From Squalus acanthias (lineage: Eukaryota): a stretch of DNA of 64,000 nt. Within the stretch, counting starts at the first letter, position 1; each line of letters starts with the position of its first letter. Positions 1 to 64,000 of this stretch are shown here, piece by piece. A program made the translations under genes and the position numbers. The stretch covers positions 75,332,001 to 75,396,000 of the forward strand of contig CM059432.1 of the NCBI GenBank assembly GCA_030390025.1, written 5' to 3'. Under the pieces are notes generated by a model. The model was not told where the DNA came from. It saw only the letters and a list, made by a program, of their open reading frames with translations, and did not search any database.

Positions 1-30
1 CTTATTGTTTGTCCAAATACGCTATTTAGT

Positions 31-748
31 ACTTGTACTTCTTGCAATCTAGTATACTGTATTCGCTGCTCATGATGTGGTCTCCTCTACATTGGGGAGA
101 CCAAACGCAGATTGGGTGACCGCTTTGCGGAACACCTCCATTCAGTCCGTAAGGGGGACCCCGAGCTCCCGGTGGCCTGTCACTTTAATTCTCCACTCCA
201 CTCCCACTCTGACCTCACCATCCTCGGCCTCTTGCATTGTTCCACGGAAGCTCAGCGTAAGCTCGAGGAACAGCACCTCATCTTTCGTTTAGGCACCCTA
301 CAGCCCTCTGGACTCAACATCGAGTTCAACAATTTCAGATCATAACCTTGGCCCCTATCACATATATATATATTTTTATTTTATTTTTTCATCCACCCTT
401 TTGTTTGGCCTTTTTTTTCCCCCTCCCAGAAGCTGGCAGCTGTCTTTCATTCTGCCAGCCCAGTTCACACTTCATCTAGCCTCTACCTGTCACATTAACA
501 CCTCCTCTTGCCTTGATTATCTCTTTATGTCTCTTAATCTCTCCTGCTTTCTATCCCACCACTGACCTTGCCTTTTGTTCTTTCATCCCCTCCCCCTTTT
601 CCCAGCATTATACTTACTTTAAATCTATTTCATTTCCTGCTTTTTTCCAGTTCTGACGAAAGGTCTTCGACCTGAAACGTTAACTCTGTTTCTCTCTCCA
701 CGGATGCTGTCTGGCCTGCTGAGTTTTTCCAGCATTTTCTGTTGTTAT
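31..748 (+). mobile_element. Penelope-like retroelement 3' fragment (GIY-YIG endonuclease end plus 3' UTR/pseudo-LTR)
   Basis: Frame 31-345 reads TCTSCNLVYCIRCS*CGLLYIGETKRRLGDRFAEH...HF...EQHLIFRLGTLQPSGLN (GIY-YIG). Exact 13-bp TSD TACGCTATTTAGT at 18-30 and 749-761. Confidence 0.93.
649..685 (+). ncRNA. Minimal hammerhead ribozyme in Penelope pseudo-LTR
   Basis: AGTT-CTGACGA-A-AGGTC(TTC)GACCT-GAAAC-GTT-AACT: CUGANGA and GAAA core, stem II, stem I AGTT/AACT, palindromic AACGTT stem III. Confidence 0.78.
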
Positions 749-956
749 TACGCTATTTAGTCAAATGTGTTTCTCCACATGCTTGTTTGAAATTAGCTGG
801 AGTATGTGTGCTCATCAAAGTAAGTTATGTCACTGTTGAAAATGGCTCATTTTCTACTTTCTGTAGTCAGTGTTGCCATTATGAGCTCCTAGGTGATTCA
901 TTTGGGGAGACAGCATTAAGGAGCTCCACTTGGAAGCAGACCTGAACTTGTAAGAG

Positions 957-2750
957 ATGGCTGAGCAACAGCAGAGGGAAAGAGCTAGACAGTTCTCAGA
1001 TGTGGCTCTGGAGGCACTGGTGGTGGCTGTAGAGAGGAGGCGGGCTGTCCTCTTCCCCCAAACTGGTAGGAAGCCCATACATCTAGCAGTCTCTGACAGG
1101 AAATATTTGCATACGTGACCGCCAACAGCATGGTCCCCAGATCCTGGATACAATGCCACAAGAAGTTTAATGACCTCCTACGGCAGGTCAAGGTGAGTGA
1201 AGGCTTCAGCAAATGCCATATCCCACCATCTGTACCACAAGCCTCACACACTGCTCAATGCACCACACCCCCATCACTCACCTACTAACAATCTCTACCT
1301 ATCACCACTCAGACCTCACAATCAGGGCTTCACTTCACTCTCACAACCTTACCACTGCTGCAACACTCACACCCACATCTCACTGACAGCTATTCAACAA
1401 TGGCAGGCACATCACCCAAACACATTGCACCACACTCACTGACATACTTCCCTTTCTCTTGCAGGCTAAGGTCGCTCACAATCGCTGGGAGCAGCAACAG
1501 ACAGGTGGGGGACAAACAGCAATATAGGCCTTGAGCCAACTGGAGGAGTCGGTGCTGCAGATCTTTGGAGGGGAAGTCACCGAGGCCGTGGCAACGGACG
1601 AAGTTGAAGCCATTGGGGACAACAATGGTATGGTCATTCCTAATCCTTCCTCTCACATCCTACTTTCCCCTCACCCCACAGTTCTTCTCACTTACAAGCT
1701 GCTGATGCTGCCTGCATGGATATCGTGCTTCCACCCCCCCACCCTCCCCTCACCACAACCCAACTCTTGTGCCTTTCTGCTTTCAGATTACCAAGAACTG
1801 CCAGCCACAGAGCCCGTATCCGAGGCGATGGAGGGGAGCGAAGGAGAAGAAGAAGGCACACCGTCACGACATCTAACACTCACAGACACCAGCTGAATTT
1901 AGAGGGTCGTGTAGATGCGGGATCTGCATCCCGGAGGGCGAGTTCACGCGCGAGTTCTGCTGCACACGATTCAGATGAGGACCTCGATGGGGTGGCCTTC
2001 AGAAGAAGGGTGATGGGCATGCACACCGAATTGCGAGGTGCAATGGCAAGCCTGCCAGAGAGCCTCTTGGCAATGTCAAGGAGCATGGAGGAGTCCAGCT
2101 CCAACATTTGCCGGGGCTTTGCGCAGAGCTTGGAGCCCATGATTTCCAGGCTGGAAATGATGGACAACTCCAGGAGAGACCATGTCGACCCAGACATGCT
2201 GCTGCGTGTGATGGGTGATATCACGGCTTCCATTGCAGCACAAGCGGAAGCGACCCAGCGTCTTAGTGCTGCAGTGGAAGTGCAGACCGCTCTCCTGCAG
2301 TCTCAAATTGCTGCCACCCAAGCTGAGACTGCTGCCATCGTGGCTGAGTTTACCAGTGTCGAACAGGGCTTGCAAGGTGTTGCAGCAGACCAGCAATCTG
2401 TCCTCCAACAGATTGCTAGGAAAGCTCAGACGTCGCCCCGTGGGAGTGGCAGTGGATCTGTGGAGCAGGACCCTGCTGTCCTCTATCAGGATGACAGCAT
2501 TCCTATTTCCACCACTGCCACTCTGGCATTGCCCTTGCCATTGCCTGTCAGCCAGCCAGCCCAGACTGCTGCTGCCCATGCTGAGATGGTGCAGTCTACC
2601 GCTGGGCCTTCCAGGTCCAGAGCTGGTCGAGGCCATCCTGCAAGGCCATCTGAAGTCTCCCCCATGGAAACTCAGCAGTCTTCCACCAGCCATGCTGCAG
2701 CCACTGGGGGAGCACTGCATCGGAGCACCACAGCAGGAAAGGGCACCTGA
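957..2750 (+). pseudogene. Harbinger Myb/SANT-like DNA-binding protein gene, 3 exons (957-1192, 1465-1627, 1787-2750), disrupted
   Basis: MAEQQQRERARQFSDVALEALV...VLFP...RSWIQCHKKFNDL; GT/AG splice sites; exon 2 KVAHNRWEQQQTGGG with an in-frame stop; long Ser/Ala/Gln-rich last exon. Confidence 0.82.
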
Positions 2751-2945
2751 ACGACAGACACTAAGTGATTGCACAAAGGTGATTAGTTCATATTGTATTT
2801 GTGAATTGAATAGTGATGAATTTATTAATTTTGTTTGGAATCTTTGTTTTATGGCGGCTCTCATTCCAGGAGGAGGCTGTGATATTCCGTGACAGAGGGC
2901 TGGTATGATGGGGATGTGGTGAGCAATGGGGATCTGGGGTTTCAT

Positions 2946-4055
2946 TCACTGGAATCAGAGTCTGATGAGGTGTTCATGGACAGCCTGTGCTGAAGTGAGA
3001 TTTGCTGGCTGCCTCCTCCCTTCCTCCTCATCCTCCTCCTCTTCCTCGTCCTTCTCTCCTTCATCCTCCTCCTGAGGTGGTCCCGCAATCCCTGCTGGCA
3101 AGGGCTGCGTCCTCATGATGGCCAAGTTGTGAAGCATGCAGTATGACCACCACAAAATGGAACACTCGCTCCGCCGAGTACTGGAGGGCTCCTCCTGAGC
3201 GGTCAAGGCAGCAGAACCATTGCTTCAGCAGTCTGATGGTCTGCTCGATGGTGTTCCTGGTGGCAGCATGGCGCTCATGATATGAGTGCTGGGCACGTAT
3301 TGGGTTTGTGGAGGGGATTCATGAGCCAGGTGCGGAGCGGATAGTCCTTGTTTCCTGAGCAGCCACCTTTGTTTTAACGTGGTGGCTGGAAGATTGCTGG
3401 CATGCCGGACTGATGCAGGATGAAAGCATCATGACTGCTGCTAGGATAGCGGTAGGTGTGGTCGCACAACAAATGCACATTAAGAGAGTGGTAGCTTTTG
3501 TGGTTACGGAACATCTCAGGATTGATATACAGCGCCCGCAAAGCCACGTGGGTGCAGTTGATGGTGCCCTGCACCATGGGAAATCCCACTATCCTGGCAA
3601 ACCCACTTGCATGATCCTCCTGCTTTTCTCTGCTCAGAGAAAAGAAAACATAGTCCCTTTTCCTGGAGTAGAGAGCGTCTGTGACCTCCCAGATGCAGTG
3701 ATGGATGGCGAACTGGGAGATGTTAGCTATGTCTCCTGCTGCAGCGGATTCGCTGGTGAAGACCTTGAGAGCCACTGAGAAAGCCGTGGTCGCCCTGCTT
3801 TGAGGCTGCAGGTCTGGTTGCAGAGGTGGCAGAGTTCTGTGACCACTTTCTTGGTGAAGCGGAGCCTCCTAATAATCTGCTGCTCGCTTAAGTGGAGATA
3901 AGAGAAGTGCTCTCTGAAGACCCTAGGTGGGTAAGGCCTCTGTTGAGAGCCCTCCTAGCCCTCCTCCTCCTCCCTCTGCGCGCATCTTCTCCTCTTCTTC
4001 GCTGCCTCTCCCAAAGATACTCGAGCATGAGGGGGACTGCCAGTAGAGCCCCCAT
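2946..4055 (-). pseudogene. Harbinger (HARBI1-like) DDE transposase, frameshifted
   Basis: GFPMVQGTINCTH, HSLNVHLLCD, YPSSSHDAFIL, CMLHNLA and an acidic tail, spread over several frames. Confidence 0.9.
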
Positions 4056-4904
4056 GACTGTGAGCAAGTATTTTGAGCAGGAGCCTTTAAATATGAATGA
4101 AAGCGTTCTCCAGTTGCACCAACACTCCCTGTCACCTTAGGACATTGAATGAAGTTTAGAAAGCTGCTAGAGTTGCAGAAAGTTCCACAGAGCCAGTCAA
4201 ACTGAAGAAATATGTCAACTGCAAGTTGTTGCTGATGAGCACTGCTGAAGCCTCCTTCCTGCTTGTCAGTGCTTGGTCAGCTGGTCGTAATTAACACAGG
4301 CCGGTAAGTTGAGCAGCGCACTCCAAAGTGGCAGATCGGGTGTCAGGTGAGCGTTGCACACTCACTGACATCACGATCTGCATAATCTACATATTGCTAG
4401 TGAGCACGGACATTGGCAGCGCTGCCGCCCACCCGAAAATGGCGGCTGCCACGGGACCTGCCGGTAGCGCACAGAAGTGAGGTGGCTGCCGTTTCTTTTC
4501 CCGAAACGGGCCAAAACAGCCAGCGGTAACACTGCGAATTTCTAGGCTGGTATATTTATAATTAATACAGCCACTCTCACATAGGAACAGGAATAAGCCA
4601 TTTAGTCCCCTGAGTTCCTCCATTCAGTTAGATCATGGATGATCTGTACCTCAACTCTATTTACCCACCATTGCTCTGTATGGCTTGAAAACCCTCCCTA
4701 ACAAAAATCTATCAGTCTCAGTCTTGAAAAATTCTATTGACCCAGAATTCACAGTCTTTTGGGGGAGCAAGTTCCAGATTTCCACTACCTTTTGTGTGAA
4801 AAAATGCTTCCTGATTTCACTCCTATATGCTGGTTTTAGACTGGGGTGGACAAATGTGAGAAGTCGCACAACACCAGGGTATAGTCCAACAGCTTTATTT
4901 GAAA

Positions 4905-4941
4905 TCACAAGCTTTCGGAGCGCTGCTCCTTCGTCAGGTGA
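4905..4941 (-). ncRNA. Minimal hammerhead ribozyme
   Basis: Minus strand TCAC-CTGACGA-A-GGAGC(AGC)GCTCC-GAAAGCTT-GTGA. Confidence 0.8.
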
Positions 4942-4953
4942 AGTCACATGACT

Positions 4954-4990
4954 TCACCTGATGAAGGAGCAGCGCTCCGAAAGCTTGTGA
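4954..4990 (+). ncRNA. Minimal hammerhead ribozyme
   Basis: TCAC-CTGATGA-A-GGAGC(AGC)GCTCC-GAAAGCTT-GTGA. Confidence 0.8.
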
Positions 4991-7421
4991 TTTCAAATAA
5001 AGCTGTAGGACTATAAGCTGGTGTTGTGCGACTTCTCACATTTGTCCACTCCTATATGGCATAGCTCTAATTTTAAAATTGTTCCCCCTTGTTCTGGATT
5101 TCCCCACCAGAGGAAATAGTTTCTCTGCATCTACCCTATTGAATCCCTTTATTATTTAACAACCTCGGTTAAATCACCCCTCAACCTTCTAAACTCAATT
5201 TATACAATCTGTCTGCATAATTTTAACCCTTTAAGACCTGGTGTTATTCTGGTTAATCTGCACTGTACCCACTCCAAGGCCAATATATCTTTCTGGAGTG
5301 TTGGTGTTCAAAACTAATAGCAGTTCTCCAGATGGGATCTGACCACGCCTCTGTACAACCGAAGCATAACTTCCTTCCCTTTGTAATCCAACTCCCTTCA
5401 GATAAAGGCCAACATTCTATTAGACTTGATTACTTTTTGTACCTGTGCACTAGTGATTTTGTGTACATGGAGACCTAAATTCCTTACCCCTCCACAGCTC
5501 CTAGACTCTCACCATTAAGAAAATATTCCGATTTATTTTCCTCGGATGCAAATTGGATGACCTCACACTTCCCACATTGAACTCTGCAGATTGGAAACCC
5601 ACATATAATGAATGTTAGGCATGGCAAGGTAGTGTTTGTTATATGATAGATTTACTGTATGGCATATCTTGGTAAGTCTTTTTTTGTGTAATGACATCGT
5701 CTATAAATATTTCCCAGGTTTTCACTTTGAAATGCAGGGATTTGGAAACTATAATCGCTACATTGTTGCTTCACACGGTTTTATGGATTGGATAATGGGA
5801 CCAGCTCTTTGTCCTGCACCACTCAGCATTCTCAGCAAAATGGGACACTCTCAACTATCCTGCACACCAAGGATCTGCTTCCATTGGCTCAATACTGTGT
5901 TAGCTGAAGGTTTTATTCAGATGGGTGAATGGATCGAAAACCCTGTCAGACATCCTATTTTACAATATGATGGATTCACGCTGGTGAACACTGCACAAGC
6001 TGGCTCCTATGCTTTATAAGCTATGGGTTTAATCATAATATTAAGGCCCCTTGGAGACCAGTGTAGTGAAGCCATACTTATAAGCAAGGCAGACTTTTTG
6101 CTGGGCAATGGAAATATCTGGCCGGCATGCTGACTGTGTGCAGAGGGCACTGAGAAGTTATTTCATGGACACAGGTGGGCCTGGATAGAGATGGCTGGTT
6201 TTAATTGTGCCTTTGAGATGTTAAAAATTAGTGATAACCAACCCTTTATTCATTACAGATAAACAGGCATCCCAGCTGCTCAGCCGCCCACCGGAATTTG
6301 TAATTAGGGCCCTGGTCATGTCAGTGGCTGTTTGCTTTGTGTTGCAGCTGTGCTTTTTACAGATCAGGGCCTTCTTAGTACTTCAAACTCAGTTAGCAAT
6401 TCAAAATGATTTTTTTAAGTAATTTTCAATTTTCACCTTAAAGCATGATTCTGTTTCTGTTCACGCTGTAATGTAATCTAATTATCAAATGGAAAATTAA
6501 GCACCATCATTTTTAATGATGATCATAAACAGGATGTTTTTAAAAATAGCTTTTGAAATTTAAATGTAAAAGTGGGTATGATGGCAGTTGAGCTCCTCCA
6601 GTAGAGTTGCAATCACTTTAAACAGTAATATGGTGAAAAATTATAAATAATAAGACAAAAAAGTGCTTTATGATGATCGAATAGTAGTAGTGACAGTAGT
6701 CTAGAATCTCAGATAATTTGCTGTGGGTTCTTCTCAAACCTCAAGAAAAACTAAATGATCTGAGAGTAATGTATCTTTTAAAAGGGTGCACTGTACCCTA
6801 AGTTTTGTGAGACTGATTCCACTTATTTGAGTGCTATATCAATGCAAGTTGTTGTTGTTTTAAAGCACTGTTACAGATATTCCATTTTGTGTGCGATACT
6901 ATTTCTCTGTTTTTCTTACAAACCAGATACACTACACATTTTGCATCTCTGTGAAGTGGTTTGGCTAATAGTTGGGGTATAATTGAAGTCAAAATTTGGG
7001 TTTGGTTCTTGGGTGTAAAACCAGCACCAGGAGGCAGTCTCACACTGTTTGGGCTTCACACTGGCTACAGACTTTTTAAACTGTAATTTTAAAATGTAAA
7101 AAAATGTAAAGAATCTGCTGAACTACCATTACATTTTTACTGCTAGTGATGAGTTGATTAAACATTTTACTGGCATTTGGACACGGGAGGGAGGGGTGGG
7201 TGGGACTTTCTCTGCTTCCTATTTCCACTATCTTCTCCCTAATTACACTTGTGCAGAGATCTGCTTTCCTCCAATTTGAGAGTAGTATGCAGGCAACACT
7301 AAAACTGAGTGCTGCTGACTCGCACCAATCTAACAAGGTATTGGTGTCATGGCACAACAATGGCATTTACATACTCTGTATCTCTCAGTTCCATTAAAAA
7401 CTGAATAAGTGTTAACACCAG

Positions 7422-8100
7422 AACATAGGAACAGGAGTAGGCCATTCAGCCCCTCGAGCACGTTCCGCCATTCAATTAGATCATAGCTGATCTGTATCTT
7501 AACTTACTCTACCTGCCTTGGTTCTGTAACCCTTAATACCATTGCCTAACAAAAATCTATCAAGCTAAGTTTTGAATTTTCAATTGACCTAGCCTCAACA
7601 GCTATTTGGGAGAGAGAGTTCCAGATTTACACTACCCTTTGTGTGAAGAAGTGCTTTCTGACATCACCCCTGAATGGTCGAGCTCCAATTTTAAGGTTAT
7701 ACCCCCTTGATCTGGACTCTCCCACCAGAGCAGATACTCTATCTACCCTATCAAATCCTTTAATCATCATAAACACTTCAATTAGATCACCCCTTAATCT
7801 TCTATACTCAAGATGCGGAGATGCCGGTGTTGGACTGGGGTGGACAAAAGTGAGAAGTCGCACAACACCATTTTTTTCTATACTCAAGGGAATACAAGCC
7901 TTGTCTGTGCAACTTGTCCTCATAATTTGACCCTTTTAGCCTCTGTATCATTCTGGTGAATCTGCGCTGCACCCACTCCAAAGTCAATACATCCTTCCTG
8001 AGGAGCGATGTCCAGAACTGAATGCAGTACTCCAGATAGGGTCCAACCACAGCTTTGCACAGCTGTAAAATAACTTCCACCCCTTTGTATTCCAGCCCCT
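7422..8100 (-). mobile_element. CR1 LINE 3' fragment
   Basis: PYLEYCIQFW...RRLRGDLIEVF...RKHFFTQRVV and CR1 3' UTR. Confidence 0.88.
7813..7875. mobile_element. Truncated copy of the Penelope-derived mini-element
   Basis: Matches 4838-4876 and 62890-62945; 13-bp TSD TTCTATACTCAAG at 7800-7812 and 7876-7888. Confidence 0.8.
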
Positions 8101-8748
8101 TTTCAGCAGCCTTTAGAAAGTCTGAAATATTCAATAACTGGAATCTGTTCAGAAAACAAGTCACAAGCACGATCATTATACATTTACACTGTAAGAAAAC
8201 TTCAGTCATACTCTTTACAAACATCTGGTAGATCACTTCATTCTGTTGGGGTTAACTTCAAACCTTACTATAAAGCAAGTTTTAAAGGTGCTTTCTGGAA
8301 GTTGTTAAAAGTTTATGAAGTTTACTTCATCACAATTCATTAATATTTGTTCAAAGACTTTTCTTGCCATTACATATTATTGTTTCTTTATAGTATGGCA
8401 CTAGTACTGTTAAATAATTAGGTAAAAGTTCCATAGGTTATTCCAATCCAGTCAGTACAATATCTTAGATCCACAGTGATATTCCTTATTGTAGTTAGGA
8501 CAAAGCCCTTACACAGAACACAAATGCATAGTAATGTGTTGCACATGTAGAGAAATCTCTTAATCGGTAATAAACATTTATCATTAGATGGGAATATCCA
8601 AGACTTCCATTTCTATCTGCTAAAGATAATTGAAAGGGATTTTTTTTTGGGGGGGGGGGGGAAGAGTTTAGAAAATTGTTTGTTGCAGATAATAAGTATT
8701 GTACTTAAAAATAAAATTAGACATGGTGACATGTCTTGCAGACACCTT

Positions 8749-9089
8749 GGCCCCAATACTTAATGGAGGTGGGGAGCGTGCGGGGGAGGCCAAAAGCGAC
8801 TGAAGAACTCGGCAAGGCCGGGGACATGGAGGTGCTGCTGAATTTAATGGCAGGGCCTCATTCTAATTTTATTCTTCCCTTTTCCACCTGGCAGCCAGCC
8901 GAATTGACAGGCTTGTCGGCTGTCGGGCGGGAAAACTGCACGCCACTCAACCTGCCGCCGTAAAAATGGTGGCAGACGCATTCGCGTCGGTTTGGGGTCG
9001 TGTTTTATGTTTTTTTAAGTGCTCAACCCCCTCCTCCTCGACCTCCTCCTGCCCTTTATGTGGGGTGGGGGGAGGTTAATATTGAGCCC
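8749..9089. mobile_element. Harbinger-type MITE
   Basis: TIR GGCCCCAATACT / AATATTGAGCCC; TSD CTT on both sides. Confidence 0.6.
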
Positions 9090-9612
9090 CTTCTGTCTAA
9101 GTTTACACATGAAGAATGGCCACTTGGATGAGGTACTGGAAGACAGCTGGCACATGTGTAACCATACTCCAACGAGAGGCCGAGCTTTCAGGAGAGGAGA
9201 AGAAGGGGGAAATTATGGGATGAATCTTGCTGGAAAAGTAATGGATTATTAACGACGCACGCTGTTATTAATGCATAAATCGGCCAGCAAATTCAAGGGA
9301 TTAAGAGATACAGCATGAGTTGTGAATCTCCAGAACTTGCTGATCGATTTACATTGCTACACTGTTTGCTTTGCACAAACGGCATCTCAACCTTAGCCTC
9401 CCCGTTATTTTTAAGAACTTGCTGGATTTGCACATTAATTGTCCATTAAACTCGCCGCAGAAAGTTAGGGTTGGTGATTAAGAGCATAAGCACCTTTTTA
9501 ACTGCGTAATAATTGTTAATGCAATGCCAATCAACCTCTCTGGCCCAGAAAGGGAATAGCTTAAACAATTCAATCTCATTCCTGAATGTCGTAAATTCTT
9601 CTTAGAGATTAA

Positions 9613-10304
9613 GGAGGTGAAATTTGGTTGCTTTGCGCCTCCCGTTAGCGCCCTAAAAGGGCGCTAACGGGGTGCAAAGCAACTAGCACCCAGGCGCGGC
9701 ACCGCAAACGTCCTCCCTGCGAAATTCAGCGGGAGGTAAGCGGTGGCGGTAACAGTTAGCGCGGCGCTGCGCCGCCAGCGATGATGTCATCGCCGTGCGC
9801 AGCACCCTGCTCGTGCCCTGCCGCAATCTTCGGTAGTGCCCCCTAACTTACCGCTGGACGCTATGTCCAACGGGGTCGGGGGGCCTACCTGTGGCCGGGG
9901 CGGCACTTATTAAAGGCGAGGTGCCGGGTGGCCATTTTTGTAGCTGGCTGCCTGCCAGCATGTGACTCCGTTGCCATCCCTGGCCTCCTGAGAACCCCCC
10001 CCCCCCCCCCCCCCCCCCGCAGAGTGCCGGCTGCGCTCCACGAGCTGGGCCCCGGGTCGCGCTGTGCAAGGCCCCTCCCCTTTAAGAAGGGGAAGAAGGA
10101 CTGCACTACCGTGGCACGATATGCCGCGATATTCCCTTGCAGCACCCCAAGAGGGAGGCGGGGCACTTCCAGTAGCACCCTGCTTCCCTCTTGGGGCACT
10201 ACCGATGAATTTCGACCGCGGGGGTGCTAATTTTTTCGGGGCTCTAAAAGTAGCGCCCCGGCAAAGTTAGCACCCCAAAGAGGGCGCGACTCAATTTTTC
10301 CCCC
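9613..10304 (-). mobile_element. Harbinger MITE family 1 (~700 bp, CpG-rich)
   Basis: TIR GGAGGTGAAATT / AATTTTTCCCCC; flanks TAA/TTA; reverse-complement homolog of 10830-11570 and 28604-29308. Confidence 0.85.
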
Positions 10305-10829
10305 TTAAAAATTTCAAATTTTAAATGTTTTTCTTTTTTTTCCTTTCTGTCTCTTTTTGCTCTTTCTTTATCCAATCTTTCTTTCCCTCTCTTAATTTTT
10401 CTTTCTGTACCTGATTTGACTCAAATTCACCCACTCTAATTCATGTTATTTCTCCATCGTTCCTCTGTTAGAATCATAGGCCGCAATTTTGCCGGCGCTC
10501 AGAGGGCGGGTTTGGAGGTGGGTCCGGGGTTAAAATCAAACTGAAGTGGCCATCCAGCATCCACGCAACTTTACAGAGTGTCGGGTCTGCGAGTTCCGAT
10601 CAGACCTGACACCAAGTGGCGGGTGAGCCACAACAGCTTGTTAACTGCCTGGATAATCCTATTTTAAGAGGCTCTTCCCATTTTGCAACATTTTCAGCAT
10701 GTTGCACATCATGCGACAAACATGCCAGCTGATTGTGCCGGGTTCAGCAACTACGCGAATTCTTGACAGCTGCTCCTGCAGCATAAAAGCCGACCTGTAA
10801 CATGGTTGACTTTCAGATGACAGAACTTT

Positions 10830-11570
10830 GGGGTAAAAATTGAGTCGCGCCCCAATTGGGGCGCTAACCTCGCCGGGGCGCGACTTTTAGCGCCCCGAAA
10901 AAATTAGCGGCCCCGCGCTGGAACTTCAGTGGTTGCGCCCCAAGAGGGAAGCGGGGCGCCACTGGAAGCACCCCGCATCCCTCTTGGGGCGCTGCGAGGG
11001 CGCTGCGGCACGTCGCGCCGCGGTATTGCAGGCCTTCCTCCCCTTCTTAAAGGGGAGGGACCCTGCGCAGCGCGAACCGGGGCCCAGCTGGGCCCCCAGG
11101 GATCGGGAGTGCCGGCAAAAGAGCCCGCCACTCAAGAGAAGTGCCGGGCTCTTGGAGCGCAGCCGGCACTTCACGGTGGGGGGGCTTCACGGGGGCCGGG
11201 GACAGCAACGGGGGCAGGTGCTGGCAGGCGGCCAGCAACAAAAATGGCCGCCTGCCACCTCCCCTTTAAATATCGCCGCCCCGGCCGCACGTACGCCTCC
11301 CTGAACCCGTCGGACATAGCGTCTGGCGGTAAATCAGGGGGCGCGACTGAAGATCACGGCCGGGGCGCGAGCGGGGTGCTGCGCACGGCGATGACGTCAT
11401 CGCCGGCGGCGCAGCGCCACAGGGCGCTACCGGCTGCCGCCGCCGCTAACCTCCCGCTGAATTTTTCGGGAGGCGTGGGCGGCGCTGCGCCCGGGCGTTA
11501 GCTGCTTTACGCCCCATTAGCGCCCTCTTAAGGCGCTAACGGGAGGCGCAAGCAGCTGAATTTTTCCCCC
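10830..11570 (+). mobile_element. Harbinger MITE family 1 nested in element B
   Basis: TIR GGGGTAAAAATT / AATTTTTCCCCC; TSD TTT. Confidence 0.88.
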
Positions 11571-11722
11571 TTTGTGTTTTGAGGTTTTGGAACACATTTT
11601 GCTGGTCTATTGAGCTTGTAAGTGTTTAATCTGAGATCCATGGACCTCCATGGAATACCCTCTCCCCACATTGACTGAGCGCTTATAACATCTCTTCCTC
11701 AATTGAGATATATACCAGCAGA

Positions 11723-12955
11723 ATGGGAACCATTTATACCCTCTCATCCTGGCCCTCAGAATCGGAGGAAGAGCAGCCGCGGCAGCAGCAGAACCAGGCA
11801 CAACAGCAGCATCAACAACAGGAGCGCCAACCTTCTCCTCACCCACCTGATGCTGCACAGGGCAGAGGGCATCAGCGCAGGGCTGCACCTCGCCGCAGAA
11901 GATACCCGCAACACAGGGTTTACAGGCCGAGGATGACCTTCCTCAACATGAGTGAGCAGCAGTGCCAAAGGAGGCTGAGACTTTTGCGAGAGGTAGTCGC
12001 TGAGATCTGCATAATGCTGCACCAACACCTGGAGCCCAGAGGAGCGGGTGGACACTCCTTACCAGTGGCTGTCAAAGTCACCACCGCACTCAACTTCTTT
12101 GCTTCAGGGTCCTTCCAGTGATCAGCAGTAGACATCAGCGGCATTTCCCAGTCGGCCGCACACAGTTGCATCACGCAGGTTACCGATGCCCTCTTTGCCA
12201 AGTCGCACAATTACATCCACTTCTCCATGGATGAAGCAAGTGTTACCGCGCGTGCGGTTGGCTTTGCAAATATGGCAGGCTTCCCAAGGGTGCAGGGCAT
12301 CGTAGACTGCACACATGTGGCCATTAGGGCATCCCATCACAACCCAGCTGTATTTGTCAACCGCAAGGGCTTCCACTCCCTTAATGTCCAGCTGGTGTGT
12401 AACCACAGGAGCATCATCATGCATGTTTGCGCCAAGTTCCCTGGCAGTTGCCATGACTCGTTCATCCTGTGGTAGTCTACGTTGCCTCAGCTGTTCAGTC
12501 CGCCAACCCAACTTTCCGGGTGGCTCCTTGGAGACAAGGGCTATCCCTTGAAGACATGGCTAATGACACCGATGAGGAGGCCATCAAACAAAGCTGAGGA
12601 GCGCTACAATGAGAGCCACATTTCCACCAGAAGCATCATAGAGCAAACCATCGGCTTGCTCAAAATGCGATTCAGATGCCTCGACAGATCAGGTGGAGCC
12701 CTGCAGTACTCACCAGCCAGGGTCTCCAGAATCATCATGGTCTGCTGTGCCCTGCACAACATCGCACAGCAATGTGGCTTAGCGCTGCCTGAGGAACAAA
12801 TGGCTCAGTGCACAGCCTCCTTGGAAGAGGAGGAGGAGGACAAGGCGGCAGATGAGGAAGACCTTGCGGAGGCGGATGCGCCAGTTCCACCAGCATGCGA
12901 GCACATTGCTGGCCGTGAGGCAAGGGATACACTAATCCATGCCAGATTCACGTAA
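11723..12955 (+). pseudogene. Harbinger (HARBI1-like) DDE transposase, single frame with two premature stops
   Basis: ORFs 11723-12121, 12227-12475 and 12482-12955 share one frame; motifs [36 protein letters not shown]. Confidence 0.95.
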
Positions 12956-13241
12956 CTTTACGCAGCAAACATATGTGGCTGGCACATGGAAATGAGTGTC
13001 TGCACAACCTTCTTAACACACCATACAGCATGTGTACAATAAACTGTGCATTCCTATCACTCTCCCCACCATCACTACAGATGAAAGACGCCCTGAGCCC
13101 TCACTGTGCAACTTCCATTTCTGAGCACACATAGGCCAACTCTTTGAATCTTTGACATCGCATTTCTTTAATACAATTGAAATAACAATGACAAACGTGA
13201 CTTTGTATTGTATCAAAACACCCAAATGACTACCCTTGTGA

Positions 13242-15145
13242 CTATTTGTGTGTTAACTTTCTCTTATGCGTGCTTCTACGTGGTGCTTCCCCTGTGGCTT
13301 CAGCAGATGTAGAGGCAGATTGCTCACTTTTCTGCTGCACCTGCTTAGACGCCTTTGGCAGGCGTTCTCTGGGTTTGGGAGCCTGGGAGGGCTCGGCAAC
13401 AGTCTGCTCCTCCTGTGGCTGTGCAGGGGCTGAGACGGCCATCTCAGTTGGGTGAGGAATCTGGGGCTCTGACCGAGGGCTCCGCAGTGACATGGGAGTG
13501 TAAGCGCTTGGAGAGGAGCCCACACTTTCTTGTTGTCGACCACCAACATTCCTCTCATGGGTCACCCGCACTTCACTGCTAGCAAGTAGCTGGAGAGCAC
13601 CTTGCTGCACATCAGTGGGGCCATGAGGACCCATTTCTGTGCTGACATTCCTCATAACAAGGACACCCATGCACCTTTGGTTTCTCTCCTCAATAGATGC
13701 CCATCTAACCTCCATAGATGACCATCTATTTAGAAAAGTCACCATATTTTGCTGTGTCTGGTGATTTATGTCCTCCATGGAGGTTGCCATCCTTTCCATG
13801 GTGGCAACTACATTCGCCATTGAGTGCACCACGGCATTGCTCATGTTTGTGATGGACTCCTCCATTCTCTGCACACTCGCAGTTACAGTGGTTGCAAACC
13901 CTGTCAGAGACTCCTGCACTTGTTCCTGAAGTTCCAGCACCGCTCTCTTTCTGGATGGCCCCAGAGGCACAAGGTCCACATGCAGCTGAGCAGAGCTAGG
14001 AGCGTCCAGCTCCCTCCGACAAGGACTCTCCTCTGCTGTCGTTATCTCCACCATCTGCTGATGCTCACTTGTAAGCTGTGATTCATCAGGTGACAACATT
14101 AATCTATCTCGCAAAGGACCCACCGAGGTGTGCGTCTCTGCGCTGGTGCTGGGTGCGCTGATTTCTGCTGACGCTGCTCCCTCAGAGGTTGCAGCTTCCT
14201 CTGAGGAGTCTTCCAGCTTTTCCTCCTGGACAGTGGGGAGGGGGGATCTCGATGGTCCTGTGGGGGAGTAAAGGCATGAGTTAGACATGTGATATTTACG
14301 TAGCAGGCACATCGAATTGTGCAGATGATCAGAACTCAATCTGTATGAACATCAGATGCCATATCAGTCACTCATGAAATCTAAATGAGAGGGTTGCAAA
14401 TCTATTCTGTCACCAGCTTGCTCTTCTGCGCCCGTCTCTCCATCACCCACTTCCAGCTCCTCTGCACCTCCGACGATGTCGATAGCAGCCTCCCCAGCGG
14501 TGGTTAAATGCGCCATGGAAGGTGGGCCTCCTCCTGTCCTCCCCCCTCTCCCTCTTATTGTGGGCTCTCTTTTCCTGCAATGAGGGACACAAGTGGAGTT
14601 TGAGCGAGAATGTTGGAGTGATTGTAGAGAATCCATAGCATAGATGCTTAGAGGGAGACAAAGATGGAGTGAGGTGCCTATACCAAGGGCTCCTGTTAGT
14701 TGTTGTCATTGCATAGCAGTGATAGCGAGTGTGAGGGGTGCATAGTAGAATGGTGGAGTGATTCTGTACATAGAGAGAGGGATGGTTAAGGGTGCAAGGG
14801 ATGTAAGGGTAAAGTGGGATGTGCAGGAGTAGGTTGACAATGCAGTGTGCTGGTGATGAGAGGAGATGGGGAGCAGATTGAAGGTAAGTGTGATGTTATA
14901 CTCACTTTTGCTGAGCATAGCAGGTCATTGAACCTTTTCCTGCACTGAACCCAAGTGCGTGCACACTAAGACCTGGCGCTCACCTCCTCATTAATTTGCA
15001 GCCAGGCTGCCTTGGTTTGCTGAGGAGGCTTCCACCGTCCATTGGAGGGAAACAGAACCTCCTTGCGTCCTCTTACTCCCTCCACAAGAGCATGGAGGGA
15101 GTCATCATCAAATTGGGGAGAAGCCTTGGTTCTTGCAGCAGTCAT
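13242..15145 (-). pseudogene. Harbinger Myb/SANT-like gene, 3 exons (15145-14906, 14574-14414, 14257-13242)
   Basis: MTAARTKASPQFDDDSLHALVEGV...VLFP...W; exon 2 EKRAHNKRER...; open last exon ending PRRSTHKRKLTHK; canonical splice sites; exons 1-2 disrupted. Confidence 0.85.
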
Positions 15146-16345
15146 CTCGCAAACAGTACCACTGAGGAGCATCAGAAAGTGAATAAAACCCAAAGGCTGC
15201 ACGGGCTCTTAAATGCAGCTGAATGGAAGACGCCAGCAGAGGCGAGCTGCAGACCCGAACCCACTGATTGGGCCGGGTAACGCGCACGGTGGGCTTAATA
15301 AGCCCAGTTAACTCAAAATCCTTATCGCAGTGCGGCTGAAACCGGCAGTGGGACCGGAACCCGCCGAGCAGCGAATCCGATGGGAACCCGCCTCCGCTGG
15401 CAAAATCCAGCCCTTAGAATAGTACAGCACAGAAGGAGGCCATTCAGCCCATCGAGTCTGCGCCAGCTCTTTCGAAGATCAATCCGGTTAGTCCCACTCC
15501 CCTGCTCTTTCCCCGTAGCCCTGCAATTTTTTCTCCTTCAAGTATTTATCCAGTTCCCTTTTCCCTGTGTTTTTTTCCTCAATCCTTAAATCTCATTGGT
15601 TAAGGAGATACATTGTTGGTCCAGCCGTTCACTAAGGTCCCAGATGCCCTGTTGCCCTCGCCATACCTTTATCAGCTCGCACTTCCAGCAAGTTACGGTG
15701 CAAAGCTTTTTTGAGCTGAAGGGTGCAGGAAGAAATCTTAACTAATGGCACCATGTGAGATGCCCTTCTCCAGCAAAATTTGGTTCCATGTTTTTTTTGG
15801 GGGGTGTGGGGTGGGAGAGGGATCTAACATACTGTTCAATTAAAGCGACGGCAGTACTTACGCACTGAATTAGACGCCCTCGATGACATTTTAAAACAAT
15901 ATATTGACTCATTTGTGGCTCACTCACGAGCCACAGTATAAAGTATAACTTGTATATCTGGAGAGAGCAACAAGCTGATGGGTTAGCAATTTTAGTGAAT
16001 GATTTAGGGATTTGATTAGAAAACACCTAAAAGATTTTCAAAGACAGAGGTAATACACACAGCACTACTTTCATTGCTGCTTTCAGCTTTACACAGAGCC
16101 ATCAACAGTAGGAAATGAATAAGCACTAAATGCACCCAGTAATGCTCAAAGGCTGTTTCTGATAAACAGGTAGTTGGGATTCAGTTCAGGTACTGCTATC
16201 TAATGGTTACTGCTGGGTATTATTTTTTGCTAAGAAACAAGTGATGCAAGTGCTTTGCTAACCTCTATGATACATAAGTTCCTGGCTTATGCAATCCTTC
16301 GTTTTCTTCTAGAAGTATTTAAATGGTGCGGATTATGACTTTTAC

Positions 16346-18094
16346 AGGCTGGATTTTACGAACCTCGGCGGGTCCGTGGTGAGCGATGCCGGTGGCGGGT
16401 CGCGACCCCGCTGCTGTCTCCATCCCGGCCTCTGAAATGAATTTCCCCTGATTGGGATTATTAAGCCTGCCCAGCGCGTTTCCCAGCCAATTAGAGAAAG
16501 TGGGTCTGATGACGTCATTTGATGACGCGTCATCAGTCGGTTTCCTTAAAGGGACCCTGGCCAACTTTCTTTTGACATTTGTGCTGTCAGTGTTCTACAG
16601 CATTGAGGTGCTGCAAACACTGACAAGCACTGCACAGAGGTGCAGGGCTTCACCCAGGCTCTCCCATGAATCCCTCCACAGCATGCAGGGAGGTCCTCTT
16701 CCCTTCCCATGGGCAGAAGAGACCTCCCTAGGAGATCAACACAGCCTTGTTGCACATTGCACTGGAGGGCACAAGCAGGGATGTGGTCAGGAGGACCTGG
16801 GTGCAGTGCCGCAAACCTTTCAATGATCTCAGTGAATCACGAAACGTTAGTACAAAGCCACACTCAACCTCATCCTGCTGTGCCTCTCATCACATCCCTC
16901 ATCACGCTGCCTTCCCTACCCTACTCCTGCACATCCTTACTCACACCAACTTACCTTGCACCTCCACCCATCCCTCTCTATCTACATTAACACATCCCAT
17001 CTCACTAGCCACCCCTCACACTCACCCTCATCTTAGTGCAATCATACCAACTAACAACACACAAGGGTAGGCAGTTGGGTGTTTTATGCAATGTTCATGT
17101 AAAGTTTCTGTTAATGTGGTGTCAAACATTGTAACCTTTATTTTCAACAGTTTGCGTTCTTGGACAGATTTGTGTGCACCTTTGGAAGTGGCTGAGTGAG
17201 TTGCAGTGAATGGTGAGACATAACGGTAGCCCCCGCAATGGTGATGAGTGTGAAAGGAATGGCTTGGTAGGGATGCTTTATGGTGTTGGTGTGATGTGGT
17301 GCCAACCTGGTGCATCATGTGGCAGCCAGGGTGTACCATGTCAAGTGAAGTAAATCTGGCCATGGTGAGGCCATACCTGGTGTCCCGAGCAGCAATGCGG
17401 TTGAGTGCTAATGCCGTGTCCTGTGCAGCATCAGGTGATTGCGGAGAAGGTTGGTGCTGTTGTTGGTGCTGCTGGTGTGCCTGGTGATGCTGGTGTTGGG
17501 GCTGATCGTGGTGGGATTCTGAGGACCAAGGTGAGAGAGTTTCAAGGGCACTCATGCTGATGGAATAGATGGCGAAGGTGAAGTAGAGATGACAGAAGCG
17601 ATCTGTCAATGGTGGGCAAGGTATTGAGGTCAGACTGGATGGAGACTTGTGTAAAGATTTGCAGCATTCTGAATCTGTAGTGTAAATGCAGTTTATGAAG
17701 CTAGTGGCTCAGGAAACATTTCTCAATCAGCTGGGAGCTTTGACTTGACATTTGAAGCTGTCAACTCATCAGCTGATTCAATGGCCACTGACCTCCCGCC
17801 TCAGCTTCACAGACGAGGTCGAGGCACAGCGGGAAACTGGTGGGCGACCTGTCAAATTCAAAAAGCTGGGGAAAAAAAACATTGATAAGTGGCTGTAAAC
17901 AAGCCACTAATGATTTCAATTGCCACCCCTGCTGCTGCGTGTCGGGTCTGCTCAGCGCTGACAGACCCGACATTTGGTAAAGGCACGTGGCGGCGGGTTC
18001 ACAGCGGGGTCCCAACCCGCTGGGGGAAAAAACCCCACTTTCCCACCCGATCTGCCACCGATCGTGCCCTCTGACCCCCCGCAAAATCCAGCCC
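16346..18094. mobile_element. Non-autonomous Harbinger deletion derivative with element-B-type TIRs
   Basis: TIR AGGCTGGATTTT / AAAATCCAGCCC; Myb remnant on + (RRTWVQCRKPFNDL, ~16610-16850); transposase N-terminal remnant on - (QQQHQPSPQSPDAAQ). Confidence 0.82.
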
Positions 18095-18738
18095 TTAGTA
18101 ACAAGCTGACACCGCAAGGTGAGAGCTGTAGCACTATGCTTTAAACTAGTCCCAAAAGGAAATTCAAATGGCATTTTGGTGGTCAGGAAACGAAAGGGCT
18201 CAAAACACAATTAGTGTTTGATCAAACTGCTTGTAGAGATTAAGTTGATCTGCAGTCATGGTGCTTGGAAAAATAACAGGGTGCTTGGAATTAAAGACAG
18301 GGTGTCATGCTGTGTTACCATCATTGATCAGCATTTGAGAAAGAGCTGCAGTCAAGCCTATTTCAAGCTGCAGTACTGGCATTTGGGAGGTGCAAGAAAA
18401 ATACAGTTCGAGACAATTTTGATGCAACATTTAGGCAGCAAATGAAGAGCATATAACATGAAGAAATGGGTTTCCATTTTGAAGGTTCAATTATTTATTT
18501 CTTGAGAAACTTAGTAGAAGAGCCAAGGCCCATGGTATAAACATCAGTAAGCCTGAGAAGACGAGGAATGAAGCTGATGTATTAATCAAGAAGCAAATGG
18601 ATAAAATTGCAGGGCATTGCCTTGGGCTGTTATAATGCACTAGCAAGCAGCTGGTATGAATAAAGTAAAAGCAGACACTTAAGATATAGGTTGCAGTGCT
18701 GCCCTCTCGGCTGGAAAATACTGTGGGACCTCAAGAGT

Positions 18739-19168
18739 GGGGCAACACGGTGGCATAGTGGTTAGCACTGGTGCCTCACAGCGCCAGAGACCCGGGTTCG
18801 AATCTGACCTCGGGTGACTGTCTGTGTGGAGTTTGCACATTCTCCCCGTGTCTGCGTGGGTTTCCTCCGGGTGCTCCGGTTTCCTCCCACAGTCCAAAAA
18901 TGTGTGGGTTAGGTTAATTTGGCTATGATAAATTGACCCTTAGTGTTAGGGGGGATTAAATATGTGGGGTTATGGGGATAGGATGGGATATGTTAGGGGG
19001 AATTAAATACGTGGGGTTACGGGGGTAGGGTGGTATATGTGTACTGTGGGGATTAAAGCAGGGACAGGGTACTGGATTTGGATGATCAGCCATGATCGTA
19101 TTGAATGGCGGTGCAGGCTCGACGGGCCGAATGGCCTACTCCTGCTCCTAGATTCTATGTTTCTATGT
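18739..19168 (+). mobile_element. tRNA-derived V-SINE (HE1-like) with CR1-type 3' tail
   Basis: A box TGGCATAGTGG at 18751, B box GGTTCGAATC at 18795, V-domain GTGGAGTTTGCACATTCTCCCCGTGTCTGCGTGGGTTTCCTCCGGG, tail TTCTATGT repeats. Confidence 0.88.
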
Positions 19169-19891
19169 AAGAGGAGAGGAAGTCTGTGAGAATGACAAAA
19201 ATATACAAAACTGAAGCAACTAAGGGGTTGAAATTCCTTTGTGCATCATCTTTAGTTGACTAGTTAACATATTCACATAAAATTCCTATGTGCTCTATTT
19301 TAACAAAGTCATTATCTTGTATGTTTGAAGTTGATTAATAACTTTCTTCAAGTAGCGCACCCAGGAATTTTACATAAATATATTATTGCGCACATAGGAA
19401 TTTCAACCCAAGTAATAATGTTTGAAAATGACCATGCTGCCCACACAAAAAGACCTTGTGGAATACTTGGAGGACTCCACAAAGAAAGTACAAGTTACCA
19501 CAGTGAAACAGCAGTTGAAGCTATATTATGAGAATTGAAGCATAGCAACTGTTCAATTTTTGCTGTCAGTTTCATGTTTCTGCTCATTCCAATGGGACAG
19601 AGCACAGCTGGTTTTACAAAATTAAAACCAGGTTTAAAACAAACAGTTACAAATGGCAAATAACTTGAAATCAGCAAATAATTTTGAATAGTTAAAAACT
19701 CAGTGATCTAATCTTACACCATCTGATGGAGGCAACTTAATGCAGCTAGAGGCTGAAGAACTCCCAGTCTCTCATGTAGTGTGGAATTAAAGGGATCCAA
19801 TAGTTTGGTTGAGCTGGTTTCCAGTTTCTAATTTTCAACATTTATGTGAAGGTTTCAGATATATGCGCAACAGCTTCAGCTCAAACATCTC

Positions 19892-20092
19892 GGGGGGAAA
19901 ACTTCGGTGTCGCCCCTTTTGGGGCGCTAACATCACCGGGGTGCTAATTTGAGCGCCCTGAAAAAATGAGCACCCCCTCCACACACTTTAAAACTGTGCC
20001 ATTAAGTGTATATTGCCTCTCCCTGTTCCTTCTGCCAAAATGCATCACCTCACACTTCTCTGTATTAAATTCCATCTGCCACTTGTCTGCCC
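19892..20092. mobile_element. Single end of a family-1-like MITE fused to a CR1 RT fragment
   Basis: GGGGGGAAAACTTCGGTGTCGCCCC terminus; minus-strand WQMEFNTEKCEVMHFGR. Confidence 0.65.
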
Positions 20093-20234
20093 TAATCATT
20101 GGATAAACTCGCAGAGCCAACAGAGGAACAATACGCATATTTAATCTGCTGTAAATTAAATGCCCATTGACCAGGTTGCAAAACTAGGTTATGGAAGAAT
20201 TAGTTTTATTCCATTCAAACACTGAAATACTATA

Positions 20235-20500
20235 CATAGAAGTTACAACACGGCAACAGGCTGTTAGGCCAAATCAGTCCGTGTTGGTGTTTACCATCCA
20301 TGTGAACAAATAGTCCTAATCACATTTACCGACCCTGTTCCCATATTTCTTCATTTCCTTTTGCTTCATCCATCTATCCAAGATATTCTTGAATATTGAT
20401 ATAATTTCTGTCTCACTCACTAACCTTGGAAGTAAATTTCACAGCCTCGCAGCTCTGTGTGAAGAATATTCCTCTGCCCTCCGTTATAAATCTCTTCACC
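20235..20500 (-). mobile_element. Old CR1 3' end
   Basis: Degenerate similarity to the other CR1 tails in the window. Confidence 0.5.
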
Positions 20501-20788
20501 CATGAATAATATATGGAAACCCTTATCTAAGTGTAGGGCACAGCTTCAAAGCCACAATCTTCCACTGAGTAAATGCTCCATTTCTCACTATCCAGCACTA
20601 ATAAAGAAAGCATTATTTTTGCACATGCTGTGTGACAAATAGTGTATTTGGAATCTGCAATGATCATAAAGCACTCAAAAGGTTAAGTTGTTGCAGTTGT
20701 ACAGGACACTTAATAAATAGGCACAATATGGAATGTATCTCGTAAGTTAGTTATGTCCGTGCCTCTTATGTGCAGAAAAAAAGACGCT

Positions 20789-21907
20789 GGCCTAGAAATT
20801 CGGATGCGCAGCACCCGTTTTTTTGGGCGCTAACTGTCCTACTAAGGGTCCCAATATGGAGGGTAGGAAGCGCTTGCACATTTCCAGCCAGAAGTGCGAC
20901 GTCCGCCATATTGGATAAGGTGGATACGCTGGTGTCAGGAGTGCATGTCCGGATTATTTAAAGGGAAAATTATTCTTTTTAAATTAGGGTATGCTTCTTG
21001 CAGGACTCGTTGTCAATTTTTGATTGCTCCAGCGCTTCACATGCCACTTGCTGAACTCGCACAGCACAAGGTGGCGCTAACTGGGAGGAAGGCCCCCTCA
21101 CCGGCAATATTTAAATGGTTCACACAGTACTTACAGGTTAGTTGCTGGTTTCTAATTTCAGGCTGCTAGTTAACTTCTGGATATTTTTTGGTGTGTTTTA
21201 TCACTCTGGAAAGTTCACGTTGTCTAAACAAGTGTAGGATTTTACTGGTGTTGCACTTCTTTTGGCTGCGGCCTTGTGTGGTCTGCTGGGCTGCCTTCGG
21301 GGCAGGAGGACGAGGGGTTGCAGCAAGGAAAGACAGCAGAGAGCAGTTGCCAGAAGAGGAAGGAGGAGGAAGGAGGAGGAGGGCACTGCCCAGGAGGCTA
21401 TATCCACAATGGGTCTTCAGGGAGCACGTCTCCTACCTGAACTTCACTGAGGAACAATGCCTCAGGCACCTTCACTTCACCAAGGAGGCTGTCACCGAGC
21501 TATGTCACCTGCTGCAACCACAACTTGAGCCTTGCACCAAGGCATGGACAGCACTGACTGTGGCTGTCAAGGTCACCGGAGCCCTCAACTTTTATGCCAT
21601 GGGTTCTTTTCAGGCTGCAACTGGTGACATCAGCGACATCTCACAGTTCGCAGTACATCAATGTACCAGAGAGGTCCGGAGACTCTCTGGGCCAGGTGAA
21701 ACAGCTACATCTCCATCCCTATGGACAGAGCAAAGCAGGTGAGAGAGCACTGGGCTTTGCCCACATGGCAGGCTTCCCCAAAGTGCAAGGTGCCATAGAC
21801 TGCACACACAAATATTACGTGCTATCTGAATCAATTATAACAGGCACGTGCAGTGCACGCCCGGCCCACTGCACGACTGAATCTGGGCGTGATCGGATTT
21901 CTAGGCC
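20789..21907 (+). mobile_element. Non-autonomous Harbinger (element-A-type TIRs) with 5' transposase fragment
   Basis: TIR GGCCTAGAAATT / GATTTCTAGGCC; VAVKVTGALNFYAMGSFQ and AGFPKVQGAIDCTH. Confidence 0.88.
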
Positions 21908-21934
21908 ACTCTATGCAGCTCTTAAATATCACCA

Positions 21935-22062
21935 AGGGATATGGGGATAGTGTGGAAAGGTGGAGTTGAGGTAGAAGATCAACTATGATCTTATTGAATG
22001 GGGGAGCAGGCTTGAAGGGCCAAATGGCCTACTCCTGCTCCTATTTCTTATGTTCTTATGTT
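21935..22062 (+). mobile_element. CR1 3' tail
   Basis: GGCCTACTCCTGCTCCTATTTCTTATGTTCTTATG. Confidence 0.75.
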
Positions 22063-22449
22063 CACAGAGCTGAAAATCTGTGTGTGGTTGGGAGGGGTGG
22101 GGGGCGGAGGGCTGCATCCCAGGGATGTGCCTGCCAGGAACCTCTACCACTGACCCCAGAAGATTTTCTGTCATCAGACAGAGGTTCCCTACTTTGAATC
22201 TCAATGGTGGGCAACTGCTCCACCATGGAGACATCTCTGGTGCCTGCCTGCCTGCACCTGGAGGTGACAAACCACAATGTACTGTGCCTGTCTGAGGGGG
22301 ATTGTTGCCCCTCCCCCCCCTCACTCACAGAAAGGTGAAAATACTGCCCCTTAGCACTCTTTGTAAGGGGGCTACTTCAAAAATATAAAAAAATGACAAC
22401 CTGAAATCTTTAGAGGTCCAGGCCCTGTTGCCCAACCTGGACCGTGGGT

Positions 22450-25400
22450 GAATAGAGTCATACAGTTATACAGCACAGAAAGAGGCCCTTCGGCCCATCG
22501 TGTCTGTGCCGGCCATCAAGCCCTATCTATTCTAATCCCATTTTCCAGAGCTTGGTCCGTAGCCTTGTATGCTATTGCGTTTCAAGTGCTCATCTAAATG
22601 CTTCTTGAATGTTGTGAGGGTTCCTGCCTCTACCACCCTTTCAGCCAGTGAGTTCCAGATTCCAACCACCCTCTGGGTGAAAAAGTTTTTCCTCAAATCC
22701 CCTCTAAACCTCCTGCCCCTTACCTTGAAACTATGCCCCCTGGTTATTGACCCCTCTACTAAGGGGAAAAGTTCATTTCTATCTACCATATCTATGCCCC
22801 TCATAATTTTGTAAACCTCAATCAGGTGCCCCCTCAGCCTTCTCTGCTCTAAGGAAAACAACCCCAGCCTGTCCAGTCTCTCTTCATAGCTGAAACGCTC
22901 CAGCACAGGTAACATCCTGGTGAATCTCCTCTGCACCCTCTCCAATGCAATCACATCCTTCCTATAGTGTGGCGACCAGAACTGCACACAGTATTCCAGC
23001 TGTGGCCTAACGAACGTTTTGTACAGCTCCATCATAACCTCCCTGCTCTTATATTCTATGCCTCAGCTAATGAAGGCAAGTATCCCATATGCCTTCTTAA
23101 CCACCTTATCTACCTGTCCTGCTGCCTTCAGGGATCTATGTACATGCACACCAAGGTCCCTCTGATCCTCTGTCCTTCCTAGGGTCCTACCATTCATTGT
23201 GTATTCCCTTGCCTTGTTAGTCCTCCCAAAATGCATCACCTCACACTTTTCAGGGTTAAATTCCATTTGCCACTGTTCTGCCCATCTAACCAACCCATCT
23301 ATATCATCCTGTAGCCTGAGGCTTCCCACCTCGCTATTTATCACTCCACCAATTTTCGTGTCATCTGCAAACTTACTGATCATAGCTCCTACATTCATAT
23401 CTAAATCATTAATGTACACTACAAACTGCAAAGGACCCAGCACCGATCCCTGCGGTACACCACTGGACACAGGCTTCTAGTCACAAAAACAACCTTCGAC
23501 CATCACCCTCTGCCTCCTGCCACTAAGCCAATTTTGGATCCAATGTGCCAAATTGCCCTGGATCCCATGGGCTCTTACCTTCTTGACCAGTCTCCCATGC
23601 GGGACTTTGTCAAAAGCCTTACTGAAGCCCATGTAGACTACATCAACTGCACTACCCTCATCCACACACCTAGTCACCCCCTCGAAAAATTCATTCAAAT
23701 TGGTCAGACATGATCTCCCCCTGACAAAGCCATGCAGACTATCCTTGATTAATCCTTGCCTCTCCAAGTGGAGACTAATTCTGTCCTCAGAATTTTTTCC
23801 AATAATTTCCCTACCACTGATGTTAGGCTCACTGGCCTGTAATTCCCTGGTTTATCCCTACTACCCTTCTTGAATAATGGTACTACGTTAGCTGTCCTCC
23901 AGTCCTCTGTTACCTCCCTTGTGGCCAGAGAGGTTCTGAAAATTTGTGTCAGAGCCCCTGCAATCTCCTCCCTTGCCTCACACAGCAGCCGGGGATACAT
24001 CTCGTCTGGGCCTGGGGATTTATCCACTTTTAAGCCCGCTAAAACTGCTAGTACCTCCTCCCTCTCAATGCTAATTTGTTCAAGTATATCACAATTCCCC
24101 TGCCTGATTTCTATGCTTACATCGTCCTTCTCTATAGTGAACACAGATGCAAAATATTAATTTAAAACCTCACCTACATCTTCTGGCTCTACACACAGAT
24201 TGCTACTTTGGCCCCTAATGGGCCCTACTCTTTCCTTGGTTATCCTCTTGCCCTTAATATACTTATAAAACACCTTGGGATTTTCCTTTATTTTGCCCGC
24301 CAGTGTTTTTTCATGCCCCCTCTTCGCTCTCCTACTTTCTTTTTTAAGTACCCCCCTGCACTTTCTATACTCCTCTAGGGCTTCCACTGTTTTTAGTCCT
24401 TTGTATCTGCCAAAAGCCTCCCTTTTTTTCCTAATCCATTCTTGTATATCCCTTGACATCCAGGGTTCCCTGGACTTGTTGGTCCCACCCTTGACCTTTA
24501 CGGGAACATGTTGGCGCTGTACTCTCTCTATTTCCTTTCTGAATGAATCCCACTGCTCTGATGTGGATTTTCCTACAAGTAGCTGATCCCAGTCTACTTT
24601 GGCCAGATCCTGCCATATCATATTAAAATCGTCCTTCCCCCAATTTAGAACCGTTATTTCCGGTCCATCTTTGTCCTTCTCCATGACTACCTTAAATCTA
24701 ACCGAATTATGGTCACTGTCACCAAAATGCTCTACTACTGACACTTCTACCACTTGCCCAGCTACATTCCCTAGAATTAGGTCCAGTACTGCCCCCTCTC
24801 TTGTCGGACTTTCTACATGCTGGCTTAAAAAGCTCTCCTGGATGCACTTTAAGAATTCCGCACCCTCTAAGCCTTTCACACTCTGACTATCCCAGTTAAT
24901 ATTGGGGAAGTTGAAATCCCCTACTATTATTACCCTATTATTTCTACACTTCTCTGAGATTTGCCTACATATCTGTTCCTCTATCTCCCCCTGACTGTTT
25001 GGGGGCCTATAGTACACTCCCAGCAAAGTGCTTGCCCCCTTTTTGTTTTTAAGTTCTATCCATATGGCCTCATTAGAGGAACCTGCTAAGATATCATCCC
25101 TCCTTACTGCAGTAATTGACTCCTTGATTAATATTGCCACACCCCCTCCTCTTTTACACCCCCCTCTGTCTCGCCTGAAGATTCTATACCCCGGAATATT
25201 GAACTGCCAGTCCTGCCCCTCCCTCAACCATGTCTCTGTGATAGCAACAATATCATACTCCCATGTGATCATCAACACCTTCAATTCATCTGCCTTACTC
25301 GCAAGACTCCTTGCATTAAAATAAATGCCATCCAGCCTTGCCATACTCCCATGTGCCGTTACATATTTGCTCTGCCTTCCAGACTGACTTGTTTGTTCCT

Positions 25401-26750
25401 CTATATTTGGCTGTGCATCACCCCCTACTATAGCTCCACTCCGCATCCCATCCCCCTGCCAAGTTAGTTTAAACCCCCCCCACAACAGCCCTAGCAAAGC
25501 TCCCCGCAAGGATGTTGGTCCCGTTCCGGTTCAGGTGCAACCCGTCCGACTTGTACAGGTCCCAACTTCCCCAGAAACAGACCCAGTGATCCAGGAAACT
25601 AAAGCCCTCCCTCCTGCACCAACTCTTTAGCCACGCATTCATCTGCTCTATGCTCCTATTTCTATACTCACTAGTACGTGGCACCGGGAGTAACCCAGAG
25701 ATTTAGGGGGAAAAATTCAGTATCGCCCCGTTTGGGGCACAATTATCAGCCGGGCGCAAAGATTAGCGCCCGGCGCTAATTATCGCCTCCGACTGCAAAC
25801 TTGACTTTTATCGCCCCTGGAGGTGATTGGAGCGCTAAATCAGGCGCTACACATCTGTCTTAAGGCGCAAAGGCTGAGGAGCGAGGCGCTAACTCAGAGC
25901 GCTGGCGAAGCTCATGAGATGTCAGTCAGCAATGGAACACAGACACAATGGCCCCGGCCAGTTCTTAAAGGGGAGGGTTGATCTTGCTTTCCATCCACAT
26001 CCTGCTCATTGCAGCCTTGAATCTCGGCCTGGAGAGACCTGTACATCAAATCTGCTGGAAATAACAATGGAGAGGCCCAGGGAAAGAGCTCAGAGTGCAG
26101 CCCCCACAGTCTCTTCTAAATCGATACAAGGAATGGCAAATCAAAATTAACCTGCAAAGTGCTGCTCAGTACCCAAACTCCTTCACACAGCGTTGAATCT
26201 CTCCAGAAGTCTCTCTCTCTCTCTCTCAGAATGCGTGGTTCAAACATGTCACCAGCAAAAAAAGGCAGGAAGCGGTCACCTTTAAATAGTGCTCCCCCAG
26301 TCCCTTCATGACTGCAAAATGCTCCCCTCAACCTGTCGTTGCTAGCGGCAGGCGGTAAGGCAGGGGGCGCCGCTCACAATCTGCTCCGGGGCACTACCGG
26401 GGCGTTGCGCACTCGACTGACGTCACGATCTGCCGGCGCAGGAGATCATGGCGGTACTGTTTAGCGCCACCGCAAAATGTCTAGTTAATTTCGTGAACGG
26501 CGCAAACATCGCTGCACCCGGGCGCTAGTTGCTTTGCGCCACATTAGCGCCCTCTTAAGGTGATAACGGGAGGCGCAACCAACTGAATTTTTCCCCCTTA
26601 ATCTGTTACCTAGTTCCCTAAATTTTTGTTGCAGGACCTCATCCCTCTTTCTACCTATGTCGTTGATACCAATGTGAACCATGACCTCTGACTGTTCGCC
26701 CTCCCCCTTCAGAATGCCCTGCAGCTGTTCAGTGACATCCTTGACCCTTC
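22450..26750 (-). mobile_element. Long CR1 LINE (ORF1 esterase part, ORF2 APE endonuclease and RT), degenerate
   Basis: ORF1 HIGINDIG and DGLHLN; EN NARSL, ETWL, YRPP, GDFN, SDH; RT GVPQGSVLGP, FADD; split by stops and frameshifts. Confidence 0.95.
25706..26597 (-). mobile_element. Harbinger MITE family 2 (~890 bp) inserted in CR1 ORF1
   Basis: TIR GGGGGAAAAATT / AATTTTTCCCCC; TSD TTA; inverted homolog of 42435-43327 and 52077-52968. Confidence 0.9.
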
Positions 26751-27364
26751 TGTCACTCGGCGGCCGGGTACACCTGGTCTCACCAAGCATCCCACTGTCA
26801 GTGCTCCACAGGGATGTGTTGATAGTCCACACACCCCTCCTGTGCTGCTGGCCTTGTATAGAGTGGACTCTAGCTCCGGCTCCAACAAGTCTGAGCAGAA
26901 ACTCCCTTGTGAGGCCAGCCTAAGTTAAGGCTTGCCCAGCACACTCCCACTGATGTTATGGTGGGTGTGCCAGAAAGGCTGCAGAATTTTGGCCCGTGCA
27001 TATCTGTTTGGAGAAAAGCGGTTTATAAAAGCCATTTTGAAACATGGCACAGAGTTGAAGGATCTAAGTTTGTGCCAGTGATTTTCTAATTTTGAAAATC
27101 TGATTTCATTCCCCTGTGTTCATCCAGTCAGAGTTTGCTCTGGCTTATTGTTCTGAAGATAGCAATCAGTATGGGAAAAAGAGTTTCTTGGCAACATGCT
27201 CAACGCTGCACCAAACTGCAGGATATCAAAGTAATACATACAAGATCAATTCAGAAAATTGCTTTTTGATCTGACAAAACCCAGCCCTTCCTTCCGATGA
27301 ATGTAGGAGTCTGGGGAAGAGGAACAAGCGGATTTTTAGACTTGAGAGTTGAAAGAGCTAAATT

Positions 27365-27890
27365 AAATCCGTCTTTCGGATGGGACGTTAAACTGAGGCC
27401 CCGTCTGCCCTTTCAGGTGGACATAAAAGATCCACGGCACTATTCAAACAAGAGCAGGGGAGTTCTCTCCGGGATTCTTGCAAAATTTATCCCTCAACCA
27501 ACGTCTCTAAAGAAAAAAAATCTAATTCCTGATACAAAAGCAAAATACTGCGGATGCTGGAAATCTGAAATAAAAACAGAAAATGCTGGAAATACTCAGC
27601 AGGTCAGGCAGCATCCGTGGAGAGAGAAACAGAGTTAACATTCATCGACCTGAAATGTTAACTGTTTCTCTCTCCACAGGTGCTACCTGACCTGCTGAGT
27701 ATTTCCAGCATTTTCTTTTTTGATCTCATTTCTGTTTGTGGGAGCTTGCTGTGCGCAAGATCAATTTGGCTGCTGCGTTTCGCTATATTACAACAGTGAC
27801 TACACTTCAAAAGTACTTCATTGGCTGTAATGTGCTTTGGGACATCCTGAGGTTGTGAAAGGAATTATATAAATGCAAGTTCTTTCTTTT
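27365..27890 (+). mobile_element. Deu-SINE (SacSINE1-like), 5' truncated
   Basis: Deu-domain GACGTTAAACTGAGGCCCCGTCTGC...GTGGACATAAAAGATCC; tail TATAAATGCAAG. Confidence 0.8.
27531..27720. mobile_element. Penelope pseudo-LTR inverted remnant inside the Deu-SINE
   Basis: Inverted arms ~27578-27642 / 27653-27716 homologous to 668-740. Confidence 0.82.
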
Positions 27891-28603
27891 AATGTTCATC
27901 ATCACCACTACAAATATCTTGATAGTTGTTTTCTGATCATCTTCACCATGATTATTAACTGAATATTAATATTTAATACCATACTCATTAATAATGTGTC
28001 TGTGCTAGTCTGTAGCAGCCCGTTACATTAGGGAGTATAATGAGCACTTATTTGCAAGTCATAAATGGTCATGTGATATTGCAGCTCTTTTGAGAATTGC
28101 ACCTCCTCCACCTTTTACTGACATTTTCTCTTACCTGCTCCTTGTTATGATCGAGTGTAAAATAAAGCTCAGAATTTGCTAAATTGGCTGTTTCTTTCCG
28201 CAAACCGGCCAAAACCTTTCCACTGCTTCACACACTTTCTGTAATTGCTGTCGTATTGCCCTCAGCTGCTAAACCACCGACTAATCAAGCACCAATTTAA
28301 AGTGTTTCAGCTTAAAAAGAAGGAAAGCACTGAATGTCTGGATGCATGCCAAACAAGCATCGCACCTCAGTTTTTAATTACAATCCAGTCTAAAACCTTT
28401 CTGCTTTCTTGGTTGGTTGTAACCCTGCATCTTTCTTGTTTCTCTATCATTTGTTTGCATTCATCTTTAAATTTTGTTTAATTTTTGTCCGTTTTCACCT
28501 CAGTTTCTCTGTGGTTACTATTTCTGTTCTATTTTAATGCTCTGTCAGCGTCACCCTTTTCATTCCTTTTCTTGCTATTTTTAACAGTTAAATAAAAGCC
28601 TTG

Positions 28604-29308
28604 GGGGGAAAAATTGAGTCGCGCCCCCTTTGGGGCGCTAACTTCACCGGGGTGCTAAAAGTAGTGCCGCGAAAAAATGAGTGCCCCCGCGGCCAATTTT
28701 CCCAAGTAGCGCCACGAGAGGGAGGAGGGGCGCTACTGGAAGCGCCCTGCGTCCCTCTTGGGGCGCTGCGAGGCAATATCGCACCATGGTACTGCAGGCC
28801 TTCCTCCCCTTATTAAAGAGGAGGGGCCTGGCGCAGTGCGTCCCGGTGCCCAGCTGGGCCACCAGGGATCGGGAGTGCCGGCAAACGAGCCCGGCATTCA
28901 AGAGGAGTGCCGGGCTCACGGAGAGCAGCCGGCACCCCGCGGGGGGGGGGGCTTCACGGGGGCCAGGGACAGCAACGGGGTCAGGTGCTGGCAGGCGGCC
29001 AGCAACAAAAATGGCCGCCCGCTACCTCCCCTTTAACTAGCGCCGCCCCGGCCGCAGGTAGGCCCCCCCTGACCCCGTCGGACATAGCGTCCAGCGGTAA
29101 GTCAGGGGGCGCTACTGAAGATCGCGAGTGGGGCGCTGCGCACGGCGATGATGTCATCGGTGGCAGCGCAGCACCGCGGGGCGCTAATAGTTACCGCTGC
29201 CGCTAACCTCCCGCTGAATTTTGCGGGAGGTGTTGGCGACGCCGTGCCCGGGCACAAGTTGCTTTGCGCCCTATTACGGGAGGCACAAAGCAACCAAATT
29301 TCTCCCCC
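28604..29308 (+). mobile_element. Harbinger MITE family 1
   Basis: TIR GGGGGAAAAATT / AATTTCTCCCCC; TSD TTG. Confidence 0.88.
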
Positions 29309-31127
29309 TTGTATTTTTCAATGTTCTTTCTGTGTCTATTTCAATAATTGAGGGTCATGAAGGTATAGACATTGCAAAGGAGCTTTGCCTCAGCAGCACA
29401 TATAGTTCTAGCTACTGCTGCGGTTCATATCTGCACTGCTGTGTCCCGAGCCTTGAGAGATTACAGCTTTCAGTGGATTTAACATCTGTTGTTGATAGCA
29501 CTTCATCATTTATAATTTGTAACATAACATCGAGCGAACATTCTGTTGAACTGCCAGTTCATCGGTCAGCTAGAGTTTGGCATTGTAATGACCTAGTCCT
29601 TTCCATAAGGTTAGGATCCCAGAACCCTTGGAATCCTTAAATCCTGATAGTTCTATGCATTTGAGCTAATGACTGCAAACATAGACACTACGTGATCTGA
29701 CAGCACAGTGTTATAATTGAGAAGTCTAATACATGTTGTCTTCTTTTGTCTTTGAACTAATCTAAGGAATATTAATGAAAATAGTGGGCCACGATCATGT
29801 TGGTTAAGCCAGATTCATATCCACCAGTGCCCTGCAGCACTGATATCACCTGAGTTTGTGAGGTCTGTGGGAGGGCACCTCATTTACATGGGGCCAGCAG
29901 GTGCAGGGTGCATGCAGCGGAAAATCTGGCACCTCCCACCGTTGGATGAGGGTGGAAGGGATTGGTTGCCAAGGCCCCCCCACTCCCAAGATTCCAGTCA
30001 TCTCCCTTTCAGCCTCCAATGCAAGATCCATGAAATAGTTTAAAAAAACTAACCATTCCTATTGCCTGGACCCTTCAGTGAGGCCCATTTTGTCCACCTG
30101 GAGGTTGGTACACCTCATCTCACTTGGTTTACTGGTCTCCATTCTGTGCCGACTGGAAAATCCCAAATTTACAGTGAAAGTCCAAAGGAATCTCTGAAGA
30201 AATTTGGGGCCACATTTCTGAGACATCTTGGGACTGACTTTCCTGTCCAATGCAGTTGGGGAATGCTCAGTTTCCAAGTATAAAGGAGAGGAAAAGTGGG
30301 TGAAGACCCATGACACTTCTCACCCCTTTACATTGTCTCATTTTCCTTCTCCAGCACTGGAAATTATGACCAGAGGATGTGGCTCTTAGGCCCTATGCCT
30401 CGGCCCTCTCAGATCAGAGGAATGGAGGGGGACAGACAACAAATAGTTTTTCAGGGACATCACATTAGGGTTGTTGTTCTTAGGCAACAGCCAGAAAAGC
30501 CAGACATCGACAGCCATTACTCCTGCTGCAGGTTGCTCAGGCCTGCAACAATGGATACATTTATACACCCTTTTCCAGGTGCAAGGCTCTGCCCAGGAAC
30601 AGGCCTGTGCCTGGGGTCCAATATGCCTAGGCTAATGATGTGAAACTGCAAATATGTGCTATAAATGGAACAATTTAACGGCAGGCAGGCAGGGGCAGAT
30701 TTTGGGCGAGACCCGATTATGTTCAATCCCCATCCCTCTTTCTGTCTGTCAAAAATTCCAACCACGGTGAGGGTGGGTACATAATGCTCTCATCCACAAG
30801 TAGGCGGGCATATTATGATTCCATGCAAATGAGGGAAATACGTTATATGAGGTATTTTCCTCCATTTGTGCTCTAGGAATGCTAGGTGCGAGGGACATCG
30901 CTGCATCCCAGACGTTCAGTGTTGCTAAGGGCCGTAATGGTGAATTTAAAATTAAAACCATTTCTAGCAATTGTATTTTCAAAATTGGCAAAACCATGAG
31001 GGCTCAGTTTTAGAATTTTGTATTGTGCTGCTATGACCCCACAGACCCGCTTATACGGCATTAATGGATTTTCACCCCACATGAGGTGGACTCCCAAGTT
31101 GTGTTGAAAATGCTGTAGGTGTCTGCA

Positions 31128-31720
31128 TAAGAAACATAAGAAATAGGAACAGGAGTAGGCCATTTGGCTCCTCGCGCCTGCTCTGCCATTCAATAAGATC
31201 ATGGCTGATCTTCAACCTCAATTCCACTTTCCTGCACTATCCCCATATCCCTTGATTCCTCTAGAGTCCAAAAGTCTATCGCTCTCTGTCTTGAATATAC
31301 TCACAGTAACTCTACCTGAAGAAGGGGCAGGATAGCTCCGAAAGCTTGTAATTTTAAATAAATCTGTTGGACTATAACCTGGTGTTGTGCGACTTCTCAT
31401 TTTTGAATATACTCAAAGACTCAGCATCCGCAGCCCTTTGGGGCAGAGAATTCCAAAGATTCACAACCCTCTGAGTGAAGAAATTCCTCCTCATCTCAGT
31501 TTGAAAAGGCCGACCCCTTATCCTGAGACTATGCCCCCTAGTTTTAGATTCTCCAGCCAGGGGAAACAACCTCTCAGTATCTATCCTGTCAAACCCCTCA
31601 GAATCTTATATGTTTCACTGAGATCACCTCTCATTCTTCTAAACGCCAGAGAGTATAGGCCCAATCTACTCAATCTCTCCTCGTAGGATAACCCTCTCAT
31701 CCCAGGAATCAATCTAGTGA
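31128..31720 (-). mobile_element. CR1 LINE 3' fragment
   Basis: FPLAGESKTRGHSLRI...RNFFTQRVVNLWNSLP; AAGAAACAT tail. Confidence 0.88.
31304..31402 (+). mobile_element. Penelope-derived mini-element with hammerhead (31313-31350)
   Basis: TAC-CTGAAGA-A-GGGGC(AGGATA)GCTCC-GAAAGCTT-GTA; 13-bp TSD TTGAATATACTCA at 31291-31303 and 31403-31415. Confidence 0.85.
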
Positions 31721-32082
31721 ACATAAATGCTCGTCAGATGCAATTACCTCTGTCTCCAGGATTTGGACTTGGGGCAATCCATGTATGTACACAGCAATGC
31801 TGCCAAAACAGATATACTGCTCAACTGAGTGCAGTTTTATATGAAATGACAAACCAGATGCGAAACAACAAAACTAACTGAAACACCACTATCCCTAACC
31901 CTAATGTAATTCGTCTTGTTGTCTTCGATACTTTTGACACACCTATTTTAACTTCTACAAGTGGACAATATAAATGAGTTCAATAAGCAATTAGATGAGA
32001 GAAGAGATTGTGGGATCGAGATTTATCAAAAGGGGACTGGGGTCTGCAGGCTAATGGCTTTTTCCTGTTCTTAAAACTTCTT

Positions 32083-32284
32083 GGAGTAGATTTTAACTTT
32101 CACTGCTGGGCGGTAAACTCGGCTTTGCGGATTGGCCACCTGTAATACACCCAGTCAGATTTTCTTTTCCATTGACTTCCACGGAAAGGAGACTCGGGCG
32201 GGACGTGCTGGGCTGGACGTGTAACGGGCAGCCGATCTGCTACCACCAGATTTCTGCCTGGTGCTAAAAGTTTAAATCTATCCT
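32083..32284. mobile_element. Short hairpin-like MITE
   Basis: TIR GGAGTAGATTTTAACTTT / AAAGTTTAAATCTATCC with internal inverted symmetry. Confidence 0.55.
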
Positions 32285-33299
32285 CCTTGTATACTTAAAC
32301 TGTGGAAGAAATTTAACAAATGCCTAATTTTAACTGAGAATACGGCAGTTGTTTATCTTAAAGCCTTTGGATAGATACAGTTGTAACCATTTATTATTTG
32401 GTTTTCTTTGTTGCTATTTGCTTATTTGAGTGGAGGAATCCACTGCTATTTTTGTGCTGCAGATTTGTGTAAAGTTGCAACCGTTGATCTTTGGTGATGA
32501 GGGAACAGGATACACGAGAAAATTATTTACATAAGCCATTTCTAGCAAAGATGCAAAAGAATAAATCACAATCATACCAAGTGCGGAGTTTTAGATACAA
32601 TCTGAGGGCTTCTTGCTTTCCCATCCTGTGTGTCTATTATGAAGTTGGGTCATGGCCTGTTAGATAAATTCTCTTGTCTACTCTCTAGCTGCCAGCACCT
32701 GCAATAATTGCGTTTTGGTGTCCCACGGGTGGCCTTTCATTCTGGAGTCTTGAGGGTCACTCCTTCAGAGTTTTTACGTCAGACTTTTAGAATTAAAGAC
32801 CATCAGATCTGATTACTCTGGTTTCCCCTGTGTCTGCAGTCTGATCGATTCAGTCAAGGTTTCCAATCCTAATTGGTCCTGAGGCATAACTGCTCTGACC
32901 TGTGTAAATAACAAATGGATTAAAGTAAATCTGTTGGATACTTTTTCCTCAATGCACAGCATAAACAAATGGAAGCAAAAGCCTTCTTGTATTTAGTGAC
33001 TGCAATTTTACTTACAAATTCACATCTACAAATGCAAGAAATTCTTTCGTGCGGATGTAAAAACCCAAAGCAATCTCTTCATGATGCTCTTAATGCATTA
33101 TTCATTTCAGCTTGATACTCTCTATTGACCCATCTTTTAGTCTTTTCTCTCCTCTTATTCTGCCAAGAAGACTGCTAATTAACTGCATCCATAATCAGGA
33201 CTTAAAGAAACACTTTGATGAATTTTATTGCATGATATTCTGTCAACACATCCAGAATATAAATGAATGAAAGCATTTAATTTCTTTGTGTTAAAACAC

Positions 33300-35031
33300 T
33301 GAGTGGTTTACCCACTTTATACCGTTCCTGATCTAATGATATGCATCCCTCTCAAGAACTAGCGCAGTCATTGGCACCCTGGGGGGCATAGATAGCGAGT
33401 TACAGGGGCCTGCACCAGGTAAAACATAAAGCACAAGTGAGCAGGAGCAGGAGCAGGGACTGATGGTAGGAACAGCCCAGGAGACAGCTCGGAGATAGAG
33501 GGTACCGTCCTCTCCTAGCTCTGCTGAGCGGGACAGAGATGTGGATGTCTGGGGTCCGGCCACTAAAAGAAAAATGTGCGAGGCACACAAGTAATTATAT
33601 GAGGTATTGTAAGGGCTTGTGATTGTTGGTGAGGGAAGTGATGGAGGGGTGGTGATTACTTTGAATGGTGGAGGTGGGAGGAAAAGGGCTGCGAGCAGGA
33701 GCAATGCAAGAGATGGGGAAGGAAGGAGGTATGCTGACCTTTCCTGATCTAGTGATGTCATTGAATCTCTTGTGGCACTGTATCCAGGTCCTCGAGGTGA
33801 TGCTCCTGCTGCTAACTTCTTCTGCCACCTCCAAGCAGGCTTTCCTTGTGACGCTGTTTGACTTTCTCTTGCCACTTTGTGGAAATAGCACTTCCCTCCT
33901 GGCCCTCACAGCAGCGAGCAGCACCTCGAAGGAGGCATCAGAAAACCTGGAGGCAACCTTACCCCTCTTGGCAGCCACCTTTTAGAAGCAGAAAATGAAT
34001 TGCGGAAGCCAAATGCAGGATTCGCATTGAGTGAATGCAACCTCCCTTTAAGAGGTGCATTCACCCTTTAAGTAGTGGGCTGGGATTCCTGATGAAAATT
34101 GTGTGTTGTAAGTGGGCTGCTGCTGATGTGGTCAGCCCCCAAATCAAATGGCCCAGAAATTCGCCTCTCCGGCTTGCTGCGGGGGTAAGGATCGCGCGCG
34201 CTCTTACCTACCGTGCCTGCCGTTGTGTTTTGGGCCCACGGGAACTTTGGGTCCTGGGCCTCTCCCAACTGCCGGCGCGCAGTGCTTGCGTGTTCCAGGG
34301 GTGCAGTTAGTGCGATGCGTCCCCTGGGATCACGTGGGCCATGGAGAGCCAATGGCAGCAGACCATCTTTCATTCATAGATTTGACAGGAGACCTGTCAA
34401 ATCTATGAATTGAAATCGGCCCCAAAAGAACAGCTAAACTTAAAATAAATTAAAAAAAATACCCATCACATTTATAAAATAACTATAGTTAAATAAATTA
34501 ACCACTTTAAAGAAAAATTTAAATTTTTGAAAAAATTAAAATACTTTTTAAAAGTGATAAAAATAAACTTACCTTTCTTTAAAGTATCTAAAAAAGATAA
34601 ACCTGTTGAATTTTTTAAAAATTATACTTAATTAACTACTTACCTTGTTGAAAACGTCTCCTGCGCCTCCTTTTTAAATGTGCAGGTTCTTCAATACTTA
34701 CCCTCGCGTAGAAACCTGAAAAAAAATCTAAGTGTGCTGCGTGCGCGCAGCCTCTACCGCGCACGCGGTTCACCTAGGAACCGCCCCCTTCAACAGACCG
34801 GAAGTTCCGGTTTCCCGCGCATGCGCAGTGCATGCAGGAAACCGGCACTTCGGGACGTCTTACGGATGAGTACACACGTGTACTCACGCGGGAAGGGCCG
34901 AATTTTTGGCCCATTATAAATGAGGCCTGGCAAGTAAAATCAGCCGGGCCTCGCCAGCTTTCACATTTCTGGGTACTCTACCAGTTTTGGGCCCCCATGC
35001 ACCAATCCCGCCCCAAGTTAAAATTGAGGAC
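33300..35031 (-). mobile_element. Harbinger remnant with Myb-like exon 1 (33978-~33740)
   Basis: AAKRGKVASRFSDASFEVLL...REVLFP...RTWIQCHKRFNDITRSGK followed by a GT donor; terminus-like TTAAAATTGAGGACC near 35030. Confidence 0.75.
34150..34912. mobile_element. Harbinger-type MITE with AT-rich core, nested in the Harbinger remnant
   Basis: TIR GGCCCAGAAATTCG / CGAATTTTTGGCCC; flanks AAT/ATT. Confidence 0.75.
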
Positions 35032-36399
35032 CGTGTCTTCCTTTCCTGTATAGGACTACTGAGCCATATGAGAGCTCATGGGAAGAAACACACTACCCCA
35101 ACAGCATGACTTCATCGAGATGCCATTGGCATTTTAATGGACAAACTAGTTTTGTGGTTTAATTGATAAAAATCCCAATGAATGCAAAATGTTGGGGTTG
35201 GTGTTGATTTTGTAAACACCATCTTAACAACAAATATTATGGGAAAAAATGAAATGTTCTCACCAGGAGCTCTTCTTAAGTCCATCAGTCCCACCTGTAC
35301 AATCAGACAACTTAATGCCAGAGGTTCATTTTCATATTTCCCCGTCACCTCTTCCAACCACTGACATCCAAATGTCTCACCTGTGAAGTCACAAGTCTTG
35401 TATCAAAACGCCATGCAGATCCAGACACTTGCCAAATTTAAGAACCCACTATCGAGTAAAGATGGGAGTGGTCCCAGTCAGATATCCCTGTTGGGACAGA
35501 ATAGATGCAAAATGAAACAAGAGGTTGAATTTGCACCTGCTGTGATGCAGTCTGGAGTTAGTCTAAGACAGGCTGATAGTCCTATTTTCACAAGAGGGTT
35601 TCAGCTGCCAAGATGTTTCATAAATCCAACCAAATGTTTGACATTATCTGCCTCAAGTATTTCAGGCTGATGTGCAACATCTCAGAGATTTATTTTGAAT
35701 GTCCAGCTTTCTGTGATAATAGAAGAAACTCAAGCAGGAGTGAGGATTCAGCAATTGTGAAGCTCCAGTAACACTGTCCTTTGCTGCTCTCATTGAGAAA
35801 CTGCTGGATAATTTCAAATAAGCAGTGAGAAGATATGTATTATTACAGCAACTTTGTGAATTATTAGAATACAAAATTCCAAGCTAGTGTTTAAAGCCAT
35901 TCCTATCCATGACCATTTATTTGATGCTGTTCTTGAGGCAGCTTTAAAGATTTTCTCCAAAGGTTGTTAATCTTTTCATTCACTCAGGTGCTTTGTTCAA
36001 GTACTGAACTGAAGTGAAAATACTTCACAGTTTGGGGCTGACACAGACAATGCTATTCAATTATTGAAATAGTTGGCATCTGGCTTACAGTTTCTTCAAC
36101 AAATTTTTGATCCGTGAAGAAGCAGCCAGAAAGAAGTGTGGAAGTGTACTGCCTTATTGACAGTAATGTGAAGAGAAACAAATTATTTTGCACTGTGATT
36201 TCTAAATAAGAATATGGCTCTGGCTTTGGAAACAATGAAAACGCTGGAATCTGAGAATACATATATCCATGGGATAGTCAATATAGTTGGGGTTCATGTC
36301 AGAATTTTATTTGAGAGTGAGCTAGGGAACAGTTCTATGAATTTGGGCCTGCTACCTGTGCACCATTGGTCTGCTCACCATTCAGCAAACAACTCAACT

Positions 36400-39300
36400 C
36401 TTCCTGTCATACTCTGGTTATCATTACCCCTATCGCTAACCTGCACTTTTGCCTTCTCATTTTTCTTTGACTTTTTAAATTTCCGCTCAGCGTATCCCTC
36501 CCCCCCCCCACTATTTAGTTTAAAGCCTCTGATCTTATTGGCATAGGGTAAATAAGATCAGAGAGATGAACAAGTGGCTCAAAGATTGGTGTGGGAGAAA
36601 TGGGCTTCGATTTCTGGGGCACTGGTACCAGTACTGGGATAAGAGGGAGCTGTTCCGTCGGGACGGGCTTCATTTGAACCAGTTTGGGACCAGTGTCCTG
36701 ACGAATCGAATAACTAGGGCTGTAGATAGGGCTTTAAACTAAATAGTGGGGGGGAGGGATACGCTGAGCGGAAATTAAAAAAGTCAAAGAAAAATGAGAA
36801 GGCAAAAGTGCAGGGTAGCGATAGGGGTAATGATAACCAGAGTGTGACAGGAAGGGACAGAGCGTATACACATAAGAGTGCATCAGAAAGAGGGGTCAGA
36901 GTAGGGAAAAATGGTAAAAAGACAAAATTAAAAGCTCTATATCTGAACGCACGCAGCATTCGTATCAAGATAGATGAGTTGACAGCACAAATAGAAATAA
37001 ATGGGTATGATCTGATAGCCATTACAGAGACGTGGTTGCAAGGTGATCAAGGCTGGAAACTGAATATTATGGGGTATTTGCCATTTCATAAGGATAGGCA
37101 GAAAGGAAAAGGAGGTGGTGTAGCTCTGTTAATAAGGGATGAGATCAGTGCAGTAATGAAAAATGATATTGGCCTAGAAGATCAAGACGAAGAATCAGTT
37201 TGGGTGGAGATAAGAAATAATAAAGGTAAGAAGTCACTGGTGGGAGTGGTCTACAGGCCCCCAAACAGAAGCCACACTATAGGACAGAGAATAAATCAAG
37301 AAATAATAGAGGCTTGTAAGAAAGGTACGGCTATAATCATGGGAGATTTTAATCTTCATATTGATTGGACAAAGTAAATTGGCAAAGGTAGACTTGAGGA
37401 AGAGTTCTTAGAGTGTATATGGGATGGTTTCTTGGAACAATATGTTGTGGAACCAACCAGGGAGAAGACTATTTTAGATCCGGTAATGTGTAACGAGGCT
37501 GGATTAATTGATGATCTCGAAGTGAAGGATCCTCTTGGGAAGAGTGATCATAGCATGGTAGAATTTCAAATTCAGTTTGAGGGTGAGAAAGCTAGGTCTC
37601 AAACTAGGTCTAGTGTCCTGAACTTAAACAAAGGTAATTACAAAGGTATGAAGGCAGACTTAGTTAAAGTGGACTGGAAAAATATATTACAGGGTAAGAC
37701 TGTAGAAAAGCAGTGGCAAACATTTAAGGAGATATTTCTTAACTCTCAACAAATGTTCTTATGTTCTTATGTAAATATATATTCCAGTGAGAAAGAAAGA
37801 CTCTAAGAGAAGGATGAACCATCCGTGGCTAACTAAGGATGTAAAGGATGGTATCAAATTGAAAACAAAAGCATACAATGTTGCGAAGAATAGTGAAAGG
37901 CCAGAGGATTGGAAAATTTTTAAAAACCAGCAAAGGATGACTAAAAAAATGATGAAGAGAGAGAAGATAGCTTATGAGAGTAAGCTGGCAAGAAATATAA
38001 AAACAGAGAGTAAGAGCTTCTACAGGTATATAAAAAGGAAGAGAGTAGCTAAAGTAAACGTTGGTCCCCTAGAGGATGAGTCTGGGGAATTAATAATGGG
38101 AAACAGGGAAATGGCGGAGACTTTGAACAAATATTTTGTATCGGTCTTCACAGTAGAAGACACTAAAAGCATCCCAATAATGGATAATCAAGGGGCTATT
38201 GGGGTGGGGGGGGGGGGGAGGAACTTTAAAAAATCACTATCACTAGAGAGAAAGTACTAGGCAAACTAATGGTACTAAAGGTGGACAAATCCCCTGGACC
38301 CGATGGCCTGCATCCTAGAGTCTTAAAAGAGGTGGCTACAGAGATAGTGGATGCATTGGTTGTAATCTATCAAAATTCCCTGGATTCTGGAGAGGTCCCA
38401 GCGGACTGGAAAACCGCAAATGTAACGCCCTTATTTAAGAAAGGAGGGAGACAGAAAGCAGGCAACTATCGACCAGTTAGCTTAACATCTGTCATTGGGA
38501 AAATGCTGGAGTCCATCATTAAGGAAGTGATAGCAGGACATTTAGATAATCATAATATAATCAAACAGAGTCAGCATGGTTTTATGAAAGGAAAATCATG
38601 TTTGACAAATTTGTTGGAGTTCTTTGAGGATGTAACGAGCAGGGTGGATAAAGGAGAACCAGTAGATGTTATGTATTTAGATTTCAAGAAGGCATTCGAT
38701 AAGGTGCCACATAAAAGGTTACTACACAAGATAAGAGCTCACGGGGTTGGGGGTAATATATTAGCATGGATAGAGGATTGGCTAACTAACAGAAAACAGA
38801 GAGTCGGGATAAATGGGTAATTTTCAGGTTGGTAAACTGTAACTAGTGGGGTGCCGCAAGGATCAGTGCTAGGGCCTCAACTATTTACAATCTATATTAA
38901 TGACTTGGATGAAGGGACTGAGTGTAATGTAGCCAAATTTGCTGATGATACAAAGAAAGGTGGGAAAGCAAATTGTGTGGAGGATGCAAAGAATCTCCAA
39001 AGGGATATAGCTAGTGTAAGTGAGTGGGCAAAAATCTGGCAGATGGAGTTTAATGTGGGAAAATGCGAGGTTATCCACTTTGGTAGGAAAAAGAAAAAAG
39101 CAAATTATTATTTAAATGGGGAGAGATTACAAAATGCTGAGGTACAGAGGGATCTGGGGGTCCTTGTACATGAATCACAAAAAGTTAGCATGCAGGTACA
39201 GCAAGTAATTAGGAAGGTAAATGGAATGTTGGCTTTTATTGCAAAGGGAATGGAGTATAAAAGTAGGGAAGTCCTGTTACAACTTTACAGGGCGTTGGTG

Positions 39301-39864
39301 AGACCACACCTGGAGTACTGCGTACAGTTTTGGTCTCCTAATTTAAGGAAGGATATACTTGCATTGGAGGCAGTTCACAGAAGGTTCACGAGGTTGATTC
39401 CAAAGATGAAGGAGTTGTCTTATGAAGAAAGGTTGAGCAGGTTGGGCCTATACTCATTGGGGTTTAGAAGAATGAGAGGGGATCTTATTGAAACATATAA
39501 GATTCTGAAGGGGCATGACAGGGTAGATGCAGAGAGGATGTTTCCCCTCGTGGGGGAGTCTAGAACTAGAGGGCATAATTTCAGAATAAGGGAAACCCTT
39601 TTAAATCGGAAATGAGGAATTTCTTCTCTCAGAGGGTCGTGAATCTTTGGAATTCTCTTTCCCAGAGAGCTGTGCAGGCTGGGTCATTGAATATATTTAA
39701 GGTGGAGATAGACAGATTTTTGAACGATAAGGGAGCCAAGGGTTATGGGGAGCGGGCAGGGAAGTGGAGTTGAGGCCAAGATCAGATCAGCCGTGATCTT
39801 ATTGAATGGCGGAGCAGGCTCGAGGGGCCAAATGACCTACTCCTGCTCCTACGTCTTATGTTCT
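36400..39864 (+). mobile_element. Long CR1 LINE (end of ORF1, whole ORF2 with stops) with inverted duplication at its 5' end
   Basis: LNARSI, ETWL, YRPP, GDFN, SDH, YRPVSLTS, PQGSVLGP, FADD; CR1 3' UTR; 36400-36527 is an inverted copy of 36730-36854. Confidence 0.95.
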
Positions 39865-39879
39865 CTACAGCCAGACTTA

Positions 39880-40725
39880 GGGCTGGATTTTATGAATGGA
39901 GACGTGTTGGAGGCGGGACTGCTGCTTGCCGTGTTTCAGTCCCGCCTCCATCAGCTTCTGGCCAACCAGTGGGATTTTCCCCTGATTGACCTTGTTAAGT
40001 CTGCCCGGCGGGCTCAGCAGGTCAATTAGGGGGAAGTCAGTGACAGAGCACATCAACGTATGACGTGTCATCTGTCAAGAATTTTTGAAAGAAGAAATGT
40101 CATAGTTTGACAGCGCTGTGAAGCTGTCAAACACTGACATTCTGTGTAGTTTGATGATTCCTTGTGTTCAGGACTCATCAAACCTTTCTACTTTGCAGAA
40201 ATCAGCTGGCTGTTGTATCGGAGGATGCAACAGCCAATCTGTGATCTCTACAATGGAGATGTCAGGGACTCCAGCTCCACAGCGGCTGAAGGCTGTAGGT
40301 AGAAACAAAGGTAAGTTAACATTTTCTAACACGTTACACCCACCTTACATACTTACCACTCCACACTTGCACCCATCACTCACCTCTACATCGCACTTTC
40401 AGACCCCTCCGACCCCCGCAGACCTCCTACTTACCTCCTACACCCCGGCGGGGTTCCCCCAGGTCGGGAAGCCCGCACTTCAGGACGAAAAATGGGGATA
40501 ATCCTATTTTCTGCTTGTTAACTACCTGTTAACGGGCAGTTAATAGGCTTTAATCCCTTCCCGCCTCTTAGGAGATGGGACCCAGGGCGGGACGGCTTCC
40601 CGCCTCCTGGCAAGAGGGCACGGAGGCGGGTTGGGGGCGGGCTTGCCACCTGCCCCCAAATTCTGCCACTTTCCCGGCAGTCCCGCCTCCATACCCGCCT
40701 CCTCGGGGCTGGTAAAATCCAGCCC
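39880..40725. mobile_element. Harbinger MITE with element-B-type TIRs
   Basis: Perfect TIR GGGCTGGATTTTA / TAAAATCCAGCCC; TSD TTA. Confidence 0.85.
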
Positions 40726-40969
40726 TTAGAGTTCCTTTGGCTGCCACGCCTGATAAATAGCATTACTGTAATTAAACCTGCCGTCTACAATGCCTTTTGA
40801 AGTGAATATTCCACACAAGTCATTGATCATGTAGAAACTTTGGACTACAATTTTATTTTTCATTATTTAATGTCTCTATCCTCCGGGTCTGATAATGCGG
40901 TCCCCATGTAGCGCTGTTGGTGCCTTATGTTCCTCAGCTCTCTCTGTGCCTGTGCCCGAATGAACTGAC

Positions 40970-41090
40970 TGTGCTCCATAATGCCTACATTACAACAGTG
41001 ACTACACTTCAAAAGTACTTCATTGGCTGCAAAGTGCTTTTGGACAACCTAAGGATGTGAGAGGTACTACATAGATACAAGTTCTTTCTT
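40970..41090 (+). mobile_element. Deu-SINE 3' fragment
   Basis: CATTACAACAGTGACTACACTTCAAAAGTACTTCATTGGCTG, matching 27785-27830. Confidence 0.7.
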
Positions 41091-41412
41091 CTTCTTATGT
41101 GAAGTCAGCTTATTTCAATATGTAAATTTTGTTGCCAGTGCATTGCTCAGAATGTGCTGGGAGAGTGGCAAGTTCATAGGGATGGGATTTCCTGCCAACA
41201 GCACATAAACAGCTGCTGACATGTCGGGATAAAAGAACCTTTCAATTGGGGGGCAGGGGCAGGGGGTGGTGGGAAGAGGACAGCAATTTTGCACAGAGAT
41301 AATGAAAATTATAGTTTCTCAGCAAATCTGAGTGACAACCAATCACTTGACATAAAAGGTCACTTACCCTACATATCACATACCCTACATATCATCAGAT
41401 ATCATCGAACCC

Positions 41413-43915
41413 AAACAACAACAACTTGTATTTATATAGCACCTTTAACATAGTCCCAAGGTGCTTCACAGGAGAATTATAAAACAAAACTTAAAATCAA
41501 GCCACATAAGGAGATATTAAGGCAGTAAAGAGTTAAGTTTTAAGGAGCGTCTTAAAGGAGGAGAGAGAGGTAGAGAGGCAGAGAGGTTTAGGGAGGGACT
41601 TCCAGAGCTTAGGGCCTTGGCAGCTGAAGGCACGGCCACCAGTGGTGCAGTGATTAAAATCAGGCATGCTCAAGAGGTCGGAATTAGAGGAGCTCAGATA
41701 TCTCAGAGAATTGTGGGGATTACAGAGATAGGGAGGGGGGAGGTATTTGAAAACAAGGGTAAGAAATTTAAAATCGAGGCGTTGCTTAACCGGGAGCCAA
41801 TGTAGCTCAGCGCGCACAGAGGTGATGGGTGAACGGGACTTGGAGCGAAGTAGGATATGGGCAGCAGAGTTTTGGATGACCTTAAGTTTACGTAGGGTAG
41901 AACATGGGAGGCCAGTCAGGAGTATGTTGGAATAGTCAAGTGTAGAGGTAACAAAGGCATGGATGAAGATTTCAGTAGCAGATGAGTTGAGGCAGGGGCA
42001 GAGACAGGCGATGTTACGGAGGTGGAAATAGACGGTCTTAATTATGCCGCGGATATGTGGTCAGAAGCTCATTTCATGGTCAAATATGACACCAAGGTTG
42101 CGAACAGTGTGGTTCAGTGTCAGACAGGTGCTCGGGAGAGGGATGGAGTTGGTGGCTAGGGAATGGAGTTTGTGGTGGGGATCGAAGATAATGACTTCGG
42201 TCTTCCCCATATTTAGTTGGATGAAATTTCTGCTCATCCAGAACTGGATGTCGGACAAGCAGTCAGACAATTTAGAGACAGTGGAGGAGTTAAGAGAAGT
42301 GGTAGTGAGGTAGAGCTGGGTGTCATCAGCATACATGTAGAAACTGACGCTGTGTTTTCGGATGATGTCGCCAAGGGGCAGCATGTAGATGAGAAATAGA
42401 AGGGGGCCAAGGACATATCCTTTGGGGACACCAGGGGGTAAAAATTCACTTGGTTGCGCCTCCCGTTAGTGCCTTAAGAGGGCGCTAATGGGGCGCAAAG
42501 CCGCTAACGCCCGGGCGCAGCGATGTTTGCGCCGCTCGAGAACTTAACTTGAGATTGTGCGGCGCCGCTAAAACTTACCGCTGCGACCACCTGCGCGCGC
42601 AGATTGTGACGTCATTCCATGGTGCAACGCCCTTGTGGCGCCCCGTAGCGGAAATTGAGTGGCGCCCCCTGCCTTACCGCCTGGCGCTTCCAACGACCAG
42701 AAGACTGGAACGCTATCAATCGCTGTGGGGCTGGGGGGGGCGCTATTTAAAGGGGGCCTCTTCCTGTCTTTTATTGTTGGTGGCATTTTTGAACTACGCA
42801 TTCTGAGAGAGAGAGGGAGAGACTTCTGGAGAGATTCAACGTTGTGTGAAGGAGTTTTGGGTACTGAGCAGCACTTTACAGGTTCATTTTGATTTGCCAT
42901 TCCTTGTATCGATTTAGCAGAGACTGTGGGAGCTGCACTCTGAGCTCTTTGCCTGGTACTCTCCATTGTTCTTTCCAGCACATTTGATGTGCAAGTTTCT
43001 CCAGGCCGAGATTCAAGGTAGCAATGAACAGGATGTGGATGGAAAGCAAGATTAACCATCCCCTTTAAGAACTGGCCCGTGCCATTGTGTGTGTGTTCCA
43101 TTGCTGACTGACATTACATGAGCTTCGCCAGCGCTCCGAGTTAGCGCCTCACTGCTCGGCCTTTGCGCCTTAAGAGAGGTGTGCAGCGCCTGCTTTAGCG
43201 CTCCACTCACCTCCCGGGGCGGTAAAAGTGAAGTTTCCTGTCAGTGCCGATAATTAGCGCCAGACGCTAATATTTGCGTCCGGACGATATTTGCGCCCCA
43301 AATGGGGCGCGACCTAATTTCTACCCCCAGAGGTAACAATGCGGGAGCGGGAAGAGAAGCCATTGCAGGTGATTCTCTGGCTACGATTAGATAGATAAGA
43401 ATGGAACCAGGCACGTGCAGTCCCACCCAGCTGGATGATGGTGGAGAGGCATTAGGGGAGGATCGAGCGGTCAACTGTGTCAAAGGTTGCAGACAGGTCG
43501 AGAAGGACGAGGAGGGATAGTTTACCTTTGTCACAGTTACATAGGATGTCATTTGTGACTTTGATAAGAGCCGTTTTGGTACTGTGGCGGAGCAGAAACC
43601 TGATTGGAGAGATTCACACATGGAGTTTCAGGAAAGATGGGCACGGATTTGGGAGGCGACAACATGTTCAAGGACTTTGGAGAGGAAAGGGAGGTGGGAG
43701 ATAGGGCTGTAGTTTGCAAGGATGGACAGGTCAAGGGTTGGTTTTTTGAGGAGAGGGGTGATGACGGCAGATATGAAGGAGAGGGGAACAGTACCTGAGG
43801 AGAGAGAACCATTAAAAATATCAGCTAACATGGGAGCCAGAAAAGTTGGGTGCTCAGCAGTTTAGTGGGAATAGGGTCAAGGGAGCAGGAAGTGGGTCTT
43901 ATGGACAAGATGAGC
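41413..43915 (-). mobile_element. L2 LINE 3' half (RT)
   Basis: YADDTQLY, VRNLGVIFD, LHWLPV, GGRAFS; (ACA)n tail. Confidence 0.92.
42435..43327 (+). mobile_element. Harbinger MITE family 2 inserted in L2
   Basis: TIR GGGGTAAAAATT / AATTTCTACCCC; TSD CAG, and removing the element rejoins the L2 RT sequence. Confidence 0.9.
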
Positions 43916-44261
43916 TCCAACATTTCATTTTTTTACTTAGTCTATTTTTGATTTTTTTCCTTCTTTCAGGGCACCTCCCCACCTTAGCCACCTACCAACT
44001 TCAATTGGGAGGATATGCCTCTGATTTGCTTCTACACTTTTGCTCATGTATCTCTTGAGCTAGCCACGCCAATGTGCCTAAGAGTGTTTTTCACTTTCTC
44101 TACTTAAAGCTTTGATGACCTCAGCTGAGGTTAGATATTCACAGTATGAGGAATTATAGGTTCAAACCAACACCTTACAATATCAATTTTGACAAAATAT
44201 TTCTTACTCAGCAAATTAAGAGAAAGAAAGACTTGCATTTATATAGTGCCTCATCATGTCA

Positions 44262-44993
44262 CAAGAACATAAGAACATAAGAATTAGGAGCAGGAATGGA
44301 CCATTCGGTCCCTCGAGCCTGCTCCGCCATTCAATAAGATCACGGCTGATCTTCAACCTCAGCTCCACCTTCCTGCCCGATCCCCATATCCCTTGATTCC
44401 CCTCAAGTCCAAAAATCTATTGATCTCTGTCTTGAATATACTCAAAAACTCAGCATCCACAGCCCTTTTGGGTAGAGAATTCCAAAGATTCACAACCCTC
44501 TGAGTGAAGAAATTCCTCCTCATCTCAGTCTTAAATGGCTGACCCCTTATCCTGAGACTATGCCCCCTATTTATAGACTCTCCAGCCAGGGGAAACAGGC
44601 TCTCAGCATCTACCCTGTCAATCCCCTTCAGTATCTTATATGTTTCAATGAGATCACCTCGCATTCTTCTAAACTTTGAAAGAGTAGGTTCTGAGAAACT
44701 ATTTCCTTTAGCGGTGGAATCCAAAACAAGAGGGCATAATCTTAAAATTAGAGCTAGTGAAATCAGGAAACACTTTTTCACACAAAAGGTAGTGGAAATC
44801 TGGAACTCCCCAAAAGGGGGTGCAGGGTCAATAAAAATTTTCAAGACTGAGATCAATAGAATTTTATTGGGTCAAGGTATCAAGGGAAATGAAACAAAGT
44901 AGGGTAAATGGAGTTGAGTTGCAGATCAGTCATGATCTAATTGAATGACAGAACAGGGTTGAGGGGCTGAATGGCCTCCTCCTGTTCCTATGT
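44262..44993. mobile_element. Two head-to-head CR1 3' fragments (- 44262-44675, + 44676-44993)
   Basis: RRMRGDLIETYKI...RNFFTQRVV on minus; RKHFFTQKVVEIWNS on plus. Confidence 0.85.
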
Positions 44994-47865
44994 TGGTCTC
45001 AGACAGCGCTCAATGAGCTGGGAAGCATGCCATTTGGACAAGGGTTAGAATCTGCATTTTACCAAATGAGCACAAAGCTTTTGCAAAATAATACAGTGGG
45101 CTTTTTTGTTCTTCTTTCTTTCTGTTGCCTCTTTGGTCTCCCCTTGTAACGCACTGTACCTTTTGCTGAAGTCAAGTGGACCAGTTTCTAGGTCACTTCA
45201 ATGCAATTCTTGATCCACCTGTCAGGAGGTGTGTAACAAAAACCCAGAGTCCCACACCCTTTCCATTTCCCTCCCTTGCATTGTTGTTCACAAATATGGC
45301 TGCTTTACATTACAGTTCAGATTGAGAACTCCTAGGTGATGCATCATGGAGGCTGACCCAATAAAAAAAGAATAATCACCCGCCAGCTGCTTGTCTTTAT
45401 TTTGGCTTTGATCCTTTTTTCTGTGAAAGCAGCCATACACCTTTTTGTGGGCTTGCTCATTTCCATGGCCTCTGTACTTTAATATCTGTTTTGTTTTTGC
45501 AGTCTGTTTCCCACTATAGACTTGTACCATCATCATGACAATTAGTCGGTAAAGTTATATATACTGGTATAAATAGAGAATTAAACTGATATCAGAGAAC
45601 AAATCCTACAGCCATTACTGCAAGGAGACGTAATACTCTAGGGATGAAAGAAGCAAATGATTTAAATAAAACAAGAAATAGAGTCAAGTCCCTGATCACA
45701 AAACCCAGCTTACTAAACCAAACAGATGGGACCCAATGAGCCAGTCATTGAGTGTCAATTGTAAAGTTCATCTAAAATCAAATACTACCTCTGTTCCTGT
45801 CAAAAGTATCAGATCTTGCTTTGCCATTAGATGGTGGCGTTCATCAAAGACTATGTGCTTCTCCACGGGGAAAGAAGGAGCGAAGAATCAAAAGTATCAG
45901 TTGCACACTTTATATCAGTTAGCTGAAGAGTGACATTGGCAAGGCCTTGGGAGCAGATCAGTGACCTTCCCTTTGGATAGGGAATAGTGCATGGTAATGG
46001 GACACCTAAAAAGGAGCAAATATATTTTAAAAAGGGGCAAAATTGATATAAAACTTGCTTTGGAATCTTTCCAGTACTAGCTAGTCAGACTGATTAACTA
46101 TAAAGATAAACGTTGTCAAAGCAATTTACCAAATTCTGCCATAGATCAACAATAAAACAAACTTCATTGTAGCCTTTATTTTAGTGAGCTCTTTACAAAG
46201 GTACCGCTTTTACTCGGATTCACATCTCCAAAATGCAATACCCATTAAAAAAAATATTGTACTAAGTTAGAACCAAAATCCAGTATCTTTGTGATTAGTT
46301 GTGCTTCATTTAGACTGAGGTGATCATTTTAGCATTTTAAAACGTAACAGTTTATAGGAATCAAAACACTTTTCCTTTCTTTACTTACACCAAGAAAGCA
46401 GTCAGGAATACTCCTGCGAAGTGATGGCTTTGTGAGAGAATTTGATAATGAAAATCACGGTGTATCACATTCATGTGAGTAAATGGAAAGATAGTTCAAG
46501 CTTTGATAGAAAATAAAATATTCTGAAGACAGATGGGATTTCGCACCATGACATCTGTCTAAGGCAGACATAGCTTTCAGATTTACCATTGTTCAAGGAG
46601 ACTTTTAACATAAAGTACTGTTTTGATATATTGAATATTCTAATGGGCCTTTCTCACTTAATGCAAATTTGGATATTCATAGTTCCGATCACTCAATTTG
46701 TTCCTCTATCATCAATCCTTGTCAATTTTGTGGCTGAATAGAAATTGTGGTCTGTTCATTTCATCCAAACAATGGAAAGTGTAACTGGAAAAGCTCAAAA
46801 CACTTGGCAGCCATTTTGAATGCTAATCTTATTTAACAACTGCAAGTTGTATTTCGGCACTAAAAAACCCTGCAAAACAAATCCATGCGTTACAGGTTTA
46901 CAGTTATTTATAGTAATCAAAACATTCTGTGATCTAATCTGTTTGTGTTTTCATGTAAGTGCAAATGTTACAGTAGAAAAACATAATACAAAACAAAAGA
47001 TTAGCATAATGCTCACCGAGGCATTTTACTCATCCAGGCCATTATACACAGGTACGGTAGCATAGTGGGTTAAATTATTGGACGAGTAATTCAGGGGCCT
47101 AGGGCTAATAATCCAGAGACGTGAGTTCAAATCCCACCATGGCAGTTGTGAATTTAAATTCAGTTAAATAAATCTGAAATAAAAAACTATGTAATGGTGA
47201 CCATGAAGCTATGGATTGTCGTAAAAACCCAACTGGTTCACTGATGTCTTTTAGGGAAGGAGATCTGCTGTCCTTACACGGTCTGGCCTAGATGTGACTC
47301 CAGACCCACAACAATGTGGTTGACTTTTAACTACCCTATGAAATGGCCTAGCAAGCCACTCAGTTGTATCAAACCACCACAAAAATTTACAACAAGAATA
47401 AAACCGGACGGACCACCCAGTATCGACCTAAGCATCGGATTCGGACATGACAAAGGTACACCCAGTTGACCCTGCAAAGCCCTCCTGACTAACAACTGAG
47501 TACTTGCGCCAAAATTGGGAGAGCTGGCACAGACTAGTCAAGCAACAGCCTGACATAGTCACAGAATCATACTGATCAGTCAATGTTCCAGACTCCTCCA
47601 TCACCATCCCTGGGCATGTCCTTTCCCACCGACAGGACAGACCCACTTGGGTCCACAAAAAGCAGGACAAATCCAATCTGGCCAATTACCACCCCATCAG
47701 CCTACTCTCAATCATCAGCAAAGTGACGGAAGGTGTCATCGACTGTGCTATCAAACGGCACTTACTCACCAACAACCTGCTCACCGATGCTCAGTTTGGA
47801 TTCCACCACATGGACAAAAGAGCTGAATTCCAGAGGTTAGGCGAGAGTGACTGCAAGGCAGCATT

Positions 47866-48930
47866 TAGAATCATAGAATGGTTACAGCACAGAAGGAGGC
47901 TATTCAGCCCATCGAGCCCGTGCCGACTCTCTGCAAGAGCAATTCAGCTCGTCCCACTCCCCCGCCCTTTTCCCTGCAAAAAATTTTCTTCAGGTACTTA
48001 TCCAATTCCCTTTTGAAAGCCATGATTAAATCTGCCTCCACCACCCTCTCAGGCAGTGCATTCCAAATCCTAACCACTCGCTGCGTAAAAAAGTTTTTCC
48101 TCATGTCGCATTTGGTTCTTCTGCCAATCACCTTAAATCTGTATCCTCTGGTTCTCGACCCTTCCACCAATAAAAAGAAAGACTTGCATTTATATAGTGC
48201 CTTTCACGACCACCGGACGTCTCAAAGCGCTTTACAGTCAATGAAGTACTTTTGGAGTGTAGTCACTGTTGTAATGTGGGAAATGCAGCAGCCACTTTGC
48301 ACACAGCAAGGTCCCACAAACAGCAATGTGATAATGACCAGATAATTTGTTTTTGTGATGTTGGTTGAGGGATAAATATTGGCCAGGACACTGGGGATAA
48401 CTCCCCTACACTTTTTTGAAATAGTGCCATGGGATCTTTTACGTCCACCTGAGAAAGCAGACGGGGCCTCGGTTTAACGTCTCATCCGAAAGACAGCACC
48501 TCCAACAGTGCAGCACTCCCTCAGCACTGCACTGGAGTGTCAGCCTAGATTTATGTGCTCAAGTCCCTGGAGTGGGACTATGAACCCACTACCTTCTGAC
48601 TCAGAGGCGAGTGTGCTACCAACTGAACCACAGCTGACACACTGACAGTGGGAACAGTTTCTCTCTATTTACTCTGTCTAGACCTCTCATGATTTTGAAC
48701 ACCTCTATCAAATCTCCTCTCAACCTTCTTTGCTCTAAGGAGAACAACCTCAGCTTCTCCAGTCTATCCACGTAACTGAAGTCCCTCATCCCTGAAACCA
48801 TTGTTGCAAATCTTTTCTGCACCCTCTGTAAGGCCTTAACATCCTTCCTAAAGTGTGGTGCCCAGAATTGGATACAATACTCCAGTTGAGACCAAACCAG
48901 TGTTTTATAAAGGTTCTTCATAACTTCATA
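47866..48930 (-). mobile_element. CR1 3' fragment nested in the LINE
   Basis: LEYCIQFWAP, RRLRGDLIEVFK, RKNFFTQRVV. Confidence 0.88.
48171..48640 (-). mobile_element. Full-length Deu-SINE (SacSINE1-like) nested in the CR1
   Basis: Minus-strand tRNA head TGGTTCAGTTGGTAGCAC, Deu domain, TATAAATGCAAGTCTTTC tail. Confidence 0.88.
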
Positions 48931-51900
48931 ATTTGACCGAGTGTGGCAAAATTTAAGTCAATGGGAATCAATGGGAATCAAGGGGGAAACTCTCCACTGG
49001 CTGAGGTCATACCTAGCACAAAGGAAGAAGGTTGTGATTGTTGTAGGTCAATCATCTCAGCCCCAGGACATTGCTGCAGGAGTTCCTCAGGGCAGTGTCC
49101 TAGGCCCAACCATCTTCAGCTGCTTCACCAATGGCCTTCCCTCCATCATAAGGTCAGAAGTGGGGATGTTCGCTGATGATTGCACAGTGTTCAGTTCAAT
49201 TCGCAATTCCTCAGATAGTGAAGCAGTCCGTGCCTGCATGCAGCAAGACCTCAACAATATTCAGGCTTTGGCTGATAAGTGGCAAGTAACATTCATGACA
49301 TACAAGCAATGACCATCTCCAACAAAAGAGAGTCTAACCACCTCCCCTTGGCATTTAACGACATTAGTATTGTCGAATCCCACACCATTGACCAGAAACT
49401 TAACTGGACCAGCCACATAAATACTGTGGCTACAAGAACAGATCAGAGGCTGGGTATTCTGCGGCGAGTGTCTCATCTCCTGACTCCCCAAAGCCTTTCC
49501 ACCATCTACAAGGCACAAGTCAGGAGTGTGATGGAATACTCTCCACTTGCCTGGACGAGTGCAGCTCCAACAACACTCAAGAAGCTCAAAACCATCCAAG
49601 ACAAAGCAGCCCACTTGATTGGCACCCCATCCACCACCTTAAACATTCACTCCCTCCACCACTGGCGCAATGTGGCTGCAGTGTGTACCATCTACATGAT
49701 GTACAGCAGCAACTCGCCAAGGCTTCTTCGACAGCACTTCCCAACCCGTGACTTCTAACAATTAGAAGGACAAGGGCAGCAGGCACATGGGAACACCACC
49801 ACCTCCAAGTTCCCCTCCAAGTCTCACACCATCCTGACTTGGAAATATGTCGCTGTTCCTTCATCGTCGTTGGGTCAAAATCCTGGAACTCCCTCCCTAA
49901 CAGCACTGTGGGAGTACCTTCACCACACGGACTGCAGTGGTTCAAGAAGGCGGCTCACCACCTCCTTCTCAAGGGCAATTAGGGATGGGCAATAAATGCT
50001 GGCCTTGTCAGCAACACCCACATCCTGTGAATGAATTTAAAAACAATTCTATGAAAACCAGATCCCCGATTGTAATCTTCCCACAGTGCCTGAGAAGAAC
50101 GGGTTGTGTGGGGTGCTAAAATGCTTATAGCGGCCTACTCACCTGAAACTCGCTGGCCTTGCACCCCATGCCATTTAGCAGGTGCATTCTGGCTAGCCAG
50201 TGAGGCCCTCGAGTCAGTAATGGTGTAATTTAGACTCCGACTATAGATTAATCCTTGGCAGCCGTGTTCGGCTCCCGGTGCTGGCCTCACCAGGAGCACT
50301 GGGTAGAAAGGAGCAGCTGGCCCAGAAGAGGGCTGAAAAGCCAAATAAATTAAGAAAAAACTGTTTCCTTGTGGACCAGGCGGAGCATTTTCCTCTGGGC
50401 TTCCCTCCCCTGACTGCGATAGACTACCCCACTCCCCACCCCCGGCCATTTATCTGACTGCTTGGATCATTCCTGCGGGACCCCGGCCACAGCCTCCTGT
50501 CGCACCTAGCCAACTCCCGCCTGCCAATCTGCTCTCATTGATGTCCGGTTTTATTGGGAGTTGGGCCTATTTAAATAAGACCCAAGAGATAAAATGACCT
50601 GGGCCTCATGTTGGCGAGTCGAGGCTTGAAAGTTTTTAAATGTTCCAACTTTCTAAGCCTTTGAGAGTGTTTATCTTTGCCTGCATCTCCAAGAAAGAGA
50701 TATTTAAGAGGCACAGGTTAGCTAACAACTTACCCTGGGGGGTAATTTTAACCTATCCCATGCACAGGAAACTGATGAGATTGGATCAGATGCCCCTTTC
50801 ACACCCTGCACAATTTTACTCCAATTGACTTGAAATTAAATATAAAATCAGGCAGGGTATAATATTGGTGGCCATTTTCATCCCCTCATCCTGCTGAGTG
50901 GGTTAGATTAAAATAACACCCCCCAACCCCCCATTTGGTAATGTTTATTATATTAGGTAATGGTTTATCTTATGCTGCCATAAGATTTCCATTCAATCTC
51001 TGAAAGTGAAGAAAGACTCACAATAGACCTGGCTTGAAGCATAAAGTTTGAAGCAAATTTATGAAATAAATGATGAACAAGTTAATGCATTAACAGTGAT
51101 ATAATAATGACAAGTGTACTGTAGGACTATCATGTAACCTTTTCAGTATGGTCTCCTCCTTTAAGACCCTGAGTGAAAGCCATGTCTCACCAAGCAGTCT
51201 CAATACAAAGACTTACTCCTTACAAACTGAACCAAGCAGGGCCCCTAAAATCCATGGGGATGAAATCAGTAGTTACGCTGGGATCATGCCTCTGGGATCG
51301 ACCACTGACCCTGACAAAGTTCATGGTGTCGGAAAGGGGCCTTCAGGAGTGGCCTTTTTCAGGGTAGGGGTGCATCTATGGTACCCCTTCCTGCTGAAGA
51401 CCTTGGAAATGCCAATGGTAGCTGATTAGCCCAGTAGGGGAGGGGGAAAGGTCTGAGGCTTTAAAACACCCCCCCAAAAAACATTCTGCCCCCCCCCCCC
51501 CTCATCTTCGGGGGTCCCACTTCTGCTCCTTTTGATCAGGTATATCTGGTGAGATCAGCATACCTATGTCGATCACATGCTGGGTCCGAACTAAAGCCAA
51601 GGACTGGGAGCTCCCAACTTATATTTGAAAACTGAGTCAGTGATTCCCTCCAAAACTTTGACAATACTGCATCAAAAGATTAAGGACCCAATATTCCGAT
51701 CGGGCCCTGGGCACAAACCTAGAAAAACTGCTGGATGAGAGCTGGAAAATGGGAAGGAGTCCGATTGCGTTGACCCATTTTCTGGTTTGTGGGGGGTGGT
51801 GGGGGGGTGGAGGTGGGGCATGAGCAAATTTTTGTTGGATCTTTTCTGGGCCTGGCCTGCTTTACTCTGAAATTTGGCTGGCAGTTTGGGGCAGGTGCAG

Positions 51901-52076
51901 CTAATATTTCAATCCTGACCACGCTACTGACCCTGTCCCTGCAATTTGGGATGGCATTGGCGTCCTTTGGAGTCAGCAGATTTAGGCTTCACTCTACCAT
52001 TCAACCAGTGGAGCAGGGCCAATGAAATTTCAACCCCTCAGTTTTCTGACAGTTTAGTACCTTCTGTACACATCTA

Positions 52077-52968
52077 GGGGGAAAAATTCGGTTGGATTGC
52101 GCCTCCCGTTAGCGCCTTAAGAGGGCGCTAATGGGGCGCAAAGCAACTAGCGCCCGTGCGCAGTGATGTTTGCGCCGCTCACGAAATTAACTAGACATTT
52201 TGTGGCGGCGCTAAACACTACCGCCATGACCTCCTGCGCCGGCCGATCGTGACGTCAGTTGAGAGTGCAACGCCCCGGTAGCGCCACGGACCGGATATTG
52301 AGTGGCACCCCCTCTTACCGCCTGCCGTTAGCAACGACAGGTTGAGAGGAGCGTTTTGCAGTCAGGAAGGGACTGGGGGAGAGCTATTTAAAGGCGACCG
52401 CTTCCTGCCTTTTTTTGTCGGCGAAATTTTTGCACCACGCATTCTGAGAGAGAGAGAGAGAGACTGCAGGAGATATTCAAAGCTGTGTTGAGGAGTTTTG
52501 GGTACTGAGCAGCACTTTGCAGGTTCTTTCTGGTTTGATCTTCCTTGCATCGATTTAGAAGAGAATATGGGGGCTGCAGTCTGAACTCTTTCCCTGGGCC
52601 TCTCCATTGTTCTTTCCAGCAGAATTGATGTACAGGTCTCTCCAGGCCGAGATTCAAGGCTGCAATGAGCAGGGTGTGGATGGAGAGCAAGATCGATCCT
52701 CCCCTTTAAGAACTGGCCGGCGCCAGTGTGTCTGTGTTCCATTGCTGACTGACATCACATGAGCTTCGCCAGCGCTCTGAGGTAGTGCCTAGCTCCTCGG
52801 CCTTTGCGCCTTAAGACAGGTGTGTAGCGCCTGATTTAGCGCTCCAATCACCTCCAGGGGCGATAAAAGGCAAGTTTGCAGTCGGAGGCGATAATTAGCG
52901 GCAGGCGCTAAACTTTGCGCCCGGCCGATAATCGCGCCCCAAACGGGGCAATACTGAATTTCTCCCCC
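52077..52968 (+). mobile_element. Harbinger MITE family 2
   Basis: TIR GGGGGAAAAATT / AATTTCTCCCCC; TSD CTA. Confidence 0.9.
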
Positions 52969-53857
52969 CTAAAATTTACAGTGACAACTACCAGAACAAC
53001 GTCAGGTAAAAATAGGATCTTTTCATCACAATCACCTTTGGCCCACTCACGTATTGGTACAGAGCAGCAATCTGGTTGATCTTTCACTTACGTTCCAGGG
53101 AGAGTGGGAAATGGGGAGAAAGATAGAGTAGACCTCACTCTAAAAAAAAATTTTTGTCAGATATTGGGCTAGATTCTCCTCTGTAATCCCACCTGAAATC
53201 AGATAGGCCAGCAGCGGAAAATGAGGGAAAATTTGGGTGGTGAGGCCTACTGCCACCTTATTGTTGGACTTGCATTTCCCCCCTCTCACTCCCACCGGGA
53301 CCCCTGCTGCTGGCTACTCCTTTTCTGACAGGAGAGTGGGGCCCGGGTCCCCAGCAGATTTCCCTCTTATACAACCATAATACCAATGCTTCCCATGGCT
53401 GCCATTCGGAAGATGACAGTGGGCCCCGGAAAGCAGCATTAAAAGCCCTGAGGTGCCCCCATGGAGCGAGAGAGCCTTGTAGTGGCCTCCCCTCCCTTCA
53501 ATCCACCCTCAGACCTTACCTTCCGAAGGCCCTGGTCTCAGCAAGACCTTCAGTGGGACATGGATTCTGTTCCTCGAGCATTTCTGTTCATTACTGCCTC
53601 TCCTGACTCTTTTGGTGCTGCAGTAGTGGTCATGCTCAAGCAGCAGCTGAACTTCCCTGTTCTGCAGGGCGGGCTCCCTCTTGGTGGCTGCAATTCTACG
53701 GGCAGCCCGCCCTGTATACGAAGTGACCCCTGAACCAGGCAACTGGGTCTGGTAGTGTCAGGGGGCAGGTGGAAGGCCCGCCCCTCCGGAACAACACCGC
53801 TGGGGGGAGAGTCCTGGCTATTGTATCATAAGGAGCGAGTGTTCTGCTAAGACAATG

Positions 53858-54290
53858 AAAAGAAAGACTTGCATTTATATAGTGCCTTTCACGACCACCG
53901 GACATCTCAAAGCGCTTTACAGCCAATGAAGTACTTTTGAAGTGGAGTCACTGTTGTAATGTGGGGAACACAGCAGCCAATTTGCACACAGCAAGCTCCC
54001 ACAAACAGCAATGTGATAATGACCAGATAATCTGTTATGTTGGTTCAGGGATAAATATTGGCTAGGACACAGGGGATAACTCCCCTGCTCTTCTTCGAAA
54101 TAGTGCCATGGGATCTTTTACATCCACCTGAAAGAGCAGATGGGGCCTCCGAAAGACGGCACCTCCGACAGTGCAGCACTCCCTCAGCACTGCACTGGAG
54201 TGTCAGCCTAGATTTATGTGCTCAAGTGCCTGGAGTGGAACCTGAACCCACAACCTTCTGACTCAGATGCAAGAGTGCTACCCACTGACA
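53858..54290 (-). mobile_element. Deu-SINE (SacSINE1-like)
   Basis: Closely similar to 48171-48640. Confidence 0.88.
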
Positions 54291-54446
54291 CACTGATGCG
54301 GCAAGGATAAGGAAAAGCAAAATGCTAATCTATTTCAATTCCATATTTTTGAAGATTTGAGGTAACCAGCTTCTTTGGTGGCTTTGAATGACCATCTGAG
54401 ATATTTGGTTTGTTGGCAGCTATTCATTATTTGGTTTAAAATTAAG

Positions 54447-54930
54447 CCTTTCCACCATCTACAAGACACAAGTAAGGAGTGTGATGGAATACTCTCCACT
54501 TGCCTGGATGAGTGCAGCTCCAACAATACTCAAGAAGCTCGACACCATCCAGGACAAAGCAGCCCTTTTGATTGGCAAACCATCCACCACCTTAAACATT
54601 CACTCCCTCCACCACTGGCGTACTGTGGCTGCAGTGTGTACCATCTACAAGATTCACTGCAGCAACTCGCCAAGGCTTCTTCGGCAGCACCTCCCAAACC
54701 CGCGACCTCTTCCACCTAGAAGTACAAGGGCAGCAGGCGCATGGGAACACCACCACCTCCAAGTTCCCCTCCAAGTCACACACCATCCTGACTTGGGAGT
54801 ACCTTCACCACACGGACTGCAGCGGTTCAAGAAGGCGGCTCACCACCACCTTCTCAAGGGCAACTAGGGATGGGCAATAAATGCTTGTCTTGCCAGCGAC
54901 GCCCAGATCCCATAAGCGAATTAAAAAAAA
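54447..54930 (+). mobile_element. 3' fragment of the same LINE family as 48931-50040
   Basis: MEYSPLAWMSAAPT...FKKAAHHHLLKGN and the same 3' tail. Confidence 0.88.
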
Positions 54931-55619
54931 AGCTATAAAGACATTTCTACCATACAAACCAGTATCCAAACAACTTACTTTTAAAACAGATGCCTATTTT
55001 CAAATTTTTCTCTGCTACTTTTCTCCGCTTTACCCTTGAGGACATACTGGAATATAGTTCTGGGGTACCAGTTGCTCTGATACCTCACTCACGTGGCCAT
55101 AATTCGCATGTGAGCTTTGACAGTGAATATTTTCAAGCTATTGAAACATGAGAAGCATCACAACCATACCTGATCCTGACCCCACGCAACATACTCACTG
55201 GATAAGCAATCAGGAGCCAGAACTCTTGGCAATTGTCCTCTCCCTAACATTGGGGTGCTGCAACCAACTGTAGAACCCCTATCAGCACTCTGAACTAAGA
55301 TCAGCTAATTTACCACAGACTGCAGATTGAACCTGGAACTCTCTGGTCTGTATGACTCTGCTGTTCACTGGATAGAACAGCAAGAAAACTACCAGGAGGG
55401 TGATTCTACGATCTGGCATTTTAAGCATGGAGTGGCGCTCACAGGGAATTCATCTCAGGAAACTGTAGGCATGCACCCCACAAATTTCCATCCATAATTT
55501 TAAAAGATCACCATGTGTATGACTGCAGTATTCCAAGATGCACTCTCTGTGAGCGCCGCCAGTTGCTGAACGCGCTAGATTGTGGAACTGCCCCCCACTG
55601 ACAGAACTCAATCCATACC

Positions 55620-56603
55620 CCGCTGTTTCCACATGTACGTTGATGACACCCAGCTCTACCTCACCACCACCTCTCTCGACCCCTCCACTCTCTCTAAATT
55701 GTCAGACTGCTTGTCTGACCTCCAGTACTGGATGAGCAGAAATTTTCTCCAACTAAATATTGGGAAGACTGAAGCCATTGTCTTCAGTCCCCGCCACAAA
55801 CTCCGTTCCATAGCCACCAACTCCATCTCTTTCCCTGGTAACTGTCTGAGACTGAACCAGACTGTTCGCAACCTTGGTGTCATATTTGACCCGGAATGAA
55901 CTTCCGACCATATAGCCGTAGCATAACTAAGACCGCCTATTTCCACCTCTGTAACATCGCCCGACTCCACCCCTGCCTCAGCTCATCTGCTGCTGAAACC
56001 CTCATTTGCTGCCTTTAAACTTGACTATTCCGATGCACTCCTGGCTGGCCTCCCATTTTCTACCCTCCGTAAACTTGAGGTCATCCAAAACTCTGCTGCC
56101 CGTGTCCTAACTCGCACCAAGTCCCGTTCACCCATCACCCCTGTGCTCGCTGACCTACACTGGCTCCCGGTTAAGCAAAGCCTCGATTTTAGAATTCTCA
56201 TCCTTGTTTTCAAATCCCTTCATGGCCTCGCCCCTCCCTATCTCTGTAATCTCCTCAGCCCTACAACCACCCCCCCCCCCACCCCCCAAGATATCTGCAT
56301 TCCTCTAATTCTGGCCTCTTGAGCTTCCCCAAATTTAATCGCTCTAGCATTGGCGGCCGTGCCTTCAGCTGCCAAGGCCCTAAGCTCTGGAATTCCCTCC
56401 TTATCCTCTCCGCCTCGCTACCTCTCTTTCCTCCTTTAAGACGCTCCTTAAAACCTACCTCTTTGACCAAGCTTCTGGTCACCTGTCCTAATATCTCCTT
56501 ATGTGGCTCGGTGTCAAATTTTGCTTGATAATGCTGCTGTGAAGTGCCTTGGGACATTTTACTACGTTAAAGAGGCTATATAAATACAAATTGTTGTTGT
56601 TGT
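55620..56603 (+). mobile_element. L2 LINE 3' fragment
   Basis: YVDDTQLY, VRNLGVIFD, GGRAFSCQGPKLWNSL; (TGT)n tail. Confidence 0.9.
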
Positions 56604-57999
56604 ATATCAAGCCTGGCTAAGGAGGTTTCAGGTTACTTTTTATTGATTTTACCAAAATAGCAAAACTTTTGAGACATTTGGTATGAAGACTGCTTCATTC
56701 ACTTTTATCCACATCTGAGAAAAAAAATAATGGCATGCAGCCAACACTGCACATGTTTTTAAAGTGCTGTTTGTTGATAATATTGCAATGGGCTGAAAAA
56801 TAATCTGTGAGAATAAATGCATCATATAAAGAAGCTTATTAAATCAAAACTTTTACAGGTCTCTCCCATTGATTGCTGGTGGTCAGTTTACTTCTAATCC
56901 ATTCTATCATTATCATATGCTAGAATTAGTGGCACTGTGTGTTCAATAAGTCTTCGTAGGCATCCCTGTATTTGGGTTGCATTGAATCAGTTATTATGTC
57001 AGGAGACTCAGTAAGTCAATTTGTTGTGCCATTTTATTGAAGAATGCACAGTCCTGTCTCACTGCTCTGACAGTCATTCTAGCTGCATTATTCAATAAAT
57101 CTATTTAAATTGTACGCAGTATTTCTCTCCACCTGGAAAACTTCCAAAGTGGTCTATTTCATCTGGCTAATGTCAGGAAAGTATAGCTAAAGAACGCTAC
57201 AAAACTCTGTCACTGTAGCCAGGAATTGATTTATCAGGCCAAGGGACTGAAGAGGATCCTCACGGAACGCAGGGAGGCTGAAAGAAGGACGGAACTGGTA
57301 AGAAGAAAGGGAAAAAGGAAATGAAAGAAAAGCAAGGAAATCAATTTGATAGAGAGAGAGCGAGAGAGCTTCATATTTTACTCAAGCTCTTCTGATCCAG
57401 CTTTTCTCTAAAACTCCAGTTAGACCCATGCAGTGACAGTATTGGTTGTGTTACCTTGAATTAAATCTAAATTGAAAGCTAACTCAACTTGGAGATTAAT
57501 TAATTCCAAGATCCAGCTCTGCTTGGGTAGAGTTTGCTTGAATTTAATCTGAGCTAAACTACTGTTCCAAATCAAAGTTCTTCACAGAAACAGTGCACAT
57601 CAGCAGAATGTGGAATAAAGCCAAACAAGAAACTCCTCCCTCCAGCTGACAGTCTTTGACTGTGGTTTGAAACCCAGTTTATTCTGCAACAACCTTGTGA
57701 AGAAGGTCATCTCAAAGACTCAGAGAAAACCTACAATATTAAATAAAATATGGCTGGAGTTTTCTGCTTCCACACTCACCAGTCCTCAATTCACTTTAAT
57801 GGACGGATAATTGTGGGCTGGCCAGTACTGAAATGAAAAACCCTAGCCCAGGTGTCCTGTATAATAACAATACTATTCCACAAATCTAGCAATCATTTTA
57901 GCTTTATTTGCAGAACTCACTACCACATGAAATAGTTGAAATGAATAGCATAGATGCATTTAAGGGGAAGCTAGATAAGTACATGAGGGAGAAACAAAT

Positions 58000-59682
58000 A
58001 CATAGGATTACATAGGATAAAAAGCACAGAACAAGCCAATCGGCCCAACCAGTCCATGCCGGCGTTTATGCTCCACTCGAGCCTCCTCCCATCTTTCCTC
58101 ACCTATCTCTATCAGCATAACGCTCTATTCCCTTCTCCCTTCTGCTTATCTAGCCTTCCCTTAAATGCATCTATACTTTTCATTTCAAATACTCCCTGTG
58201 GTAGCGAGTTCCACATTCTCACCACTCGCTGGGTAAAGAAGTTCCTTCTGAATTCCCTTTTTGATTTCTTGGTCACTATCTTATATTGATGGCCTCTAGT
58301 TTTGCTCTTCCCCACAAGTGGAAACACTCTCTCTGTGTCTACTCTATCAAAACCTTTCATAATTTTAAAGACCTTTATTAGGTCATCCCTCAGCCGTCTC
58401 TTTTCAAGAGAAATGAGACCCAGCCTGTTCATCCTTTCCTGATAGGTATACCCTCGCATTTCTGGTATCATCCTTGTACATCTTTTTTGCACCCTTTCTA
58501 GTGCCTCTGTATCTTTTTTATAATATTATCGACCAGAATTGTACACAGTACTCCAAGTGTGGTCTAACCAAGGTTCGATACAAGTTTAGCATAACTTCGC
58601 TACTTTTCAATTCTATCCCTCTAGAAATAAACCCTAGTGCTTGGTTTGCTTTTTTTTATGGCCTTATTAACCTGTGTTGCTACTTTTAGTAATTTGTGTA
58701 TTTGTACTCCGAGATCCCTTTGCTCTTCTACCCCATTTAGATTCTTATTTTCCAAGTAATATGTGACCTCCTTATTTTTCTTACCAAAATGTAATGCCTC
58801 ACATTTATTTGTGTTGAAATTCATTTGCCAATTGTATGCCCATTCTGCAAGTTTATTGATATCTTCTTGTAATTTGTTGCAGTCCTCCTCAGTATTGAAT
58901 TTGGTGTCATCCTCAATTTTAGAAATTGTGTTTTTGATTCCAAAGTCTAAATCATTAATATAAATTGTGAACAACATTGGTCCCAGCACTGATCCTTGTG
59001 GACCACCACAACCCACCTTCTGCCACTCTGAATAGCTACCCTTTACTCCTACTCTCTATTTTCTGTTGTGAAGCCAGCTAGCTATCCATTCTGCTACTTG
59101 TCCCCTGACTCCGCATGCTCTGACCTTATTCATTAGTCTATTATGTGGTACCTTATCGAAGGCCTTTTGGAAATCTAGATAAATTACATCTACTACATTA
59201 CCCTTGTCTACTCTCTCTGTTACCTCTTCAAAGAATTCAATGAGGTTGGTCAAGCAAGACTTTCCCTTTTGTAATCCATGCTGACTATTCATTATTAGAT
59301 TTTTGGTTTGGAGATTTTCTTCTATTTTTTTCCATTAGTAGGGATTCCATTATTTTTCCTACCATTGATCTTAAGCTGACTGGTCTATAGTTCCCTGGAC
59401 ATGTTCTATCTCCCTTCTTAAATATAGGTATTAGTTTAGCTATTTGCCAGTCCTCGAGCACTACACCTTTTTCTAACTATTAAATATGTGTAATAGTGCC
59501 TCTGCTATCTCTTCCCTTGATTCTTTTAAAATGCGCGGATGTAATTTGTCCAGACCAGGGGTTTTATCCTCTTTGAGTTTGATTAATTTATTTAATATTT
59601 CTCCTCTTTTTATTTTAAATGTGGTTATATCATTTCTGATCTCATCATCCAATGTCATGTCCACCTGATCTGTCTCCCTGAT
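58000..59682 (-). mobile_element. CR1 LINE RT region, degenerate
   Basis: KTPGLDKLHPRILKE, YLDFQKAFDKVPH, PQGSVLGP, RNFFTQRVV. Confidence 0.9.
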
Positions 59683-59895
59683 AAATCTGGAACTCACTGC
59701 CTGAAAGGGTGGTAGAGGCAGGAACCCTCACAACAGTCAAGAAGCATTTAGATGAGGACTTGAAACGCCATAGCATACAAGGCTACGGACCAAGTGCTGG
59801 AAAATGGGATTAGAATAGACAGGGCTTGATGGCCGGCGCGGACACGATGGGCTGAAGGGCCTCTTTCTGTGCTGTATAACTCTATATGACTCGAT
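59683..59895 (+). mobile_element. CR1 3' end, same subfamily as the 22450 element
   Basis: Reverse-complement match to ~22455-22660. Confidence 0.85.
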
Positions 59896-60698
59896 GACTC
59901 ACTTTATTTTAACCATCTTTTTACACTCCTGTTCTGTAACTCTATTTATAGAAGGATATGTTGATAGGGAACCATGCAAATGGGAATATTTTACCAAATC
60001 ACTTCACTCATATAAAAAAATCAAACGCTAAAGGAATCATCTAGGATTTTACAATTTACCCCGATTTGTTTCCTTATTCATGATTTCATGTTGGCTTGAA
60101 CATTCAGCCTTATATAAGCTTCATCTATTCATTCCATGTGCAACATGTAAATTGTGGCTCTTAAGCAGCTGCCCTGACACATAATCCATGCATTTACTAG
60201 ATATACTGTTAATTCTTTGTGACAAGCAACAGAATCCTTCGTACTCCTGAATGGTACATTCTACAGCAGGCAGTCTAATGAGTGCTGTGTAATCAATAGA
60301 GCTTGTCTGTTTAACTCCAGTTAGGATTAGTAATGGGCTTGAAATTAGGGAGTGATATTAATATTTCTTTTTACTAATTATTCTGTATTGCAATTTAACG
60401 TCTGTTCTCTGTTTATTGTGTTCATTATACTTTCCAAGTTGTTATATATCAGGTACCTTGGTTTTCAGGGTGTAAGCTTAATGTGATGGTTATACCATAA
60501 TATCTGTTGGCCACTTGAAGGGTGGGGGGGAAGCAAGATTTAGGAAATAGAGCAAAACTTCAGCTAGATGAAAGAATAGCTGAATTGCACCAAATTATCA
60601 ATTTTTTAAGGTGTCACAGATATCAACTCCAGCAGTTTTAACCGCCTTTTAAGAAAGTGTGAATTTAGCAGCAGATTCACAATAGTAGTGACTCAAAG

Positions 60699-62156
60699 GT
60701 CCCAATATTTACTTGGAGCCAGGAAGAGAGCAGGGGGAGGGGTTTGCAGACAGAAAACTCTAAATTACGGGGTTCCTGCAGGTCCTACCGAACTTAACAG
60801 TAAAACCAGTTTTTAAATTTTTCAGGTAAGTCAGAGGTCGCATGGAGGCAGGAGGGAAGACAATCACGGCGGGGGGGGGGGGGGGGGGGTTGGAAATTGC
60901 GGTTGTTGGTGGGGACAGTTGGAATCACAGTGAGCGGCTAGATATCACGGGGTGGGGGGGTGAGCAGTCAGAGATGGTGGGGTGGGGGGTGAGCAGTCAG
61001 AGATGGTGGGGTGGGGGGGGTGAGCAGTCAGAGATGGTGGAGTGGGGGGTGAGCAGTCAGAGATGGTGGGGTGGGGGGGGGGTGAGCAGTCAGAGATGGT
61101 GGGGTGGGGGGGGGGGTGAGCAGTCAGAGATCGCGGGGGTGGGGGGGGTGAGCAGTCAGAGATGGTGGGGTGGGGGGTGAGCAGTCAGAGATGGTGGGGT
61201 GGGGGGGTGAGCAGTCAGAGATGGTGGGGTGGGGGGTGAGCAGTCAGAGATGGTGGGGTGGGGGGGGGGGTGAGCAGTCAGAGATCGCGGGGTGGGGGGG
61301 GTGAGCAGTCAGAGATGGTGGGGTGGGGGGTGAGCAGTCAGAGATGGTGGGGTGGGGGGTGAGCAGTCAGAGATGGTGGGGTGGGGGGTGAGCAGTCAGA
61401 GATGGTGGGGTGGGGGGGGGTGAGCAGTCAGAGATCGCGGGGGTGGGGGGGTGAGCAGTCAGAGATGGTGGGGTGGGGGGTGAGCAGTCAGAGATGGTGG
61501 GGTGGGGGGGTGAGCAGTCAGAGATGGTGGGGTGGGGGGGGGGTGAGCAGTCAGAGATCGCGGGGTGGGGGGGGTGAGCAGTCAGAGATGGTGGGGTGGG
61601 GGGGGTGAGCAGTCAGAGATGGTGGGGTGGAGGGTGAGCAGCCAAGATCGCGGGGGTACGGGGTGGGGGGGGGGGGGTGGTGGGGGTGAGTGAGGGATGA
61701 TCACGGGAGCAGTCGGAAATGATGGTGAGCAGCTAGAGATTGTAGGGGAGTCAGACGTCCTGGTGTCCGATAATGGGGTATGTAAAGAGGTTAGTTTGGG
61801 AGGCCAGGGGATGCAATCCTGCTCCTCCTGACCCACAAGCAGTGCTGGAAATGCATTTACCCTATGGATCCGGCCCTTCTCGCCTCCTTTTAGCTGCTGC
61901 GATCCTGCGCCTGGGGAACCCGGCCTCTACGGGTTAAAAATTAAAATGTAGGCAAAATGGAGCACGCAGCCTCCTTAAAAGGTTATACTGACCGACCCAC
62001 ATCCTGAGATTGGGTTGGTCATCCGCCCCCAACCCGCCCTCCGTTAAAACCGGAAGTGGGCGGGTTGGAGGCAGGTTGGGGTCAGGTTTGAAAAATTTAC
62101 ATTTTTTATCTCCCACCCACCTCCAACCCACCCATGCCTGGGGGTTAAAATCTCCC
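60699..62156. mobile_element. Probable Harbinger-type non-autonomous element carrying a minisatellite
   Basis: GGTCCCAATATTTAC ... GGTTAAAATCTCCC ends; right part resembles the 8749-9089 element. Confidence 0.5.
60960..61650 (+). repeat. G-rich minisatellite, ~22 units of GAGCAGTCAGAGATGGTGGGGTG(n)T
   Basis: Tandem units of ~29-35 bp counted by eye. Confidence 0.95.
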
Positions 62157-62386
62157 TCCTAACATTACAATGCAATCTTATGATACATTGGGGTAATTTT
62201 TCCATCAACTAGGCAGTTATATGCTGGAGCAGATCGCCCAATCTTTATAGAACCCACCCGATTTTCATTCCAGATTACTGCCCAGAACAAGAATCTACCC
62301 CATTATTCCTTCAAGAGCAATGCATTCCGTTAAGGTGAAAAAAATCGGGCTAATGCATGGACTTCACACCATTCATTTCAATATGA

Positions 62387-62760
62387 CAACAACAACTTGC
62401 ATTTATGCAGCGCCTTTAACGTAGCAAAACATCCCAAGGTTCTTCACAGGAGCGATTATCAAACAACATTTGACACCGAGCCACATAAGGAGATAGGACA
62501 GATGACCAAAAGCTTGTTCAAAGAGGCAGGTATTAAGGACCCTATTAAAGGAGGAGAGAGAGGTAGAGAGGTAGAGAGGTTTAGGGAGGGAATTCCAGAG
62601 TTCAGGGTCTAGATAGCTGAAGGCACACCGCCAAAGGTGGAGCAATTAAAATCGGGGACTGCAAGAGGCCGTAATTGGAGGAGTGCAGACATCTCAGGGT
62701 TGTCAGGCTGGAGGAGGTTACAGAGATAGGGATCGAGGCCATGGGGGGATTTGATTTGAT
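62387..62760 (-). mobile_element. L2 3' end
   Basis: Matches 41413-41760; (ACA)n tail. Confidence 0.8.
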
Positions 62761-62887
62761 GGAATTTGAACATTCCAGATACAAGCAAGTTATTCCTCTT
62801 CTAATTTGTTCTTGTTCTTGATTTAAAATGCATAGATTGTCGGGTAGAGTTTGTGATAGAATAGATTATCCATATATTCTGGACATG

Positions 62888-63014
62888 ATGTGGAGATGCC
62901 GGCGTTGGACTGGGGTGGACAAAAATGAGAAGTCGCACAACACCAGGTTATAGTCCAACAGATTTATTTAATTTTACAAGCTTTCGAAGCAGTTCGCTCC
63001 TTCGTCAGGTAAGT
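62888..63014 (-). mobile_element. Penelope-derived mini-element with hammerhead (62974-63012)
   Basis: Minus strand TTAC-CTGACGA-A-GGAGC(GAACT)GCTTC-GAAAGCTT-GTAA; homologous to 4838-4945. Confidence 0.82.
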
Positions 63015-64000
63015 TAGCAATGAGAGAATCTCCCAGAATTCACAATTTAAACCCAGATTATATTCTGGAAGGAGTGGATTGATGACCTTTTCTTGTTCTG
63101 TGATTTTTTATGTTCACATTTTCACTGTACCTGTTACCTAACTATTGACTTACAAGAATATTCTTCTCTGATAGGCTAAATGCTAATGATTTTGAAATAT
63201 CACAAGAGCAAATTTCTTATTATGAAGCAGAAGCATCACCCCTGAAATTCCTGGCGAGGCCTGGGGTTTAGGGAATGGAGTGACGGGGAAGAGTCGGATC
63301 TGGGGCAGAACAGAACTTCTATTTTCCCATATTTTGGGCAGGTGCCTGTATCATTTCCATTGCCTCTGGGGCTCCTGTTTCACTGGAAGGGAGGAATATT
63401 GCGGTGTCACTTTGATGTCGCATCAGCGGGTTCCCAAGGCTGGAGAACCATCTGGAAAAGATTTTTTTTGAAGTATTGGTATCCACTGATGGGAGACGGC
63501 CAAATATTCAATGGCATCTTACAGCTAATTTCTGTGCCTTGTAGACTCTCGTAGCTCATCCATCCAGTTTCTGGACACTTTAACAAGTGGTTTACCCTCC
63601 TTTATCACTGAGAAAAGCTGTTACTGCAGCAATTTTTTAAGATTCTAAAACTATTGTTTTAGATAATCCAATTGAATCCTGTTCAATCAATTGCAGTGAA
63701 TAACTGAGCTTTTAAATTTCAAACTCTCCTCTCCTCCGCCCCATTTACATCGCATTACAAAATGCTTGCCAAATTGTGGGTGGTTATACTATGGGCCTGC
63801 CCACAAAAGTACTGAAATTTGTGATGGGGCTGGAATGGAGCAGAACCCTGGCTGGTTCTGCCCAAAAATTCCTGTTCCCCTGCTATCAGTCCACCACCCT
63901 CCCCAACCCCAGGAATTTTGGGGCCATCATATTCTAAGGACATGTCAAATTGTGAAGCCTGCCTCTGTCACCAGAGATGACTGAGCATGAAGAGGCTTGG

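Follow-up and report, generated by a model that had tools for sequence, protein, structure and literature searches.

Endonuclease-bearing (EN+) Penelope-like elements (PLEs) of the Neptune type combine a single ORF, encoding a reverse transcriptase (RT) with a C-terminal GIY-YIG endonuclease, with pseudo-LTRs (pLTRs) that carry a hammerhead motif. Their copies show strong 5' truncation, an adjoining inverted copy, a short target duplication, a 30-40 bp tail at one end and a CX2-5CxxC linker (PMC8557442, PMC3846280). Metazoan PLE hammerheads are minimal, with a conserved core, an extra nucleotide that separates positions 9 and 10.1, a G10.1-C11.1 pair, a palindromic 15-16 region and a short stem I, and thousands of solo hammerhead copies have been ascribed to truncated PLEs (PMC4209133). 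In PAc, a Poseidon element of Anolis, the tail lies between two internal priming sites, and insertions end at either one (PMC11167929). Non-LTR retrozymes, which derive from PLE pLTRs, are non-coding and carry a type I hammerhead (PMC7229834; 10.64898/2026.07.22.740005). The shark repeats and their parents resemble these systems in the features listed, the two priming sites being proposed by analogy.

The window analysed is a stretch of 64,000 nt from Squalus acanthias, in which an earlier note had recognized a sequence recurring at four sites. The repeats are, with high confidence, 5'-truncated, duplication-flanked pLTR ends of a coding PLE in the same genome, likely of the Neptune clade and likely inserted by its own endonuclease and RT. 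The earlier note had called for a full-length parent encoding RT and GIY-YIG domains with this pLTR, and such parents exist: locus L032 has an uninterrupted ORF of 892 aa flanked by two pLTRs, and L262 one of 891 aa. A third locus, L261, has the order inverted pLTR, pLTR, ORF (with one stop) and pLTR. At all three loci, direct pLTRs flank the ORF, with cores 3.05-3.13 kb apart. The L032 ORF matches RVT_1 (E 2.3e-8) and contains the motifs GxKF, DKG, YIDD, VVYLIRC, YIGET and GLN, together with a CX4CxxC linker at residues 753-761, of the CX2-5CxxC form that lies between RT and endonuclease in both Neptune and Nematis (PMC8557442). The Pfam GIY-YIG model did not match the parent ORF, and assignment of the C-terminal domain as a putative GIY-YIG-type endonuclease draws on motifs, pairwise likeness and the presence of PF01541 in some homologs. 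The nearest named homologs are shark proteins (80-92%), and the parent likely belongs to the Neptune clade. Of two origins offered previously, the second, ultra-truncated pseudo-LTRs, is the correct one. The copies match the parents' pLTRs and range in length from 58 bp up to the complete element. A literature search, with most subscription journals and Repbase/Dfam outside its reach, found neither this shark family nor the cassette exchange discussed below described.

All four window insertions are flanked by target duplications of 11-13 bp, and the copies are 94-99% identical to full-length parents or to a sister copy that retains the 3' part of the ORF. What had been described as a unit at 4830-5046 is repeated sequence, but consists of two head-to-head arms within a single 12-bp duplication (4818..4829 and 5047..5058, both +; the terminal 3 nt on each side also fit the element). 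The inverted arm (4830..4944, -) is a pLTR end whose minimal hammerhead has an AGC loop and core C3 at 4937; it has the long, tail-bearing 3' end and is 96.6% identical to L262 over 118 nt. The direct arm (4951..5049, +; 96.1% to L262 over 102 nt) has an AGC loop and a short 3' end, and starts 7 nt upstream of core C3 at 4958; hammerhead numbering places its predicted cut at 4986/4987. Recurrence at the second site is also real, but this copy (7813..7870, -), 58 bp long and 95% identical to L262, is a tail-only fragment without a hammerhead, within a 13-bp duplication (7800-7812 and 7876-7888). The third copy (31304..31402, +) is a single arm with core C3 at 31316, an AGGATA loop and a short 3' end, flanked by a 13-bp duplication (31291-31303 and 31403-31415); it matches L072, a locus with the ORF's final 245 codons upstream, at 99% identity over 104 nt. 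The last copy, previously delimited at 62888-63014, extends over 62884..63058 (-) and includes ~45 nt of 3'UTR. It has core C3 at 63008, a GAACT loop and a long tail that terminates on the parent ORF's ATG (62886-62884), lies between 11-bp duplications (62873-62883 and 63059-63069), and is 97.7% identical to full-length L032 over 177 nt. Another PLE family is represented at 31..748 (+) by an endonuclease 3' fragment that contains a stop codon, and it has a minimal hammerhead of its own (653-681, ACGT palindrome). As the earlier note held, this is a distinct lineage, the endonucleases being 40% identical over 78 aa and the stems different.

Evidence on how the ends arise came from loci selected for patterns of an intact core, most of them on contig C1, and the proportions given here therefore describe this selection rather than the genome. 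The 3' ends form two discrete clusters, ~37-42 nt apart. Among 112 head-to-head pairs, a few of which are chance neighbours, 105 combine a long-tail with a short 3' end, five are short with short, and two were called long with long, one arm lying at the cut-off. Duplications of at least 9 nt flank 99/112 pairs, as against 6/300 mismatched controls, with a mode of 12, and the inversion junctions vary between loci. By analogy with PAc, the endonuclease would make nicks staggered ~12 bp apart, and each nick would prime cDNA at one of the two internal sites on either side of the tail. The resulting two cDNAs would then be joined head to head or, if one were lost, leave a single arm. An origin of the two arms from two random RNAs is rejected, because the downstream subfamily site agrees in 42/42 AG-loop GTG-clade pairs despite being mixed ~59:45 in AGC arms.

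Many 5' ends fall just upstream of the hammerhead, at a TATA/Inr-like site, often with an extra G. In a count of 104 GTG-clade arms in which AGC loci are oversampled and the junction-selected loci L081-L140 are excluded, 52 start within 17 nt upstream of the core, two at 18-49 nt and 50 further away. Ten of the 104 start at position -7, a fairer count than the larger peak of 69 arms, which is inflated by 60 loci picked for that junction. A TATATAT box lies ~30 nt upstream of the Inr-like site at -7, and the nucleotide preceding this site is G in 3,857 cases and A in 577. The extra-G ends likely reflect run-off to a capped RNA start; judged by eye, 18/30 extra-G junctions are explicable by the partner arm, and stalling of the RT at stem I would likewise cluster 5' ends. 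A further point against run-off to such a start is that the promoter of Drosophila virilis Penelope is internal and TATA-less (PMC2377424). For the shortest copies, we suggest that priming would take place in the 5' pLTR of the mRNA, with the enzyme running off the RNA 5' end just upstream of the hammerhead; such copies would be dead ends, having lost the TATA-like box. From the one raw RNA run, 0 reads aligned, and contig runs showed only a gradient in depth that decreases toward the 5' end of the ORF.

The earlier note's other proposal was non-autonomous, ribozyme-processed, retrozyme-like RNAs, a rival reading under which the short copies would be a non-autonomous family that propagates itself, cut by the hammerhead and moved in trans. 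Several observations fit: AGC-loop arms are mostly very short, 33/50 starting within 16 nt of the core; the AGC-loop type is abundant (20,113 exact matches); longer solo pLTRs retain the TATA-like box and could yield short non-coding RNAs; a preprint traces retrozymes to pLTRs (10.64898/2026.07.22.740005); and in four cases among the 262 loci retrieved, two cores lie on one strand at a distance of 127-208 bp. One such close pair, at L063, is visibly one copy inserted into the UTR of another. We nevertheless consider a separate non-coding family very improbable, since autonomous-looking parents carry the same pLTR. The intact ORF in L262 lies between AGC-loop pLTRs, which also rules out an AGC subfamily without a coding parent. 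Moreover, the window lacks head-to-tail arrays, inversion junctions vary among loci, the shortest copies have no TATA-like box, and 5' ends lie upstream of the predicted cut rather than at it. A pile-up of copy starts at the predicted ribozyme cut was not seen, with an exact start there in 2/415 arms of a sample biased toward intact cores; the predicted cleavage seems not to be what sets copy ends.

With truncated ends of a coding PLE as the preferred reading, a further question is whether the motif is still a ribozyme. The four cores reported previously, of the form CTGANGA-A-stem II-GAAAGCTT, are present at 4958(+), 4937(-), 31316(+) and 63008(-), and a fifth, at 653(+), belongs to the other family. 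A scan for stems I and II of at least 3 each, together with a palindromic stem III, returned 5 matches in the window, against 0 for every one of 100 2-mer block shuffles; exact core matches number 56,473 genome-wide. The motifs have the core boxes, the extra nucleotide before stem II, the G10.1-C11.1 pair, the palindromic stem III and the short stem I, which bears out their description as Penelope-type minimal hammerheads (PMC4209133). Loop II is AGC, AGC, AGGATA and GAACT at the four cores, and stem II changes are to G-U pairs, both as earlier described. The claim of stem I covariation was sound only in part, in that the three variants amount to one compensatory change, at pair 3, a subfamily-level swap of C-G to T-A; the fourth pair of the 31316 core is a C-A mismatch. 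Stem I covariation is indistinguishable from subfamily descent because an unpaired control site is linked equally well: among 127 long copies, unpaired +8 tracks site -3 in 121 and paired +3 in 123.

This linkage is also consistent with the motif being a passive part of the pLTR that has lost catalysis, with apparent stems that mirror descent alone. Pair 4 of stem I is broken in 27/127 long copies, the suggested Rfam check yielded no hammerhead model at E<=1 (7 weak matches, all non-hammerhead), and the anole element inserted in vitro without needing cleavage (PMC11167929). Unconstrained co-folding of two copies, for 5 motifs, gave the double-hammerhead fold in none, which says little, while stems I and II formed in some monomers; folding of the hammerhead is predicted to need a dimer. 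A PDB sequence search gave 0 matches. Loss of catalysis is nonetheless unlikely. Loop II occurs in more than 10 forms with stem II still paired, and pair 3 is C-G in 34,717 and T-A in 16,905 copies, against 474 T-G and 203 C-A, the T-G intermediate occurring on both arms of the long-UTR copy L070. The unrelated family at 653 has the same core with wholly different yet paired stems and another palindrome, and it is only between these families that whole-stem replacement was seen.

In some inverted pairs, one of the two arms has a swapped-in stem II/loop II cassette. When arms of one subfamily background differ in loop length, the foreign cassette is always of the AGC type. All 15 loop-discordant GTG-clade pairs are concordant at the downstream site, and 19/30 selected GTA-clade loci have partner-matching flanking sites around a foreign cassette. 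These swaps might record a hammerhead dimer at work, with both nicks priming one RNA at its two tail sites and the RT hopping at the palindromic stem III to the core of the partner RNA and back, a scheme that we regard as quite improbable. Alternatively, the commonest subfamily could have converted other copies ectopically at hairpins, or the swaps could be an assembly artefact. Among the pieces compared from outside this assembly, none of those listed covers both the loop and the downstream site. If true, cassette exchange by hopping within a ribozyme dimer would be genomic evidence for dimers in vivo, and template hopping combined with capped-start run-off would give a testable scheme for Penelope inverted repeats and the role of the ribozyme.

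As described, the result is an ordinary one, adding a further high-copy family of Penelope-like elements whose minimal hammerhead is as expected. Its tens of thousands of young insertions and intact parents make steps of Penelope integration testable by counting, namely the two priming sites, head-to-head joining and the part played by the ribozyme. There is no structural difference between the shark element and Neptune-type EN+ PLEs; the pairing of one long with one short 3' end is near-strict and counted here, and qualitative in earlier work (PMC8557442, PMC3846280). Exact cores number more than 56,000, compared with 4,000-9,000 in coelacanth and Xenopus in a search that differed (PMC4209133). 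In PAc, the ORF begins inside the hammerhead and priming occurs 111-118 nt into the ORF (PMC11167929), whereas in the shark element the ATG, which is where the long end falls, has the hammerhead ~120 nt upstream of it. Non-LTR retrozymes form head-to-tail arrays with circular RNAs, in contrast to the shark copies, which are single or head-to-head ends of a coding element.

One sequence is common to four places in the window, at 84–95% identity to the 62886–63016 copy (blastn). The earlier note had described this shared repeat correctly, but the copy at 7813–7870 is without a hammerhead core. The last copy, given in the earlier note as 62888–63014, is extended by its target duplication to 62884–63058. 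The target duplications of the four insertions measure 12, 13, 13 and 11 bp. Minimal hammerhead motifs were identified by a script scan at five window positions, 653(+), 4937(−), 4958(+), 31316(+) and 63008(−), but in none of 100 shuffles. The proposed Infernal/Rfam scan of the window gave no hammerhead match at E ≤ 1. The first three copies (4830–5049, 7813–7870 and 31304–31402) lie in or beside members of one older repeat family (4732–5126, 7579–7744 and 31395–31598), presumably LINE-derived. Elsewhere, a small head-to-head fold-back of the Penelope family at 31–748 occupies 27569–27719, its arms meeting near 27642, and G-rich repeats of ~29 nt are arrayed in tandem at 60919–61685. A dispersed family with internal hairpins (9603–9697, 25706–26597, 42424–43327 and 52067–52968) is probably a small DNA-transposon-like repeat; one member accounts for a weak microRNA match at 9623–9687.

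The shark's own genome (3.7 Gb) contains 56,473 matches to the core pattern and none to a reversed control pattern. A total of 262 loci were fetched around listed matches, mostly on contig C1, using patterns that required an intact core. These include the full-length parents that the earlier note had suggested looking for. In L032, two pseudo-LTRs (pLTRs) flank an uninterrupted 892-aa ORF, and in L262 two AGC-loop pLTRs flank an uninterrupted 891-aa ORF. Window positions 62881–63057 are 97.7% identical to L032 over 177 nt, ATG included; the arms at 4827–5052 are 96–97% identical to the L262 pLTRs; and 31300–31403 is 99% identical to L072, where ORF codons 647–891 lie upstream. The L032 protein matches RVT_1 (Pfam, E 2.3e-8) and carries GxKF, DKG and YIDD motifs; it has no match to the Pfam GIY-YIG model, the endonuclease being recognized by motifs (VVYLIRC...YIGET...GLN). 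Its CX4CxxC linker, of a type given in PMC8557442 as a mark of Neptune or Nematis, would place the parent in one of these clades. Among named homologs, shark proteins rank first (80–92%), followed by those of turtles and invertebrates (35–46%). The element at 31–748, with different stems and 40% identity to the parent over 78 aa, is by sequence comparison another family, bearing out the proposal of a second Penelope lineage.

Covariation of stem I had also been proposed. At pair 3, counts from 52,299 of the 56,473 cores are C-G 34,717, T-A 16,905, T-G 474 and C-A 203, a single swap between two subfamily groups. Among 127 long copies, the unpaired +8 site tracks −3 in 121 and the paired +3 site does so in 123, while 27 copies have a broken pair 4, so that the within-family signal is indistinguishable from descent. 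A structural role is better supported by the 653 family, where the core is retained on entirely different paired stems, by a T-G intermediate at pair 3 (L070), and by loop II, with more than 10 forms on a constant stem.

The 3′ ends of 314 unique arms form two clusters separated by ~37–42 nt, and the later cluster coincides with the ATG. A long and a short 3′ end are combined in 105 of 112 head-to-head pairs, 5 are short+short, and 2 were called long+long, each with one arm at the cut-off. Duplications of at least 9 nt flank 99 of these pairs versus 6 of 300 mismatched controls. With 60 junction-selected loci left out and AGC loci oversampled, the 104 GTG-clade arms divide into 52 that begin no more than 17 nt before the core, 2 at 18–49 nt and 50 further away, and 19 of 92 GTA-clade arms start within 18 nt before it. 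In long copies a TATATAT box precedes an Inr-like site by ~30 nt, and the +1 of this site would fall 7 nt ahead of the core. The two arms at 4830–5049 begin there, each preceded by G. Genome-wide, the preceding base is G in 3,857 cases and A in 577; long copies have C or T. By eye, neither the partner arm nor a point change accounts for 12/30 G and 22/30 A junctions, leaving a ~3.5-fold G excess. An extra 5′ G is linked to cap copying. The 5′ ends and extra G suggest that priming in the 5′ pLTR, followed by run-off to a capped RNA start, would generate the tiny copies; a rival explanation for the clustered ends is stalling at stem I. Of 415 arms, sampled with a bias towards intact cores, only 2 have their 5′ end precisely at the predicted hammerhead cut. 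In L234 and L237 (~1500–1600), an arm reaching ~70–80 nt into the ORF directly abuts a second copy starting at the −7 site.

Among 86 pairs that retain both loops, 20 differ in loop II length between arms, one arm always being of AGC type; a stricter recount gave 20/82, a few chance or mixed neighbours among them. The downstream subfamily site is concordant in 42/42 AG-loop GTG-clade pairs, including all 15 loop-discordant ones. The AGC loop occurs 119 times on a GTA-clade background, and in 19 of 30 such loci, judged by eye, a different loop is found in the partner arm (GACA, GATA, AACA, AGGATA or an 8-nt loop; one is cut short) together with the same downstream subfamily site; upstream letters are mostly shared. 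Since loops differ while flanking sites agree, a short core cassette appears to have been exchanged. It may reflect template hopping in a ribozyme dimer, ectopic gene conversion or an assembly error. Short-patch arm differences also lie just 3′ of the predicted cut in L203 and L214 (~1500), so exchange is not confined to the loop II cassette. Searches of the accessible literature found no earlier account of this shark family or of such exchange.

Younger copies lie within the TATA-rich UTR of older pLTRs at L063:418–545, L146:597–766 and L175:383, so that two different hammerheads stand in short direct tandem; such insertions could be the origin of partial tandems or retrozyme-like dimers. Overall, the motif is real and the element is of a known kind. 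The retrozyme-like reading of the earlier note is not supported. Non-LTR retrozymes are described as tandem arrays yielding circular RNAs (PMC7229834), whereas none of the window copies forms an array, the 262 loci contain only 4 pairs of same-strand cores <210 bp apart, and the pLTRs flank ORFs. A 2026 preprint (10.64898/2026.07.22.740005) derives retrozymes from pLTRs, sets them apart from truncated Penelope-like element (PLE) insertions, and samples one cartilaginous fish. Solo minimal hammerheads from truncated PLEs are reported in thousands, with low dimer activity (PMC4209133). In an anole element, two internal priming sites demonstrated in vitro bracket the tail, and the ribozyme requires protein for cleavage and is dispensable for insertion (PMC11167929). 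The shark copies share the published Penelope pattern, in which copies are truncated at the 5′ end, lie next to an inverted copy and bear a tail, of 30–40 bp in the published cases, at one end (PMC8557442, PMC3846280). Like rotifer pLTRs, which have a TATA and an Inr-like site (PMC3846280), the shark pLTR has a TATA-like box and an Inr-like site; against the run-off reading, the promoter of D. virilis Penelope is described as TATA-less (PMC2377424).
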